Origin: Candidatus Saccharimonadota bacterium
Lineage (GTDB): Bacteria; Patescibacteriota; Gracilibacteria; BD1-5; UBA6164
Direction: 5' to 3'
Length of the DNA stretch: 32,000 bases
Assembly (NCBI GenBank): GCA_965227835.1
Contig: OZ245768.1
Span: forward strand, 540,001-572,000
In this document: in pieces, positions 1 through 32,000 of the stretch
How the letters are laid out: every line of letters starts with the position of its first letter
Position numbering within the stretch: position 1 is the first letter of the stretch
The notes under the pieces: generated by a model
Told to the model about the DNA's origin: nothing
Seen by the model: the letters and a program-made list of their open reading frames with translations, nothing else
The model's database searches: none
Position numbers and translations under genes: made by a program

Positions 1-3000
1 CAGTGGTTTTTGCAGTTCAGCTCAAGTTCATGTACTCCATATCATCGGCAATAATCAAATTACAGAAGTAAAAGCAGTCATAAGTACAGGTCTCAGTCTT
101 ACCATAGCTCAGTGAATAACTGATACATGGATTCATTCTTTTGTTATAATTGTATTCTTGTAATCTTCTTTCTTCAGAACTTTTTCATCCATAAGAGGAA
201 GTCAGAATTTTTCTCTAAAGGCATTTTCTAGATACAGAATCATTACTACTCATGTCTCAACAGCATTTCAGAATAAGGATATAAATCATACCCATACAGC
301 TACTGAAAAATTAAATCATGATATATATAATGCTATAATTCAACCTATCAGACTAAAAGGGATAGAAAGAGCTACAATTCATACTAGACCTCCATCTTTA
401 TAAGCTAAAAACAGAATAAACAATATAATTAGTACTACTGTAGGAACCACTACTTGGAGAGTACTTTTTGCTCTTAGCTGATTTTCATATTGTCCTGTCC
501 ATTCAATATAGTATCATTCAGGAAGTTCTAGGTTTTCTTCTATATATTTTTTTCCATCTTCTACAAAGCTTACAAGATCTACTCATTGTACATTCATCTG
601 TACTGCTGATCTAATAACTCAATTTTCAGAGTTTATAGTTGCTGGTCAATCTATTAAAGAAATGTTAGCAACTTGAGAAAGAATTACATTTCATGTTTTA
701 GAAGAAACTTCTAAACTTTTAATATCATCTAAACTTTCTCTATAGTTATTTTTTAATCTTACTTCGATTCAATATTTCTCTCTTCCATCAATTGTAGTAC
801 TCACAGTCTTTCATCAAATACCTACGGAAATAGTATCAAGTACATCTCATTTTTTTACTCCATATTCATTTAACTTTCTTTCATCTATATCTATTTGTAA
901 ATATTTAAGACCTGTTGTTCTAATGGCTGTTACTCAGAATCCTCATGGAACATTTCACATAAGCTCCTCAGTCTCTATTGCTAACTCTTCAAGTTTCATA
1001 GGATCATCTCAAAATATTTTTATTCATACCTGAGCTCTAATACCTGTAGAAAGCATATCTATTCTTCAAATAATTGGCTGAGTAAAACCATTCCAAAGAT
1101 TATTTATTTTAATATTTCTATTCATTTCATTTATAATATCTTCTTTGGTTACTCATTCTCTCCACTCTGATTTCGGTTTGAGAGTAATAATAGTTTCAAG
1201 CATAGCCATTGGAGCTGGATCAGTCGCTGTCAAAGCTCTTCAAGCTTTTCACACAACTGTTTCTACTTCAGGTACTTCAGAGATAATTCTGTTTGATTCT
1301 ATAAGAAGATCTCTTGCTCTTCTATCACTTACATCAGGGACAGTCATTGGCATATACATGATACTTCACTCATCAAGTGGAGGCATAAATTCAGATCCTA
1401 TTCTTGTAAATAACCCAAGTCATACAACAAGAAGTATTCACGATATTGTTAAAGCTATTTTTCTTTTATTTAATGCCCATATTAAGATTGGTTCATATAT
1501 CCTTTGAAATAATCTTACGATTGGTATTTCATTATCTTTTTTTAGTTTTCATTTTAGAAAGAATACAGATAACACTGGTGCAAGAAAAAGTGAAGCAAAT
1601 AAAGCTCAAAGCATTGCAAACATATTCGTAAATGCAAGTGGCGAGAATAATTTTCATTCTTGTCATTCTAGTGCAAAGATCGGTACAAATGAAAGGATAA
1701 TAATCATAATAGCAAACATAAGTGGTCATGCTACTTCTTTTGTAGATTCATAAATTATTTCTGCTCTCTGTTTCGTACTAATATTTTCTTTTCCAAGCAA
1801 TCTATTATATGCATTTTCTGTAACTACAATCGCCGCATCTACCATGGTTCATATGGCTATAGCTATTCCTCAAAGTGACATAATGTTTGAAGGTATATTA
1901 AAAAGCTTCATACATAAAAATGTAATAAGCACTCATATAACCAAAGAAATAGCTGTTACTATTGAAGCTCAAAAATTCCATAAAAACAGAAAAAGAATAA
2001 TAACTGTAATTATAAGTTCAGCAGTAAGAATAGAACTTAATGTGTGTATTGCATCTTTTATTAAGCTTGTTCTATCATAGAATGGAACAACTTTTACTCA
2101 TTCAGGTAATCATTTTTCTAACTCTATAATTTTTGCTTCTACATTTTCAATTACTTCTAGTGGATTTTTCTTATAACGCATTACAACGATTCATCCTACT
2201 TTTTCTTCAAATTGATCAGCAAGTATTCATCTTCTAAATTCTGCTCAGATCTTAACATCAGCAATATCTCAAAGTTTGACAGATATTCAGTTCACTTCTT
2301 TTATAAAAGTGTTTTCTAGATCAGACTTTGTTTCTACAAATCATATTCATTCAATAGCGATTTCTTTTCATCACATATCGATTACTCTCCCTGAAACATT
2401 ATTATTTCAAGACTTAATAATATTTTGAACTTCCTGTAAAGTAATACTATAATTTGAAAGTTGTAAAGGATCTAAAACTATTTGAAAATTCTTTTTATAT
2501 CATCAAATAGAAGCCACTTCAGCAACTCAAGAAACACTTTGAAGTCATAATTTTATATAAAAATCTTGTAAACTTCTAAGTTCTGTAAGATCATGATTAT
2601 CACTTTCTAAAGTATACATATATATTTGCCCAAGCCCTGTCGCATCAGGTCAAAGTACAGGTTCAACTCATGGTGGAAGATCTCATTTTATAAGACTTAA
2701 TCTTTCATTTACTCTATCACGAGCAAAGTATTCATCTATGTTATCCTCAAAAATTACAGTAACCATAGATATTCCTAGCTGACTCATAGCTCTTACATCA
2801 CGAACTCCTGCTAGTCATTGCATACCAATAGTTATTGGATAAGTTACCTGGTCTTCAATATTTTTAGGAGTTTGTCATACCCATGGAGTCATTACAACAA
2901 CCTGATTTTCAGATAAATCAGGAAGTGCATCAATAGGTGTTTTATAAAGAGATACAACAGATACAATAGAAATTACAATAAAAACTATGACTGTTATAAA

Positions 3001-3039
3001 TCTATTTTCTATAAAATATTTTAAGATTTTATTTAACAT
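1..3039 (-). CDS. Heavy-metal-efflux type RND inner-membrane transporter (CusA/CzcA family). The C-terminus runs off the window start.
   Basis: ATG at 3039, with 1013 codons open to position 1 when TGA is sense. Motifs read: 'MTPWVGQTP', '[13 protein letters not shown]', '[22 protein letters not shown]' (the Gly codons at 1870-1872 and 1849-1851 are TGA) and '[17 protein letters not shown]'. Trp positions use TGG. The only long standard-code ORF here (1532..1729) is off-frame. Confidence 0.9.
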
Positions 3040-3044
3040 AATTT

Positions 3045-4886
3045 TTATTTAATAAATATTGGAGTTGTAACTACTTTTAAAGTTTCATCAAAATTACCAG
3101 TCACAAGAGAATATTCTCAATCATCTGATACTATAGTTACATCTTTAACTCATAGTTTTCCATTATCTTTTTTGTAATATACAATTTTTCTTTCTTCTTT
3201 ATTATATATTGCACTTGTTGGCACTTTAAATACATCTTCCTTATTTTCTAAACTTACTCTCACAGTAGATTTATTCGGAAGACTTATTTCATCTGAGACT
3301 TTAGCTTGAACAGTAATACTAAAGGTTTTTTCATCTATTTCAGGAGAAATACGATAAATAGAACCTGTGAAACTTTTTCCTTTATCATCAGAAAGATAAA
3401 AACTAATTTCTTTTTCAAGCTTCAAGTTTTCTTTTAGATTTTCAGGCACATAGAATTTGATCTCTTTTTTTGTTATTCTAGATAAGGATGTTTCTACACC
3501 AGAAATTCTAAAAGCTTCAGTATTAAGAGAGATTTTTTCACCCACTTCTATACCTCTTTTTGAAATAACTCAAGAAAATGGAGAAGATATTTTATAGTCT
3601 CCTGATTTTATATATTCACTATTTAAGTCTGCTTTTGCAATTGCTATATCATTTTCAATATTAATTATTCATCTATCTTCATTAGCAATAAGTAACTCCT
3701 TAGATTTCTTTAAAGTTTCAATTTCTGCAGATAATTTTGATACAGCTAATTGCTTTTCTGATTCTGTTGAATTAGATTTTGTTCATAATAATGCAATTTC
3801 ATTTTCTTTTTTAGATATTTGTAGCTCAATATTTTCAATTTTTTCTTTTTGAGCAACCTCTAAAACATTATACATATTTTTTGCATCATCTAATACTTCC
3901 TTTTGAGAAATAAGAGCTGAATTGTAAGTATTAATATTCGAGATATGAGTACTTATAGTATTTTCATCTGCACTTACAGAAATAATAGTGTTTTGTAGTA
4001 CAGTTATTAATAAACTATTAATCTCCAATAGGTCACTATATTTTTTATCTAATTCTAAATCGTTAAAATTATTATGGAATGTCTTAAGTTTATTTATAAG
4101 TTCATTTTTAGACATTGTATTCTTTGCTCAAAATTGGTCAGAAAAATCATAACTATTGATTTTTCTATAATCTAATTCATCTTCATTTCAAATATATAGT
4201 ATTGGTATTATTTTGTTATATATTTCATCTATCTTAGAAGACAATAGTTCTTCTTTTTGAGTAATGTTATTTTTACTTTCATCTAATAACTCTATTTTTG
4301 ATTTTTCTGCATTTTCAAGGTTCCTTTGTAAATTTTCAAGAGATTTTAAAGATACCCCATACTCTGATCCAAGAGTAGAATCATCTCAAATTTGAGATAT
4401 TTTAGAATTATAGTTATTAATTGTTTCTTCTAGAATAACCTCTTTTTCTTTTATTCTTTGTTCTAATTCTGCAACTTTTGCATCTTTAACTTTTATAGCT
4501 TCCGAAAGAAGATTATTTTTAGATGAGACAACTGTATTTTTAATATTAATTTTTGATTGTCACTCTCAACCAACTCATGGATTTAGAAGTATAGCTAATG
4601 TATCTCATACTTTTACATGATCTCAAATATCAACAAGTATATCTTTTACTATAGCATCTCTTCTTGGATAAATACTTGCTGTATCATTTGATATAAATTC
4701 TCAAGGAAAATAATCAGTTTTAGATATTCTCTCAGGTGTTGTATGTTTGTATACCTTTTTATTTTGTATTTTGGTTTCTTGTTCTTCTGTTTGTATTTCA
4801 GTATTATTTTGAGAAGCAAATACAATAAATGAAATAGTTAAAAGAGATATAATAAAGCCAAGAATTAACCATTTTTTATGATTCAT
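3045..4886 (-). CDS. Efflux membrane-fusion (periplasmic adaptor, HlyD/CusB-like) protein with an N-terminal membrane anchor and a very long coiled-coil insert (613 aa)
   Basis: Track ORFs 4701..4886, 3783..4115 and 3150..3545 share one frame and are separated only by TGA. I checked 3546-3782 codon by codon and found no TAA/TAG. N-terminus is 'MNHKKWLILGFIISLLTISFIVFA'. The split lipoyl-like halves are 'IVKDILVDIGDHVKVGDTLAIL' and 'ISSPFSGVISKRGIEVGEKIS'. TAA at 3045-3047 lies 5 nt before the pump ATG. Confidence 0.85.
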
Positions 4887-4910
4887 TTTTTAAAATTAAA
4901 CAACTAAAAA

Positions 4911-4934
4911 AACTTCCTTATTAAAGGAAGTTTC
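4911..4934 (-). terminator. Perfect 10-bp stem / 4-nt loop hairpin followed by a T-run on the minus strand, about 20 nt upstream of the adaptor ATG
   Basis: Plus strand reads aaacttcctt-atta-aaggaagttt, preceded by an A-run (4907-4913), which is a U-tract on the minus strand. Confidence 0.55.
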
Positions 4935-4972
4935 CATAAATAAAATCTTTATGCATGCTTCCTTAAGGTACC

Positions 4973-4993
4973 ACAAATAAACCTTTATTTGTG
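4973..4993 (-). promoter_or_regulatory. 9-bp perfect inverted repeat (cacaaataa / ttatttgtg) with a 3-nt loop, in the intergenic region. Function unknown (operator or RNA hairpin).
   Basis: Read directly from the sequence. It lies between the small metal-rich ORF stop (5010) and the adaptor start (4886). Confidence 0.3.
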
Positions 4994-5009
4994 AATAAAT
5001 AAGGAAGTT

Positions 5010-5435
5010 TTAACAGTTGCTTTTTGTACTACCGATTAATGTAATATAAAAATTATTAATCTTCGAAGCTTCTTCTCGTATTGGAGGCGAATTAAGTTTT
5101 TCAATATAATTCTCTTCTTGATCTTCTTGTATTAGAGCTAAAAATGAAAAATCTAAAATTTTTCATTTTAATAACTCTTTTTTCTCGTTTGAATTATGTA
5201 TATTTGAAACAATTCATGAATCATTAAATGGTGAAATACAACATTCATGAGTGATATCTTCACAGTCTCATTTCATAGTTTCACAACAATCATTTGATGA
5301 CATAGCCATCTTTTCTTGCATCATATTATGATGACTCATTTCTACATCATTCACAGCAAAAGAAGCCATTGCAGTAGTCATACATGCAATAGTCGTTGTT
5401 GCGAAGATTATTAATATAGAAATAAGTTTTTTCAT
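5010..5435 (-). CDS. Small secreted Met/His/Cys-rich protein (141 aa), candidate metal-binding partner of the efflux operon
   Basis: ATG at 5435 and TAA at 5010-5012, 426 nt. Signal-like 'MKKLISILIIFATTTIACMTTAMA' is followed by 'VEMSHHNMMQEKMAMSSNDCCETMKGDCEDITHECC'. No family was recognised; the function is inferred from composition and neighbourhood. Confidence 0.6.
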
Positions 5436-5502
5436 AATATTTGTTTTTATTAATTGTGAGTAATCTATTTATTTTTTTAAAAAAGTCAATTTTAGGATTT
5501 TT

Positions 5503-7530
5503 CTAATCTATTTTTAATTTATCAAAAAAGATCTTATTTCTCATTTTTGAATCATCTACTATTTTATCCCAATCAATAACTTCTATATATAAATTATTGT
5601 TTCAATACCAATCAAAGTAACCTTGTCAATCAGGCATTACTTTAAAGTTCTTTTCTCTTTGTAACCAACTCTTTACTTTTTCAGTTAATGTACAGACTAT
5701 ATATCAATAAAAAGGCGTATTTTCAGCTACTTGGATATTTTTTCATTTAGGTGTTTTATACTTTCAATCCACAATACTGTTAACATATCTAATTATTTGT
5801 TGAACAGGATCTTCCTTAGATGAAGGATTAACAAAATCATCTCTTCATGGTTTCTTAAATTCAAAAATTGTAATCGGATTTGAACTATTATTTTCTCATC
5901 TAAAAGCAATTTTTTTATCAAAAATTATTACATCTCATCTTTCGGTGTTTCATCAATTTAAAGGAATATCTGATGATATATAATCTGCGAAAGCTAATTT
6001 TTCATCAAGAACCCACATATTATGATCATTATAATCTACTGATTCGGAATCATTTTTAGTAGGAAATATAATTGTATGTAAGCTATCTTCAGATTTGTAT
6101 TTTTTAGTATCTTCATCCCATTCTAAAGACTTCTCTAATAAATCTAAGGTGAATTTCCTTGTAGCCACATAGTGTGCTAAGTCTGTTTTAACTAAATCAT
6201 CTAATGATGATACAAGTTCACGAACTTCAGATTCATTTGAAAAATCACTAGTTTTTACAAAAGTATTTACTTTCACTTTTGCTTCTTTTTCTTTTTTATA
6301 TTTTAATTCATGAAACTTTGCATCTAAATTATCTTCAGAAATTGTTGAATCTATACTATTAAGATCAAAATTTTTATATAGTGCACTATACCAAGGAGCT
6401 TTTTTATTAATAAAACTTTTTACTTTATTCACTTTAATAACTTGCTGTTCATCTAAAAAATCCTTATATAATTTTTTGATTTTCTCAGTAACTACATTAA
6501 AAATTTCTTTTTCTCATATAAAATCTTCGAAAACTTCTTCATCTTTTAAAAAATTAAAACTCTCCCTTTCTGTATCAACATTATCATCTAAGTAATCTCA
6601 ATACACATAACACTTTATTGAATAATTATTTTCTTTTTTGTCATTAGTTTCTTTTAATTTCTGATTAAAATCAGGTATAAATTTTCATAAGTTTTCTTCT
6701 ACAACTACCCTATTATGTCAACAAAGACTAATAGTATTATTTTCTATAGAATATTTAACTTTAAAAATTTTTAATCAAAACTCTATTTTATCTGCTTCTA
6801 TATTTCATTTAGGAATATGAAGTTTATTGTTATGTATAACACTTATATCTTCTTTATTTCATATCATTGAATTTAATTTTTCACTATCATATTCATCAAA
6901 TATAACTATTTCTGGACAATTAAAATCATCATCTACAAAGTACATTAATAAATGCTCTAGTAGTTTTCTTCATAGAGTTGGTACTTTTTTACTTTGAGAA
7001 TTTAGCTTCGTTATATATTGTTTTTTTAATCTTGTTAAATATAATTTAGTTCAAGTTTCTTCATCATTAGATACATCAATTATAGTACGATTAGACATCA
7101 TATCTTTTGCATTTATATCAAAAGAAAAACTGATCTTTTTTCTAATATCTCAATCTTGATAAACACTCTCAAAGTCTACCTTTTCAAAGAACTTTAAATA
7201 GAAAAATCTACCAAATCATTTACCTCAATGACTTTCAAGTTTATAATCACTTTTAAAAGTTCTAAATGATTTTTGATTATCAGAATTAAATCAAACCCCA
7301 TTGTCTGTAATAATAAATGATTCTATATCCTCTAAACTTTCCTCTTCTAATCATGATCATAATTTAGTTTGTTTACTTCTTATGACTTTTATAGATATTT
7401 TACCTTCTTTCTTTCAAGATTTTTCAAAAGCATGTATCCCATTTACAATTCATTCGTAAATAGGATAATAAACAGAAGTATTTTTTATATCATTAACTAC
7501 TCATTTTATATTGATTTCTCATATAGCCAT
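5503..7530 (-). CDS. GHKL (MutL/MORC/HATPase_c_3-like) ATPase fused to a C-terminal PD-(D/E)xK nuclease-like domain (675 aa)
   Basis: ATG at 7530 and TAG at 5503-5505, 2028 nt, in frame with track ORF 5953..6432. Bergerat motifs: 'YEGIVNGIHA' (E-x3-N-x3-A), 'ITDNGVGF' (7288-7305, one Gly is TGA) and 'HGGKGFGRFFYLKFF'. C-terminal 'RGDVIIFD...PITIFEFKKPGRDD' (EFK at 5848-5868) fits D...ExK. Confidence 0.75.
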
Positions 7531-7556
7531 ATGTATTTCTATTTATAAAATGTAAA

Positions 7557-8954
7557 CTATTTATTCCAATATTCTAATAAATTTTTTAATGCTTCTTTAA
7601 ATAGTTTTGGAGCATTTACTCAAAGAATTAATTTCCCATTCTCATTTAATAAAAAACTCACCTCAATTTCAACTATGGTTTCCTCTGTACTTCAATATAA
7701 AACAACTGATCTTAATATTTCATACTTTGGATAATTAGGTTTAATGTATAAATCTTCAATAGCATCAAAATCATCTAATTCTTTTATTCAATTAGCTCTA
7801 AATTCATATTTTTTTCATTCTAAATTTAGAATTTCACTATTATCAAAATCAATTAATATTAAATCAGGTATTGCTACTTTTTTAGATTTATCTCAATTTT
7901 TATATTCCTCTCTATCTATATATTTTTGCAATGGTATATGTTTTCATTCTTTTGTTAAAAAGTATGATTTTTCACAACCAGCATGATTTTCAAATAAAGA
8001 ATTACTGTTAGTAAAGTATTCAGTAACTATATGAATGAAAATAGTTCCTAGTTTTTCTCATTTTTTATCAAAATGCCAATATTGAGTTTTTGCAACAGGA
8101 ACTGATGAGTCTAATCCATCAAACTCTAAATTTAATTTACTAGCTATTTGAACAAATTTATTATTTCATTTAATATGTTTCTGTTCTAGTCAATGTTTTG
8201 TTATTACTATTTTTTTAGTCCATCAAAGTTTCCTTAATGTAGAAGCTATCAAACTTAAAGCTCAAATATTTGGATCATGAGCTAAACTATCACTCTTCCA
8301 TAATCTACCTGATACTTCTATTCTATCATCATATTTATCTATTAGTATAGGTACATTTCATTTTGGAGGTCTTCTCATTGAATTTTTCATTTCAATAACC
8401 TCATCAATGCTTGAAAATTTTTGTAAGTCATTATCAATATTTTCTTTTCATAAAACTTCTACTCAAAGTGTATACAAACATCTAGTTCAAAAAATATTTG
8501 TATCAGTTTGACTCTTTTTCTCTTCAACTTGAAGAGAATATAACATAATCTTTCTTACATTTGGATAGAAAAAATCAATATATACAAATTTAGAAGCTCT
8601 TTGAAATACTCAAGTATTCCTGCTTTCAGAATCATCAGTCTTAGTTTCTTCAATTGCATATAGTGGTTCATCATTCTCATTTGGTTCATCTTCTTGATAG
8701 AATAATAAGAAATCAACAAAACTAGATTTTCAACTTACTGTTTTAATAAAAATTTCTCAAATTTGTTCTGATGTAAATCAAATTACTTTGTAAGTAAAAG
8801 CAAAATTACCCTCCTTATTTAATACAGGAAGAATTCTAATGGTATCAATAAAACAAGAAATTTCATTATCAGTAACAAACTTATACAATATATTATGTAT
8901 AACTTCTCTTTTAGGTCTTTCCTCAGTTAATATCCATAGATTTTTCTTATCCAT
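7557..8954 (-). CDS. Restriction-endonuclease-like protein with two PD-(D/E)xK-like motifs (465 aa)
   Basis: ATG at 8954 and TAG at 7557-7559, 1398 nt. N-terminal region reads 'SFVDFLLF...LYAIEETKTDDSESRNTGVFQRASKF'. C-terminal region reads 'VAIPDLILIDFDNSEILNLEGKKYEF', a FokI-cleavage-domain-like position. It sits 23 nt downstream of the methyltransferase and 26 nt upstream of the GHKL gene. Confidence 0.6.
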
Positions 8955-8977
8955 TTTTAGTTTTTTTAATATTATTA

Positions 8978-10117
8978 TTAGATATTCTTTTGAAAAATAA
9001 GAATATATTGATGAATTTGGTTTGATACATATGAGAATGGATATCAGTAAGGATATAGATTAACTCATTGATCAGCCCATATTTTAGTTCACAAGTAATT
9101 TAGGTCAGGAATTTCATTTAAATCCAAAATCATATTACAATGTAGAAGATTCAAATCTTTTCATTTTGGTTGCATATCTTTTATAAAGACTACTACATGT
9201 CACTTGTTTTTCAATAACTTCATTGAATTTTCAATACTCTCTTTAAACACTCTTCTAAAGTCTTCAGATTCCATATTTCATAAATCTTCTTTAAGAGAAG
9301 TGTAAGGAGTCGCTGATGTATCTTTTTTTAATTTTATAGCCTCTCATGTTTTTTTTCTATTCATCATATCTCAATATGGAGGATCAATAAGAATTAATGA
9401 TAACTCTTCATCTCAAATTTGATTAGCTATTTTTCATGATTTTAACAGTTTTATAGAATCTCCCTGAATAGTTTTCTGCTCCTTTAATCATAAAAAGTCA
9501 TTTGCTCTTTTGTATGCATCTATAAAATCATCAGATAAGTCTATTCAAATAGCTCTTCTATTACATAGAGAAGCTCAGAGTAAAGTTCAACCTACTCACA
9601 TAAAGTAATCTAATACTAAATCATTCTCTTTAGTAAAAAATTTGATAATCCCTTCCATTAATTGAGGTGGTTTTGGAGATGGGTGTATTTTTCTAATATG
9701 ATGAGCATATCAATCCTCTAAACCTGTTGTATACCTAGTATTTATGACTGAATTCAAGAAAAAAGTCCATTCTCATCATGATAAATCATTTAATTTATTC
9801 TTTAGGTGATACTTTCTTTTATCACTAATTTGAATAACTTGCTTTGAATTACCTATTAAATATGCATTATTTATATCCTCTTTTACCCAAGTTGGAAGTC
9901 CAGCAATTTGTTCTTCTGTTAAATAGTCTACAGCTCTCGTATGTTCTTTATTATCATCATTTTTTATAATCCTAAGCTTATTTTTACACTCTTTTAATTT
10001 CCTATTCAGTAAAATTCCAAATTCTTTTTCAAGGTCATCAATAACCTCATCTTCAAATTCAGACAAATTCTTTTTACTTAATAGTGCTTTAATCTTTTTA
10101 TAATCTATAATGTCCAT
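8978..10117 (-). CDS. SAM-dependent N4/N6 DNA methyltransferase (DPPY type) with permuted motif order and an extra roughly 110-aa N-terminal region (379 aa)
   Basis: Track ORF 9776..10117 continues through TGA TGA. Motifs read: 'LSGGEWTFF', 'HPSPKPPQLMEGIIKFF', 'VLDYFMGVGGTLLGASLCNRRAIGIDLS', then 'LILIDPPYG' (9374-9385), 'LLKNKGHVVVFI' and 'HQYILIFQK'. TAA at 8978-8980, 1140 nt. Confidence 0.8.
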
Positions 10118-10121
10118 TTCT

Positions 10122-11155
10122 TTATTGTTTTTCTATATAAAATAATAATTCCTCAAGATTATGTTTTAGATCTCAAGCTACATGTTTATATCTCCTATAT
10201 GGGATTCTATATAACTTAAATGTTCACTTTTTTGAGTATTTTTCCATTACCTTTTGTATATCACTTTCTCCCATTATTCACTCTGTACTATAACTTAGAA
10301 TGATATGTTTAAAGTTAGCATTGTTGATCAAATCATCAAATTCATTTAAAACATCTTTTTTTATACAATATTTCGATCTAACATTTTTATAAGGTCTCAT
10401 TCATGTTTTACCATAAATTTCAGGATTATCATATTTAGCTATAGTTTCAAGTAAATGATAATTAGGTAGATATTGCCTTGTATTATATGGAGGATCAATA
10501 TATAGAATATCTCAAGAAATCTGTTTAATTAAGTTATTAGCATCTTCATTATATGATATATTATCTTTAGAATTATTTAGTATTTCTATATCATTTAATT
10601 CTAAAGGTTTTAAAGCTCTATTATCCCAATGTTTCAAATATGCTCAATATGTTCAGGCTATATTAGAATAAAAAGGTATAGCATGAATGAGTGTTCCAAG
10701 TAAATAATAAAATTCATTATTTTCGATCAATTCTTTTTGTTTCCATTCATTTAAAGATTGTCTTATAAAATCTATTTTCAGAGCATTATCATTTGAAATA
10801 TACATTCTATCAGACTTTTTATTCGGAGAATAATTTTCATAAATAAAAGGAGTATCTTTAATATCGTTTAAAGATACTTTTTTTTCATTTAGATATTTAA
10901 TAGGATTAGTTCATAAATGAGCTGATATTTTTTTAAATTCAGGAATAACATTTTCCATTATTGCTACCCTCTGCATTACATGTGAAAAAAACAATAAATC
11001 ATTCGATATTATTGTATAATCCTTTTTAAAAAATTCAGCTACTGATCATGTTCAAGAAAAAATATCACAGAAAATATCAACATTATCTTTAATATTTTCA
11101 TCAATTACCATTTTTATTTTATCTAGCAATAATCTTTTTGAACCTATATATCTCA
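10122..11155 (-). pseudogene. D12-class / COG3392-like N6-adenine DNA methyltransferase (M.FokI-domain-like), with the reading frame broken near 11100-11104
   Basis: 'MRYIGSKRLLLDKIKMVI' (from ATG 11155) is in one frame. The rest is in the adjacent frame: 'ENIKDNVDIFCDIFSGTGSVAEFF...NIAGTYGAYLKHWDNRAL...ILYIDPPYNTRQYLPNYHLLE (DPPY 10485-10496)...YGKTGMRPY...ILSYSTEG...YRIPYRRYK', ending at TAA 10122-10124. The body frame has a TAA at 11118-11120 upstream. The N-terminal frame hits TAG at 11039-11041. The pattern is consistent with a 1-nt deletion in 'attg-tgaaaat'. Confidence 0.7.
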
Positions 11156-11368
11156 TTAAAATTCAGTTGTATTAATATTTAAAACTTTCTTAATTTTTAT
11201 TAATTTTAAATAAGTAATATTAGTTTCTCATCTTTCTACCATACTAATATAACTCCTATCAATTCATGTAGCTTCAGCTAGATCAAGCTGACTCATTCAA
11301 AGTTCTTTTCTTGTTTTTTGTAACTCTTTTCATAAACTCACTAATATTTCTTTATCTTTATTTTTCAT
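11039..11368 (-). CDS. XRE-family HTH (RM controller/C-protein-like) ORF that, as written, runs in frame into the first 18 codons of the adenine methyltransferase
   Basis: ATG at 11368. Sequence 'LGKELQKTRKELGMSQLDLAEATGIDRSYISMVERGETNITYL' has four TGA at canonical Gly positions. I checked codon by codon: 'GAA TTT TTA ATG' (11153-11164) gives no stop between the HTH and 'MRYIGSK'. The frame ends at TAG 11039-11041. Confidence 0.7.
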
Positions 11369-11372
11369 AATA

Positions 11373-11413
11373 AAAATTCTGAATATAATTTAGTAGAATA
11401 TATTCAGAATTTT
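11373..11413 (-). terminator. 15-bp perfect inverted repeat with an 11-nt loop, ending 4 nt upstream of the HTH ATG. It is a terminator of the lysis module and/or an operator.
   Basis: Plus strand reads aaaattctgaatata (11373-11387) and tatattcagaatttt (11399-11413). On the minus strand the stem is followed by T/A-rich 'tatt' and then ATG. Confidence 0.5.
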
Positions 11414-11442
11414 AAAAAAATCAACTGTATTATTTTTATGTT

Positions 11443-11955
11443 TTACCTCCTCTGATCATAAAGTGTAATTAATTCCTTTATATCAGCAATTAATGCAGGT
11501 CTATTATCAAGATAGTCATTAAATTTGAAACTATTTTCTAAATTTTCTTTTATAAATTTTCAAAATTTTGAATCTTCTAAAAATATATTTTTCTTATAAT
11601 CCTTACCGTTATCCTGAAAATGAGGCTTATCTGCTTTCCAAAGATCATAGCCCCAATCAATACTATATTTCTTTGCAACTTCAGCTATTTCTTTCCAACT
11701 ATAAATATCTTTTGGATAAAGTTCTTTTCATTTAAAAGCTATATCAATTGCTAATCACTGAGTATGATTAGATTTTAAAGTCCAAGTTACTTTTCTTCAC
11801 TTCCTAGTTCTTCAAAGAGAATATAAATAATTTTGTCTTTTTTGTGACCTATAACTTTCAGTAATAAATATTTTATCTCAAACTTCTTTTAAAAACAGTT
11901 CTACTTTTTTCCTGAATCTAGGATGTAATTTATCTAGTCATCTATATGTTTTCAT
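11443..11955 (-). CDS. Peptidase M15 family (VanY / L-Ala-D-Glu peptidase-like) phage endolysin (170 aa)
   Basis: ATG at 11955 and TAA at 11443-11445, 513 nt. Motifs: 'LHPRFRKKVELF', 'ITESYRSQKRQNYLYSLGRTRKGRKVTWTLKSNHTQGLAIDIAF' and 'YSIDWGYDLWKADKPHFQ'. Confidence 0.8.
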
Positions 11956-11973
11956 ATTAATTTGATGTTAATT

Positions 11974-12309
11974 TTATTTCATAAATTCTTTAGCATAACC
12001 TCTTTTAATTAATTCTTCATTAAGATTAATTCAATCAATAAATATTTCTCATAGCCATCTTCAATATTTACCTTTTTTATCTTTATAGGATTTTAAAATA
12101 ACCTTTTTTCATAGAATCATTTTTCTTACAAAATCTCTTACAATTCTTCATTGCTCTTTTTCTTCTCATCTTAGTTCAGGAGTATCTATTCCATATAATC
12201 TAATGGTTTGATCTTTCCATATATGATTAAATCATAAATCAATATTTATAGTTACTGTATCTCAATCATAAACCTTTATAACTTCTGCAGAATAAATATA
12301 TTTTTCCAT
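11974..12309 (-). CDS. Staphylococcal-nuclease (SNase/thermonuclease)-like nuclease (111 aa)
   Basis: Sequence 'VYDGDTVTINIDLGFN...IRLYGIDTPELRGEEKEQGRIVRDFV...KDKKGKYGRWLGEIFIDGINLNEELIKRGYAKEF', 336 nt. Confidence 0.75.
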
Positions 12310-12310
12310 A

Positions 12311-12691
12311 TTATTTTTTTATAAAATAAAATTCTTTTCAATATTTACATAAAAGAAAAAAACAAATAAACTTGATAGAAAAACGATGAGAAAATTTAGC
12401 CCAATGTAGAAGCTTATATATCTTACTAGCAAACTTATAATTTGATTTATAAAAGCCTTTTCTAAAACGAAAATCAATATCATGCTCTACACAAATCATT
12501 CTTATATCTTCATATAATTTTTCTGATTTTTTCTTATCAAATCAAGGAATAATTTCTAAATTATCTTTCAAAATTTTATCAAAACTTATTCCTCATTTTC
12601 ATCAACAACCATTAACTATTTCTCAATAAAATAAAGCTCCTAGCTCTTGCTTAGTAAGACTATATTCTAAAATTTTCTCTATACTTCTCAT
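12311..12691 (-). CDS. Hypothetical protein (126 aa)
   Basis: ATG at 12691 and TAA at 12311-12313, 381 nt, open under code 25. It abuts its neighbours with 1-2 nt gaps. Confidence 0.55.
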
Positions 12692-12692
12692 A

Positions 12693-12905
12693 TTATTTTG
12701 TAAAAGATTCTAAAATTTTCTCTCAAAAAATTGATAAAATACTAAGTCATCACATAGCTAGATAAATTCTTTTATTTATAGACTTAATATCAGCAGAGTG
12801 ATTTGTTACATCTTTTTCAAGTCTATTTACTCTTCAGTTAGTTTTTGTAGTTTGAATTAGTATTTTTTCTAATTTTTCAAAAATTAAATCATTATGATTT
12901 CACAT
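12693..12905 (-). CDS. Small hypothetical protein (70 aa) with a C-terminal hydrophobic segment; weak holin candidate
   Basis: ATG at 12905 and TAA at 12693-12695. 'IYLAMGGLSILSIFG' lies near the C-terminus. Position is in the lysis/accessory cluster. Confidence 0.45.
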
Positions 12906-12907
12906 AT

Positions 12908-13150
12908 TTAAGTATTGTTAATCGTTAAAATTCTATTAAGCACCTCAGTTAAAATATTATTTACTACAGTTATCTGTTCTTCAGTTAAATTTGTGGTTCA
13001 TTCATTTAAAAGAGATTGTATTTGTTCATCTACAGCACCCTTAGCTATAAAATAAATCATATCTTTATTTACTTGTATAAATTCAAGTAATTCATCCTTA
13101 GTCATAAGAAATACAGGACTTGTATCTGCTCCTCAAATATCTACTCACAT
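12908..13150 (-). CDS. Hypothetical protein (80 aa)
   Basis: ATG at 13150 and TAA at 12908-12910, 243 nt, open under code 25. Confidence 0.5.
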
Positions 13151-13157
13151 ATTTTTA

Positions 13158-13415
13158 TTAATTACCAACTAAAATTTCTAAAGTACCACTCCCTTTTACT
13201 TCTATTGGGAATACATTTATTTTTTTACCACTTCAAGACTTAATCTTATTTCTTCTAAGTCTGAATTCAGCTTGTCATTCTCATCATCTATAATCAATAT
13301 TACTACTTGTTAACATTGAATAAGATGAATACCATACCTTATTTCATTTTCAATCAGTTATCACTGGTCTTTCCCATTCTCAAGACATGGTATGTTTATA
13401 AGTTGTTTCAATCAT
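13158..13415 (-). CDS. Hypothetical protein (85 aa)
   Basis: ATG at 13415 and TAA at 13158-13160, 258 nt, open under code 25. Confidence 0.5.
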
Positions 13416-13430
13416 TGTTTAGAAAATTAA

Positions 13431-13844
13431 CTATAAATTTTTAATCTTTTTTATTTCTTCTCTCTTTATTTTCTCAGCATGTATATAGATCTGAGAATAT
13501 TCTGAAGCTTTACTCATTATCTTTTCAGCTAACTCTAGAGTTGTTTCTCATTCTATAACAAGAGATTCTAAAAGTTCAGAAGTACCTCATGCTATTACTT
13601 TTTCTGACTCTTCTATTTTCGCTTTCCAAGTATCAATCTCAGCTTGAGAATATCAGGCTGAAAATTGATTTATTCTATCTTGAAACTGTTTATTTATTAT
13701 TCATATTTTATACTGTTTAATTTCATCTGTTAACACTTCAGGTTCTTCTAAAACTAGCTTACTTTCTTCATTTATATATGCTTTGTATCACATATCTATT
13801 AATCTCTTTTGCTCTTTTGTTAGAGTGTCAAAATTCAATTCCAT
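13431..13844 (-). CDS. Hypothetical coiled-coil protein (137 aa) immediately downstream of the fibre gene
   Basis: ATG at 13844 and TAG at 13431-13433, 414 nt. The ATG lies 3 nt after the fibre stop ('AGA TAA AA ATG'). Confidence 0.55.
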
Positions 13845-13846
13845 TT

Positions 13847-16063
13847 TTATCTGATTATTACATTAAAAGTACCAGCGGTTCAAGCTGTTCAATTTGTTCA
13901 AGCACTTCAAGGCTGTGGACTATATGATCCTGAAACAGTTCATCAAGCACCTCATGATCATCAAGCACCTCAACTACTTAATAAGTTATAGTTCGCACTA
14001 TCTAATCCACAGATAATAGCTCAACCTCCACCTCATCATCATCCTCATCAACCTCATCATCCTCAACCTCAACCTGCACCAGAATTTCATCATTTTCATC
14101 AACTTCAACCACTTGCTCATCTAATATCAATAGTTCAACTTCCTTTTATTTCTCAGGCTTTGATTATGATATTTCATCAGTTATTACCTAATTCTCATCA
14201 TGCTCATCAACCTCAACCTGCACCATTACTACATCAACCACTTCATCAAGCTGAAGTTCAACCTGAATTTTGAGTATATGTTCAGTTCCAATTAGCATTT
14301 CATCATGGATTTCAATAAGCATCTCATCAAGAATTACTACATGAACCATATCATCATAAACCTCATGGAAATCAACCAGCACCACCTGAACCTCAGCTTT
14401 GTGAATCAGCAGCACCTCAACCTCATCCTCAACCATACCCTCAAGGATCTCATGCTCATCAAGAAGCTCAAGCTAAGTATCAGTTTATACTATGACTACC
14501 TCAATTTCATCAAGCACCACCTGATCATCAATTTCATGGTGTTAAAGTAGATCAATTGAATAAAACAATATTTCAATTATTTCAGAGTCATACTACATTT
14601 ATAGTTCATTCAATATTACAAATCCTACTACAATTTAGCTCTAAAACTCAATCACTACCTGTTACTTGTAAGGTAGCTCAAGAAGCCACAGTAATACTTG
14701 AATAGTTATATATCCCAAATGCTAAATTATATGTTCATGATAAAACTTCTAGATCTCAATCTCATCAATTTCAATAAAAAAGATCTATTCATAAAGCACT
14801 GGAATCAAATGAGATTTCAGTTTCACTTATAGCTCTGAAATCATTTCAAGTTGTTAGGTTTCAGGTAGAAATATCATAGGTATAGTAGTTTCAAGTTACT
14901 AATCCTGTTTGGTGTTTATCATATCAGGTATTAACTTTCTTAAATTCTCATGCATTTCAATCAGCCTGAAGTATTCAAATAAAATTAGTTCATCAAGGAA
15001 TAATAAGTTTATATCATGGTATTTTTAAATACATATCTCAGCTTGCTCATTGCCAAGATATTCAATCATAAAGTAATGCTTGTCATATAAAATCTCAATT
15101 TGATATAGTTCTTCATATTTCATATCTATTAACATCTGAATAAGTTCATGTTCTTTTTACTACTATGTGATATAAAACTTCATTATCTAAATTACAAGCA
15201 GTAGAAAATGTAAAAGCTTTCTCAGTTAATGTTCAATTAAGTTCGGTATAATTGATTGTATTTGATGTTCAATTTGTAACTACAGTTCAACTAGGAACTC
15301 AAGCATTATCAGTTTGTATTTCTATATAAATTCAATCATCAGGACTTCAAACTGTTTTAAACATTAAATTAATAGTATCTATAGCTCATTGTCAGTATAT
15401 TTTTTGTCATACATAAGGTCTAGAATTACTACCAAAATACATATTATCATCATGATCAAGTTGTGAATAATCAACCAAACTCATTGCTTTTCAAACAGTA
15501 GTATTTTGACCTAGCATATAATTTAAACTTGCACTATTAACTTCAGCTTGTAATCAAGTAATATTACTTCAATCAAGAGCTGGAAGTTTTCAGTTTTCAT
15601 CTGTTTTTACTAATTGATTCACTCAATTAAAAATATTTCACATCTTTGTTACTGATGGATTTTTTAGATCTATAAATACTCTTTCATCTGTAATTACTCA
15701 AGAATCTATTGAAGCTAGTTTTATAAAATTACTAGTAGGATAACTACCAGCTGTTTTTATTTCTCAAATTCAGGTTCAACTTGAATTATTACTGATTCCA
15801 TCATCTACATTTGCTTGATTTATTTCTATAAAAACTTTTTTAGTTCAAGTTGTATCAATAACTACATCAGCTGTATTTTGAAATAATACAGGGAAAGTTT
15901 CTGAATCTCTAGTCACATCAATAAATCAGTAACCTGCTGTTACTTTTCAAGATTGCACTTCTAATCATTCAACTACTCAGGAACTAGCAAGTGATTTAAA
16001 AATTTTTGCTAGGTCATAGTCTTGGTTTATATTTTCTCAGTTTAATAAAGCTACTCTTTGCAT
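13847..16063 (-). CDS. Glycine-rich tail fibre / receptor-binding-type protein (738 aa). The C-terminal third is mostly Gly, and most of those Gly codons are TGA.
   Basis: I translated every codon from 13847 to 16069. There is no TAA/TAG between TAG 16067-16069 and TAA 13847-13849, and the first ATG is at 16063. The C-terminus contains 'GGSGGAGGNGG...GGYGGGGGGAADSQSGGSGGAGG...' and an 18-residue poly-Gly (14021-14074). Track ORF 14188..14436 is an off-frame artefact. Confidence 0.8.
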
Positions 16064-16083
16064 TAACTAGATATAAAAAAATA

Positions 16084-16128
16084 ACTGTAAAAATATTACA
16101 GTCATCTTTTTTCCCCTCAAGGTCTTTT
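16084..16128 (-). promoter_or_regulatory. Repeated intergenic element, copy 1: box AAAAGACCTTGAGGGGAA (16111-16128) plus a 7-bp hairpin (16084-16102) and T-run. It lies upstream of the fibre gene.
   Basis: The box overlaps the TAA of the upstream gene. The box end is 48 nt from ATG 16063. The spacing TTGAGG-N17-AATATT places the hexamer at the hairpin apex. Confidence 0.6.
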
Positions 16129-17155
16129 ATATCTCAAGGTTCTTGGTTCTATTTTTTAAATCTTGGATTGTTTCTATTAAATTTAAAGTCTTTATATTTC
16201 ATTTACTCAGCTTTATTTTTACTTTATTTAATTCTCATGATCTGAATTCTTTTTCTATTATTTTTAAATGAGAATCAAACTGCATAATATCATTTCAAGC
16301 ATCAATAAAAACTTTTACAGTATCTCATAAGTTTGCTACAAAAAAATCATAACTTAAAGGGGTAATTTCAAGTTCCCTTATGGAATCTTTTCTATCAGAT
16401 AACAGACTATCTTTATCTCATGAAATAAAATACTTTTCTTGTCTTCAAAACTCATTAATACTTGGCAAATCTTCACTGTTTCAGGTATCTTTTGATATTA
16501 CTGCATTACTAATATTTTCACTATCATATTCAAGCTTTGCTGTATCTATAGTTCTACTTCATGGGAAGTTTATATCATAAGAAAACTCTATAAAATTGGT
16601 TCAACTTGTTTTATCTTCTCATATGGAATTTAAAAAATATAAAATATTATTTCTTATTTCAAACTCATATCAATTCAAGGCTAGATCTTTTAAAATATCA
16701 AAAAATGTTTGTCATTTTTTATAGGTTTTAGTTACCTGATCTAGTATATCTGAATTCAATGTTATTCCAGTATCATATCTAGAATTTATTACATCTAGTA
16801 CATCTATTAATATAGATTTAATCTGAGTATTTGTATATGATTTATCAGTGTATAAAATCTTATTTTTTAGTAAAAATATCTTATCATTTAAAATTACTTT
16901 TGTTTTACTCAAATCAGCTTCTACTCCTCTTATAATTCCATCAAATATTAATTTTTCACTATTATTTTCTACCTTGTATATTAAAACTTCATTAAATTCT
17001 TTAAAATTATTATATGAGTTAGATTTATGAGTATTTGATACTTCAAAGCTAGCACTAGAAATATCATTTAATTTTTGTCTTACTTCTAGTTTATTTACCT
17101 CAAATATCTGAGTTTTTTTATTTCACTCATGATCATTTACATAAATTATAAACAT
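16127..17155 (-). CDS. Phage tail structural protein (Tal / prophage-tail N-terminal-domain-like), 342 aa
   Basis: ATG at 17155 overlaps the upstream stop (TAATG). In frame with track ORF 16712..16912, 1029 nt. N-terminus reads 'MFIIYVNDHEGNKKTQIFEVNKLEVRQKLNDISSASFEV'. Position is after Dit and before the fibre. Confidence 0.55.
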
Positions 17156-18027
17156 TATAAAAGTGAATTACGGAAATAAATATTTATTAAGAAATCATTA
17201 AATGGTATATTACCATCTTTATCCTCTATAAGCAGTTTTGTAGTTTCTAAAATTCTAATCCACATACTTCAAGCAATCCTGTTTGATAGAATATTTTCTC
17301 AATTTTTGGTTACTGTATAATTTTCTGAATCTATAACTATCTTATCTCAAGCTACTGCATCTATGTCTAGTCAGAAATATGTATTTTTTGTTAGATCTCT
17401 TATCATTAATGGTTTATTAATATCTCCACTTGCTGTTATTTCTATACGAGCTGGAGTATCTATATTTCAAGTAGTCGTACATTCTATAATGTTATCTATA
17501 TCACTAAATGGATTTGATAATTTATAAGAGAGTTTAAATCCTCAATAATTTCACTCAAGTGAGGTATTTAATATTTCATTTAAGCTCTTATATACTGGCT
17601 CTTTGGTACTTTCTAGAACTACTCTCCACTTCCAATAACTTCAAACAAAAGATTCATCTCACTCTACAATTTCAAGAGGTTCTTTTATTTTTACTTTCAA
17701 AGTCCACTCATTATCATACATATCTTTGATATATAATTCTTTTTCTTCTAGACTCACTAGACTTCATTGCAGTGCAAATATTTTTTGTAAATACTCGATA
17801 GAGTTTTGATCTTCTAAAGGATTTCAAATTCTATCACTGATTCACTCTAGAGTTATTATTCTTATCCTTGCATAAGTAGGACTTACATTCCTCCCATGTA
17901 TTCAATCTATATTTTCTGAATCATCACTTACTGTTAATTTTCTCCAATCCTTAAAAGTATAAATAATTCATGATTCATTATCTTTTAAAATATCTTCTCA
18001 GTTTAATTTTGCGATTTTAAAATCCAT
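17155..18027 (-). CDS. Distal tail protein (Dit, siphovirus tail component-like), 290 aa
   Basis: ATG at 18027 and TAA at 17155-17157, 873 nt. It lies immediately downstream of the tape measure gene. 'NIDTPARIEITASGDINKPLMIRDLTKNTYFGLDIDAVAGDKIVIDSENYTV' is typical of this family. Confidence 0.6.
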
Positions 18028-18036
18028 ATTTAAATA

Positions 18037-20937
18037 TTACATTCTAAATTTTAGCTTATCAAAGAATAGTTCTAAATCTATGCTATTTGCTACATTAATA
18101 TTTCATACATCTACCTTTTTTGAGTAATCATTTTGCACCGATCTTCCTTGTCTTATAAGTTCAAGTTCAGGAATTATATTTGGCATTTTTTGTATCATTT
18201 CTTGATTTAATACATATTCTCATTTATGCACTACTCATGCTACTTCATGCTTTGCTCAATCTCATGTATAACCTCACTCAGCAAATCAAGCAGAACTACT
18301 ATTTCTAAGTGCATTTAATCTTCTTTGAGCTGAAATAGCACTATTTACTTGAGATATAAGACTTTTATAAGATGTAGATAAACTTGCTACATTTTTATTC
18401 AATATAGATGTAGTCTTATTTGATAATAAAATAGTCGCTTTATTAATTTCTATTTGCAGTTCAATAGCTTCATCTTTTTGTCTTGTAAGAGCTTCTTTTT
18501 CTCTAGCTAGTTTAAGTATAACTTCTTGCTCCTCCTCAGATAGCCTTAAAAATCTTTCATCTTTTATGATAGTATCTATTTCTTTTTCAGTTATTCTTTT
18601 CTTTTCAGCAAAAAACTCATAAAATTGTTGTTTTCTTTCTAATGCTTCCTTTTCTGCATTCAACTCATTTTCTGCATCTATTTCTTTTTGGTTAGACTCG
18701 GATATTATTCTTTGTTTCTCTTTTTCCTGATCTATTAATATTTTTCATATTTCTGAAGCTTCATCATATTTTCTAAGTCTATCTAATACTTTCTGATCTA
18801 CTATTTCTTGAGCCTGAAGTTCTTCTTTTATCAGAGCATTTAACTCCTTTTGTAAAGCTATTTTTTCTTCAGCACTTTCAGTATCCTCTTTGATTTGCAA
18901 TTGAAGTTCTTGCTTTTCTTTTTCTATTTCAAGTAATCTTTCAGCTATTTTTTCCTGAGCTGAGTTATTATTTTCTCCAAGTCTTTCTTCTCTCTCTTGT
19001 TTAATAAGTTTAATGGTTTCCTCATATTTCTTTTTATTTTTATCTAAAGCATTATTTACTTTTCTGAGTCATATTTCAATTTCATCATTATATTTTTTGG
19101 TATTCTTTGCTAAGCTTTCACTTAATTTCTCAGATTCTTTTATTTTAGCATTATAATCTTTATAGCTATCTTCTAAGTCTTTCATATTATCTTTGATTTC
19201 TTGTGTTGCACCAGCTCATGCTTTTCACATATCTTTAGCTTTTCCTCAAACTTTTTCAAAGCTAGATCAAAGTCCATCAATGGTAGTATTTATTTTATCA
19301 AATACTCAGGTACTACTTTTACCTGTATCAGCTATATCTGTTTCATAGGCATCAATATTTTCTAGCATTCTATCAAATGCCTTAGAATTATTATTTTTGA
19401 TCTTATCCCATGAATCAGTCCAAGCTTTTTTTGTGTTTTCTAATCATTTACCATTTTTAAGTACTAACTCTTCCATTTCAGTATTTACTTCCTTTATTTG
19501 AGCTATGGTATTTCTACCTAGTAATTCTAAAAGTATATTTATCTTATCTATTGCTGAATTTATAATTCCTATTACAAAGTTAACTGATTTTTTACCTGCT
19601 AGCTGAACGATATTTAAGGCAGATCAGAAAAAATTACCAAGTCATGTTCCAAGTGTTTTTATAGCTCAGAAAATACTTCATAAAACTGTATTTATAACAA
19701 TATAAATAGCCTGAAAGCCATTTGATATTGCCATTGCTAAAAACTTAAATAATTTGAAATTATCTTGAACTTGTTTTTTATTTTCTCAGGTTAATATCTG
19801 GAATGCATCGGTTATTATTTCAAATACACTTGTAAAAATCCCTGCTATTGCTTTTCATATATTGATTACATTTGTTGCTATATCACTTCAAAAATCAATA
19901 ATAGAAGCCATATTATTTTGCAAAAAATTGTTTATAGTTCCTATAATTCACTTTAAAGTATCTGATATATTAAGTCACATCTTTGATCCTGCTATCTCTA
20001 CATTATCTACCAAATTACTCCACATACCTGTTAGAGTTTTAGCTTGTTTTTCCATACTTCAGGCAAATTTTTCATTTAATCCTGTAAGTATAGCATTTAC
20101 AGCTGTAGCTGAATCAATTCCTTGATTTCATAAATCTCAAAGCTGTGCCTTAGTAAGTCATAATTGCTCTTCCAAAACTTTAAAAATTGGCAAACCTCTC
20201 TCAGCCATTTGTAGTACCTCTTCAGTAGATAGTTTTCACTTAGCTTCTATTTGTCATAATGCTAGAATAACTCAGTTTAAATCATCTTGTCATCTACCTA
20301 CTGCACTTATTGAATCTCATAAAACTTTTACAGTAGCAAGAGCTTTTTCTCACTCAAATCAAAATCATATAAGTTGTTGTATTGATTTTGTTAAACCTAG
20401 TTTATTAAATGGAGTTTGAGATGCTAACTCATCTATATCTTGTAGCATCTGAAGTGCTTTTTGCTCACTTCAAAGCAAAGTTTCAAAACTTATTTTTGCT
20501 TGCTCTACTTCAGCTCCTAGTTTTGATATTCACTTTATAAAATTTCAAATAGCATAAACACTAAATGCTCATGCTATAGCTCATCAAATACCTTTAAAAA
20601 ATCATCATAGTTTTGATGTTTTATTTGTTACTTTGCCAAGTTCTTTTTCTGTTTTCTTTACTTCTTTTTGTAATTCTTTAAATCTCTTACTTCATATCTT
20701 AGTATCATCAAGTTCATTGTTTAAATTCTTTAGTTTAGAGTTTAATCATCATATAGTTTTCGTAGTTTTTTCTGATTCAGATTTTATTTCTTTTAATCAT
20801 TTTTTTCATGAGCTCCCTAACTCTTTTTCAATAGTATCTCATGCTTTTTGAAATTCATTTTTTATTTTTAAGGTAGAATTCTTTATACTATTTTCATCTA
20901 CTGATAATCAAACTCTTAGTTCTCATAGGTTAGACAT
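18037..20937 (-). CDS. Tail tape measure protein (TP901-type core), 966 aa
   Basis: ATG at 20937 and TAA at 18037-18039, 2901 nt, in frame with track ORF 18286..18663. Core sequence reads 'LASQTPFNKLGLTKSIQQLIGFGFEGEKALATVKVLGDSISAVGRGQDDLNGVILALGQIEAKGKLSTEEVLQMAERGLPIF', followed by TM-like segments and a long coiled coil. Confidence 0.9.
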
Positions 20938-21382
20938 TTTTCTTTATATTATTTTTTAAAGCAGTTAGTTTTTTCTTTGGATTTTTTCTATCTTTGTCAT
21001 ATTTTTCTTCTCAAGCTATAACTTTGATATCCTCTAGTAAATCATTGAATACTTTTAAAGGTGTAGCCATTGTTTGTCAGTAAGAATTACCAAAAAATTT
21101 CATAAAAAATCAGATCTTTATATGGAAATCTTTAAGAGGTTTTTCTTGTTTCTTTTTGGTATTTAGTAAGTTATCCAAGTCCTCAGATTCAATCTCAAAT
21201 AATTTTTGTATAAGCTGTTTCAATTGCTTTTCATCAAGTACAGGAATAGTAGGATTAAATTCTAGGAATATCTCTTCTATAAACTGTTCTATATCTGATA
21301 AAGCTAGGAAATATCCTCATACAGTCAGTTCTCAGACCCTATAGTCTTTATTTCAGTATTTCACTTTTATTTTTCTTCTCAT
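20930..21382 (-). CDS. Putative tail assembly chaperone (150 aa)
   Basis: ATG at 21382. The stop TAA at 20930-20932 overlaps the tape-measure ATG. N-terminus reads 'KYGNKDYRVGELTVGGYFLALSDIEQFIEEIF'. The call rests on position between the major tail and tape measure genes. Confidence 0.55.
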
Positions 21383-21391
21383 AGGCAATAA

Positions 21392-21448
21392 AAAAGATTT
21401 AATCTATAATTTAGACTAAATCTTTTAGTGTTCCTCTCAAGGTCTTTT
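21392..21448 (-). promoter_or_regulatory. Repeated element, copy 2: box AAAAGACCTTGAGAGGAA (21431-21448) plus a 10-bp hairpin (21392-21426)
   Basis: The box starts 3 nt after the upstream TAA. The box end is 49 nt from ATG 21382. TTGAGA-N17-AGTCTA places the hexamer in the hairpin loop. Confidence 0.6.
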
Positions 21449-21451
21449 ATT

Positions 21452-21715
21452 TTAGGAGAATTTATAAGTAAAATAACTAAGTAATCATATAATATCTTCT
21501 TTTAAAACTACTACGATGTCATTTTCTCTCTGAAGTAGCCTTTTAAATATTTTTATCCATGTTCAAATTAAATCTTTTTTTAAATCTATTACTTCTAGAG
21601 AATTTTTAAAATAAGTTTTATCAGCTTCACAGAAGCTATATTTATATTCTATTCCTCAAAGAGAAAATACATCAGTTTCTTGTTTCTTATATTTATTTAG
21701 ATCAAGAGTTTCCAT
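21452..21715 (-). CDS. Hypothetical protein (87 aa), possibly a second tail chaperone
   Basis: ATG at 21715 overlaps the major tail stop (TAATG). TAA at 21452-21454, 264 nt. Confidence 0.5.
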
Positions 21716-22482
21716 TAGCTAACTGCTTGTTCATCAAAAATTTCAAAGATATTATTGTTACCATCAGGATATCCTATAAATTCTACTGGAATACTTGCTA
21801 CTGACTCAAGATCATCATCTTCAGGGAAATCAAAAGCAAGATTGCTTGTTGCATAACCTTTATAGATTTTGATACCGAATTTTTTACCATTTTCATCAGT
21901 ATTTTCAAATGTAACTTCATATAGATTAAGAGCCTTAAGTACATCTTTATAAATCACAGCTTTTGAAACATTAGGAGTGTAAGTATATGTTACTGTAATT
22001 TCTCCAGCTTGTGCTGATTTAAATAAAATATATGTTTCTCCTAGTTCTCAATTTTCTCCATCTCAAACATAAGTTGAATATGATGTAGACGTAACTGTAG
22101 TTCCATCAGCTTTTACATTTGTAATAGTGATAATACTATCATCTCCATTCTTATTATTAAGCTTAAAAGGAGTATAAGCTATACCAACTGCTCAGTAAAC
22201 TTCATCTGTTACTGTTGTAGGTATTCCTGCTGTATTTACTAAATCTCCGATTCCATCTACTTTTGCAATGTTATCTAAAAATAATTCAGCAAGTTCAGCA
22301 TTAAATTTAACCTGATCTATCTTTTTTCTTGGTGGTAGTTTAGAGTTAGCAAATTTTAATTGAGCTATCAAGAATGACACTTCTAGTCATGCTCATTTCA
22401 ATGCTCATACATTTACTCCATCTAATTTCAGAATACCATTTCACATTCTGATAGAATCAGATCTTTGCACTGGTGTTTGCAT
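21715..22482 (-). CDS. Major tail protein (255 aa)
   Basis: ATG at 22482. Track ORFs 22192..22380 and 21715..21957 are in the same frame, joined through TGA, 768 nt. The protein is beta-rich with an acidic C-terminus. Position is upstream of the chaperone and tape measure genes. Confidence 0.65.
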
Positions 22483-22502
22483 ATTTTATATTGGTTAAAA
22501 AA

Positions 22503-22551
22503 ATAATACCTGTATAAACTACAAGTATTATTTTTCCCCTCAAGGTCATTT
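22503..22551 (-). promoter_or_regulatory. Repeated element, copy 3: box AAATGACCTTGAGGGGAA (22534-22551) plus an imperfect 13-bp hairpin (22503-22533) and T-run
   Basis: The box starts 4 nt after the upstream TAA. The box end is 52 nt from ATG 22482. The spacing is TTGAGG-N17-AGTTTA. Confidence 0.6.
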
Positions 22552-22555
22552 CAGT

Positions 22556-22966
22556 TTAGAATTTCTGATCTTTAAATACAAATTTAAAAGTAAGAGGTTT
22601 ACGAAATAAATTCTTTTCAGGATTAGACATATCAGGTCATACATTTACAAGTTGTGACTTTACTCCATCATCTTTTGATCTATTAAATAATCAAACTACT
22701 AGATCCTTTATTTCTTCAAACTCTTCCATATTTGTTGCCCAAACATCTATTTGAAAGGAATCTTTTCTTATTCATAGATTATTTGTACTTCATCATACAT
22801 GACTATAGCTTATAAAAGGTCTATCAGTTCCTTTTATACTTTCAAGATCTCTACATATAACATTTTCAGGTCATCAAATTTTTTGTATTAAATTTACATA
22901 ATTTGTGAGTCTATCATATATGTATTTTCTTATATCTATAAATCATAATTCACTATGTTCTATCAT
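22556..22966 (-). CDS. Tail completion / head-tail joining protein (DUF3168-like), 136 aa
   Basis: ATG at 22966 and TAA at 22556-22558, 411 nt. Contains 'RPFISYSHV...FQIDVWATNMEEFEEIKDLV'. Confidence 0.5.
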
Positions 22967-23406
22967 GAGTATTTTTTTAATAATTTACTAAAGTTACCTT
23001 TTAATATTTGAGTAAGCTCTTTTTCATTATCATTAAGTCATTGTCTTAAATAACTTCTTTCTTCTATATCATCAGTTCAGAACTCTAAGGCTCTTCAATA
23101 TTCCTCAGTTATTCACTGGTTTACTCCAACAACATATCTTCATTCTCAAATTTTCTCCATTCAAATACTTCTTTTCAAGTTTCATGTAACTCACTCATAC
23201 CAATGACCATCTATTTGTACTGGTTTATAATGACTACTTCTCTCAGGAGCTTTTCAATCTTTTCTATCAATATTATTTTTCGGTAATCTATCTTTATCTC
23301 TCGGAGTTATTTCTCTTACTTTGGAAACAAGAATATTTGATGTAATCAAGACTGATTCATCTATACTTCTTTTTAACACCTGAGTATTCAAACTAAATTC
23401 AGCCAT
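22960..23406 (-). CDS. HK97 gp10-like head-tail protein (148 aa)
   Basis: ATG at 23406. TAG at 22960-22962 overlaps the next ATG. Contains 'KVREITPRDKDRLP...VVGVNQGITEEYGRALEFGT'. Confidence 0.5.
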
Positions 23407-23410
23407 AGTA

Positions 23411-23761
23411 TTAGTTTATAAATCTTAAAATACTTTTATTATGGTCGTGTTTCTTATTCATATAGACCCTTTCTACAAATATAACTTCAAAAGTATTTGT
23501 TTCTTGCAAGACTTTATCTCATTTTTTAGGCAGAGTATCAGTTTTACAATATAATTCGTATTCCTTAGATGTAAAACCTAATTGTCATGCACTATCAAGA
23601 CTATCATCATTTATGGATTTTCATCTCTCTAAAATTATTCACTTAAATAAAATCTGAGTCGAAGAGTCTTTCACTTTCTCTCAATACTTATTCAGACCTT
23701 TAGTAATACTTTCCAGAGTAATATCTTGAAAGGCAAAGCCAAAATTATCTATAAAAGCCAT
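23411..23761 (-). CDS. Putative head closure / head-tail adaptor protein (116 aa)
   Basis: ATG at 23761 and TAA at 23411-23413, 351 nt. The call rests on size and position between the connector and gp10-like genes. Confidence 0.45.
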
Positions 23762-23768
23762 AAATTTT

Positions 23769-24362
23769 TTAAATTATTCATTTAAAAGATTTATACTTTG
23801 AAATTATCATATCGAAGTTTTGTTTAATAGCTATATTAAATCTATCTTTAATGTTAGATTCTCTCTCAGACTCTCAAAAGTAAGTTACAGAAAGGCTTCC
23901 GAGCTTCTGAGTTTTTATATTTTTATTCTCTAAACTCTCGCTATTATCTCCACTTATTCATAAATCGATTGATAAATTAATGCATAAATCTAAACTCATT
24001 TTCTCTATGTCAGAAGGAACTGTATCAAATCAAATATTATACTTAATTTCTATATTTTTCTTTCATTTTCTAGTCTTTTCTTCTAAATATAGTATATAAT
24101 TATCTATATAATCTACAGTGTAGTTATAAGACTCATTTTTAAGCTTTATATATTCAATATTATTAGCTTTGTGATCTAAGTATATCTTATTACTTCAAGT
24201 TCCATCTACTCTTGCAATTATATCTTGTTTTCATAAGTTATATCATATTTTGGAGTCTATCATATTTGTAGCTTGCTCTATAATTAAAAGAAGCTTTGAA
24301 TCACTACTATTATCAGTAATTCAAAGCTTATCTTTTAAGCTACTTAAAGTAGTATAATTCAT
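23769..24362 (-). CDS. gp6-like head-tail connector protein (197 aa)
   Basis: ATG at 24362 and TAA at 23769-23771, 594 nt. The N-terminus 'LSSLKDKLGITDNSSDSKLLLIIEQATNMI' is typical of this family. Confidence 0.55.
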
Positions 24363-24368
24363 TGTTTG

Positions 24369-24779
24369 TTATATTAATCAATTATCTGTAGCTAAATTTT
24401 TAAGTTCCTCATCTGTTTTTCATTCTAGTTCTGATTCATCTAATATTCACTCATTAACTAATAGTTCTCAGTAATTTGTAGTATCTGAATCTGTATTATC
24501 AGTTATTTTTCCTGATTCAAGTTCATCTACTAACTTATTCAGTTCAGCAACTTTCAATTTTTTATCATACTCTACTCAAGCATGATCTAGAATTTCTCTA
24601 CATTCTTTTCAAGTTCTCTGATTATCATTTTTTACTATATTTTTCTTTTCAATCTTTTCTTTTACTACTGAAAATCAAGCTTGTAAGTAATCATCTAGTT
24701 TTGATTTATCTATATCTAAGATTTGTCATTTCTTAGCTCAGTTATAGATCCTATTTTTATTATTTATAACTCTAACCAT
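24369..24779 (-). CDS. Hypothetical acidic protein (136 aa) downstream of the capsid gene
   Basis: ATG at 24779 and TAA at 24369-24371, 411 nt, open under code 25. Confidence 0.5.
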
Positions 24780-24798
24780 ATTAAATTTATATTAAAAA

Positions 24799-26010
24799 TT
24801 AAGTTGTTTTATTATTTTTAACAAGCACTGTAGCTTCAGGATTTTCTATTAAAATATCTAGTTTCATTTTATACCAGAAATTATATCCATCAGGTGCAAC
24901 TCTTTCAGGTTCAAGTTTTAAGTCAGTTTGGATTCAGATAATTACATTTTTAGGATTCGTTCCTATAATATCAGCACCATCTAAGATTACTTTATCAACT
25001 TTCATTCCAGCTTCTATATCATAGATTAATGGTGTAGTTGTTGTAATAGAATTTGCATCTATAGAAGCTACTATATAAGTCATTTGTGTAGCATTACCAT
25101 AATCTACAGTTATACTATCTCCAGCACTTATACTTCATGTTAAATCAGTATCTATAAATATACCTAAAGTTCATGCATTTTGTGGATTCGTGATATTAGC
25201 TGAAACTCATGTTTTTACAGGATTTTCATTTATCATCAATGATACTTCATTGATTTTAGTTCCTGCAATTCTATTCTTATTAGTTTCTCCATCTCATCTA
25301 TTACCATTTGGATCATTATATAATTCATCTAAATCTATTTGAGTATCAGGATCATGGAAGAATTCTATTTCTTTTTTATATTTATTTGCTAAAGCCTTTT
25401 TAGCTTGAACATATTTTTTTCTTGTAATATCTCTACCTGTAAACACATTCGTATCTGATCCATCTAGTACATTACCATCTTTTTCAATTTGGTATTTAAT
25501 ACCATCAAACATATTTAATATTCAATTATCAGCTGATGGAGTATCTACTTTTCTACCATATATTGCAGTTTCTACTAATTCATTAGCAATCTTTTTAGCA
25601 ATAATTCTTTTCATATGTTCTTCAAAGCTTTTTCACTCGATGTTATCATCAATTTCATCATCTGATAAGTAAAAGAATCACTCTACTTTCTTTGAGCTTA
25701 AGAAAATTGAATCAGTTTGAACTTTATATCATGCTTTACCTGTTTGACCATGAGTTCTTTTACCAGCACCTCAAGGCATTAAAAATTTTCAAGGAGCAAT
25801 TAATTTTGCAATCTCTTTTGTTGGTCATGTCATTGTGATCACTCTGAATTTTTTCAGTAATCAATCTGATTCATCTTTTACATAATCAATAAATTGTTTA
25901 GCTTCATCATTTTTCCAATGAAAATTTACAGGAACTCAGTTTGAATCTAAAGTGAAAGCCTTTTTTAGATCCTCTGTTTTTTGAGTTCTTTTCTTTAGTT
26001 GTATAGGCAT
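24799..26010 (-). CDS. Major capsid protein (HK97-fold type), 403 aa
   Basis: ATG at 26010 and TAA at 24799-24801, 1212 nt, in frame with track ORF 25294..25512. The call rests on position after the scaffold gene, on size, and on the C-terminal 'PDGYNFWYKMKLDILIENPEA'. Confidence 0.75.
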
Positions 26011-26033
26011 TTTTTACTAAATTATAATATAAA

Positions 26034-26450
26034 TTAATCTATTTTTGAGATCCTTTGATCTTTTAAAACTTTTTCTATACTTTCAACTCTATCAATTGTA
26101 GAATCAAGAGCATCAGATACTGTTTTATCATCTTCTTCTTTTTCTTTTTTAATTTTTTCTATATCTCCTGTTAATTCTTTAAGTTGTCACATAAAATTTG
26201 TTACATCATCAGAAGATAAATACATATCCACATATTTTTTGATAGCTTCTTTTCAATCATCTGACTCAAAAAACTTTTTAATATCTTTTTCGGAAGTAGT
26301 TTCAGTTTCATCTTCTACCTCTTTAGAAAGTTTAGCTTTCATTTCAGAAGCCTCTTCAAATTTCTTAATTGCTTCCTCTGATTTATCTTCTTTTAATAGA
26401 GATATACCATCAGAAAAAACTCCAAAAAATTTTTCTAGTAGTTCTTTCAT
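26034..26450 (-). CDS. Scaffolding protein (138 aa, acidic coiled coil)
   Basis: ATG at 26450 (the Met internal to track ORF 26253..26513, whose upstream extension crosses the repeat box). Continues through TGA to TAA 26034-26036, 417 nt. Confidence 0.65.
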
Positions 26451-26494
26451 ATAAATAAATTTAAAATATAAACAATTACAGACTAGTTTCTTTA

Positions 26495-26674
26495 TTATTC
26501 CCCTCAAGGTCATTTCAAATTGGATAGAATCTTATTAAGTCTTTCTTTGTTTTTATTTTTCTTTACTGTTTTAAATAATGCGAATTTATTCTCAGCTTGC
26601 TCTACTGCAGGTGTATTATCTTTTGTTACTAAACTAATTCCATCTACAAACACATTTTTTATATCTCTAGGCAT
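26495..26674 (-). CDS. Small ORF (59 aa) resembling the N-terminal 'ISLV..AN...FAI.K' segment of XkdF-type proteins
   Basis: ATG at 26674. Sequence 'MPRDIKNVFVDGISLVTKDNTPAVEQAENKFALFKTVKK...LKGPGGE', with TAA at 26495-26497, 180 nt. Confidence 0.45.
26498..26515 (-). promoter_or_regulatory. Repeated element, copy 4: box AAATGACCTTGAGGGGAA. The downstream hairpin is weak.
   Basis: The box end is 48 nt from ATG 26450. The spacing is TTGAGG-N17-AGTCTG. The box lies inside the last codons of the 59-aa ORF because no TAA/TAG precedes it. Confidence 0.55.
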
Positions 26675-26684
26675 CTTATTTTTA

Positions 26685-27053
26685 TTAAACTATAAAATAT
26701 CACTCCATTGATACTCAAACAAAATCTCAGGCTTTTACACTTTTGTATAATTCATTATCTAAGAACTTAACTCATACATACCAACTTCATTTTTTCACAA
26801 TAGTTTCTCAAACTATTATGTCATTTGGAGCTATAAAATTTTCTACAAATTGATATTTTGTTTTTTCTATTTCAGTATTTTCTTCATGATCCACATTTAA
26901 AAATTTGTTTTGCATATTAGCACCAAAATCATGAGCTGTTTTTATAATCTCTTCAGAAGTTATTACATCTCAGTTTCTATCTTCAATATCAGGTGTTAAA
27001 ATACAAAAACTCACAGTTTTATGGATATCATCTGTTTTTAGTAGTCTTATCAT
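26685..27053 (-). CDS. XkdF-like putative phage serine protease domain protein (122 aa)
   Basis: ATG at 27053 and TAA at 26685-26687, 369 nt. Sequence 'ILTPDIEDRNGDVITSEEIIKTAHDFGANMQNKFLNVDHEEN...ENFIAPNDIIVGETIVKKGSWYVGVKFLDNELYKSVKAGDFVGVSMEG'. Confidence 0.65.
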
Positions 27054-27076
27054 TGCAGATTTTTAGAAAATAAAAA

Positions 27077-27124
27077 AACACTACTTTTAGTTTAGTAGTG
27101 TTTTGATTCTCTTTAAGGTCTTTT
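27077..27124 (-). promoter_or_regulatory. Repeated element, copy 5 (most divergent): box AAAAGACCTTAAAGAGAA (27107-27124) plus a 9-bp hairpin (27077-27102) and a 7-nt T-run
   Basis: The box overlaps the TAA of the MuF-like gene. The box end is 54 nt from ATG 27053. TTAAAG-N17-AAACTA places the hexamer in the hairpin loop. Confidence 0.6.
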
Positions 27125-27890
27125 AGTCTATCACTCAACTATCAGGATTAACAATACTATAATCAGTATAACATCTACAGTTAAATCAATGAGGTGCATG
27201 ATCTGTATTAGTTCATGGAAATAGTTTATTTTTAGCTATCCATCAAGCATTTTCATTTTCTATATGACTTTCTCTAGCATTACTATCTCATTGAGTAATA
27301 CTTCTTTTATATCAAGTTACTCCAAAATTTTTAGTATATTCATCATGCTGTTTTCTTGATCAGTATTCGTATGCATTTCATACTTCCATTACTGCTATTA
27401 AGCTTGATCTATATGTTGAATACTTTAAAAACTTATCATCAATCTTTTTAGCAATTTCCCCCAGAGTATCTCATTTAGATATTCAATACTCTATAATTTT
27501 TCAAATCTCTTCTCTAGTTGTTTCATCTATTTCAGATATCATTTCTCAGGCTCTTTTTTCTGCATACTCTAATTGATATTCATTACTGATTCAGATATCT
27601 AAACTAAGTCATATATTTTCTAATTCTAACTTACTTTTTTGCTCTTGCTCTAATTGTCAGAGTAAAACTATAGCTGAAAGTTTTTCTATTAATTCTTTAT
27701 TAATTTTTGGATCATTAGCTTTTTTAATATCCTTGTTATCTTTTAGTTCATCAATGTATTTTTTAGCTTCATTTTGAAAGTATTTATTGAAATAGTCTAT
27801 AAAATCATAGAAGTAATTCATAAACTCTTTTGATTTTACTTTTTCAAAATCATCTATTATTTTTTTTACTAATTTTATTTGTTTTTTCAT
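27123..27890 (-). CDS. Minor head / head morphogenesis protein (SPP1 gp7 / Mu F-like), 255 aa
   Basis: Track ORF 27657..27890 continues through TGA. C-terminus reads 'ITQGDSNARESHIENENAGWIAKNKLFPGTNTDHAPHGFNCRCY'. TAA at 27123-27125, 768 nt. Confidence 0.8.
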
Positions 27891-29146
27891 ATTCAGATTT
27901 TATTTAAAAATTTTCACCATTTTGAGTAACTTTTTTCTAGACTTTTTTCTACTTCATCTAATTCCATATCTTCTTTATTGTCAAATTCACTTCATCATGA
28001 TGTTAAAAGTTCATCTCATCAAGGTAATGGATCAAGTCAAAGTGATTCTCTTTGCTCATTAGCAGTAGTAATACCTGCTTTCTTGTATCAAACTGCTATT
28101 TTCATTTCATCTACTCAATTTTTCAAATCTACTTTATTAAAATCAATCTCGTTTATTTCCTCAATAGATATTTCTTTTAAAACTATATCATCTTCCTTTG
28201 CTTTTTTCCAAGATAAAAGTTGAGCTTTTAGTTGTCTTAGTATTTTTCACTGCAAGGGAATAATTATATCAGCATATAAACTCTCTAGAGCTACATTACT
28301 CGTAGCTTTATTTGAGTTTTTCGAGGATAACAAATCAAAAGGAATATTAGTTGATATAGCTATATCTTCTTTTAATTCTCTTTTAAGTGCTATAAATTTA
28401 TCAGGATCTATTCTTGTTGATAGATCTATTTTTCCTATTTTTCAAGTTAGAAATAAAGTATTATGAGAATTATCTATTCCTGATATTTTATCTTTTATCA
28501 TCTCTTCAATCTTTTCTACTTGCTCAGTTGTTAGATTTCAAAGTTCATCATATAGAATATTTGGTTCTATATTTCATCACTTAAAAAAGTTCTTATAGTA
28601 TTTAGTTATAAAAGCTAAAAGTACTACTTCATCAATACAAGAATGGAATAAACTATCTCAATAATGTTTATCTCCAAGTGATCATCTTTTGAAAAATAAC
28701 ACTTCATCATTGGAAAAAGGAACTTTTTTAATTCACTTCTTAGACCTTTGATAATATGCTACTTTTTTGTTGTTTTTAGAAGACTTTCTGATTGTAGGAG
28801 TCAGAATTGTATCAAATTCTAGTAAACTCTCTTTATTCCCATTTTTTAGTCTTTCTGAGAAAGAATTTCAAAAAGTAAGTAGGTTTTGAGCTATAATATC
28901 AATATCCAAGTTATCTAGCAGGTTATCTAGCTCCTCATTATCTGTTCTTATAAATCAGCTATCTACTTTTGATGAAATTTTCTTAATAATTCAAGATATA
29001 ATAGAACTATTATCATAAGCATATAATAATTCATCAAATCATACTTCAGGTTCTATTACTCAATCATTAGAGCTGAATAGTTCATCAGATCTATCATCTA
29101 TCTGTTTTGATACTCACGTTTTAAATAATTTTATTTTATCTGACAT
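27875..29146 (-). CDS. Portal protein (423 aa)
   Basis: ATG at 29146 and TAA at 27875-27877, 1272 nt. It overlaps the MuF-like start by 16 nt. Contains 'YYQRSKKGIKKVPFSNDEVLFFKRGSLGDKHYGDSLFHSCIDEVVLLAFITKYYKNFFKGGNIEPNILY'. Position is between the terminase and head genes. Confidence 0.75.
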
Positions 29147-29164
29147 AATTTTTAGCAAAAAAAT

Positions 29165-29213
29165 AAAGACTAGATTTAGTATCTAATCTTTATCTTTCCC
29201 CTCAAGGTCTTTT
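29165..29213 (-). promoter_or_regulatory. Repeated element, copy 6: box AAAAGACCTTGAGGGGAA (29196-29213) plus an 11-bp hairpin with one mismatch (29165-29191) and T-run
   Basis: The box end is 50 nt from the portal ATG 29146. The spacing is TTGAGG-N17-ATACTA. The box lies inside the last 8 codons of the tandem-HTH ORF. Confidence 0.6.
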
Positions 29214-29690
29214 ATGAAGGTTTCTATTTAACTCAATTATATCATGCAGGCTTGCAACATACCATCTAATTTGGTTTCATTCAGGTTCTGAGAAACCATA
29301 TAATTTTAAAAGCTCTCTTAGATAATATGAATTAAACTTTGGTGCTACATCTCAAGCTTCTATCCTTGTAATCTCTCTTTCAGTTCACTTAATCATCTTT
29401 GCTACTTCTTTTTTTGATAGTTTAAGTTTCTCTCTTCTAGTTTTAAGTAAATTTCATAGTACACTTTCATCACTCTTTAACCATTTTTTCATATTTTCAC
29501 TATAAAATTTATCTTTTTTCAACTCGAAGAATTCATACAAGGTATCGAGAGTTTGAGCTGTATATTTTTTGTTTCTATGTCAGTTCTTAATTGAGTAAAT
29601 AGCCTTACATCATATTCAAGTTTCTTGTCTTAGCTTTTTCATATTATTTTTTTCAAGAAACTCTTTAATTCTTTGTTGTATTAAACTCAT
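29190..29690 (-). CDS. Tandem XRE-type HTH DNA-binding protein (166 aa) between the terminase and portal genes
   Basis: ATG at 29690 and TAA at 29190-29192, 501 nt. HTH 1 reads 'LRQETGIGCKAIYSIKNGHRN'. HTH 2 reads 'LKLSKKEVAKMIKGTEREITRIEAGDVAP', with TGA at the E-x-G glycine. Confidence 0.7.
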
Positions 29691-29700
29691 ATTACACAAA

Positions 29701-31176
29701 TTAAAAAGCTCTAATCTCTCATCAAGCAAATGGTGTAAAACTAAAAACCATACTATCTACCATATCATCATGTTCTCATCATGGGAAAGCAAGCAGTTGA
29801 TTTTCTAAACTTCAAACCTTTTTACTATCTGAACTAAATTTTATAAGTCATCTTTCAAATTCTCATTGGAATTCTCTAAGTCTTGTGACTTTATCTTTTT
29901 CTGAATTAATAACTATTACTGCTAATCATCTCTTTTTTAACATCCTAGCAAGAATAAGTCATCAGTTATTTTGCTCTATATAAATCAAAGAGCATTTGTA
30001 TTTGTTATACAGTTCTACCACACTATTACAGAATTTATCCTCATCTTTATCAGTTCACTCAAATGCTATTGATTCAAGTATATACTTGTGAATTTCTCAA
30101 GTGTATTTTTCTTGAGCTGTTATTGTTAATCACATTGCATCTGTTCAAGTTTTTTCTGAAAAAGCAGGATCTATTCAAAATACTATTTTATAACTCTTAG
30201 GTAGCTTATAAAAATACTTTATATCTGATCTTTTAATTATGCTTTGACCATTCTTGTAAGGGATTAAATTAAAGTTTTGATTATAAGCTATTAATCAATC
30301 TCTTCTTTTTGTCTGCAGAGAAATAAACTTATAAGCATCATCTCTGATGTTTTTATTTTTTTCTCTAGCTTCTTTATCAGTAGAAACGAATCTACTCCAA
30401 CTAATATTTCATTTGATCCTGATAGGTATCCAATAAATTTTAAAATCCTTGTTAGATTCAAAAAATTTCTTTAATCTTGGAATCCTACCATCTTCATTAA
30501 TAACATTTCATAGGAATATTTTTTGTGCAAACGAATTTAATCATCCAAATACTTCTCAAGTCAGGAATCTCATATCAGCTTCAATCAGCTCGGAGTTCTT
30601 AGTGTTTTTATTTGTATCTATATCATCAAATCATACTAAGTCAGGTCTATGAGTTCTTCCATCTCTTCATAAAAACTTCTTTCATCTAGGACTTTTTCAA
30701 ATACTCATTGCTTGAACCTTTATATTTCAATCTATCATAAATTCTCAGATTGTTTTCTTTGTTGGTTCATTTTGTTTTCTTCATTCAGGAGGAATGTATA
30801 AGTGTCAAAAGTCATGTATTAATAATTCATTTGTTTGAAGAATAACTATTATATCAAGTAGCATAGCTTTTGCTTGCTCTATCTCTGAGTTATAATGCAT
30901 TATATATCTTCTTTTCTTATATACGATACAATAAACATAATAGTAAGTTAAAAACATTGTTTTAGCACATTCTCTAAATCAAACAAAAAATATATTTATC
31001 ATATTTTGTAAGTCATCACAGTAGTCTTTATGAAACTGAGCAAGTGCATGACTAAACTCATTTGGGAAATAATACAGACAAAAAGATAGAAAATCTCATT
31101 TAAAATATTCTTTTCTCAAAAATGTTTTATCAATATTTGTAAAAAGATATTCTAGTAGTTCTCCATCTCTCTCCAT
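29701..31176 (-). CDS. terL: Terminase large subunit (491 aa)
   Basis: ATG at 31176 directly follows the TerS TAG. TAA at 29701-29703, 1476 nt. Motifs: 'FFVGFRECAKT' (P-loop region), 'RPDLVGFDDIDT' (Walker B), and the nuclease motifs 'FGIDPAFSEKTGTDAMGL' and 'AFPGGEHDDMVDSMVF'. Confidence 0.85.
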
Positions 31177-31668
31177 CTATAATAATTTATTATTTTTTAA
31201 TATTTGCTGATATTTTTGCTGATCCTCTTTATCGAGTATTGGTTTATCTCAATTATGGAATTGGAGTTTATTCATGAAGTCTTTATCCCTCATCATTAAC
31301 CACCATTTTGAATCAGCTGAATCTCAGGCTTTTATGTTCGCTCATATATTCAATCTAGCTTGCAGGGATATACTATCTTTAAGTATCCCTTTTTCCTCCA
31401 AAAATTCAGGATTTTCTTGCTGATATTGGTATAACTTACTAGTCGAAATTTGGCTAAAGTAACAGGCTTGCTCGTCTGTCATACCTACTGCAAAACACAG
31501 CTTTAATTTTTGGAGTGTCAGATCTGTCATAATCTTAGGTCTTCAGGCTCATATTTGCTTTTCTTTTTCTTCTTCTTTTGGTAGATCTTTTGATATTTGT
31601 TTTACAGTATTTTCTTTTTCTTTTATACTCAAATTTCAGACTTTTTTGTGGAATTTTTTCCTAGTCAT
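31177..31668 (-). CDS. terS: Terminase small subunit-like HTH protein (163 aa if started at ATG 31668; track ORF 31342..31530 is its middle)
   Basis: The frame is open from ATG 31668 (overlapping the methyltransferase stop, 'GATGACTAG') through 'GAGRPKIMTDLTLQKLKLCFAVGMTDEQACYFSQISTSKLYQYQQENPEF' and two TGA to TAG 31177-31179, 492 nt. The alternative start is ATG 31530. Confidence 0.7.
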
Positions 31669-32000
31669 CTAAAATTTTGTTAATATCTAAATTTCTATTT
31701 AAGCATGTAATTTCTTTTTTTCACTTTGTAACTTCATAGTATCTCTTGATAATAGTTTGAACGAAAACAGGATCTAACTCCATCATATAACAAGTTCTTT
31801 GTTTTTTCTCACTTGCTATAAGAGTTGATCCACTTCATCAAAATAAATCTAGGATATTATCTCAAATTTTACTAGAGTTATTCAAAGCATATTCTATTAG
31901 CTCCACTGGTTTTTGTGTAGGATGCACATATTCATTTACATTTGCTCTCTTCATACTCCATAGAGTAGTTCTTCATTCAGCTTCAGCATCTTTAGCTCTT
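31661..32000 (-). CDS. Phage DNA N4/N6 methyltransferase (PF01555-like), C-terminal part. The N-terminus lies beyond the window end.
   Basis: Sequence 'TLWSMKRANVNEYVHPTQKPVELIEYALNNSSKIGDNILDLFGGSGSTLIASEKKQRTCYMMELDPVFVQTIIKRY'. The two Gly of 'FGG' (31835-31840) are TGA TGA. TAG at 31661-31663. Confidence 0.85.

Follow-up and report, generated by a model that had tools for sequence, protein, structure and literature searches.

Translation table 4, in which UGA is read as tryptophan, is used by the Mycoplasmatales and by some insect endosymbionts. Reassignment of UGA to glycine, for which PMC8629427 cites Campbell et al. (2013) and Rinke et al. (2013), was proteomically validated in BD1-5 (PMC4032931), where prfB was missing from all genomes examined (PMC6851277). 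Among 15 Gracilibacteria and six Absconditabacteria, Codetta predicted UGA as Gly in 13 and in all six, respectively, and it predicted CGA/CGG as Trp in Absconditabacteria and some Gracilibacteria (PMC8629427). The phenomenon is already established for this lineage with its prophages included, given that 27 of 27 prophages (12 from Gracilibacteria and 15 from Absconditabacteria) were densely TGA-recoded (mBio 2023, PMC10746230). UGA=Trp was reported for some Patescibacteria of the class Minisyncoccia (preprint 10.64898/2026.05.24.727570).

The DNA analyzed here (the window, 32,000 nucleotides) is best explained as a piece of a UGA-recoded Gracilibacteria/Absconditabacteria chromosome from the Patescibacteria (CPR), in which table 25 is used alike in a copper/heavy-metal efflux locus, a restriction-modification cassette, and a prophage (probability roughly 0.97).

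Under the standard code, the longest open reading frame (ORF) was exactly 159 aa (5953-6432, minus strand), and the longest stop-to-stop stretch was 186 codons. With TGA read as sense, minus-strand frames extended to 1016 codons; the longest is an RND pump, counted as 1012 aa from its first Met and cut at its 3′ end by the window edge. This reading resulted in 36 non-overlapping, back-to-back minus-strand genes, every one with at least two in-frame TGA. Stops of the 35 genes with a 3′ end inside the window were TAA (29) or TAG (6). Coding density rose from 20.9% with table 11 to 97.2% with table 4 or 25, and mean ORF length from 85 to 288 aa, while setting TAG or TAA to sense gave no gain in minus-strand frames. 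A first-pass annotation had claimed standard-code frames of at most 159 aa and long frames through TGA that end only at TAA or TAG, and had proposed comparing gene calls across tables; both observations held, and the comparison gave the gain above. TGA is a sense codon in the window, and TAA and TAG are the stops. The genes are as follows.

1..3039, minus strand: CusA/CzcA-type RND heavy-metal efflux pump, first 1012 of ~1046 aa (3′ end off the left edge), 63 in-frame TGA; ACR_tran 617 bits with X and 741 bits with Gly at TGA
3045..4886, minus strand: membrane-fusion (HlyD/CusB-like) protein, 613 aa, 14 TGA; Pfam HlyD_3 and HlyD_D23
5010..5435, minus strand: small Cys/His/Met-rich protein, 141 aa, kept upstream of the efflux pair
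5503..7530, minus strand: 675-aa protein with a weakly GHKL-ATPase-like N-terminus, 29 TGA; HATPase_c 16.8 bits (below cut-off), no PADLOC match
7557..8954, minus strand: Type II restriction endonuclease, 465 aa, 19 TGA; PADLOC PDLC03445 REase_II 219.9 bits, E=1.7e-65
8978..10117, minus strand: N6/N4 DNA methyltransferase, 379 aa, 18 TGA; N6_N4_Mtase 87.8 bits (Gly), PADLOC MTase_II 512.8 bits
10122..11156, minus strand: D12-class (Dam-like) N6-adenine methyltransferase, 344 aa, 10 TGA; MethyltransfD12 153.6 bits (Gly), PADLOC 460.8 bits
11156..11368, minus strand: XRE-family HTH protein, 70 aa, 4 TGA; Pfam HTH_3 45.7 bits
11443..11955, minus strand: M15-family peptidase, 170 aa, likely the phage endolysin; Pfam Peptidase_M15_4 30.9 bits
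11974..12309, minus strand: Staphylococcal-nuclease-like protein, 111 aa; Pfam SNase 43.9 bits
12311..13844, minus strand: five small phage ORFs (126, 70, 80, 85, and 137 aa), 3-7 TGA each
13847..16063, minus strand: Gly-rich tail-fibre-like protein, 738 aa, 120 TGA and 44 GGN
16127..17155, minus strand: tail-associated protein, 342 aa, assigned mainly by position; Prophage_tailD1 18.3 bits (below cut-off)
17155..18027, minus strand: distal tail protein (Dit), 290 aa; Pfam SPP1_Dit 27 bits
18037..20937, minus strand: tape measure protein, 966 aa, 52 TGA; TMP_3 82.3 bits (Gly)
20930..22482, minus strand: two tail-chaperone-position proteins (150 and 87 aa) and a candidate major tail protein (255 aa)
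22556..24779, minus strand: connector genes (tail terminator, tail completion/Neck1, 116-aa ORF, head-tail adaptor, 136-aa ORF); PHROGs 347, 5, and 442
24799..26010, minus strand: major capsid/virion structural protein, 403 aa; phrog_1623 120.3 bits
26034..27053, minus strand: acidic scaffold-position protein (159 aa) and head maturation protease domain (122 aa; phrog_3017, 81.9 bits)
27123..29146, minus strand: Mu-F-like head morphogenesis protein (255 aa; Pfam Phage_Mu_F 31.6 bits) and portal protein (423 aa, 24 TGA)
29190..29690, minus strand: HTH transcriptional regulator, 166 aa, between portal and TerL; phrog_8 and related families
29701..31668, minus strand: terminase large subunit (TerL, 491 aa, 30 TGA; Pfam Terminase_6C 31.9 bits with Gly) and small subunit (TerS, 163 aa; phrog_4102)
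31661..31999, minus strand: DNA methyltransferase, C-terminal 112 aa; N6_N4_Mtase 55.5 bits

Positions 1-5493 are syntenic with two relatives (loci L012 and L013), which marks a copper-resistance neighbourhood. The membrane-fusion gene adjoins the pump in both relatives, and the 141-aa gene (tblastn identity of 74% in L013 and 45% in L012) is the last one syntenic with them, DNA synteny with L013 stopping at about position 5493. Both counterpart loci are non-phage and recoded as well. Because the window contains no phylogenetic marker gene, taxonomic placement rests on best matches and their submitter-given names, the nearest being 'Candidatus Gracilibacteria bacterium' and 'Patescibacteria group bacterium UBA6164'.

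The region from 7.6 to 11.4 kb is a Type II restriction-modification cassette. By gene position, the XRE-family protein is probably its controller (C) protein; the stop of its gene shares 1 nt with the start of the D12-class methyltransferase gene.

An integrated temperate prophage of siphovirus type extends from ~11.4 kb past the 32-kb edge; the window includes most of it, and phage-like sequence makes up about two thirds of the 32,000 nucleotides. The portion present runs from lysis to terminase, and the integrase end is known from relatives L001, L014, and L020 only, in which a large serine recombinase adjoins a tRNA-Lys. Among the five small ORFs, only the 137-aa protein matched PHROGs, in families of unknown function only. 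The 738-aa protein, about 50% Gly over its C-terminal ~270 aa, had no match in Pfam or PHROG; from position we infer that it is a tail fibre, as it follows Dit and the tail-associated protein, and that the acidic 159-aa protein is the scaffold. Proteins at 20930..22482 had no family match; their assignments follow from gene order and from L001 counterparts that are 44-69% identical. The methyltransferase at the right edge starts beyond it, and its L001 orthologue is 448 aa (8175-9521 in that locus).

In order to determine the residue at TGA, alignment columns were scored across homologues with normal Trp content. For the RND pump (56 homologues), Gly was the majority residue in 51 of 63 TGA columns, compared with 14 of 926 other columns (Fisher p~1e-60), and Trp in none; Gly occupied all 39 TGA columns that were at least 95% invariant. 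TGA columns and GGN columns (Gly-majority in 17 of 23) were alike (p=0.55). Non-Gly TGA columns (~19%; Ser, Ala, Asn, Asp, and others) represent ordinary divergence, since GGN columns show the same (26%). For TerL (nine homologues), Gly was the majority in 16 of 28 TGA columns and Trp in none (p~1e-13). The pump matched PDB CusA 4dnr at E=1e-208, and most TGA positions face Gly in the alignment to the E. coli CusA structure. Similarly, the first TGA of the SAM-binding motif in the methyltransferase at 8978..10117 falls on Gly in the PDB MboIIA alignment.

TGA codons were located at 1870-1872 and 1849-1851 in an 18-residue RND motif, 31835-31840 in LFxxSGST, 11052-11054 and 11046-11048 in FSxTxSV, 11228-11230 in ERxETN, 7291-7293 in DNGVxF, and 20365-20367, 20359-20361, and 20350-20352 in xFxFEx, while the Trp codons of TPWVxQ (2881-2883) and KIWADQ (9077-9079) are TGG. 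The first-pass annotation had placed TGA at Gly sites of these motifs and TGG at conserved Trp, with coordinates and codons that proved exact, and its proposed alignment of RND and TerL homologues gave the Gly enrichment above.

Scoring of five Pfam families with Gly, X, or Trp at TGA favored Gly over Trp by 21-153 bits: ACR_tran (740.8/617.1/587.7), MethyltransfD12 (153.6/131.7/132.8), N6_N4_Mtase (87.8/70.7/60.4), Phage_portal (75.3/60.8/43.8), and TMP_3 (82.3/62.4/54.5). Codon exchanges were counted between orthologous genes in 10 related prophage loci. TGA<->GGN exchanges numbered 8-51 per locus (0 in one 404-codon fragment) and included two-base TGA<->GGT changes; TGA<->TGG exchanges were absent from all 10, and TGG was kept as TGG. 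By codon share, TGA (5.5%) and GGN (2.2%) sum to a normal Gly content of 7.7%, with TGG at 0.59%. TGA is the main Gly codon (72% of Gly codons in the window), as expected in a genome of 27% GC where it is the most AT-rich Gly codon. TGA therefore means Gly and not Trp, and the earlier claim of code 25 over code 4 is supported by four independent tests, on columns, Pfam scores, exchanges, and composition.

Table 25 could be an incomplete description if CGA and CGG (perhaps also CGC) were unassigned or had moved to Trp, as Codetta predicts for CGA/CGG in this clade (PMC8629427). Among 10,369 codons, CGA occurred once and CGG and CGC not at all, against 270 AGA. However, plain AT mutational pressure also yields codon absence, the lone CGA (codon 120 of the gene at 5010-5435) lies in an unconserved and uninformative stretch, and the window holds no positive evidence for the change, which we regard as possible but unlikely.

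A reading of TGA as Trp (table 4) gives the same ORF structure and coding density as table 25, has precedent within Patescibacteria (preprint 10.64898/2026.05.24.727570), and matches a public collection in which these very proteins are stored with Trp at TGA. Lineage alone cannot settle the code, because some Minisyncoccia are reported with UGA=Trp; the column evidence does. The database Trp, however, is the product of a table-4-only gene-calling heuristic, and under table 4 Trp would make up 6.1% of codons against 2.2% for Gly. This reading is refuted by the tests on columns, scores, and exchanges.

Recoding could instead belong to the phage alone, with the virus of a standard-code host timing its late genes by a suppressor tRNA or release factor that it encodes itself. 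Phage-specific stop-codon recoding is known (discussed in PMC10746230), and most of the window is phage-like. Against this, the TGA share among Gly codons was 72.6% for host-like and 71.4% for phage-like genes, so that usage is uniform across gene classes and recoding is genome-wide, in line with the first-pass annotation. The chromosomal pump, membrane-fusion, and 141-aa genes share this rate and are syntenic with the recoded non-phage loci of relatives, the same RND protein was found on a contig of 1,489,121 bp, and TGA occurs in early and regulatory as well as structural genes. No tRNA gene was found in the window, nor was any phage-encoded synthetase or release factor seen there; in 16 related loci, the phage portions likewise contained no tRNA, with just a tRNA-Lys in the flank. 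Recoding confined to the phage is thus highly improbable. Decayed DNA or an assembly artefact, with real TGA stops and accidental long frames, would fit the lack of standard-code frames beyond 159 aa but is refuted outright by full-length curated-family matches (ACR_tran over its whole model, portal, tape measure, methyltransferases), by 200 shuffles with a longest TGA-sense frame of 214 codons against 1016, and by frames kept in orthologues from many independent assemblies.

Under table 25, based upon published knowledge of the lineage, decoding would be by tRNA-Gly(UCA) in a cell without release factor 2; against this, tRNA-Gly(UCA) was absent from the window and from every related locus examined. 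Since the prophage matches the host in its rate of TGA use and has no tRNA gene within the window, it most likely relies on host decoding machinery, without a code-switching system of its own. The table 25 reading is essential for annotating this stretch. In public protein collections, these proteins appear in mistranslated form, each TGA rendered as Trp; database protein P0001 is the same as the RND pump at every site outside the TGA columns.

Compared with table 4 as used by Mycoplasmatales, insect endosymbionts, and some Minisyncoccia, the window shares a sense TGA, low GC, and identical ORF structure, but differs in the amino acid, as the columns, exchanges, and Pfam scores all indicate. 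Like phage-specific late-gene TAG/TGA recoding (PMC10746230), it has in-frame standard stops in phage structural genes; unlike it, host genes are equally recoded, recoding extends beyond late genes, and no decoding genes of the phage's own were seen. With the code-25 prophages (PMC10746230) it shares TGA-dense portal, terminase, and tail genes, integration in a recoded host chromosome without a suppressor tRNA, and, in relatives of this prophage, a large serine recombinase integrase next to tRNA-Lys; here the window covers no more than the stretch from lysis to terminase. Relative to table 25 of Gracilibacteria and SR1, there is no difference in kind: in-frame TGA in all genes, Gly in TGA columns, TGG for Trp, only TAA/TAG stops, low GC (27%), and nearest named relatives labelled Gracilibacteria or Patescibacteria are all shared, and the traits of the window itself are TGA as the majority Gly codon (72%) and the near-absence of CGA, CGG, and CGC.

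The window had a GC content of 26.7%, and under the standard code (table 11) its longest start-to-stop ORF was 159 aa (5953-6432, minus strand) and its longest stop-to-stop frame 186 codons. When TAA and TAG were taken as the sole stops, the minus strand gave 36 genes arranged back to back, the longest of 1012 aa, and the longest frame with TGA as sense reached 1016 codons, against a maximum of 214 across 200 shuffles. These measurements agree with the first-pass annotation, which had described no standard-code ORF above 159 aa and minus-strand frames of up to 1013 codons read through TGA. It had also named a comparison of tables 11, 4 and 25 as a check; with one greedy ORF rule used for both codes, coding density rose from 20.9% (mean ORF 85 aa) under table 11 to 97.2% (mean ORF 288 aa) under tables 4 and 25, which gave the same values. 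Every one of the 36 genes contained at least two in-frame TGA codons (570 in total), and the 35 genes with a 3' end inside the window closed on TAA (29) or TAG (6), with the next gene following after a short gap. Readings with TAG or TAA as the sense codon were also tried and were rejected; they did not lengthen the frames of the minus (coding) strand. All 36 genes lay on the minus strand. Along the whole window the plus strand had a negative GC skew (-0.13 to -0.34), and frequent TGA codons must account for part of the coding-strand excess of G.

The genes resolved in this way formed the following features.

1-5435, minus strand: RND pump, membrane-fusion protein and a small Cys/His/Met-rich protein.
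5503-7530, minus strand: protein of 675 aa whose N-terminus weakly resembles GHKL ATPases, located between the efflux locus and the restriction-modification (R-M) cassette.
7557-11368, minus strand: complete Type II R-M cassette (PADLOC), consisting of an endonuclease, N6/N4 and D12 methyltransferases and an XRE protein.
11443 to the right edge, minus strand: siphovirus-type module (Pfam, PHROGs). It holds, in order, an M15 endolysin, SNase-like nuclease, small ORFs, Gly-rich 738-aa fibre-like protein, tail protein, Dit, tape measure protein (TMP), ORFs in the chaperone position and a candidate tail tube; after these come a tail terminator, neck, adaptor, capsid, protease, Mu-F-like protein, portal, HTH regulator, terminase large subunit (TerL), terminase small subunit (TerS) and a methyltransferase end.

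Because UGA=Trp has been reported in other Patescibacteria (preprint 10.64898/2026.05.24.727570), the choice between table 4 (TGA as Trp) and table 25 (TGA as Gly) was worth testing. In codon composition, TGA made up 5.5% of codons, GGN 2.2% and TGG 0.59%. Counting TGA together with GGN gives a Gly content of 7.7%, which is normal; counting it with TGG gives a Trp content of 6.1%, which is implausible.

Homologue alignments gave the same answer. For the RND pump, 56 homologues of roughly 60% identity and with normal Trp content were used, and Gly was the majority residue in 51 of 63 TGA columns, compared with 14 of 926 other columns (Fisher p=1e-60). Gly occupied all 39 of the TGA columns that were at least 95% invariant, Trp occupied none, and the TGA columns could not be distinguished from those in which the window itself has GGN (p=0.55). 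For TerL (29701-31176), Gly was the majority residue in 16 of 28 TGA columns and Trp in none (Fisher p=1e-13), with nine homologues of normal Trp content as the reference. Across both proteins no TGA column had a Trp majority (0/91), and TGG columns were Trp-majority in six of eight cases for RND and two of two for TerL. The first-pass annotation had placed TGA on Gly positions throughout the window and Trp on TGG, and both assignments held; its eight quoted motifs were all found in place, each with TGA or TGG exactly at the residue in question.

The TerL homologues with normal Trp content were only nine and were distant (26-40% identity), and all of those with at least about 41% identity came from TGA-recoded contigs (P0121-P0194, public TerL homologues). 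The window's terminase clade therefore appears to be confined to TGA-recoded hosts or phages. L002, a contig from an 'Alphaproteobacteria bacterium' MAG (JAZUBA010000076.1, 32% GC), was considered as a standard-code control and rejected; its own TerL (10001-11383, 38% identity) carried many in-frame TGA codons, and homologues with normal Trp content served in its place. L002 is therefore TGA-recoded and probably mis-binned. Together with the IMG/VR loci L022 and L024-L029 it belongs to a more distant phage group with lower TGA density.

Profile scores were computed with TGA read as Gly, left as an unknown residue (X) or read as Trp for five Pfam families, two of them phage structural proteins. 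In all five, reading Trp scored lower than reading Gly by 21-153 bits, and Gly gained 14-124 bits over X.

Table. Pfam scores (bits) under three readings of TGA.
Family: Gly; X; Trp
ACR_tran: 740.8; 617.1; 587.7
MethyltransfD12: 153.6; 131.7; 132.8
N6_N4_Mtase: 87.8; 70.7; 60.4
Phage_portal: 75.3; 60.8; 43.8
TMP_3: 82.3; 62.4; 54.5

A PDB search with the D12 methyltransferase returned no match at E<=1e-3.

Synonymous exchange was followed codon by codon between the window and the syntenic prophage L001 ('Patescibacteria group bacterium UBA6164') plus nine IMG/VR relatives, at 80-93% DNA identity. Exchanges between TGA and GGN numbered 8-51 per relative (0 in one 404-codon fragment) and included the two-base exchange TGA<->GGT. 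Exchanges between TGA and TGG numbered zero in every comparison (about 10-11 loci), and orthologues kept TGG as TGG. Composition, homologue columns, profiles and synonymous exchange are four independent lines that support Gly and exclude Trp at TGA. In this window TAA and TAG terminate translation, and TGA is translated, as Gly.

The codon counts raise the question of a code change that goes further than plain table 25. TGA outnumbered the four GGN codons together, supplying 72% of Gly codons in the window. Some TerL genes of related phages go further: translated with code 4 they contain about 7% Trp and 0.2-0.4% Gly, and TGA apparently makes up more than 90% of their Gly codons. Among the 10,369 codons of the 36 genes, Arg was written as AGA (270), AGG (38), CGT (11) and CGA (1), with no CGG or CGC, and Codetta predicts CGA/CGG->Trp in part of the clade (PMC8629427). 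The near-absence of CGA, CGG and CGC fits both codon vacancy and plain AT pressure. We regard it as unlikely that CGA, CGG and CGC are unassigned or captured for Trp and the genome thus at a more advanced stage of code change than plain table 25; if this were true, the code of the organism and its prophage would depart from the standard code in more than one respect.

A second alternative would confine recoding to phage genes, mainly late ones, and leave host genes in the standard code. The phage hallmark genes (TerS, TerL, portal, Mu-F-like protein, protease, capsid, adaptor, neck, tail terminator, TMP, Dit and M15 endolysin) are indeed recoded, with TGA at 1.3-16% of codons per gene. However, the share of TGA among Gly codons was nearly equal, at 72.6% for the host-like part (1-11156) against 71.4% for the phage-like one. 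The public protein identical to the window's pump outside TGA columns (P0001) is encoded on a contig of 1,489,121 bp, pointing to a chromosome rather than a free phage, and the syntenic host loci of relatives are recoded too. Nor did the tRNA scan, Pfam or PHROG results contain a suppressor tRNA, release factor or synthetase of the prophage's own, up to position 32000. Because of the near-equal TGA use, the chromosomal contig and the synteny with relatives, recoding is not phage-only, as had been proposed from its uniformity along the window.

The host-like part begins with a CusA/CzcA-type pump that is cut by the left edge (1-3039) and was identified as an RND transporter of the CusA type, with an ACR_tran score of 617 bits when TGA is kept as an unknown residue and a match to the E. 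coli CusA structure at E=1e-208. Two relatives, L012 and L013, are syntenic with positions 1-5493, and in these relatives copper-oxidase, P-type ATPase and ArsR-type genes neighbour the pump; across the pump, DNA identity to L013 is 88%. Beyond about 5493 this synteny is lost, and the rest of the window is accessory. The 675-aa protein contained the motif DNGVGF and a GHKL ATPase match that, at 16.8 bits, fell below threshold, with no PADLOC match and no PHROG or Pfam assignment; it is possibly a defence-associated ATPase of undefined type. In the R-M cassette, the Type II endonuclease scored 219.9 bits in PADLOC. Because the stop of the 70-aa XRE gene overlaps the start of the first methyltransferase by 1 nt, its product is more likely, on position, an R-M controller (C) protein than a phage repressor.

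The left flank of the prophage consists of host genes on the same contig, and its right end lies outside the window. In L001, the region beyond the methyltransferase contains genes for replication and recombination, together with a large serine recombinase and an ImmA-like peptidase paired with an XRE repressor; these abut tRNA-Lys(UUU) and host truB (over L001 1-9521 the order is host truB, large serine recombinase, ImmA-like peptidase with XRE repressor, RecT and exonuclease). The same tRNA-Lys(UUU) was found at the flank of the loci L014 (1216-1291) and L020 (116-191), which suggests that this gene is a conserved integration site for this temperate phage family. Given that the L001 recombinase and repressor lie next to tRNA-Lys and that L014 and L020 share this flank, the family is temperate, and the lysogeny end of the window's prophage must lie beyond position 32000.

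Within the module, the 738-aa protein (13847-16063) contained 164 Gly, of which 120 (16% of codons) were encoded by TGA. Its C-terminal ~270 aa were about half Gly, with a run of about 20 consecutive Gly, where the standard code reads dense stops. Neither Pfam nor PHROGs gave a match, and by its position it is a presumed tail fibre. PHROGs and Pfam likewise gave no assignment for several small phage ORFs. The gene for a 166-aa HTH regulator (29190-29690) sits between TerL and portal, which is unusual for a packaging module, and is conserved in L001.

Scans of the window for tRNAs and against Rfam returned no match. No UCA-anticodon tRNA was present in 16 related phage loci, and the phage therefore appears to rely on its host for decoding; the tRNAs in the fetched relatives were tRNA-Lys and tRNA-Cys only. 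From the literature on this lineage, TGA would be read by a tRNA-Gly(UCA), with release factor 2 presumably lost. Published work detected prfB in none of the BD1-5 genomes examined (PMC6851277), proteomics has verified UGA=Gly (PMC4032931), and Codetta assigned Gly to UGA in 13 of 15 Gracilibacteria and six of six Absconditabacteria; identity criteria for the Gly tRNA(UCA) are G1:C72, C2:G71, G3:C70 and U73 (both PMC8629427).

The reading of TGA as Gly is correct, essential for downstream annotation and already known; its value lies in practice and not in a new concept. ORF tracks, gene calls and homology searches that apply the standard code to this window are all invalid; under that code the apparent coding density is 21%, against a true 97%. 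The most useful by-product concerns the public protein collection searched, in which the RND pump and most TerL relatives carry Trp at every TGA (P0001-P0003 and P0121-P0181; 5-7.6% Trp, 0.2-2.4% Gly). These entries are table-4 mistranslations of table-25 genes, because gene-calling heuristics test table 4 only. Table-4-style calling, the fallback of common pipelines, inserts about 6% Trp where Gly belongs; this lowers homology scores (by 153 Pfam bits for the pump relative to the Gly reading) and would mislead structure prediction.

Among named proteins, the nearest were labelled 'Candidatus Gracilibacteria bacterium', for RND (82% identity outside TGA columns) as well as for the TerL relatives. 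The related prophage is from 'Patescibacteria group bacterium UBA6164'. All of these names are the submitters' own, and the window carries no phylogenetic marker gene. The recoded Gracilibacteria/Absconditabacteria clade corresponds to GTDB class JAEDAM01 (gTranslate preprint). The window uses translation table 25, and its source probably belongs to the very clade that the table was defined for. TGA-dense prophages were described in 2023, 12 of them in Gracilibacteria and 15 in Absconditabacteria, all using code 25 (PMC10746230), and the present findings fit the published picture of prophages locked to code 25 in these bacteria. Like those prophages, the one in this window follows its CPR host in the altered code, with no decoding machinery of its own up to position 32000.

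Follow-up and report, generated by a model that had tools for sequence, protein, structure and literature searches.

Within a 32,000-nt stretch of DNA from a Candidatus Saccharimonadota bacterium (GCA_965227835.1 OZ245768.1:540001-572000, hereafter the window), five genes, all on the minus strand, form an island encoding an HTH protein, two methyltransferases (M1 and M2), an endonuclease (R) and a GHKL ATPase-nuclease. Upstream of it are an M15 endolysin and an SNase gene and then tail, portal and terminase genes, and downstream are HlyD and AcrB-type efflux genes, flanks that agree with the cargo position between prophage lysis genes and a host efflux operon proposed in the initial annotation. 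The stop codon of the HTH gene overlaps the M1 ATG by 1 nt, and gaps of 4, 23 and 26 nt then separate M1, M2, R and the GHKL gene, much as the co-orientation and 4–26 nt gaps recorded earlier would have it. The gene identities then assigned are matched by Pfam and PADLOC profiles far beyond chance, the correction being one of number: instead of four genes with the HTH fused to a methyltransferase there are five, the HTH occupying its own 70-aa ORF in another frame.

11373..11413, minus strand: conserved inverted repeat, between the endolysin stop (11443) and the HTH ATG (11368)
11156..11368, minus strand: putative HTH controller, a separate ORF, 70 aa
10122..11156, minus strand: M1 methyltransferase, 344 aa
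8978..10117, minus strand: M2 methyltransferase, 379 aa
7557..8954, minus strand: R endonuclease, 465 aa
8598..8672, minus strand: predicted R catalytic site 1 (bottom-strand type), D95-x6-E102-x15-Q118-R119
7812..7868, minus strand: predicted R catalytic site 2 (top-strand type), P363-D364-x14-E379-x-K381
5503..7530, minus strand: GHKL ATPase-nuclease, 675 aa, starting 26 nt after R
6541..7530, minus strand: GHKL ATP-binding and transducer/middle domain, about residues 1-330 (approximate limits, transferred from the P0012 model)
5503..6120, minus strand: C-terminal PD-(D/E)xK nuclease domain, about residues 471-675

These genes are real at the coordinates given and are legible only when TGA is read as glycine (table 25); table 11 yields fragments alone, and to that extent the island is, as had been claimed, invisible under the standard code. 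Across the whole window ORFs of at least 100 aa number 12 (4.7 kb) with table 11 and 58 (43 kb) when TGA is read through. The GHKL gene has 29 TGA codons, those for the family-invariant G80, G102 and G105 among them. In the family alignment TGA columns most often hold glycine (34%), with tryptophan outside the common residues there, and TGG columns match W/F/Y; from this alignment TGA is to be taken as glycine, and the alternative of tryptophan was rejected. Close relatives in public protein sets have been called with table 4 and carry tryptophan at conserved glycine positions. The TGA=Gly lineages and their phages have a defence repertoire unseen by standard-code pipelines.

The same five genes, in the same phage position, are present in a second, independent sample (L096), where the HTH is also annotated as a separate gene. 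The full set recurs solely there, and since L096 carries the same phage the recurrence does not amount to independent evidence of selection for the combination. No terminator is predicted between R and the GHKL gene. The 26-nt gap, the shared orientation, the lack of such a terminator and the synteny in L096 would equally suit one functionally coupled operon.

The restriction-modification genes

By their motifs and profile matches HTH, M1, M2 and R would make up a complete type IIS restriction-modification (R-M) system of the BtsCI/Mva1269I/BsmI group. The earlier reasoning that two methyltransferases with one endonuclease point to type IIS enzymes and an asymmetric site fits such a core well.

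The stand-alone, Xre-type HTH protein at the head of the operon matches Pfam HTH_3 (1.8e-16) and the PADLOC R-M Control_protein models (9e-12 to 1e-8), matches that identify it as a predicted controller (C) protein of the R-M system; a controller HTH gene was not detected at 96 other R-homologue loci. Ahead of it the inverted repeat has perfect 12-bp arms (ATTCTGAATATA/TATATTCAGAAT) at 11376..11410 with an 11-nt spacer and, as RNA, would fold into a 15-bp hairpin (-14 kcal/mol, z = -3.5). This 35-nt element is identical at 35 of 35 positions in L096, with diverged flanks. Overlapping it is a promoter-like TTGATT-16-TATATT, of a kind that overall is no commoner than chance. The repeat is a candidate operator for the C protein and/or a terminator for the lysis module, fitting a C-box palindrome and a terminator hairpin with its U-rich tract equally.

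M1 is a D12-class (Dam-like) N6-adenine DNA methyltransferase (MethyltransfD12, 1.1e-44) with FSGTGS and DPPY motifs. Its match to PADLOC MTase_II PDLC03287 (2.3e-138) covers model positions 1-339 of 646, and it thereby resembles the N-terminal half of a two-domain type II methyltransferase model of 646 aa. M2 is a beta-class N6/N4 DNA methyltransferase (N6_N4_Mtase, 1.3e-24) that matches PADLOC MTase_II PDLC03391 over its full length (1.1e-154), and presumably modifies the other strand of the asymmetric site.

R (PADLOC REase_II, 1.7e-65) has more than 2,600 homologues, one of which, P0187, is 62% identical and bears the UniRef name 'Mva1269I/BsmI-group type IIS restriction endonuclease'. Judged by conserved residues it is a single-chain type IIS restriction endonuclease of the Mva1269I/BsmI/BtsCI group with two different predicted catalytic sites. 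Among 25 sequences D95 of site 1 is conserved in at least 90% and E102, Q118 and R119 are invariant, as are all four of P363, D364, E379 and K381 of site 2. The residues mutagenised in BtsCI are D121/E128/R145 and D388/E403/E405 (PMC2831314); the spacing of site 1 equals that of D121/E128/R145, and the D-to-E spacing of site 2 equals that of D388/E403. Site 2 has the EXK form found in BtsCI homologues of 463-472 aa that have two separate methylases (PMC2831314). The 'double-nuclease' of the initial annotation agrees with these two predicted sites of BtsCI-like spacing. Against PDB chains, the published BsmI crystal structure notwithstanding, R gave no phmmer or profile match.

At the 96 R-homologue loci an M1 homologue adjoins R in 81 and an M2 homologue in 71, and a GHKL-nuclease is found in none, although in 59 of the loci the sequence runs on for 1.5 kb or more downstream of R. 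The unit conserved there is M1-M2-R, with the GHKL gene outside it.

BtsCI recognizes GGATG and cuts at 2/0 (PMC2831314). In 80 contigs that bear R, GGATG/CATCC is the second most depleted of the 512 5-mers (O/E 0.66; 67/75 contigs), and in 77 control loci it ranks 188th (O/E 0.98); the window itself has 12 sites where 23.6 +/- 5.0 are expected. Because the assignment draws on this depletion together with inference, M2 being beta-class and not the second half of a FokI-like methylase, GGATG/CATCC is put forward as the most likely recognition site of the module. It would provide an in-silico specificity for a very large, unusually conserved and uncharacterised family of type IIS endonucleases.

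The GHKL ATPase-nuclease and its family

The 675-aa protein is predicted, from conserved motifs and a structural model, to begin with a GHKL ATPase that is intact, to continue with an Hsp90/TopoVI-like middle domain and to end in a PD-(D/E)xK nuclease. The ATPase motifs E26, N30, D76-N-G-x-G80 and G102-G-K-G-F-G-R108 are invariant or nearly so in the family alignment, as across the family are the nuclease residues E481, H485, D533, E557-x-K559 and Q578-xxx-Y582, and the joining of a GHKL ATPase to a nuclease that had been noticed at the outset is borne out at both ends of the protein. HATPase_c is matched by 39 of 43 family members and HATPase_c_3, weakly, by 24. The AF2 model of P0012, a relative 43% identical to the window protein, has a pLDDT of 86.7, and its best Foldseek matches are Hsp90/TRAP1, Topo VI-B, GyrB and SMCHD1, over 430-510 columns at E of about 1e-10 with modest TM-scores (0.3-0.45). 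The nuclease domain (model pLDDT 71.5) has its best fold matches among restriction-fold nucleases, namely McrC, BstEII, NotI, FokI and Nt.BspD6I, all of them weak (best E = 2.8e-3). Membership of MORC proper was rejected, Morc6_S5 having no match in any of the 43 members and HATPase_c_3 being weak. At L093 a true MORC gene with Morc6_S5 stands beside a relative of the GHKL-nuclease and is a different protein.

The family is large and mobile; its genes often lie within or next to R-M operons, which may be of type I, II, IIG or III, and no partner is fixed. It comprises 1,991 clusters below 1e-30 from at least 591 species genomes and is represented on 58 plasmids and 58 viral contigs, on 36 of which latter the contig end cuts the 6-kb flank. 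Most members are chromosomal or plasmid-borne, in defence-island contexts, and one adjoins the integrase of a sequenced temperate phage. A neighbourhood survey of the kind envisaged in the initial annotation reveals no conserved linkage: clustering of the 272 proteins encoded around 74 homologues gives 232 clusters and no partner that the loci share. If one counts, on either side, the nearest two genes whose products reach 150 aa, roughly one-fifth to one-quarter of the GHKL loci in this 74-genome sample have an R-M gene nearby, and many loci have none. The contexts include type I, type II, IIG/MmeI, type III, HEPN or none of these, with close relatives of the window protein sitting with type I or IIG systems. 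Placements within operons are varied: hsdR and hsdS flank the GHKL gene in some, a reverse transcriptase gene and hsdR in another, and elsewhere it follows hsdS with a canonical Shedu gene, type III res, or MmeI-type enzymes. Within the recoded lineage it is beside or inside R-M loci in most of the contexts sampled, a proximity that might exceed what a purely random defence-island neighbour would show.

Two probable modules and what may join them

We consider it about two-thirds probable (0.68) that the island is cargo of a prophage in a table 25 bacterium, placed at the prophage's lysis-proximal end and made up of two defence modules that are autonomous and individually known. Module 1 (11368..7557) would be a controller-regulated type IIS R-M system in which the asymmetric site, GGATG/CATCC being the likeliest, is methylated on one strand by M1 and on the other by M2, and a monomeric R uses its two different active sites to cut one strand apiece near that site, as BtsCI, Mva1269I and BsmI do. 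The small HTH protein, if it acts as known C proteins do, would delay expression of R on entry into a new cell. Module 2 (7530..5503) would be a single polypeptide with the GHKL ATPase joined to the nuclease via an Hsp90/MORC-like middle domain, and by analogy with VcSduA of Vibrio cholerae, a GHKL dimer that binds and hydrolyses ATP may gate direct attack of the nuclease on invading DNA; the module would need no partner gene. Both modules would plausibly serve protection of the lysogen or superinfection exclusion.

Functional synergy of R-M and the GHKL-nuclease is possible. One form of it, doing without obligate dependence, would have the nuclease as a second-line effector licensed by the ends, nicks or stalled complexes that R-M enzymes leave, and degrading the fragments. 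It would account for the lodging of the GHKL gene in R-M operons of every type, and the in-operon positions are indeed repeated (type I, type III, MmeI-type and, here, 26 nt after a IIS enzyme); among Shedu-type genes 602 of 5,499 are inside R-M loci, and complementation has been suggested (Gu et al. 2023). It has to contend with the modest fraction of sampled loci that have an R-M gene nearby and the many that have none, with the protection that VcSduA confers alone in a heterologous host (PMC12137116), and with the common co-location of unrelated systems in defence islands, and we regard it as rather unlikely. A bolder form, to be entertained just as tentatively, makes the family a dedicated 'restriction amplifier', licensed by the ends or nicks of any R-M enzyme and destroying fragments under ATP gating. 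If true it would explain insertion into type I, IIG, III and IIS operons alike, the two-step, nick-then-cut IIS enzyme of this phage would feed the GHKL-nuclease directly, and the five genes would be a two-tier system and not a chance juxtaposition. Either way the locus is a natural test case for cooperation of GHKL-nucleases with R-M, a question raised and unanswered in the Shedu literature.

That the five genes are one integrated, non-canonical system, with the GHKL-nuclease as ATP-driven effector extending the R-M core, was the interpretation favoured in the initial annotation, and tight spacing, co-orientation, five-gene synteny in L096 and an R-GHKL gap free of terminator-like sites are what it would predict. 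It now seems very unlikely and is largely refuted by the 0/96 result at R loci; the GHKL homologues for their part occur with quite different partners or none, R already has two complete predicted catalytic sites, and L096 is the same phage. It is highly improbable that the GHKL-nuclease instead serves the phage from a late-gene position, degrading host or competitor DNA in lytic growth or countering host systems, for although the gene shares a strand with the lysis module and lies directly downstream of it, and the family reaches viral contigs (their flanks mostly cut short) and the neighbourhood of a temperate-phage integrase, its members are mostly in chromosomal or plasmid defence islands, the one characterised protein of this architecture, VcSduA, is an anti-phage defence, and the adjacent controller-regulated R-M system points to lysogenic-conversion cargo.

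Relation to named systems

Canonical Shedu (SduA), often located within R-M loci and within prophages (Gu et al. 2023), would resemble the second of our two modules in that its defence nuclease is the product of one gene and has an N-terminal regulatory domain that varies. Membership was nonetheless rejected: SduA_C/DUF4263 (PF14082) has no match in the window protein (E<=0.01), in the 43 members (E<=1) or in a Vibrio fluvialis member (E<=0.1), PADLOC Shedu models do not match the GHKL-nuclease, hhalign of the family nuclease with a genuine SduA_C protein gives 0.4% probability, and no Shedu structure is among the top 50 fold matches listed for that nuclease. NCBI annotates the two as different families even where they are adjacent. 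Since the family nuclease is not detectably SduA_C, the filing of GHKL-nucleases under 'Shedu' rests on architecture and not on demonstrable homology.

A close described counterpart is VcSduA (A1552VC_00276), 'Shedu type I-D', formerly 'paraMORC3', one polypeptide that combines a GHKL ATPase and a PD-(D/E)xK nuclease with a clamp-like middle domain, and whose protection needs E27 and K557 (PMC12137116, 2025). The window protein has E26 and K559, its putative homology to VcSduA being read from the architecture and the described residues; the V. fluvialis member, which shares 34% identity with the window protein across 641 residues, has E27 and K556. The lack of a conserved neighbour in the 74-homologue sample fits single-gene autonomy. 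VcSduA adjoins GrwAB in VSP-II (PMC12137116), whereas the neighbour here is a type IIS R-M system.

The paraMORC3 proteins were defined by an N-terminal GHKL domain, an S5-like domain and a C-terminal RecB-like nuclease with E-D-ExK (Iyer, Abhiman & Aravind 2008, PMC2292703). The window protein has this architecture, assigned by the defining features and not by alignment to named members: intact GHKL motifs, a transducer/S5-like second domain and an E481-D533-E557xK559 nuclease. Shared too is the patchy, laterally mobile distribution, with some members in R-M neighbourhoods and others alone, and the earlier remark that GHKL/MORC-like ATPases are known from R-M contexts is sustained by the same paper.

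For the R-M core, the BtsCI/Mva1269I/BsmI/BsrI group offers a single-chain R of like size (465 aa here, 463-472 aa in homologues), two adjoining methyltransferase genes, and two catalytic sites with BtsCI spacing, and contigs that bear this R are depleted of GGATG; BtsCI-type systems with two separate methylases are exemplified by Cup_ORF1489 and Nfl_ORF1032 (Too et al. 2009, PMC2831314). Unlike that group, the island has a controller HTH gene and is borne by a phage of a TGA=Gly host, its M2 is beta-class N6/N4 and no homologue of the second half of M.FokI/M.BtsCI, and no sequence similarity of its R to the BsmI structure was detected. Novelty is low, core and GHKL-nuclease both belonging to described kinds: the combination that had seemed unrecognised and unnamed has its parts in the BtsCI/Mva1269I/BsmI group (PMC2831314) and in the paraMORC3/VcSduA architecture (PMC2292703, PMC12137116).

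Decoding of TGA and the genes of the cassette

[quoted passage not shown] As the initial annotation had foreseen, it is invisible under the standard code, with only short ORFs being present there in the absence of TGA readthrough. Counted across the entire window, there are 12 ORFs of ≥100 aa (4.7 kb) with the standard code and 58 (43 kb) with TGA readthrough; the long ORFs are all on the minus strand, and GC content is ~23-31%.

TGA is glycine in this window. The 29 TGA codons of the GHKL gene include those for G80, G102 and G105, ATP-binding-motif glycines that are invariant in the family. At its TGA columns Gly is the commonest residue (34%, 43 standard-code homologues) with Trp not among the common ones, its TGG columns correspond to W, F or Y, and this comparison rules out TGA as Trp (table 4). 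Table 4 was used in the public annotation of the GHKL protein's nearest relatives (P0001-P0011; loci L001 and L093-L096), so that in the stored sequences of these recoded relatives every TGA appears as Trp (4-6% W, <2% G), with, for instance, 'DNWVWF' instead of DNGVGF. Such mistranslation weakens family and domain detection in recoded lineages. A striking recoding example is the tail-fibre-like gene at 13847..16066 (minus strand), where 120 of 740 codons (16%) are TGA and there are long Gly-rich runs.

Translation with table 25, a check proposed at the outset, resolves five co-oriented genes:

11156..11368, minus strand, HTH, 70 aa
10122..11156, minus strand, methyltransferase M1, 344 aa
8978..10117, minus strand, methyltransferase M2, 379 aa
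7557..8954, minus strand, endonuclease R, 465 aa
5503..7530, minus strand, GHKL-nuclease, 675 aa

HTH and M1 overlap by 1 nt, and the genes that follow are spaced by 4, 23 and 26 nt. Coordinates, spacing and gene identities agree with those initially annotated, except that the supposed HTH-methyltransferase is not one gene; HTH has its own ORF and fusion to M1 is rejected. The phage-host context also holds, with an M15 endolysin and an SNase-like gene upstream, tail, portal and terminase genes beyond them, and downstream a small secreted protein followed by an HlyD/AcrB-type efflux pair. This Cys-, His- and Met-rich protein (5010..5435, minus strand), for which a family search gave no match, may work as the metal-binding partner in Cus-like efflux, and its gene probably marks the first host gene beyond the prophage. 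Since near-identical homologues of R and of the GHKL protein are both listed with a longest contig of 1,489,121 bp, the element probably resides in a bacterial chromosome; the GHKL allele of this 1.49-Mb relative is a truncated one of 612 aa. Running off the window end beside the terminase genes is a third DNA methyltransferase fragment (31661..31999, minus strand; N6_N4_Mtase, 3.7e-16), probably an orphan phage enzyme unrelated to the cassette.

A perfect 12-bp inverted repeat (11373..11413) lies in the interval that separates the endolysin stop from the HTH start; it is 35/35 identical in L096 (a locus from a second sample) with diverged flanks. It folds into a 15-bp hairpin with a U-rich tract behind it and shares sequence with a promoter-like -10 element; it may be a candidate C-box, a terminator or both. 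A terminator scan gave no terminator-like site between the five genes, the next on the minus strand being at 4935-4908, past the small downstream gene, and a promoter scan gave no excess (52 sites versus 59.7 expected). Terminator-like hairpins in the region number 3 versus 0.6 expected; one of 14 pairs inside the GHKL gene (7435..7467, minus strand), ~63-95 nt past its start and over the codons of the catalytic E26/N30 motif, could be due to chance or be an attenuator.

The restriction-modification module and its predicted recognition site

HTH matches Pfam HTH_3 (1.8e-16) and the PADLOC R-M 'Control_protein' models (9e-12). M1, an adenine methyltransferase of class D12 (1e-44), aligns to model positions 1-339 (2e-138) of a two-domain type II methyltransferase of 646 aa, which is one half of it, and M2, an N6_N4 methyltransferase, matches a 381-aa model end to end (1e-154). 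R matches the REase_II model (1.7e-65) and has >2,600 homologues, many 61-64% identical and from Patescibacteria plus one archaeon, one of these carrying the UniRef name 'Mva1269I/BsmI-group type IIS restriction endonuclease'. BsmI, Mva1269I, BsrI and BtsCI have in a single chain two different catalytic sites, one per strand (Too et al. 2009, PMC2831314). In R the sites are D95-x6-E102-x15-Q118R119 and P363D364-x14-E379xK381, with D95 at least 90% conserved and all the others invariant in 25 sequences, and the spacing is that of the mutagenised BtsCI residues D121/E128/R145 and D388/E403/E405. With both sites present at BtsCI spacing, the initial description of R as a 'double-nuclease' was correct, though the architecture is a known one. 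Since sequence and profile searches with R gave no significant match to any PDB chain, BsmI included, its putative membership of the Mva1269I/BsmI group rests on motifs and the UniRef name. Three R homologues (P0105, P0143 and P0173; 639-640 aa) carry a Peptidase_S24 (LexA-like) domain, PF00717, which suggests an endonuclease fused to a self-cleaving repressor-type domain.

BtsCI homologues of 463-472 aa with two separate methylases have been singled out as probable GGATG enzymes (Too et al. 2009, PMC2831314). Among 96 R-homologue loci (41-73% identity; 80 metagenomic, 16 viral), 81 have M1 homologues and 71 have M2 homologues, with adjacent order mostly kept. GGATG/CATCC is the second most depleted of 512 5-mers in 80 R-bearing contigs (766 kb pooled; O/E 0.66, z = -10.6), with depletion in 67 of the 75 testable, and in 77 control loci without this R it ranks 188th of 512 (O/E 0.98). 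The window itself has 12 sites versus 23.6 +/- 5.0 expected (5th of 370). Depletion of CCAGG and GGACC is comparable or stronger, but in R-bearing and control sets alike. Comparison with these controls, which differ in taxonomy, supports without proving GGATG as the predicted specificity of R, a further limit being that M2 is not a FokI-type second half; the R-M module of the cassette would then probably be GGATG-specific. A DpnII-like GATC system, considered because of the pairing of a Dam-like with an N6_N4 methylase, is rejected, R being of the two-site IIS group and the depleted word being GGATG. The other most under-represented 5-mers of the window are CCTTC, GTCAA, GCAGC and GGTGA, several of which are known type IIS recognition sites (HpyAV, BbvI, HphI), which hints at exposure of the phage or host lineage to a number of IIS systems.

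The GHKL-nuclease and its relatives

A PADLOC search, also proposed initially, recognized HTH, the methyltransferases and R but not the GHKL-nuclease, which also lacks an NCBIfam match and has a weak Pfam one to HATPase_c. Its family is large and full-length (93 word-indexed matches; 1,991 clusters at 50% identity below 1e-30), is present in at least 591 species genomes from many phyla plus one archaeon, and is also on 58 plasmids and 58 IMG/VR contigs. Conserved are the Bergerat motifs (E26, N30, DNGxG and GGKGFGR) and the nuclease residues E481, H485, D533, E557xK559 and Q578xxxY. Structure was modelled for P0012, the nearest standard-code homologue (43% identity to the window protein), with alignments restricted to the standard code. 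The AF2 model (pLDDT 86.7) resembles the two-domain ATPase modules of Hsp90/TRAP1, Topo VI-B, GyrB and SMCHD1, and the isolated C-terminal domain model (pLDDT 71.5) has weak matches to the restriction-fold nucleases McrC, BstEII, NotI and FokI. In a BFVD fold search the matches were all generic GHKL proteins (RIIA, topoisomerase II and Hsp90 among them), and PDB sequence searches with the protein and a nuclease-domain profile gave nothing significant.

Is it Shedu? The literature places GHKL-nucleases in Shedu type I-D. However, SduA_C/DUF4263 gave no match in the window protein, 43 family members or the Vibrio fluvialis member, PADLOC Shedu models do not match the GHKL-nuclease, and no Shedu structure is among the best 50 fold matches listed for the nuclease domain. 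The protein encoded directly upstream of the V. fluvialis homologue is a genuine SduA_C protein (1.3e-25 versus PF14082), and hhalign against it gave 0.4% probability. Shedu membership is not supported at the sequence level, and canonical membership is rejected. MORC proper is likewise rejected, by domain searches of family members. A recoded-lineage relative is in a locus (L093:1-12022) where a type IIG enzyme precedes a row of three distinct GHKL-type genes, namely HATPase_c_4, a true MORC with Morc6_S5, and a paraMORC3-like gene.

The window protein does show the defining features of paraMORC3, namely a GHKL domain, an S5-like domain and a RecB-like E-D-ExK nuclease; paraMORC3 is common in Proteobacteria and Bacteroidetes, in some cases in R-M neighbourhoods and in others stand-alone (Iyer et al. 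2008, PMC2292703). VcSduA, a V. cholerae protein with the same architecture that was shown in 2025 to be a single-gene, non-abortive anti-phage defence, requires E27 (ATPase) and K557 (nuclease) (PMC12137116); the window protein has E26 and K559. The V. fluvialis member, 34% identical to the latter, has E27 and K556. The case linking the family to VcSduA is strong but circumstantial.

Association of the two modules

Contexts of the GHKL-nuclease family vary: within type I operons, 1.1 kb from an HpaII-type pair, overlapping a HEPN gene, among transposases, in mixed islands or beside an integrase. The neighbourhood survey proposed initially gave no common partner, the 272 neighbours of at least 150 aa at 74 genome loci falling into 232 clusters. 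Recurrent among them are an SF2 helicase at 11 loci (5 of them with a T5orf172 nuclease, 3 with an MmeI-type enzyme), type I M/S at about 5-6, type III mod-res at 4 and ArdC at 3. At L019, L021, L028, L045, L054 and related loci the order is helicase (~685 aa), T5orf172/MUG113 nuclease-like protein (~400 aa) and GHKL-nuclease, the end of the second gene overlapping the start of the third; at L038, L042 and L059 the MmeI-type enzyme precedes the helicase. On the V. fluvialis IncC plasmid pIDH5335-1 (L251; NZ_AP028130.1 333358-347355) a type I operon has three inserted defence genes, in the order hsdR, SMC/AAA_21-type ATPase, hsdM, hsdS, canonical Shedu and GHKL-nuclease, the last two overlapping by 4 nt. 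The temperate phage vB_RanS_PJN03 (ON245412.1) has beside its integrase a full-length member (L252:2485-4509; 28% identical to P0012) whose annotation, 'N-acetylmuramoyl-L-alanine amidase', looks mistaken. In 36 of 58 viral contigs with a member (IMG/VR; L193-L250) the 6-kb flank is cut by the contig end; the gene therefore tends to sit close to where predicted (pro)phage regions end, which could mean that it is cargo of prophage termini or that the boundaries were drawn imprecisely.

Do the two modules act together? Elsewhere the five-gene arrangement is in L096 only, where the phage module is the same (SNase, endolysin, HTH, M1, M2 and R, and after them the GHKL N-terminus, 96% identity), and the GHKL-nuclease is at 0 of the 96 R-homologue loci, 59 of which continue for 1.5 kb or more downstream of R. 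Functional synergy, which if true would be the sole route to a higher interest of the cassette, is unlikely. The genes, parts and context described initially stand, but the single new integrated system proposed is not supported, given those 96 loci and the varied GHKL partners. Each module is therefore autonomous elsewhere, their union being a feature of this phage lineage. The co-carried R-M and GHKL-nuclease modules are of known kinds; what is unusual is their genetic-code setting.

Follow-up and report, generated by a model that had tools for sequence, protein, structure and literature searches.

A predicted single-protein anti-phage nuclease of the paraMORC3/VcSduA family beside a prophage in a code-25 bacterium

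VcSduA, paraMORC3 and Shedu as described relatives

VcSduA is a 673-aa protein (AWB73059.1) encoded on VSP-II of the WASA lineage of Vibrio cholerae, which confers defense against T1-like phages in E. coli and against phage X29 in V. cholerae (Adams et al., Nat Microbiol 2025, PMC12137116). The single gene suffices for defense in E. coli, and the mutants E27A (ATPase) and K557A (nuclease) each lose defense. Protection was observed at all multiplicities of infection tested, which the authors attribute to direct restriction with survival of the host. In the published model VcSduA forms an entwined dimer whose middle domain is clamp-like; the authors equated its architecture with that of paraMORC3 (PMC12137116). 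The paraMORC3 proteins had been described earlier as a GHKL plus S5 module followed by a conserved C-terminal domain of the restriction endonuclease (RE) fold, with an E-D-ExK signature and an affinity to RecB (Iyer, Abhiman & Aravind, Biol Direct 2008, PMC2292703). The subset that carries the endonuclease domain was found as standalone genes, and the distribution was sporadic and laterally mobile, in 2008 mainly among proteobacteria and bacteroidetes (PMC2292703).

GHKL-bearing proteins have also been listed as type 1D Shedu (Gu et al., bioRxiv 2023), and VcSduA-type proteins are filed in the literature under Shedu type I-D. Canonical Shedu SduA from B. cereus or E. coli is likewise a single-protein PD-(D/E)xK defense nuclease with an N-terminal regulatory domain; VcSduA-type proteins are modeled as dimers, unlike the tetramers of canonical Shedu. 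At a greater distance, MutL, MORC, SMCHD1 and Hsp90 also combine the Bergerat fold with an S5-like transducer behind it, in which a basic residue is conserved.

The stretch of DNA analyzed here, referred to as the window, is 32,000 nucleotides long and contains a gene on the minus strand at 5503..7530 whose 675-aa product is very probably a single-protein anti-phage nuclease of the paraMORC3/VcSduA family, as predicted from the comparisons presented below. BLASTP aligned the window protein with residues 1-399 of VcSduA (E=1e-44, 30% identity, collinear over 7-414), pairing E26 with VcSduA E27, and gave E=2e-63 against Porphyromonas gingivalis PG_RS06305, which heads the authors' list of VcSduA homologues. 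Because of these two alignments the protein is assigned to the VcSduA family. The two proteins have in common an N-terminal GHKL domain, a clamp-like middle and a C-terminal PD-(D/E)xK domain within a single polypeptide. Their lengths (673 and 675 aa) also agree, as do, by residue number, the positions of their nuclease lysines (K557 and K559); the VcSduA residue numbers 27 and 557 are matched by a single family member only. Compared by description, the protein further corresponds to paraMORC3 in having GHKL and S5 domains, an RE-fold domain with E-D-ExK, and no conserved neighbor. A preliminary description of the locus had implied that this architecture was new; it was described in 2008 as paraMORC3 (PMC2292703).

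Gene reading, ATPase, transducer and helical arm

The standard-code listing of open reading frames contains no long ORF across 5503-7530, and translation of the plus strand over this interval yields stops throughout. The minus-strand frame contains 29 in-frame TGA codons and a terminal TAG as its sole other stop. With TGA taken as glycine (code 25), this frame gives the 675-aa protein, beginning with the ATG at 7530 and ending with the TAG at 5503-5505, and the gene is readable in no other way. Glycine is then specified by 29 TGA and 6 GGN codons. At the columns occupied by TGA in the window gene, 45 homologues from standard-code organisms have glycine in 413 of 1223 cells and tryptophan in one, and at the TGG columns they have tryptophan in 97 of 266 cells and glycine in none; at the conserved-glycine columns G80 and G105 all 45 have glycine. 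TGA is therefore read as Gly rather than Trp, as the preliminary description had silently assumed. Code 4 (TGA=Trp) was ruled out because the TGA codons sit on invariant glycines. TGA is the major glycine codon, accounting for 42-100% of Gly codons, in almost all of the window's host and prophage genes that were checked, which makes the source a code-25 organism. Its DNA is ~26% G+C, and from this and its code it is probably of the Gracilibacteria/Absconditabacteria type; the host of VcSduA, by contrast, is not a code-25, ~26% G+C bacterium. In public collections the window protein is written with Trp for its 29 TGA glycines, and close relatives are likewise mistranslated, with Trp at the catalytic glycines.

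Read in this way, the gene encodes the single polypeptide of the preliminary description, with all of the motifs quoted there present at the places given. Residues ~1-170 (7021..7530, minus strand) form a GHKL (Bergerat-fold) ATPase domain, as assigned from invariant motifs, Pfam relatives and Foldseek. Motif I is E26-x3-N30 within YEGIVNG, motif II is D76-x-G78-x-G80 within DNGVGF (residues 76-81), motif III is G102-G-K-G-F-G107 within GGKGFGRFFY (102-111), and motif IV is G160-T161. Conservation was counted in an alignment of 361 full-length homologues to the family HMM. The motifs reported earlier for the N-terminal part are not chance occurrences: E26 is kept in 354 of the 361 proteins, and N30 and D76 in 360 each. 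Pfam HATPase_c matches the window protein weakly (E=0.0097; 16.8 bits, with a gathering score of 26.4) and matches 30 of 52 family members. HATPase_c_3, one of the profiles proposed earlier as a check, was matched weakly, by 18 of the 52 relatives with a best E of 4.4e-4. A search of PDB sequences with the window protein gave no match.

The fold was examined on an AlphaFold2 model of the homologue P0003, which is 68% identical to the window protein and was modeled with Trp at the TGA positions (mean pLDDT 83). The model has four parts: the GHKL domain (~1-170), a beta-rich middle, five long helices, and a C-terminal alpha/beta domain. Foldseek comparison with the PDB returned GRP94/Hsp90, SMCHD1, PMS1, TRAP1, Topo VI-B and MORC3/4, all with a probability of 1.00, and also MutL; E values were 4e-9 to 3e-6. 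The alignments span both the GHKL and the transducer domain of these targets; the TMt values were 0.55 for the PMS1 N-terminal domain, 0.51 for MORC4 and 0.49 for MutL LN40. The predicted fold of the family is thus, from structure comparison, the Bergerat fold, and the comparison with MORC and MutL N-terminal domains that had been suggested earlier gives matches over the GHKL and transducer domains alike.

The S5-like transducer (middle) domain is assigned to residues ~175-339 (6514..7008, minus strand; ~175-335 in P0003 numbering) on the basis of Foldseek and a weak Mlh1 profile match. In the latter, the family profile aligned with Mlh1 at E=0.055, placing 'YLDeNVsteR' over 'DVNVHPTK'. The window protein has 'YLDDNVDTER' at this place, and the invariant R322 that ends it (kept in 360 of 361 homologues) falls, in this weak profile alignment, opposite the phosphate-sensing Lys of the MutL/Mlh1 'NVHPTK'. 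By homology, R322 would contact ATP. The transducer is joined to the nuclease by a Lys/Glu-rich helical arm of ~130 aa (residues ~340-468; 6127..6513, minus strand), which DSSP resolves in the P0003 model into helices at 336-350, 352-373, 375-383, 395-423 and 429-464. The preliminary description had placed a linker of ~350 aa between the two end domains and left it unassigned. Given the two-domain Foldseek matches and the Mlh1 profile alignment, this region can be assigned: it comprises the remainder of the GHKL domain, the S5-like transducer and the helical arm.

A true MORC protein was considered and ruled out: Pfam Morc6_S5 has no match in the window protein, and HATPase_c_3 matches are weak and confined to 18 of 52 relatives.

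The C-terminal PD-(D/E)xK nuclease domain

The C-terminal ~205 aa (residues ~469-675; 5506..6126, minus strand) are predicted from motifs, model and Pfam to form a RecB-like PD-(D/E)xK nuclease domain. The strings GDVIIFD (532-538) and ITIFEFKKP (553-561) are present, and the key residues are E481 and H485 in the first helix, S520-D521, D533, E557-x-K559 and Q578-x3-Y582. E481, D533, E557 and K559 are each found in all 361 homologues, H485 in 360, Q578 in 359 and Y582 in 354. The D...ExK nuclease recognized earlier at this end of the protein therefore stands; its length is ~205 aa rather than the 170 aa first given. Both the ATPase and the nuclease active sites are essentially invariant in the family.

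The domain was also modeled alone, using AlphaFold2 and residues 460-668 of the homologue P0012 (pLDDT 86, pTM 0.85). The model shows the canonical PD-(D/E)xK order of helix-strand-strand-strand-helix, followed by further strands. In the numbering of this domain, E15 and H19 are carried by the first helix, D67 lies directly before the strand at 68-71, E91 and K93 are at the end of or just past the strand at 87-92, and Q112 is on the helix that follows ExK. A strand ending in S-D precedes the D strand, which is followed by the strand bearing the E of ExK and then by the QxxxY helix. Judged by sequence, the E-D-ExK-QxxxY signature is the RecB-like pattern.

Among the profile HMMs, matches of the family nuclease domains to Pfam were below threshold and almost all to families of the PD-(D/E)xK clan. 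HSDR_N was matched by 10 of 32 and 27 of 70 domains in two sets (37/102), PDDEXK_9 by 3 of 32 and 9 of 70 (12/102), and SduA_C by 3 of 32 and 0 of 70 (3/102, best E=8.4e-4). The window protein itself is without a match to Pfam SduA_C (PF14082, formerly DUF4263), to the PADLOC models at E<=0.1, or to NCBIfam and PHROGs. The top Foldseek matches of the nuclease domain were McrC (E=0.031), NotI (0.11) and BstEII (0.43), with TM ~0.3 and none at E<=0.001; no Shedu structure is among the 50 matches listed. Comparison of the nuclease-domain profile with PDB sequences gave chance matches only. The assignment as a nuclease is solid for motif, topology and clan, but not for a particular member of the clan.

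At the profile level, the predicted nuclease domain of the family is nearer to HsdR-N than to SduA_C, HSDR_N being its nearest Pfam model. This proximity could be taken to mean that the family arose as an independent fusion and is not a true Shedu, a reading that we regard as improbable. The earlier proposal of an ATP-dependent, MutL/MORC-like module joined to a PD-(D/E)xK domain of its own is upheld by Foldseek, by the topology of the nuclease domain and by homology to VcSduA. Unlike MutL, the window protein lacks a C-terminal endonuclease or dimerization domain and has the PD-(D/E)xK domain instead.

Locus, family distribution and proposed mode of action

The gene is the last of five closely packed genes on the same strand, which are arranged C-M1-M2-R followed by the paraMORC3/VcSduA-type gene. 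The first is an HTH controller-like ORF (C, 11156-11368, minus strand), whose stop overlaps the start of a D12-class N6A methyltransferase gene (M1, 10122-11156, minus strand); an N6_N4 methyltransferase (M2, 8978-10117, minus strand) and a Type II restriction endonuclease (R, 7557-8954, minus strand; PADLOC E=1.7e-65) follow. The gap between the restriction endonuclease gene and the gene under study is 26 nt. A prophage (11443-31176) with genes for terminase, portal and head proteins, a tape measure, a tail fibre and an endolysin lies upstream of the cassette. On the downstream side come a small secreted protein rich in Cys and His and an efflux pair of the HlyD/RND type, so that the cassette sits between the prophage endolysin and the host efflux genes. 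The VcSduA gene, in contrast, adjoins GrwAB. The promoter scan gave background levels, the terminator scan found no terminator-like site between the cassette genes, and the window contains no tRNA gene. Given the tight packing, co-transcription with the restriction-modification (R-M) genes is possible.

Homologues are numerous and widely scattered. Among public proteins, 93 homologues were found, all full-length and collinear, with lengths of 612-720 aa, and a second search with the family profile added no further proteins. An exhaustive profile search yielded 1963 cluster representatives with E<=1e-30 (4750 with E<=1e-3), the best 150 matches all being full length. In a genome scan, at least 592 species carried relatives; they include an Altiarchaeota MAG and members of the Pseudomonadota, Acidobacteriota, Spirochaetota, Bacteroidota, Saccharibacteria and Peribacteria. 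The family is distributed sporadically among taxa. Relative to the 2008 description, the range of paraMORC3 is widened here to Saccharibacteria, Peribacteria, code-25 bacteria and an Altiarchaeota MAG. A second, truncated paralogue of the window protein may be present, possibly in the same genome.

The surroundings of these homologues are varied. When all flanking ORFs at 80 homologue loci were clustered, no neighbor family occurred at more than 11; the commonest were MmeI-type proteins (11), DEAD helicases (9), HsdM (7), serine recombinases (5) and T5orf172 proteins (5). Some homologues lie within Type I R-M loci, and others adjoin HpaII, MmeI or DndB-type systems, reverse transcriptases or HEPN proteins. 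One adjoins an integrase fragment, and P0003 lies next to a true MORC gene, which has both of the Pfam domains and encodes a separate protein. Homologues thus sit in defense islands or next to mobile elements among changing neighbors, and the family gene is a defense-island resident without a fixed partner.

These observations bear on the possibility that the neighboring Type II(S)-like R-M system uses the protein as an accessory subunit, serving for DNA that escapes M1 and M2 or as a looping motor. In favor of such a subunit, the gene trails C-M1-M2-R on the same strand after 26 nt with no terminator-like site between, and a role tied to R-M was suggested by Iyer et al. for MORCs and paraMORCs generally, including that of a motor that loops DNA to connect recognition with cleavage sites (PMC2292703). 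We nevertheless consider this role highly improbable: some homologues adjoin Type I, HpaII, MmeI, DndB, reverse-transcriptase or MORC genes and others have no such neighbor, with the top family (MmeI) at 11 of 80 loci; the nuclease-bearing paraMORC3 genes are standalone according to Iyer et al.; VcSduA protects E. coli by itself (PMC12137116); and the window protein has a complete nuclease site of its own. The earlier suggestion that the protein recognizes or acts upon DNA missed by the neighboring methyltransferases lacks support, because homologues adjoin unrelated R-M types or none and because VcSduA works singly. Given the tight spacing, such surveillance might nonetheless apply at this one locus. 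A related reading, in which the five genes form a prophage-edge operon that cooperates with the R-M system, is likewise improbable; if it were true, methylation marks might serve for self/non-self discrimination and so provide a trigger for the family.

'Sensor histidine kinase' and 'ATP-binding protein', the names under which NCBI lists some of the homologues, would, together with the weak Mlh1 profile match, fit a sensor histidine kinase or a housekeeping MutL-like DNA repair factor. Pfam, however, detects no HisKA or other phospho-acceptor His domain in the 52 family members, and a dimerization-histidine domain, a MutL C-terminal domain and a receiver partner are all lacking. The ATPase, moreover, stands at the N-terminus and has the transducer behind it. 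The sporadic distribution, the defense islands or mobile elements nearby and the possible truncated paralogue also argue against a housekeeping function, the probability of which we consider almost negligible.

Our preferred reading remains a single-protein anti-phage nuclease of the paraMORC3/VcSduA family, and its mode of action can be proposed by homology. Binding of ATP would cause two protomers to dimerize through their GHKL domains. The S5-like transducer would read the gamma-phosphate, or nucleotide state, through Arg322, and the transducer and helical arm would together form a clamp-like cavity that holds DNA. The ATPase cycle would then license the C-terminal RecB-like domain, with D533, E557 and K559, to cut invading phage DNA. 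The protein would act alone rather than as a subunit of the neighboring R-M system. In this scheme dimerization, ATP gating, the substrate and the trigger are all extrapolated from described relatives.

The same protein could instead act by abortive infection, with a triggered nuclease degrading host and phage DNA and the cell dying as a result. Such a mechanism has been proposed for some Shedu-family members, for example PD-T4-8 (Gu et al. 2023), and no element for self/non-self discrimination is visible in the sequence of the window protein. Protection of cultures by VcSduA at every multiplicity of infection tested (PMC12137116) points the other way, and abortive infection is in our judgment rather unlikely.

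Taken together, this protein is an ordinary further member of a family whose architecture has been known since 2008 and whose experimentally validated prototype, VcSduA, dates from 2025. It provides one more data point, at the profile level, for a family nuclease domain closer to HsdR-N than to SduA_C. Mistranslation with Trp at catalytic glycines, as seen in its public records, can conceal or distort GHKL motifs when annotation is automated. With this gene, which lies in a cluster that abuts a prophage, the range of the family comes to include code-25 candidate-phyla bacteria.

Genetic code and stored translations

TGA is a glycine sense codon (code 25) throughout the window, for example in the GHKL ATPase–nuclease gene at 5503-7530 and in the genes at 13847-16063 and 29701-31176. 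TGA makes up 42-100% of glycine codons and is the majority glycine codon in almost all of the host and prophage genes that were checked; the tail-fibre gene uses TGA 120 times, partly inside a stretch of 18 consecutive glycines. Entries in the public protein collection for the window protein and for proteins closely related to it (P0363 and P0001-P0011) are code 4 translations, in which TGA is read as tryptophan. Because the stored translations use this reading, tryptophan appears at the invariant glycines of the GHKL G1 and G2 boxes, as found in 11-13 of the 361 family members. The structure model of P0003, a homologue with 68% identity to the window protein, was likewise built on a sequence with TGA as tryptophan.

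Residue 532 of the window protein (5935-5937) is also encoded by TGA and places Gly-Asp where the nuclease 'PD' motif has Pro-Asp. Among distant homologues, 35 of 45 have proline at this position, as do 5 of 6 close ones.

Relatives of the ATPase–nuclease

A second family member, P0002 (75% identical, 612 aa), ends abruptly after 'NTPFY'. It is located outside the window, on a 1,489,121-bp contig that matches in length the one recorded for the window protein, and is possibly a truncated paralogue within the same genome. At locus L092 (L092:5478-6929 and L092:3235-4692), the 68%-identical relative P0003 immediately follows a genuine MORC gene encoding HATPase_c_3 and Morc6_S5 domains. A HATPase_c_4 protein is also encoded close to this relative, and the locus therefore contains three consecutive GHKL-type genes.

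Neighboring genes in the window

Downstream of the ATPase–nuclease gene, the minus strand at 5010-5435 encodes a small Cys-, His- and Met-rich secreted protein containing 'CCETMKGDCEDITHECC', followed by a terminator-like hairpin at 4908-4935. HlyD and RND efflux genes start just downstream, and the small protein may bind metal as a partner in heavy-metal efflux.

A prophage-like block occupies 11443-31176 on the minus strand. It encodes a terminase large subunit and a portal, a head morphogenesis protein, a capsid-like structural protein and a tape measure, and it also contains a Gly-rich tail fibre, an SNase-like nuclease and an M15 endolysin. No integrase or tRNA genes are present within the 32,000-nt window that holds it. 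At the terminase end, the C-terminal part of an N6_N4-type DNA methyltransferase (31661-31999, minus strand) extends past the window edge, additional to the methyltransferases of the R-M cassette.

The R-M/GHKL cassette begins just downstream of the end of the block. Its compact R-M portion (7557-11368, minus strand) comprises an HTH controller-like ORF, whose stop shares one base with the start of the first methyltransferase gene (M1), together with D12 N6A and N6_N4 methyltransferases and a Type II endonuclease of 465 aa. The presence of two methylases suggests that the recognition site of the cassette is asymmetric (Type IIS-like).

Follow-up and report, generated by a model that had tools for sequence, protein, structure and literature searches.

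Positions 11439-32000 of the window (the whole stretch of DNA analysed, 32,000 nucleotides long) are very probably, at a likelihood that we put near 85%, the right-hand two thirds (late region) of a siphovirus-type temperate prophage of ~29-30 kb residing in a Gracilibacteria chromosome. With TGA taken as a sense codon, an unbroken block of 29 genes fills 11443-32000, and minus-strand ORFs of at least 100 aa cover 30.3 kb of the 32 kb, versus ~3 kb when TGA is taken as a stop. A complete set of genes for packaging (TerS, TerL, portal, MuF), head (XkdF-like domain, capsid protein), neck, tail (including a 966-aa tape measure protein and Dit) and lysis (M15 peptidase) is present and intact in code 25 (Table 1). 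The uninterrupted block and its PHROGs and Pfam matches bear out an earlier sequence-only reading, which had recognised a siphovirus late region written in code 25 with all genes on one strand and TAATG-type overlaps: all 37 genes of the window lie on the minus strand, at intergenic spacings of -19 to +123 nt, with three TAATG overlaps.

Table 1. Features of the window, in order of transcription within the phage block and then onward to the host flank
Feature	Coordinates	Strand	Evidence
g01, phage DNA N6/N4 methyltransferase, C-terminal 112 aa	31661..31999	-	phrog_498 3e-34
g02, terminase small subunit (TerS)	31177..31668	-	phrog_4102 8e-11
g03, terminase large subunit (TerL)	29701..31176	-	phrog_38 7e-65; Terminase_6C
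g04, double helix-turn-helix regulator, between TerL and portal	29190..29690	-	phrog_8 5e-9, other HTH families
g05, portal	27875..29146	-	phrog_12 4e-23; PF04860 75.3 bits
g06, MuF-like head morphogenesis protein	27123..27890	-	phrog_2468 6e-19
g07, XkdF-like (Peptidase_S78_2) putative prohead protease domain	26685..27053	-	PF14550 2.6e-21; phrog_3017 1e-22
g08, small ORF, and g09, acidic coiled-coil protein, putative scaffold	26034..26674	-	position only
g10, major capsid protein	24799..26010	-	phrog_1623 2e-34, full length
g11-g15, neck module	22556..24779	-	phrog_442 5e-14; phrog_5 2.5e-8; phrog_347 3.5e-4
g16, putative major tail protein	21715..22482	-	position
g17 and g18, putative tail assembly chaperones	20930..21715	-	position; kept in relatives
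g19, tape measure protein, 966 aa	18037..20937	-	phrog_9959 3e-39
g20, distal tail protein Dit	17155..18027	-	phrog_33 6e-10
g21, putative Tal-like baseplate hub protein	16127..17155	-	follows Dit; sub-threshold PF18994 (Prophage_tailD1) E 0.0027
g22, putative tail fibre/receptor-binding protein	13847..16063	-	Gly-rich C-terminal part; 120 TGA codons
g23-g27, small late ORFs	12311..13844	-	weak or no HMM matches
g28, SNase-like (thermonuclease) endonuclease	11974..12309	-	phrog_452 2.5e-32; PF00565 3e-14
g29, M15 (VanY/M15_4) endolysin	11443..11955	-	PF13539 35.3 bits (cutoff 25); PHROG endolysin 2e-21
Predicted restriction-modification cassette (g30-g34), phage or host	5503..11413	-	PADLOC; 41-bp palindrome 11373-11413
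Host flank, promoter region and g35-g37	1..5493	-	TIGR00914 998 bits; ACR_tran; HlyD

Genes were labelled by PHROGs and Pfam HMM searches of the code-25 translations. Among the labels already proposed from the sequence, those of the methyltransferase, TerS, TerL, portal, MuF, XkdF-like, capsid, neck, tape measure, Dit and M15 endolysin genes have HMM support, whereas scaffold (g09), major tail (g16), chaperones (g17, g18), Tal-like (g21) and fibre (g22) were assigned by position. The siphovirus markers TerL, portal and capsid protein are all present by PHROGs matches, and no protein from g11 to g22 matches a tail sheath family in PHROGs. The element is predicted to be a non-contractile-tailed, siphovirus-type phage of the Caudoviricetes, with a putatively HK97-type capsid. 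The double helix-turn-helix regulator g04, which is kept in relatives, the SNase-like nuclease g28 and the small ORFs g23-g27 were missing from the earlier gene list.

TerL has at most 27% identity to the TerL of any GenBank phage, and the capsid protein g10 aligns with annotated major capsid proteins of Streptomyces phages at 23% identity over 92% of its length (tblastn E 1e-8). For g16, which has no PHROG or Pfam match, the sole match among GenBank phages is gp21 of Methanoculleus virus L4768 (29% identity over 99% of the length), which is encoded two genes upstream of the tape measure gene of that virus. Neither g08 and g09, both kept in relatives, nor g17 and g18 have a significant PHROGs HMM match. 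Three neck proteins were recognised: head-tail adaptor (g12), tail completion/Neck1 protein (g14) and tail terminator (g15). The tape measure protein g19 matches 23 further PHROG families at E≤0.01, mostly tape-measure families, and at 0.15 nm for each of its 966 residues, which we take to be the applicable rise, the tail would be ~145 nm long. By general phage biology, the Gly-rich fibre g22, with no PHROGs or Pfam HMM match, would act as receptor-binding protein, and virions would be released through the joint action of the M15 peptidoglycan peptidase and small membrane proteins, for which g26 and g27, with their hydrophobic segments, are holin candidates. The methyltransferase g01 is cut by the window end; it is 85-88% identical to the 445-aa methyltransferase encoded upstream of TerS at three related loci (L002, L011, L012), ~445 aa being the full length in relatives.

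TGA is read as glycine (code 25) and not as tryptophan (code 4). Translation with glycine was favoured in all five Pfam comparisons, by 8-153 bits: ACR_tran (742.6 bits versus 589.8 with tryptophan), D12 methyltransferase (153.6 versus 132.8), portal (75.3 versus 43.8), M15_4 (35.3 versus 27.6) and Terminase_6C (31.9 versus no match). The 37 genes contain 792 in-frame TGA codons; these mix with GGN codons in the poly-Gly runs of g22, supply each of the two glycines in the FxGxG SAM motif of g31, and correspond in distant TerL homologues to columns of G, rarely W. TGA makes up 71% of Gly codons in the phage block, 69% in the efflux genes of the host flank and 78% in the restriction-modification cassette, and is markedly avoided as a Gly codon in the genes for capsid, major tail and scaffold proteins. 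The frequency of TGA-Gly in the phage equals that in host genes, and phage expression therefore depends on the code-25 translation apparatus of the host. Thus the efflux genes do share the recoding of the phage, as had been noted, but they are not contiguous with it, a 5.9-kb restriction-modification cassette lying between.

Integration is indicated by database records. Translated with TGA as W, TerL (g03) is byte-identical to protein P0171, and the HlyD-like g36 to protein P0163, both located on a 1,489,121-bp contig (NCBI, ENA); since TerL and the host efflux protein are on a single contig of this size, the element is integrated, and a free circular phage genome carrying efflux genes is excluded. 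Homologues of TerL and of g36 for which a source is named are all from "Candidatus Gracilibacteria bacterium"; the host, earlier proposed to be Gracilibacteria/Absconditabacteria-like, belongs to the Gracilibacteria. Another Gracilibacteria contig of 740 kb holds a syntenic prophage. That free phage DNA or an assembly chimera merely appears joined to host DNA is very unlikely: specific support for it was not found, even though related assemblies do break at the junctions (locus L091 starts 5 nt before g35, and contig SRR32147206_4247 ends near the integrase), and against it stand the records of both proteins on the 1,489,121-bp contig, the independent assembly of the same phage-efflux junction in contigs from two sequencing runs (L095, L096) and the identity of codon usage on both sides.

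Close relatives were found among IMG/VR contigs. IMGVR_UViG_3300028416_001248 (c1248) is collinear with window positions 11439-31999 at 91-94% nucleotide identity, locus L011 is collinear with the phage block at the same identity, and IMGVR_UViG_3300024243_001175 (c1175) is collinear with 11439-31999 at 83-86%. The gene order from methyltransferase to endolysin is that of the window in both contigs and in IMGVR_UViG_3300024221_000828. The contigs differ from the window by small indels; in c1248 the SNase gene g28 is missing, and an additional ORF of 130 aa precedes the gene for the major tail protein. Over 25 genes compared with c1248, dN/dS is 0.13; the late genes are under purifying selection, and the highest value among the larger genes is that of the fibre gene g22 (0.61).

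No integrase or repressor gene lies within the window. Relatives have a large serine recombinase of 475-490 aa with Resolvase and Recombinase domains. In the IMG/VR relatives of 91-94% nucleotide identity this protein has 488 aa and is encoded, along with an M78 peptidase (ImmA/IrrE) and an XRE repressor, 7.3-8.8 kb upstream of TerL; the peptidase (HEXXH) adjoins the repressor, divergent from the early genes. The recombinase module abuts tRNA-Lys or tmRNA, with attL at CCACCA|TTTATGA of either gene, and occurs in each of the six relatives for which left-arm sequence was read (L011, L012, L014, L015, L016, L097). By synteny, the integrase/lysogeny module of the present prophage would lie at ~38,500-40,000 in window coordinates. 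Beyond 32000, to judge from the relatives of 91-94% nucleotide identity, the left arm would carry the large serine recombinase, ImmA-type metalloprotease and XRE repressor, and relatives suggest that it would also carry an AAA_24 ATPase, a PD-(D/E)XK nuclease and a DnaD/HTH_36 protein for recombination and replication. Insertion by the recombinase would take place immediately behind the 3' CCA of a tRNA or tmRNA gene, and the ImmA/repressor pair may act as an ImmR/ImmA-type lysogeny switch that is inducible by damage, as known from ICEBs1 and phi105-like elements, in which an M78 (IrrE/ImmA) peptidase is likewise encoded beside an XRE repressor. The temperate siphoviruses phiC31, Bxb1 and TP901-1 integrate by a large serine recombinase; the relatives resemble them in encoding a Resolvase and Recombinase protein at the prophage end, but differ in the site of the junction, which is the 3' CCA terminus of tRNA-Lys or tmRNA, tRNA and tmRNA 3' ends being targets classically associated with tyrosine integrases. 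The window contains no tRNA or tmRNA fragment repeat or P-arm match, and no direct or inverted repeat marking attR was found in it; the lack of long att direct repeats is expected of the 2-bp crossover of a serine recombinase.

The earlier reading of an integrated temperate phage is supported by the joint occurrence of phage and host proteins on the 1,489,121-bp contig and by the lysogeny genes of relatives. Its placement of an integrase/lysogeny arm beyond 32000 agrees with the synteny of relatives, although an integrase is not demonstrated in the source genome: among the listed members of 20 clusters of integrase homologues, no serine recombinase is on that contig, so that the left arm may have been deleted or may be of another kind. 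Identity to the closest relative is 64% for TerS, which makes the left side mosaic, and 88% for the methyltransferase (both aa), this end being more divergent than the rest. Both observations would fit a cryptic remnant that kept its late region, lost or replaced its integrase/lysogeny arm and can no longer excise. We consider such decay unlikely in view of the intactness of 29 of 29 late genes, their low dN/dS and the recombinase module in all six relatives with DNA far enough upstream of TerL; moreover, the cluster search covered representatives and up to 15 members of each cluster, and integrases of other types would escape it. Far less credible still is a domesticated phage-derived particle, which the restriction of the window to late genes might suggest: a tailocin is excluded by the presence of TerS, TerL, portal and capsid genes, and against a gene transfer agent, close relatives have genes for integrase, repressor and replication and are found at attB sites that vary from genome to genome, which indicates mobile behaviour and not vertical inheritance.

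Both right ends suggested for the prophage, 5440-5500 and 11370-11440, proved to be real discontinuities. Homology to c1248 and c1175 stops at 11439-11441, 2-4 nt past the stop codon of the endolysin gene, the last gene with homology to related phages, and homology to the host core of the non-lysogenic relative L105 restarts at ~5493. From there onward the flank is homologous to non-lysogen loci (L092, L104, L105) and encodes a small secreted Cys/His/Met-rich protein (g35), a HlyD/CusB-like adaptor (g36) and a CusA/CzcA RND pump (g37, truncated where the window ends), a CusA/CusB-like operon orthologous to chromosomal loci of non-lysogenic Gracilibacteria. The flanks of the IMG/VR relatives are tRNA-Lys/TruB or tmRNA and not visibly the efflux operon.

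Between the two discontinuities lies a predicted type II restriction-modification system under C-protein control, comprising a 70-aa HTH control protein (g30; PADLOC Control_protein 9e-12) that overlaps the first methyltransferase start (TAATG) and has a 41-bp palindrome upstream, a D12 methyltransferase (g31) and an N6_N4 methyltransferase (g32) (MTase_II 2e-138 and 1e-154), a type II restriction endonuclease (g33; REase_II 1.7e-65) and, after it, a 675-aa GHKL-like protein (g34). Control protein and palindrome followed by methyltransferases and endonuclease recall the PvuII and Esp1396I type of C-protein-controlled system; unlike these, the cassette has two methyltransferases of different classes before one endonuclease, as in type IIS systems, and the extra GHKL-like protein.

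The cassette either is cargo at the right end of the phage or forms an island of its own, within a variable hotspot lying upstream of the host copper/metal efflux operon. That the prophage reaches ~5500, with the restriction-modification genes and g34 as lysogenic-conversion or superinfection-exclusion cargo between endolysin and attR, is plausible but falls somewhat short of even odds. The cassette is on the same strand as the phage, begins 74 nt past the endolysin and uses TGA for 78% of Gly codons, and homology to the host core returns only at ~5493. At the corresponding position after the endolysin, c1248 and c1175 have a Cys-rich ORF of 71-72 aa, common to both despite different attB sites and followed in c1175 by a type I restriction-modification system in the same relative position. 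However, homology to all related phages ends at the endolysin, close relatives of g33 and g34 are lacking in IMG/VR, and in non-lysogens the place of the cassette is taken by different defence genes (AbiE). A lysogen that is more distantly related (L095 and L097, on one 37.8-kb contig) runs from integrase through M15 endolysin directly to orthologues of g35-g37; its endolysin gene and g35 orthologue are separated by 185 nt that hold no cassette.

The sequence-only reading, which took phages of code-25 CPR bacteria to be little characterised, overrated the novelty: 12 prophages have been published from Gracilibacteria and 15 from Absconditabacteria, all in code 25 (mBio 2023, PMC10746230), and near-identical relatives are present in IMG/VR. 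[quoted passage not shown] To the counts and genome diagrams of that study the present analysis adds gene-by-gene annotation, attB usage (from relatives) and the restriction-modification neighbour. The prophage thus belongs to an already described kind, of which it is a well-preserved, clean example. It is rather doubtful that the restriction-modification cassette is phage cargo, that the large serine recombinase of this phage family acts on the 3' CCA of either tRNA-Lys or tmRNA and that avoidance of TGA-Gly reflects translational cost or regulatory use, all three jointly. If so, a CPR phage would equip the lysogen with a type II system that has two methylases and is under C control, and the recombinase of the phage family would use a class of target normal for tyrosine integrases.

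The window has a GC content of 23-31% and a negative skew throughout. Minus-strand ORFs of at least 100 aa amount to ~3 kb in total under the standard code, and when TGA is taken as a sense codon, 31 minus-strand ORFs occupy 30.3 of the 32 kb. All 37 genes called (g01-g37) lie on the minus strand, indicating that the biological reading direction is from 32000 to 1; intergenic spacing ranges from -19 to +123 nt and three TAATG overlaps are present, in agreement with the one-strand block of overlapping genes described in the sequence-only reading. That reading had also proposed code 25 (TGA = Gly). Five proteins were translated with TGA as Gly and then as Trp, and both versions were scored against Pfam; Gly was better in every comparison: ACR_tran (742.6 vs 589.8 bits), D12 MTase (153.6 vs 132.8), Phage_portal (75.3 vs 43.8), Terminase_6C (31.9 vs no match) and Peptidase_M15_4 (35.3 vs 27.6). 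The same code is indicated by the FxGxG SAM motif of the D12 methyltransferase g31, both glycines of which are encoded by TGA, and by the putative fibre gene g22, which has 120 TGA codons, many of them in poly-Gly stretches written with both TGA and GGN. TGA accounts for 71% of Gly codons in the phage block (g01-g29), 78% in the R-M cassette (g30-g34) and 69% in the host genes (g35-g37). Thus, all three segments are equally adapted to code 25. The efflux genes of the host do share the recoding of the phage, as had been claimed, but they are not contiguous with it, since the R-M cassette intervenes.

The phage block is collinear from 31999 to 11439 with the 29,288-bp IMG/VR contig 3300028416_001248 (c1248; 91-94% nucleotide identity), and the IMG/VR contig 3300024243_001175 (c1175) is collinear with the window at 83-86%. 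The dN/dS ratio between the window and c1248 is 0.13 (25 genes), indicating that the late genes are under purifying selection and not decaying; the highest value among the larger genes (0.61) is that of g22, which encodes 22% glycine and has a GGxGG-rich C-terminal region with over 16 consecutive glycines from mixed TGA and GGN codons. Most gene labels of the sequence-only reading are backed by matches of the code-25 proteins in PHROGs and Pfam (see table), the exceptions being g09, g16, g17, g18, g21 and g22, for which neither database gave a significant HMM match; by their positions, these are putatively the scaffold, major tail protein, two chaperones (g17 and g18), Tal-like protein and fibre, respectively. 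The capsid protein g10 aligned over 92% of its length with annotated major capsid proteins of Streptomyces phages, and a PDB sequence search with it returned no match. Among GenBank phages, g16 has one relative, the gp21 protein of Methanoculleus virus L4768/Blf4, an archaeal virus; the two are 29% identical across 99% of the length, and gp21 is encoded two genes upstream of the tape measure, a position equivalent to that of g16. No tail-sheath family was matched, and so the siphovirus-type assignment stands.

Features of the window and of comparison loci
Feature	Position	Strand	Assignment	E value or other detail
g01		minus	DNA methyltransferase	3e-34
g02		minus	TerS	8e-11
g03		minus	TerL	7e-65
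g04	29190-29690	minus	helix-turn-helix protein	166 aa
g05		minus	portal	4e-23; PF04860, 75 bits
g06		minus	MuF-like	6e-19
g07		minus	XkdF-like S78_2 domain	2.6e-21
g09	26034-26513	minus	putative scaffold	TGA-Gly-depleted
g10	24799-26010	minus	capsid protein	phrog_1623, 2e-34; TGA-Gly-depleted
g12		minus	head-tail adaptor	5e-14
g14		minus	Neck1/tail completion	2.5e-8
g15		minus	tail terminator	3.5e-4
g16	21715-22482	minus	putative major tail (tail-tube)	TGA-Gly-depleted
g19		minus	tape measure	966 aa, 3e-39
g20		minus	Dit	6e-10
g22	13847-16063	minus	putative fibre	
g28	11974-12309	minus	SNase-like thermonuclease	2.5e-32
g29		minus	M15 endolysin	PF13539, 35 bits (cutoff 25)
R-M cassette	5503-11413	minus	type II R-M operon, then g34	
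Palindrome	11373-11413			41 bp, near-perfect
g30		minus	control protein	70 aa
g31		minus	D12 MTase	
g32		minus	N6_N4 MTase	
g33		minus	REase	
g34	5503-7530	minus	putative defence component	675 aa
Host locus	1-5493	minus	g35-g37	
Hairpin	4908-4935		terminator-like	g35/g36 intergenic
L011	1216-1291		recombinase/RNA-gene junction	tRNA-Lys(UUU) or tmRNA 3' end
L016	116-191		recombinase/RNA-gene junction	tRNA-Lys(UUU) or tmRNA 3' end
L015	967-1432		recombinase/RNA-gene junction	tRNA-Lys(UUU) or tmRNA 3' end
L014	932-1395		recombinase/RNA-gene junction	tRNA-Lys(UUU) or tmRNA 3' end
L108	6992-7792		Methanoculleus virus L4768 gp21	
L003; L109	10747-20452; 18817-20923		71-aa ORF and defence-type block after the endolysin (c1175)	

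Genes additional to those of the sequence-only reading are g04, g28 and the small ORFs g23-g27. The product of g04, which has two helix-turn-helix units, is encoded between TerL and portal, a position that it keeps in the close relatives and in the related phage L001; it is missing in the distant relative (L097). A regulator inside the packaging module is unusual. The thermonuclease gene g28, just before the endolysin, has a counterpart in c1175 and is missing from c1248 (97% identical).

The genes g09, g10 and g16 together use TGA for 37% of Gly codons, whereas its share in the remaining phage genes is 75% (Fisher p = 4e-9). This depletion was found in three of four relatives compared (20% vs 68% in L001, 48% vs 82% in L015 and 67% vs 86% in L014) and was not seen in L097.

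Integration into a host chromosome, as originally proposed, is supported by two database proteins, P0171 and P0163, which in a cluster member listing are byte-identical to g03 and to the host adaptor g36, respectively, with TGA written as W. Each is recorded (NCBI, ENA) on one contig of 1,489,121 bp; therefore the window belongs to a chromosome-sized contig, and a free circular phage carrying the efflux genes is refuted. Among 91 TerL homologues, all those with a source-given name are from 'Candidatus Gracilibacteria bacterium', as are all named homologues of g36. Exact 70-mers of the window had no matches in GTDB representative genomes, IMG/VR or JGI metagenomes, and a search of JGI metagenomes with g36 returned one locus, which was uninformative. 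The host locus encodes a small secreted Cys/His/Met-rich protein (g35), a CusB/HlyD-like adaptor (g36) and a CusA/CzcA RND pump (g37; TIGR00914, 998 bits). In relatives, the orthologues of these genes have a Cu P-type ATPase gene and one for a multicopper oxidase downstream, which makes copper/silver resistance the probable function of this CPR locus.

A lysogeny module is evident in the related phages. The first of their genes upstream of TerL encodes a large serine recombinase of 475-490 aa (Resolvase and Recombinase) on the opposite strand, followed by an ImmA/IrrE M78 peptidase and an XRE repressor; the early genes encode an AAA_24 ATPase, a PD-(D/E)XK nuclease and an HTH_36/DnaD-like protein, after which come the methyltransferase, TerS and TerL. 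In two contigs the recombinase ORF runs into tRNA-Lys(UUU), which lies beside TruB, and in another two it runs into tmRNA. When the four junctions were aligned, two phage sequence types were evident; each was present at tRNA-Lys as well as at tmRNA, and the junction fell between CCACCA and TTTATGA. The classical users of tRNA and tmRNA targets are tyrosine integrases. A syntenic prophage is present in a 740-kb Gracilibacteria contig, and the relative of most relevance, a more distant one (TerL 51%), extends from serine recombinase through M15 endolysin on a single 37.8-kb Logan contig, where orthologues of g35-g37 begin 185 nt past the endolysin and precede a copper ATPase gene. Thus, the phage-host neighbourhood recurs in another lineage.

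The integrase, repressor and attL of the window prophage would lie past position 32000. Among the listed members of 20 clusters of homologues of the relatives' integrase, none is on the 1.49-Mb contig, as would be the case if the prophage had a truncated left arm; however, the listing is incomplete and a recombinase of a different kind would escape it, which leaves truncation a real possibility of rather low probability. A candidate second recombinase, encoded by an incomplete ORF at the c1175 contig end, was rejected, since it has no similarity to the integrase.

The right end had been placed near either 5440-5500 or 11370-11440, and discontinuities coincide with both. Homology to all related phages stops at 11439-11441, 2-4 nt past the endolysin stop codon, and host-core homology to the non-lysogen L105 (g37 95% identical) starts at ~5493, within the g35 promoter region. 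In L105 the intervening position is occupied by an AbiE toxin-antitoxin pair, and in other non-lysogens by tRNA-Cys or unrelated genes, indicating a variable hotspot. No att repeats were found. The only matches to 3' fragments of tRNA-Lys or tmRNA, sought as attR in the window, L003 and L004, were chance 12-mers, the inverted P-arm match sought to sequence on the integrase side scored no higher than shuffled sequence, and no conserved right-end segment was found between the post-endolysin DNA of c1175 and window positions 4900-11500. Such absence would be expected of a serine recombinase, whose crossover spans 2 bp. The window contains no tRNA and no Rfam family, and queries with g21, g25 and HsdM did not find the right flank of a second tmRNA lysogen. 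A 15-nt direct match (TTGAYTTTTTTAAAA) flanking the R-M cassette was judged to be promoter-like low-complexity sequence of borderline significance and was rejected.

The R-M cassette, a complete C-protein-controlled type II operon followed by g34, fills the gap exactly from the end of phage homology to the start of host-core homology. That it is phage cargo rather than a separate island is a reading to which somewhat less than even odds are given. The cassette has no close relatives in IMG/VR or the GTDB representatives, nor do g33 and g34 individually, for which a PDB sequence search was also empty. The sole family signal of g34 is a weak HATPase_c match (E 0.0097; 'ITDNGVGF'), and its C-terminal D...EFK motif resembles, by eye, a PD-(D/E)XK nuclease; g34 is a candidate GHKL-ATPase/nuclease component of defence, linked to the R-M operon. 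Downstream of the c1175 endolysin there is a Cys-rich membrane ORF of 71 aa common to c1248, and beyond it are type I R-M genes (HsdM/S/R) and genes for nucleotidyltransferase-like, M48-like peptidase and ADP-ribosylglycohydrolase-like proteins, a defence-type block in the same relative position as the cassette of the window.

Identity of the window's TerL to those of GenBank phages does not exceed 27%, the best matches being Helicobacter prophages and D3112/B3-like Pseudomonas phages. The view that phages of this kind are little characterised was not upheld: a 2023 mBio paper (PMC10746230) describes prophages that are all rich in in-frame TGA codons, 12 of them from Gracilibacteria and 15 from Absconditabacteria, identified through portal, tail, terminase or integrase genes, and near-identical relatives are present in IMG/VR. 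The prophage is a new, well-preserved example of a published kind, not a new category. Three secondary points go further than what was known: serine recombinases of its relatives target tRNA-Lys and tmRNA, an R-M cassette lies at the prophage end, and TGA-Gly is depleted in g09, g10 and g16. The prophage is of value as an example of a temperate phage, annotated in full and apparently functional, whose CPR host is uncultivated and uses code 25; its host neighbourhood is defined, and its close relatives show what the lysogeny module and attachment sites look like. It is useful for questions of host range, recoding and the CPR cell wall, the M15 endolysin implying a peptidoglycan target.

Follow-up and report, generated by a model that had tools for sequence, protein, structure and literature searches.

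Receptor binding by glycine-rich lattice tips is known from Salmonella phage S16 gp38 and cyanophage Pam3 gp24 (PMC9608196). In gp38, a beta-helix domain stands before the glycine-rich part; gp24 forms a fibre from one protein, whose C-terminal glycine-rich domain (39% Gly) carries GGGGxGG motifs, and assembly of gp24 requires the small chaperone gp25 (PMC9608196). The variable segments between the glycine motifs of the gp38 distal tip are thought to contact the receptor. As regards the genetic code, Liu et al. 2023 (mBio, PMC10746230) concluded that code 25 is probably the only one with which prophages of Gracilibacteria and Absconditabacteria are compatible.

The stretch of DNA analysed in this study (the window, 32 kb) contains on its minus strand a complete gene for a tail fibre or receptor-binding protein (13847..16063), which starts at an ATG (16063-16061), ends in a TAA (13847-13849) and encodes 738 aa in code 25. 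It is a real, coding prophage tail-fibre gene. In our best explanation, to which we assign a probability of about 80%, a siphovirus-type prophage, lying in the chromosome of a code-25 bacterium of the class Gracilibacteria (Patescibacteria), has this product as its distal tail fibre or receptor-binding protein; the protein is built from three modules and is encoded with TGA as the default glycine codon.

Tail cluster and modules of the fibre

The fibre gene follows a series of tail genes on the same strand, in the order tape measure protein, distal tail protein (Dit), Tal-like protein and fibre, and this order recurs in five related loci (L001, L002, L003, L005 and L006). The tape measure gene (18037..20937, minus strand) encodes 966 aa, and orthologous 966-aa genes in L001, L002 and L005 carry PF20155 (TMP_3). 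Dit (17155..18027, minus strand) was recognised by the Pfam model SPP1_Dit (7.8e-9) and by PHROG 33, 'distal tail protein Dit' (6.4e-10). The Tal-like gene upstream of the fibre (16127..17155, minus strand) is syntenic in all related loci and has a weak N-terminal match to Prophage_tailD1 (E 0.0027, below the Pfam cut-off). Directly downstream of the fibre, a 137-aa ORF (13431..13844, minus strand) is syntenic behind the fibre gene in L001, L003, L005 and L006; it matches only PHROGs of unknown function (phrog_1604 and others) and is a candidate fibre-assembly chaperone. Scanning for promoters and terminators around the fibre gene returned nothing above chance. One end of the window is occupied by a chromosomal-type RND efflux pump (ACR_tran, 743 bits); the sole sign of chromosomal context in the window comes from the efflux genes at 1-4886.

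Three modules were delimited in the fibre. The N-terminal anchor module (aa 1-135; 15659..16063, minus strand) is conserved among fibres with differing C-terminal modules: P0009-P0022, L009 and L010 have their first ~130-190 aa in common with the fibre and then continue into unrelated C-terminal modules. Full-length homologues were also found (P0001-P0008), MAGs of Gracilibacteria and Patescibacteria contain relatives, and identity to P6 is 70% in the anchor compared with 49-51% in the other two modules. The middle module (aa 136-428; 14780..15658, minus strand), which has no Pfam match of its own, contains a conserved core, 'SPxDxxxIEIQTDNAGxPSG...YHIVVKRxG', that is also present in two standard-code proteins, one with Collar and Gp10_C tail-fibre domains (P0025) and one with Laminin_G_3 (P0026). 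The C-terminal glycine-rich domain (aa 429-738; 13850..14779, minus strand; 37% Gly) is the third module, and its relatives carry Mtd_N. The fibre is hence modular, with a conserved N-terminal part and exchangeable distal modules. Searches with the whole protein against Pfam (E <= 0.1), NCBIfam, PHROGs and PDB sequences assigned it to no family.

A position after the tape measure, Dit and Tal-like genes, together with an anchor bearing swappable modules, fits a receptor-binding fibre, and this favours the type of fibre that the original prediction had proposed. In the three-module fibre that we envisage, the N-terminal anchor (~135 aa), which would presumably dock on the Dit/Tal baseplate hub, is followed by a middle domain (~290 aa) and by the glycine-rich domain (~310 aa), which would presumably form the distal, host-contacting tip.

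Family, periodicity and predicted fold of the glycine-rich domain

The glycine-rich domain, which comprises the last 310 aa of the protein (from aa 429), opens with FYGNGGDGDL, a variant (GNGGDGDL, aa 431-438) of the family signature GDGSDG[DA][LV]. Against an HMM built from standard-code homologues only, it scored 100.4 bits over aa 416-734, while 200 composition-preserving shuffles gave no match, and hhalign of the domain against the family returned a probability of 99.9% (E 5.5e-31). Judged by its sequence, the tip is a member of a very large uncharacterised family, also present in standard-code phage tail modules. This family comprises 12,391 representative clusters at E <= 1e-10 (~12,000 at 50% identity); the start motif GDGSDG[DA][LV] was present in 79/120 and 103/143 members, and the domain stood at the very C-terminus in 131 of the 143 top matches. 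In standard-code proteins the domain is 20-30% Gly. One such homologue, P0115, is encoded downstream of and adjoining Baseplate_J and Mu Gp48 genes in a myovirus-type prophage of a Firmicute; in another member, P0151, similarity to tail-fibre proteins annotated in cultured phages is confined to the N-terminal part. Searching 50,697 GenBank phage records by tblastn gave no match to the domain, possibly owing to low-complexity masking, nor did P0115 match GenBank phages by tblastn, and the motif GDGSDG did not turn up in a search of the literature.

Glycine recurs in the domain at intervals of three residues. The lag-3 glycine autocorrelation was 0.369, compared with -0.004 +/- 0.068 in shuffles (highest of 2,000 shuffles: 0.22); 98% of family members had their maximum at lag 3, and six GGxGGxGG motifs are present in the domain. 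In their sequence pattern, these period-3 (GGX)n signals are reminiscent of polyglycine-II adhesin tips. A collagen-like tail fibre was rejected, as the domain contains only one run of four GXX triplets (domain residues 291-303, aa 719-731) and has no Pfam Collagen match. The 'collagen-like' labels attached to BFVD matches stem from giant-virus annotations.

Structure was modelled by AlphaFold2 on two standard-code proxies, P0027 and P0029, which are at most ~34% identical to the fibre protein. The proxy models show short-strand solenoid-like regions at both domain ends, some glycine-rich loops included, at pLDDT 80-98, and a centre of ~100 glycine-rich residues at pLDDT below 50. On this basis, the period-3 (GGX)n segments of the fibre would lie between and after solenoid-like end regions. 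Foldseek comparison of both proxy models with the PDB returned nothing significant, with S16 gp38, Pam3 gp24 and ALK absent from the matches; the best match was a polyproline-II (PPII)-bundle antifreeze protein, which was not significant (E 0.4-0.5). When the PDB was searched by sequence, the protein and the family profile retrieved only Gly-Ser linkers and insignificant Obg-type matches.

Solenoid-like segments also occur in many tailspike enzymes, and the family includes some giant multi-copy proteins (4,000-7,400 aa) with a closer resemblance to surface proteins of cells. Both observations would suit a tail enzyme or a purely structural component of the baseplate, such as a beta-helical tailspike of the depolymerase type, with a glycine-rich domain that does not bind a receptor. 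We consider this unlikely: residues typical of catalysis are scarce in the last 258 aa (5 Asp, 3 Glu, 3 Lys, 2 Arg and 1 His), no enzyme family was matched, and receptor-binding tips typically show such a terminal position and such an exchange against other C-terminal modules.

The low pLDDT of the central residues in both proxies and the lack of a PDB fold match could instead be read as signs of a flexible or disordered linker or brush rather than a folded domain, in keeping with the first of the two forms, flexible or beta-helical, that the original prediction had offered for the tip. However, a length of ~290-340 aa and the C-terminal position are constant across thousands of proteins, and the glycine positions of the domain are ~85% conserved against distant relatives, compared with 28-34% identity at the other positions. 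The strong period-3 order and the confidently modelled ends speak further against a linker, and known polyglycine-II lattices are all-coil by DSSP too. A disordered C-terminus therefore strikes us as quite improbable, and we retain a folded, host-contacting tip as the preferred reading.

TGA as a glycine codon

The 738 sense codons of the fibre gene include 120 in-frame TGA, 2 TGG and no TAG, and TAA occurs only as the terminator. A hand count had placed about 69 TGA in the last 250 or so codons (13850-14600), and we obtained exactly 69 TGA plus 36 GGN among 250 codons; the peptides quoted at the time are likewise present, small transcription slips aside, the actual sequence being '...ASGGAGDPGGYGGGGGGGAAD'. 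Glycine accounts for 22% of the protein overall, 41% of its C-terminal 258 aa and 12% of its N-terminal ~480 aa, the latter being otherwise ordinary in composition, just as had been described. The gene had also been called unreadable in the standard code, and indeed the longest code-11 ORF across the 2.2 kb is 82 aa. This phantom ORF (14188..14436, minus strand), detected by ORF scan in code 11 only, is an out-of-frame artefact. Its peptide had been announced as acidic and His-rich; Asp, Glu and Val are indeed abundant, and some His is present. The abundance of Asp, Glu, Val and Met arises because TGA/GGT-rich DNA, when offset, reads as GAx, GTx and ATG.

Where the original prediction fails is in treating the predominance of TGA as special to the glycine-rich tip. 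TGA makes up 73.2% of the glycine codons in the fibre and 70.9% in the other 33 ORFs (Fisher p = 0.63), a share equal to the window background, so that the codon usage is a trait of the genome and only the 37% glycine content of the domain is special. The high TGA count follows from TGA being the default glycine codon (~71%) of an AT-rich genome and from a protein that is 22% Gly. Within the fibre, the glycine-rich domain has a TGA:GGN ratio of 77:38 compared with 43:6 in the N-terminal part (p = 0.007), and the tip is in fact relatively depleted in TGA. Neither does the glycine richness depend on recoding, because the same domain is encoded by GGN in thousands of standard-code proteins.

The TGA share is higher in low-copy tail genes, including the fibre, than in high-copy capsid and tail-tube genes, here as well as in three related phages. 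This hints that decoding of TGA as glycine is perhaps not equivalent to that of GGN, and it would be expected if the concentration of TGA were adaptive, acting as a gene-specific lock or throttle through the supply of tRNA-Gly(UCA). We regard such an adaptation as very unlikely for the fibre, given the window-average share of the gene and the relative depletion of its glycine-rich domain; moreover, TGA frequencies computed gene by gene across the window show TGA in every gene of the element, so a fibre-specific lock is unnecessary.

A reading of TGA as tryptophan (code 4) would turn the C-terminus into a Trp/Gly-rich region. Code 4 occurs in Mollicutes phages, and public protein databases store the fibre homologues with W at TGA positions, which makes a 94%-identical relative appear 77% identical. 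Codon-level alignment with five homologues nevertheless refutes this reading and bears out glycine: in four diverged homologues the TGA columns of the fibre match GGN 48, 38, 33 and 17 times and TGG once in total, and both genuine TGG codons align with TGG. Translated with Trp, the protein would be 16.5% Trp, and its match to the standard-code family HMM drops from 100.4 to 15.8 bits and is lost. Across the window, 34 ORFs contain 560 in-frame TGA, and the 33 whose 3' end lies within it stop at TAA (27) or TAG (6). We give the tryptophan reading practically no credence.

A non-coding region or decayed pseudogene, in which TGA richness would be a compositional accident, would explain why code 11 yields short ORFs only, but its probability is negligible, as it is refuted by frame statistics (no internal TAA or TAG in 738 codons of 69% A+T DNA, compared with 55 and 53 in the other two frames, and 120 TGA in the coding frame compared with 3 and 32) and by the alignment of full-length homologues that are 41-94% identical over 736-743 aa (757 aa in P0004).

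With TGA as the default glycine codon, translation of the fibre would require tRNA-Gly(UCA) and no recognition of TGA by release factors; release factor 2 (prfB) would be expected to be absent from the organism. No tRNA gene was detected in the 32-kb window or in five related loci, which rejects a phage-encoded suppressor tRNA and upholds the earlier expectation of an outside supply: decoding must be provided from beyond the 32 kb, presumably by the host, which would furnish the tRNA and leave TGA unrecognised as a stop.

Comparison with described systems

The proposal that the phage is locked to code-25 hosts holds for every gene of the element, with nothing specific to the fibre, and such a lock is already the published conclusion for prophages of Gracilibacteria and Absconditabacteria (PMC10746230). 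Those prophages are likewise TGA-dense in all ORFs, unreadable in code 11 and equipped with canonical structural genes; the sections of that work considered here contain no description of this fibre family, of the glycine-rich domain or of per-gene differences in TGA share. Prophages readable in code 25 only are thus far from new, and the fibre is ordinary for its context. Overall, the identification of a fibre gene with TGA as glycine stands, whereas TGA as a trait of the tip and a lock particular to the fibre do not. The gene offers a clean code-25 example, with 120 TGA, of the kind that standard-code pipelines shred or mistranslate.

The closest relatives of the tip are the GDGSDG family, to only some of whose members PHROG 13336 ('unknown function') matches. 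The fibre shares with them the start motif, the domain length, the C-terminal position and a whole-domain profile match of 100 bits; it differs in that its domain is two-thirds encoded by TGA rather than by GGN, and in the motif variant GNGGDGDL. Having neither a Pfam model nor a solved structure or functional study, this family is a good structural target for host recognition, and work on it would cover phages of uncultivated Patescibacteria too.

Compared with Pam3 gp24, the glycine content of the domain is similar (37% here, 39% there). The gp24 glycine-rich domain is 125 aa long and sits on a TNF-like sandwich, and no match in sequence or fold to the fibre was found. The syntenic 137-aa ORF that trails the fibre gene recalls the gp24/gp25 arrangement, its relation to gp25 not being demonstrated.

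Salmonella phage S16 gp38 (PDB 6F45) and T-even gp38 resemble the fibre in having conserved glycine motifs with variable segments between them, the motifs of the fibre recurring with a three-residue period. In S16, gp38 is a separate small protein on gp37; the domain described here is instead part of the fibre itself, is larger (~310 aa) and would have beta-strand coils before and after its glycine-rich core. Searches for gp38 homology gave no Pfam match at E <= 0.1, no PDB sequence match beyond glycine linkers and no Foldseek match.

We tentatively suggest, as a possible rather than a probable interpretation, that the GDGSDG domain represents an undescribed, very widespread class of tail-fibre tip in which beta-solenoid coils would be combined with a polyglycine-II-type lattice. 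If so, specificity would be determined by a surface made up of the non-glycine residues between the (GGX)n segments, the class would span standard-code phages, code-25 Patescibacteria phages and giant viruses, and it would constitute a third glycine-lattice receptor-binder architecture beside those of T-even gp38 and Pam3 gp24.

The fibre gene and the meaning of TGA

The fibre gene runs on the minus strand from an ATG at 16063 to a TAA at 13849–13847 and comprises 738 sense codons, including 120 in-frame TGA and 2 TGG, with no TAG and no internal TAA. The original prediction of a TGA-rich fibre gene, with about 69 TGA and many GGN between 13850 and 14600, is confirmed, as codon counting over this region returned exactly 69 TGA and 36 GGN among 250 codons. 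Comparison of the three frames showed TGA to be enriched only in the gene frame (120, against 3 and 32 in the other two); the other frames hold 55 and 53 TAA/TAG stops, compared with none in the gene frame. In code 11, the longest ORFs of this 2.2-kb region are 82 and 81 aa, the former being the anticipated standard-code phantom ORF (14188–14436), which is Asp/Glu/Val-rich and out of frame. The interval that separates the Tal-like gene from the start of the fibre (16064–16126, minus strand) contains an inverted repeat rich in A+T, ACTGTAA-TATTT-TTACAGT, with a T-run after it; having fewer than three G-C pairs, the repeat was missed by a consensus terminator scan. In two database relatives of the fibre protein (P0004, P0013), the corresponding stretch is included in the protein as an N-terminal extension.

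The DNA of five homologues was aligned to the fibre gene codon by codon. In the diverged homologues P5, P7, P9 and P6, window TGA codons stand opposite GGN 48, 38, 33 and 17 times and opposite TGA 36, 53, 8 and 80 times, respectively; TGG is found opposite TGA once, in P9, and never in the other three. Both window TGG codons pair with TGG in the homologues, and the TGA-to-GGN pattern is also present in the ordinary N-terminal 480 codons. Because TGA pairs with GGN in this alignment, and because a profile built solely from standard-code relatives scores 100.4 bits for the glycine translation and 15.8 bits for the tryptophan translation, sequence comparison identifies TGA as glycine (code 25) in this gene. 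Public protein databases store the relatives P0001–P0022 with W at TGA positions (code 4), giving about 16% Trp. As stored, the closest relative seems to be 77% identical, although in code 25 the figure is 94%; misannotation of this kind affects code-25 sequences systematically.

Layout of the probable prophage around the fibre

The window gene layout, entirely on the minus strand, fits a siphovirus-type prophage beside chromosomal genes. Terminase (29701–31176) and portal protein (27875–29146), both assigned by Pfam, are joined by scaffold-like (26034–26513), capsid-like (24799–26010) and tail-tube-like (21715–22482) genes, assigned by position and orthology and presumed to be of high copy number, and by the tape measure protein (18037–20937), Dit (17155–18027; Pfam SPP1_Dit and PHROG 33) and a weak Tal-like gene (16127–17155). 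Small ORFs follow the fibre, and then an SNase-type nuclease and an M15 endolysin. Five related contigs repeat this order of the tail genes, and fibre relatives come from a MAG of Candidatus Gracilibacteria (410-kb contig), one of Patescibacteria and one labelled 'Peribacteria'. The 137-aa ORF directly after the fibre gene (13431–13844) is also syntenic in four related phage loci (L001, L003, L005, L006). Its position, like that of Pam3 gp25, suggests a candidate fibre-assembly chaperone; homology to Pam3 gp25 was not found, the sole matches being PHROGs of unknown function.

Further along, the block at 5503–11156 encodes a D12-class Dam-like DNA methyltransferase (10122–11156), an N6_N4_Mtase DNA methyltransferase (8978–10117) and two large ORFs (675 and 465 aa) with no Pfam match. 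At the equivalent position, loci L005 and L001 carry different restriction-modification systems, type I and N6_N4_Mtase, respectively. The block may be a cassette for restriction-modification or another kind of defence, placed at the end of the prophage. Genes at 1–4886, also TGA-recoded, encode an RND efflux pump (ACR_tran, 743 bits), whose 3' end lies beyond the window start, and an HlyD-type membrane-fusion protein; they probably mark flanking chromosomal DNA, but neither an integrase nor an att site was located.

TGA usage and host restriction

Counting TGA gene by gene showed that each of the 34 window ORFs, all on the minus strand, needs TGA as an in-frame sense codon. Its share of glycine codons does not differ between the fibre gene (73.2%; 120 TGA, 44 GGN) and the other 33 ORFs (70.9%; 440 TGA, 181 GGN; Fisher p = 0.63). 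Within the fibre, the glycine-rich part (aa 429–738; 77 TGA, 38 GGN, 67%) is relatively poorer in TGA than aa 1–428 (43 TGA, 6 GGN, 88%; p = 0.007), and its poly-Gly runs are written with TGA in alternation with GGT and GGA. TGA dominance, which had been implied to be special to the fibre tip, is the genome's norm; only amino-acid composition is unusual, glycine making up 22% of the fibre protein and 37% of its last 310 aa, compared with 6.6% elsewhere in the window.

The TGA share is much lower in the capsid-like (0.42), tail-tube-like (0.30) and scaffold-like (0.33) genes than in the window on average (0.71); pooled, these genes contain 23 TGA and 39 GGN versus 537 and 186 in all other genes (Fisher p = 5e-9). 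Related phages show this gradient too: locus L003 has shares of 0.13 (capsid) and 0.08 (tube) versus 0.45 (fibre), and L001 0.22 (tube) versus 0.75 (fibre). This suggests either that TGA-Gly is disfavoured in highly expressed genes or that the low-TGA genes were acquired more recently from a standard-code source.

Because TGA occurs in every gene, and 120 times in the fibre, the element is inexpressible in a standard-code cell. The window, like five related loci, contains no tRNA gene, and the 32 kb seen therefore offer no suppressor tRNA. The proposed lock to code-25 hosts holds for the element as a whole and is not fibre-specific; that Gracilibacteria and Absconditabacteria prophages are probably compatible with code 25 alone is already a published conclusion (PMC10746230).

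A glycine-rich domain shared with standard-code proteins

A database search with the fibre protein returned 26 relatives, of which P0001–P0008 are collinear over their full length; P0009–P0022 and loci L009 and L010 have only the first 130–190 aa in common, followed by unrelated C-terminal modules. Judged from these alignments, a conserved attachment part with exchangeable distal parts corresponds to classical receptor-binding protein design. The core of the middle module (aa 136–428), 'IEIQTDNAGVPSG...YHIVVKR', also occurs in standard-code P0025 (Collar and Gp10_C tail-fibre domains) and P0026 (Laminin_G_3). Position and modular design support the reading as a fibre, making the putative tail-fibre assignment well supported; receptor binding we infer.

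The glycine-rich domain extends from FYGNGGDGDL (aa 429) to the C-terminus. A code-25 profile (A1) matched 143 proteins; among the matches listed, 79 of 120 carry the start motif GDGSDG[DA][LV] followed by 290–340 aa to the C-terminus. The listed matches contain 20–30% Gly and, in most, at most about 1% Trp, and are therefore standard-code sequences. The window domain aligns to the family with 99.9% probability over 259 columns (hhalign), and 200 shuffles of it gave zero matches to the family HMM, which argues that the relationship is not compositional. A standard-code profile, run exhaustively against 1.84 billion representative proteins, found 21,759 proteins at E ≤ 1e-3, 12,391 at E ≤ 1e-10 and 2,942 at E ≤ 1e-30. 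The domain lies at the very C-terminus in 131 of the 143 best family matches; a few giant proteins of 4,000–7,400 aa in the representative library (P0147, P0148, P0149, P0154) carry 2–8 copies, unlike phage proteins, which usually have a single C-terminal one. Sequence context ties the family to tail fibres: within a myovirus-type prophage (4.19-Mb genome), P0115 comes directly after Baseplate_J and Mu Gp48 genes; some members begin with Mtd_N; P0151 matches annotated tail-fibre proteins with its N-terminal part; and P0029 lies within a phage structural-gene block. The family has neither a model in Pfam or NCBIfam nor a relative in the PDB, and the only PHROG to match, 13336 ('unknown function'), covers some of the members. 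By these comparisons the tip belongs to an ancient family without dependence on the genetic code and, as standard-code proteins encode the same domain, is not a product of recoding. The original interpretation is partly supported, in that the gene and, by codon alignment, TGA as glycine are established; code-25 prophages and glycine-rich fibre tips, the two categories into which the gene falls, are both already known.

Structures were predicted for two standard-code proxies of the window protein, P0027 (mean pLDDT 73.9, pTM 0.71) and P0029 (65.7, 0.68). Both models show short-strand runs at the domain start and after the Gly-rich core (pLDDT 80–98), and between them a Gly-rich segment, about 100 residues long, with pLDDT < 50. 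Foldseek against the PDB gave nothing significant with either; the top match of both was a PPII-bundle springtail antifreeze protein (E 0.4–0.5), followed for P0029 by small beta-solenoids. A viral library returned uncharacterised Caudovirales and giant-virus proteins, some annotated 'collagen-like' (E 5e-9 to 6e-4). The Gly/non-Gly pattern is strongly periodic at three residues, with a lag-3 autocorrelation of 0.369, compared with -0.004 ± 0.068 in shuffles, and in 98% of family members the autocorrelation peaks at lag 3. The domain contains six GGxGGxGG motifs, and towards distant relatives its Gly positions are about 85% conserved and its non-Gly positions 28–34% identical. This large uncharacterised family may consist of glycine-lattice receptor binders with a new architecture. 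S16 gp38 and Pam3 gp24 have polyglycine-rich receptor-binding tips of matching design principle (PMC9608196), and the likeness to the window domain lies in a conserved Gly scaffold with variable parts. Because sequence and fold membership was not shown, we do not assign the domain to their families: by analogy, it may work like the tips of S16 gp38 and Pam3 gp24.

Follow-up and report, generated by a model that had tools for sequence, protein, structure and literature searches.

The locus raises the question of why one short box, in most copies followed by a hairpin, should recur six times in front of the structural genes of a phage. The window, i.e. the whole stretch of 32,000 nt that was analysed, is TGA-recoded (569 in-frame TGA per 10,354 codons, in Gly contexts), the genome has a G+C content of 26.7%, and the minus strand is the coding strand for all genes in the window. 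The phage is a siphovirus, judged from its Dit, tape measure, Mu-F and XkdF genes (Pfam/PHROG). To our knowledge nothing is known experimentally of promoters, terminators or phage gene regulation in uncultured Gracilibacteria/Absconditabacteria-type bacteria. As far as sequence can tell, the six elements are probably composite cassettes of a late promoter and an intrinsic terminator, dividing the structural genes into separate units; on the same reading they belong to the late, structural module of a temperate siphovirus that resides as a prophage in a candidate-phyla bacterium using code 25 (TGA = Gly). The predicted features are the following.

29190..29690, minus strand, gene for a tandem XRE-type HTH protein of 166 aa, the last gene before the first box (Pfam HTH_19/HTH_31/HTH_3; PHROG 'transcriptional regulator')
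29178..29213, minus strand, putative promoter of copy 6, 5' of the portal gene; box 29196-29213, -35 TTGAGG 29200-29205, 16-nt spacer
29178-29183, minus strand, putative -10 GATACT of copy 6, predicted start near 29171
29157..29194, minus strand, putative terminator of copy 6; hairpin 29162-29194 and T7 run 29157-29163, -18.1 kcal/mol, z -6.3
27089..27124, minus strand, putative promoter of copy 5, 5' of the XkdF-like protease gene; degenerate box 27107-27124, TTAAAG at -35, -10 TAAACT 27089-27094
27072..27104, minus strand, putative terminator of copy 5; hairpin 27075-27104 and T-run 27072-27078, -12.0 kcal/mol, z -3.7
26480..26515, minus strand, putative promoter of copy 4, 5' of the scaffold gene (ATG at 26450); box 26498-26515, -10 TAGTCT 26480-26485
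22516..22551, minus strand, putative promoter of copy 3, 5' of the major tail gene; box 22534-22551, -10 TAGTTT 22516-22521
22497..22533, minus strand, putative terminator of copy 3; hairpin 22501-22533 and T7 run 22497-22503, -17.3 kcal/mol, z -6.2
21413..21448, minus strand, putative promoter of copy 2, 5' of a 150-aa gene preceding the tape measure gene; box 21431-21448 (TTGAGA), -10 TAGTCT 21413-21418
21390..21426, minus strand, putative terminator of copy 2; hairpin 21392-21426 and T6 run 21390-21395, -13.8 kcal/mol, z -5.7
16093..16128, minus strand, putative promoter of copy 1, 5' of the Gly-rich fibre gene; box 16111-16128, -10 TAATAT 16093-16098
16075..16110, minus strand, putative terminator of copy 1; hairpin 16076-16110 and T7 run 16075-16081, -15.7 kcal/mol, z -6.7

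The six boxes reported in the initial annotation are all present at these minus-strand positions. Five match AAAWGACCTTGAGGGGAA exactly and the sixth is degenerate; all lie between genes or in the tail of an ORF, and AAAWGACCTTRARRGRAA gives 5 exact matches against 0.01 expected from shuffles. The degenerate box (27107-27124) reads AAAAGACCTTAAAGAGAA, with 3 mismatches in the 14-nt core; its orthologues in relatives read AAAAGACCTTTCAGGGAA, which is why it is counted as real. The distances given earlier from box to ATG were reproduced, 48, 49, 52, 48, 54 and 50 nt for copies 1 to 6. The box begins 3 nt past the stop in copy 2 and 4 nt past it in copy 3, shares its first two A's with the upstream TAA in copies 1 and 5, and is read through by the upstream ORF in copies 4 and 6. 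Every larger intergenic gap of the structural module has a box shortly 5' of the start codon, at promoter-like distances. A partial duplicate ahead of copy 1, GAACCTTGAGAT (16131-16142), does exist as claimed but is a chance resemblance, being part of a coding sequence (...KNLEI*) that shows synonymous-position variation among relatives. A palindromic reading of the box, CCTnnAGG, was rejected, the symmetry being lost in AGACATTGAAA variants.

Conservation in related phages, which had been named as a check, is found: relatives with 28-35% MCP identity carry a widespread element, AAAGACATTG(A/T)AA, of which the box is the form seen in this clade. A similar frequency on the other strand, which would have counted against the motif, is not seen (sense/antisense 76/2, 37/1 and 33/0). 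In the relatives the box is found alone, after a terminator, before a terminator, or as the 5' arm of a hairpin, and box and hairpin are thus separable. As the 14-mer GACCTTGAGGGGAA gave more than 118 matches in viral contigs, mostly single, random ones, the 18-mer was required instead; among genome contigs it is found on one real contig only, the prophage DIUG01000019.1, which accounts for 2 of the 84 stretches in the genome scan, the other 82 being single matches on unrelated contigs. Two TerS relatives (L223 and L224), both with the standard code, have no connection with the box. A literature search returned no previous description of the motif.

Comparison of relatives shows insertions of variable gene cassettes, 0.16-2.4 kb long, precisely at the upstream boundary of boxes 3 and 5, as would be expected of recombination linkers, i.e. 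PeSL-like shuffling sites in which the box itself has no present regulatory role. This explanation is very improbable, since the inserted cassettes have a box at one side only and carry their own TTGACA-type promoters, and since phages whose proteins are about 30% identical keep the box at orthologous sites, indicating selection on function.

What the box does is suggested by its spacing to a second hexamer. The hexamers listed in the initial annotation do lie 17 nt after the TTGAGG-like hexamer, but the register is better at 16 nt, where copies 1 to 6 show TAATAT, TAGTCT, TAGTTT, TAGTCT, TAAACT and GATACT. Shifting by one base gives TTGAGG-N16-TAnnnT, a σ70-type -35/-10 pair; nAnnnT is present at N16 in all six window copies and TAnnnT in five, the other being GATACT. 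Among 45 distinct copies of the close clade TAnnnT is found at N16 in 31 and nAnnnT in 37, with other offsets near background, orthologous copies being mostly non-independent observations. The 33 distinct copies of distant relatives have TAnnnT at N16 in 16 cases (background 2.8%) and nAnnnT in 27 (82%; background 12.4%), at this one offset only. At orthologous sites the variation of the -10 hexamer is confined to positions 3-5, as in copy 6 (GATACT/GATAAT), copy 5 (TAAACT/TAGACT/TAAAAT, with box AAAAGACCTTTCAGGGAA) and copy 3 (TAGTTT/TAATCT). With the -10 thus re-registered, the earlier option of late promoters overlapping the terminator of the preceding unit is supported. The -35 hexamers are poor (TTGAGG, TTAAAG, TTTCAG), and as copy 5 lacks even the TTG, recognition of the box may rest on AGACCTT and not on a -35 hexamer. 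The spacing in the window copies lies within the 16-18 nt of σ70-type promoters, with a degenerate -35 in copy 5. The -10 is located 28-38 nt from the ATG in most copies; in four hairpin-less copies, from the same gene of four phages, it lies exactly 8 nt 5' of the ATG, implying a leaderless mRNA. A generic promoter scan was uninformative in DNA of 27% G+C (120 found against 132 expected).

Three other readings of the element were tried and rejected. Taken as an ECF-sigma promoter (GACCTT as a GAACTT-like -35, GTCTA as -10) the spacing would be about 22-23 nt. A split Shine-Dalgarno sequence, in which folding of the hairpin draws GAGG towards the ATG, would still have a folded distance of about 24 nt, and hairpin-less boxes exist. 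A sigma-54 or T7-like single-subunit promoter lacks support, there being no GG-N10-GC pattern, and the N16 -10 signal also speaks against it; no RNAP or sigma gene was seen among ORFs read by eye in the 10 kb upstream of TerS in one relative (L219).

The claim of five hairpins followed by T-runs holds: five copies fold, at -12 to -18 kcal/mol with z from -3.7 to -6.7, and are followed by 6-7 T, and for copy 4 no credible hairpin was found (z = -0.08). In four of the five the sense RNA folds more stably than the antisense, e.g. -15.7 against -6.3 for copy 1, -17.3 against -10.7 for copy 3, and -18.1 against -9.1 for copy 6. The covariation claimed for the stems is weak in the close clade, with 0-1 compensatory pairs per orthologous site and mostly one-sided changes to G.U; substitutions run from U-A to U.G or C-G to U.G with pairing kept as G.U, and relatives of copy 6 show a change from U.G to C-G. 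Orthologous sites of distant phages have unrelated stems, yet hairpin and T-run are retained. The stems are AT-rich, with 2-3 G-C pairs each, and copy 5 alone passes a generic terminator scan, but a demand for G+C-rich stems may not transfer to a genome of 26.7% G+C. From the folding, the U-runs and the G.U pairs we infer that the hairpin and U-run starting just past the box would act, in RNA of the coding strand, as an intrinsic terminator for transcripts from upstream. The hexamer that had been described as fixed at the hairpin apex is better explained as a -10 that chances to fall at the junction of 5' arm and loop.

The G.U pairs are an RNA-strand signature, and in the clade of the window the box stands directly 5' of the hairpin at a near-constant distance, so an RNA-level element could be considered: a nut-like antitermination, processing or stability site, where a protein on the transcribed box modifies RNAP or directs cleavage beside the hairpin. 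As in lambda nut (boxA and boxB), the transcribed strand then has a linear conserved box and after it a hairpin. This option of the initial annotation is quite unlikely. Unlike nut, there are U-runs, unconserved loops and six sites per operon, and in many relatives the box has no hairpin, follows one, or stands 40 nt from an ATG. The A and T conserved at exactly N16 match the host promoter spacing, a DNA promoter signature for which there is no RNA rationale. An Rfam scan gave no matches, a tRNA scan was empty, and no N-like gene was identified.

The host promoter spacing was defined in upstream regions of 131.5 kb of related recoded contigs, where TTGA-N16-TAnnnT was counted 16 times (3.1 in shuffles); comparable enrichment is seen at no other spacer, the next being N14 (7 against 3.2). 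The box promoters thus have the same strict 16-nt spacer as the host-type promoters of related recoded bacteria, and the window itself contains two of the host type, at 5436-5502 and 11369-11442. AGAC precedes none of the 17 host-type examples listed, and the box is absent from about 131 kb of host-like DNA, where the core GAC[AC]TTG is found just 6 times (both strands, 263 kb). The box promoters may thus depend on a phage factor, as suggested by the phage-specific AGAC together with a -35 in which position 5 is not the C of the host promoters.

The candidate for such a factor is the tandem-HTH protein. The box co-occurs with a tandem XRE-HTH gene between terminase and portal, the order TerL-HTH-[box]-portal being conserved, and in 9 of the 10 box-bearing contigs examined outside the close clade this gene is directly 5' of the first box, which starts 4-31 nt past the end of the HTH match; in the tenth (L259) it lies further upstream. 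Among 50 loci with at least 6 kb upstream of MCP, 14 have both HTH gene and box, 1 has the HTH gene with a weak box score, none has the box only, and 35 have neither. Relatives without the HTH gene are thus also without the box, a co-occurrence confounded by phylogeny because the HTH-positive phages are the closer MCP relatives too. The suggestion that the HTH protein binds the box is compatible with the promoter reading and gets circumstantial support from adjacency and co-occurrence; the protein may be an activator of the box promoters, which is the weaker of our inferences. The same adjacency and co-occurrence, a box of about 13-18 nt that exceeds a -35 hexamer, and host-like DNA without the box would also fit an operator only, where the HTH protein or another phage regulator binds the box as repressor or roadblock, the terminators are ordinary and the N16 hexamer is incidental. 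This is unlikely, as the TAnnnT signal at N16 is too sharp for an incidental hexamer, all larger gaps of the structural module have the box at a promoter-like distance, and the units after strong hairpin/U-run signals have no alternative promoter candidate.

On the promoter-terminator reading, the 18-nt box would form the -35 region of a σ70-type promoter, with AGAC(C/A) directly before TTGnnn and TAnnnT exactly 16 nt on. With the -10 at the junction of 5' arm and loop, the predicted start falls within the loop or the 3' arm, some 7 nt on, and new transcripts would therefore lack the 5' arm and form no terminator. They would begin with a U-rich leader of 23-29 nt without a Shine-Dalgarno sequence. 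The proposed units are portal/MuF; protease; scaffold through a tail-terminator-like gene; major tail; chaperone/tape measure/Dit; and fibre/lysis. The terminator of copy 6 would end the TerS-TerL-HTH unit, and the HTH gene, last before the first terminator, would turn on the box promoters. A wider reading, which we regard as possible rather than probable, is an undescribed late regulon common to a family of siphoviruses of TGA-recoded candidate-phyla bacteria and their relatives, in which the HTH protein binds AAAGAC(A/C)TTG over a weak -35 and activates 5-8 separate structural promoters, several lying inside the terminator that ends the unit before and one or more giving a leaderless mRNA.

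The analysis gives a first sequence-level definition of the host-type promoter, TTGAnn-N16-TAnnnT with a strict 16-nt spacer, and defines a putative phage-specific promoter class with a candidate regulator. In recoded phages the box may serve as a simple marker of where transcription units begin and end and of which start codons are true; several of the called ATGs lie too near the -10 to be real. The elements would also be an example of a terminator and the next promoter sharing one 60-nt stretch.

Phage promoters that need an activator and carry a class-specific box at the -35 are known from T4 (middle promoters, MotA box), Mu (Mor/C) and P2 (Ogr). As in these, a conserved phage-specific box takes the place of a poor -35 or flanks it while the -10 is good, several gene clusters have the box at their 5' side, and a phage DNA-binding protein is the presumed reader. 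In contrast to those systems the TTG of the -35 is kept in most copies, and the 166-aa tandem XRE-HTH protein matches generic HTH families alone in Pfam, with no homology to MotA, Mor/C or Ogr seen there.

In layout the closest precedent is the promoter-early stem-loops (PeSLs) of T4-type phages (Arbiol et al. 2010, PMC2839356; Comeau et al. 2014, PMC4122927). Both are intergenic composites of an upstream stop codon, an A/T-rich stretch and a σ70-like -35/-10 pair (PMC2839356), with a stem-loop mostly between -35 and -10 or over the -10 that serves as terminator or attenuator of upstream transcription. Each kind recurs many times along a single strand, and accessory-gene indels between close relatives occur at both. 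There is no sequence similarity between them. PeSLs are early promoters with the host σ70 consensus in hyperplastic regions of large lytic myoviruses, whereas the present elements belong to the structural genes of a small temperate siphovirus and have a phage-specific AGAC(C/A)TTG box with a weak -35 hexamer. PeSLs end with a Shine-Dalgarno sequence and flank variable ORFans on both sides, while here the leaders are U/A-rich with no GGAGG-like motif and the box is on one side only. Conceptual novelty is limited, because the components are ordinary and PeSLs are a precedent for the composite layout; what we find is a known type of layout in a little-studied group of phages.

The window has a G+C content of 26.7%, and under table 11 it holds only short ORFs; with TGA as a sense codon there are 30.4 kb of minus-strand ORFs, with 569 in-frame TGA among 10,354 codons. 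Since these TGA stand where glycine is expected, for example in the GxGxG fibre repeats and the methyltransferase motifs, the code is 25 (TGA = Gly); the fibre gene alone has 120, within its Gly-rich repeats. The genes are ordered as follows:

minus, TerS, at the start of the order
29701–31176, minus, TerL
29190–29690, minus, tandem XRE-HTH protein
27875–29146, minus, portal
minus, Mu-F-like protein, between portal and XkdF-like protease
26685–27053, minus, XkdF-like protease
26495–26674, minus, conserved 59-aa ORF, between XkdF-like protease and scaffold
minus, scaffold, between 59-aa ORF and MCP
24799–26010, minus, MCP
23769–24362, minus, head-tail adaptor
minus, Neck1-like and tail-terminator-like proteins, between head-tail adaptor and major tail
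21715–22482, minus, major tail
minus, two small chaperone-position genes, between major tail and tape measure
18037–20937, minus, tape measure
minus, Dit, then a 342-aa tail protein, between tape measure and fibre
13847–16063, minus, Gly-rich fibre
minus, small genes, then SNase, between fibre and lysin
11443–11955, minus, M15 lysin
minus, HTH/two-methyltransferase cluster, after the M15 lysin
10122–11156, D12-class DNA methyltransferase
8978–10117, N6_N4_Mtase DNA methyltransferase
1–4886, minus, AcrB/HlyD-type efflux genes

In relatives, the region upstream of TerS encodes a serine integrase, an ImmA-like protein, an XRE-type repressor, RecT and an exonuclease (translations read by eye), indicating that the element is a temperate siphovirus, and one relative is carried on a contig of 'Patescibacteria group bacterium UBA6164'. 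Two large ORFs of 675 and 465 aa (5503–8954) adjoin the two DNA methyltransferases; they have no Pfam match, and may be nuclease or specificity parts of a restriction/defence system. A 16-bp hairpin (AAGCTTTGAATTACTG..., 24291–24329, minus strand), flagged by a generic terminator scan, is located within the 5' part of the head-tail adaptor gene.

Six copies of an 18-nt box precede structural genes, here with the transcription start predicted for each:

Copy 1, 16111–16128, minus, before the fibre gene; start 16086
Copy 2, 21431–21448, minus, before a chaperone-position gene; start 21406
Copy 3, 22534–22551, minus, before the major tail gene; start 22509
Copy 4, 26498–26515, minus, before the scaffold gene; start 26473
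Copy 5, 27107–27124, minus, before the XkdF-like gene; start 27082
Copy 6, 29196–29213, minus, before the portal gene; start 29171

The box observation is real: the coordinates in the initial annotation are correct, its distances from box to start codon (48–54 nt) were reproduced, and AAAWGACCTTRARRGRAA is matched exactly in five copies against 0.01 expected. The sixth box (copy 5) is degenerate, yet orthologous to a box in all relatives. In the structural module a box is found in each intergenic gap above 40 nt, and there is no further minus-strand GAC[CA]TTG. Two ORFs run on through a box, both in the same frame: the 59-aa ORF through box 4, ending ...KGPGGE*, and the HTH ORF through box 6, ending ...KRPGGER*. 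The HTH ORF of some relatives already stops ahead of the box.

A hairpin follows the box in five copies (z = -3.7 to -6.7 relative to dinucleotide shuffles) and is itself followed by 6–7 T, whereas the scaffold copy does not fold. The sense RNA is clearly more stable than the antisense in four of the five (-18.1 vs -9.1, -17.3 vs -10.7, -15.7 vs -6.3 and -13.8 vs -11.3 kcal/mol), a gap due to G·U pairs, and substitutions among orthologous hairpins go from U-A to U·G or from C-G to U·G. The stem covariation that had been claimed is thin, as fully compensatory changes are rare: the two orthologous sets have none and one, and an alignment that takes the paralogous tail and fibre hairpins together gives three. 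These two, at 22501–22533 and 16076–16110, align around a common CTGTA...TACAG core and differ by the three compensatory pairs, and the alignment suggests that the fibre and major-tail cassettes are paralogous duplicates. At orthologous sites in distant phages the stem sequences are unrelated and the hairpin and T-run are kept. The stems are AT-rich and the hairpins are predicted intrinsic terminators, of which a generic scan demanding three G-C pairs detects only copy 5.

The second hexamers were read correctly in sequence, and the better register is one base earlier: there they are TAATAT, TAGTCT, TAGTTT, TAGTCT, TAAACT and GATACT, 16 nt past TTGAGG, TTGAGA or TTAAAG, and this is the TAnnnT pattern of a σ70 -10 element. 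The close clade comprises UBA6164 and ten IMG/VR contigs with nucleotide identity of 76–96%; there TAnnnT at N16 is found in 31 of 45 distinct copies and nAnnnT at N16 in 37, other offsets being at or near background. Variation within each orthologous site is confined to hexamer positions 3–5 (GATACT/GATAAT, TAGTTT/TAATCT, TAAACT/TAGACT/TAAAAT, TAGTCT/TAATCT/TATTCT).

Distant relatives, collected by an MCP-profile search (MCP identity 28–35%) and mostly with in-frame TGA in the MCP gene, carry AAAGACATTG(A/T)AA in intergenic regions, usually straight after a stop codon, and the window box is a clade-specific variant of this element. On the gene strand of these phages there are 33 copies of AGACATTG[AT], and the opposite strand has none. 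Of these copies, 16 have TAnnnT (background 2.8%) and 27 have A at position 2 with T at position 6 (background 12.4%) at exactly N16, and these two positions alone stand out in the information profile downstream of the box. Some first in-frame ATGs in relatives lie within or 1–3 nt from the predicted -10 (contigs L243, 10286; L259, 8656; L248, 8891 and 11821; L232, 5969); if the promoter reading is right these are not real starts, a downstream ATG fits better, and the box could help to correct start-codon calls.

Box and hairpin are separable, as shown by sites in distant relatives:

L248 10616; L245 13188: box alone
L243 7689; L241 1543: box downstream of the terminator
L242 1510, 6079; L243 11493; L245 14392: box upstream of the terminator
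L243 5032; L259 8656: box itself the 5' arm of the hairpin

This separability, together with the U-runs, the variable loops, the -10 signal at the DNA level and an Rfam scan without a match, makes it unlikely that box and hairpin form nut-like antitermination or RNA-processing sites, one of three options raised initially. Late promoters overlapping terminators, another of the three, are the best-supported explanation of the cassettes, resting on the -10 at N16 and the hairpins with T-runs. In four phages a copy that lacks the hairpin precedes one and the same 126-aa gene and has its -10 exactly 8 nt before the ATG, implying a leaderless mRNA.

In 131.5 kb of related recoded host-type contigs (L303–L317), fetched via the efflux-pump protein, TTGA-N16-TAnnnT occurs 16 times in upstream regions against 3.1 in shuffles; other spacings are not comparably enriched, the next being N14 (mild, 7 against 3.2), with no enrichment at N17 or N18. 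Host-type promoters of this recoded lineage thus appear to use a strict 16-nt spacer, and one is located in the window at 5436–5502. The host -35 hexamers are TTGACA, TTGACT or TTGATT, AGAC precedes none of the 17 examples printed, and the host-like DNA has only six GAC[AC]TTG with both strands counted; the 18-mer is found in one genome contig only, that of the prophage. The phage box therefore combines host promoter geometry with a phage-specific AGAC(A/C) and lacks the host C at -35 position 5, which would be the usual look of an activator-dependent promoter. A box-less cassette of the same layout is found downstream of the lysin gene (11369–11442, minus strand), with TTGATT-N16-TATATT, whose -10 falls within the 5' arm of a hairpin of 15 bp with T-run (z -3.96); it lies upstream of a 70-aa HTH_3 gene heading the two-methyltransferase cluster, and could alternatively be a controller-protein operator.

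Transcripts from upstream would cross the box, fold the hairpin and terminate in the U-run, while RNA polymerase initiating at the box promoter should start about 7 nt past the -10. All six predicted starts fall in the loop or 3' arm, so the new RNA would lack the 5' arm and not be terminated. No box is found in the 10 kb upstream of TerS, indicating that the early/replication-TerS-TerL-HTH unit would end at the copy 6 terminator.

Every box-bearing phage with the TerL-portal region covered has the HTH gene. Outside the close clade, ten contigs have both positions on record: in nine the first box starts 4–31 nt after the HTH match ends, and in the remaining one, L259, the pre-portal box is about 700 nt downstream. 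Of 50 MCP-related loci that extend at least 6 kb upstream of MCP, 14 have HTH and box, one has HTH and a weak box score, none has the box only and 35 have neither. This co-occurrence makes the HTH protein a candidate activator of the box promoters, an association that is phylogenetically confounded; the third initial option has the boxes as binding sites of this protein, which may be the factor acting at these late promoters. The HTH proteins of L238 and L240 are 73–76% identical to those of L243 and L244, all box-bearing phages with unlike recoding: the MCP genes of the former (about 40% G+C) have no in-frame TGA and those of the latter three each.

The cassettes are of interest mainly as a first look at the transcription signals used by phages of recoded bacteria that are uncultured, and no paper describing the motif was found. 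The closest layout is the promoter-early stem-loop (PeSL) of T4-type phages, with a stop codon, an A/T-rich stretch and σ70-like -35 and -10 hexamers, where upstream transcription is attenuated by a stem-loop that lies between these two or overlaps the -10 (PMC2839356). The window cassettes match this layout; they differ in belonging to a small temperate siphovirus, within its structural (late) module, in their phage-specific box, and in lacking both a Shine-Dalgarno sequence and sequence similarity to PeSLs. PeSLs are also associated with indels (PMC2839356), and so are these cassettes: in relatives (L226, L227, L229–L232), variable cassettes of 0.16–2.4 kb are inserted precisely at the point where box 3 or box 5 follows the upstream stop codon (window 22555–22557 and 27123–27125). 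They carry a 130-aa gene, four genes of 2.4 kb or membrane-protein-like genes, some of them in opposite orientation; however, they come with TTGACA-type promoters of their own and have a box on one side only.
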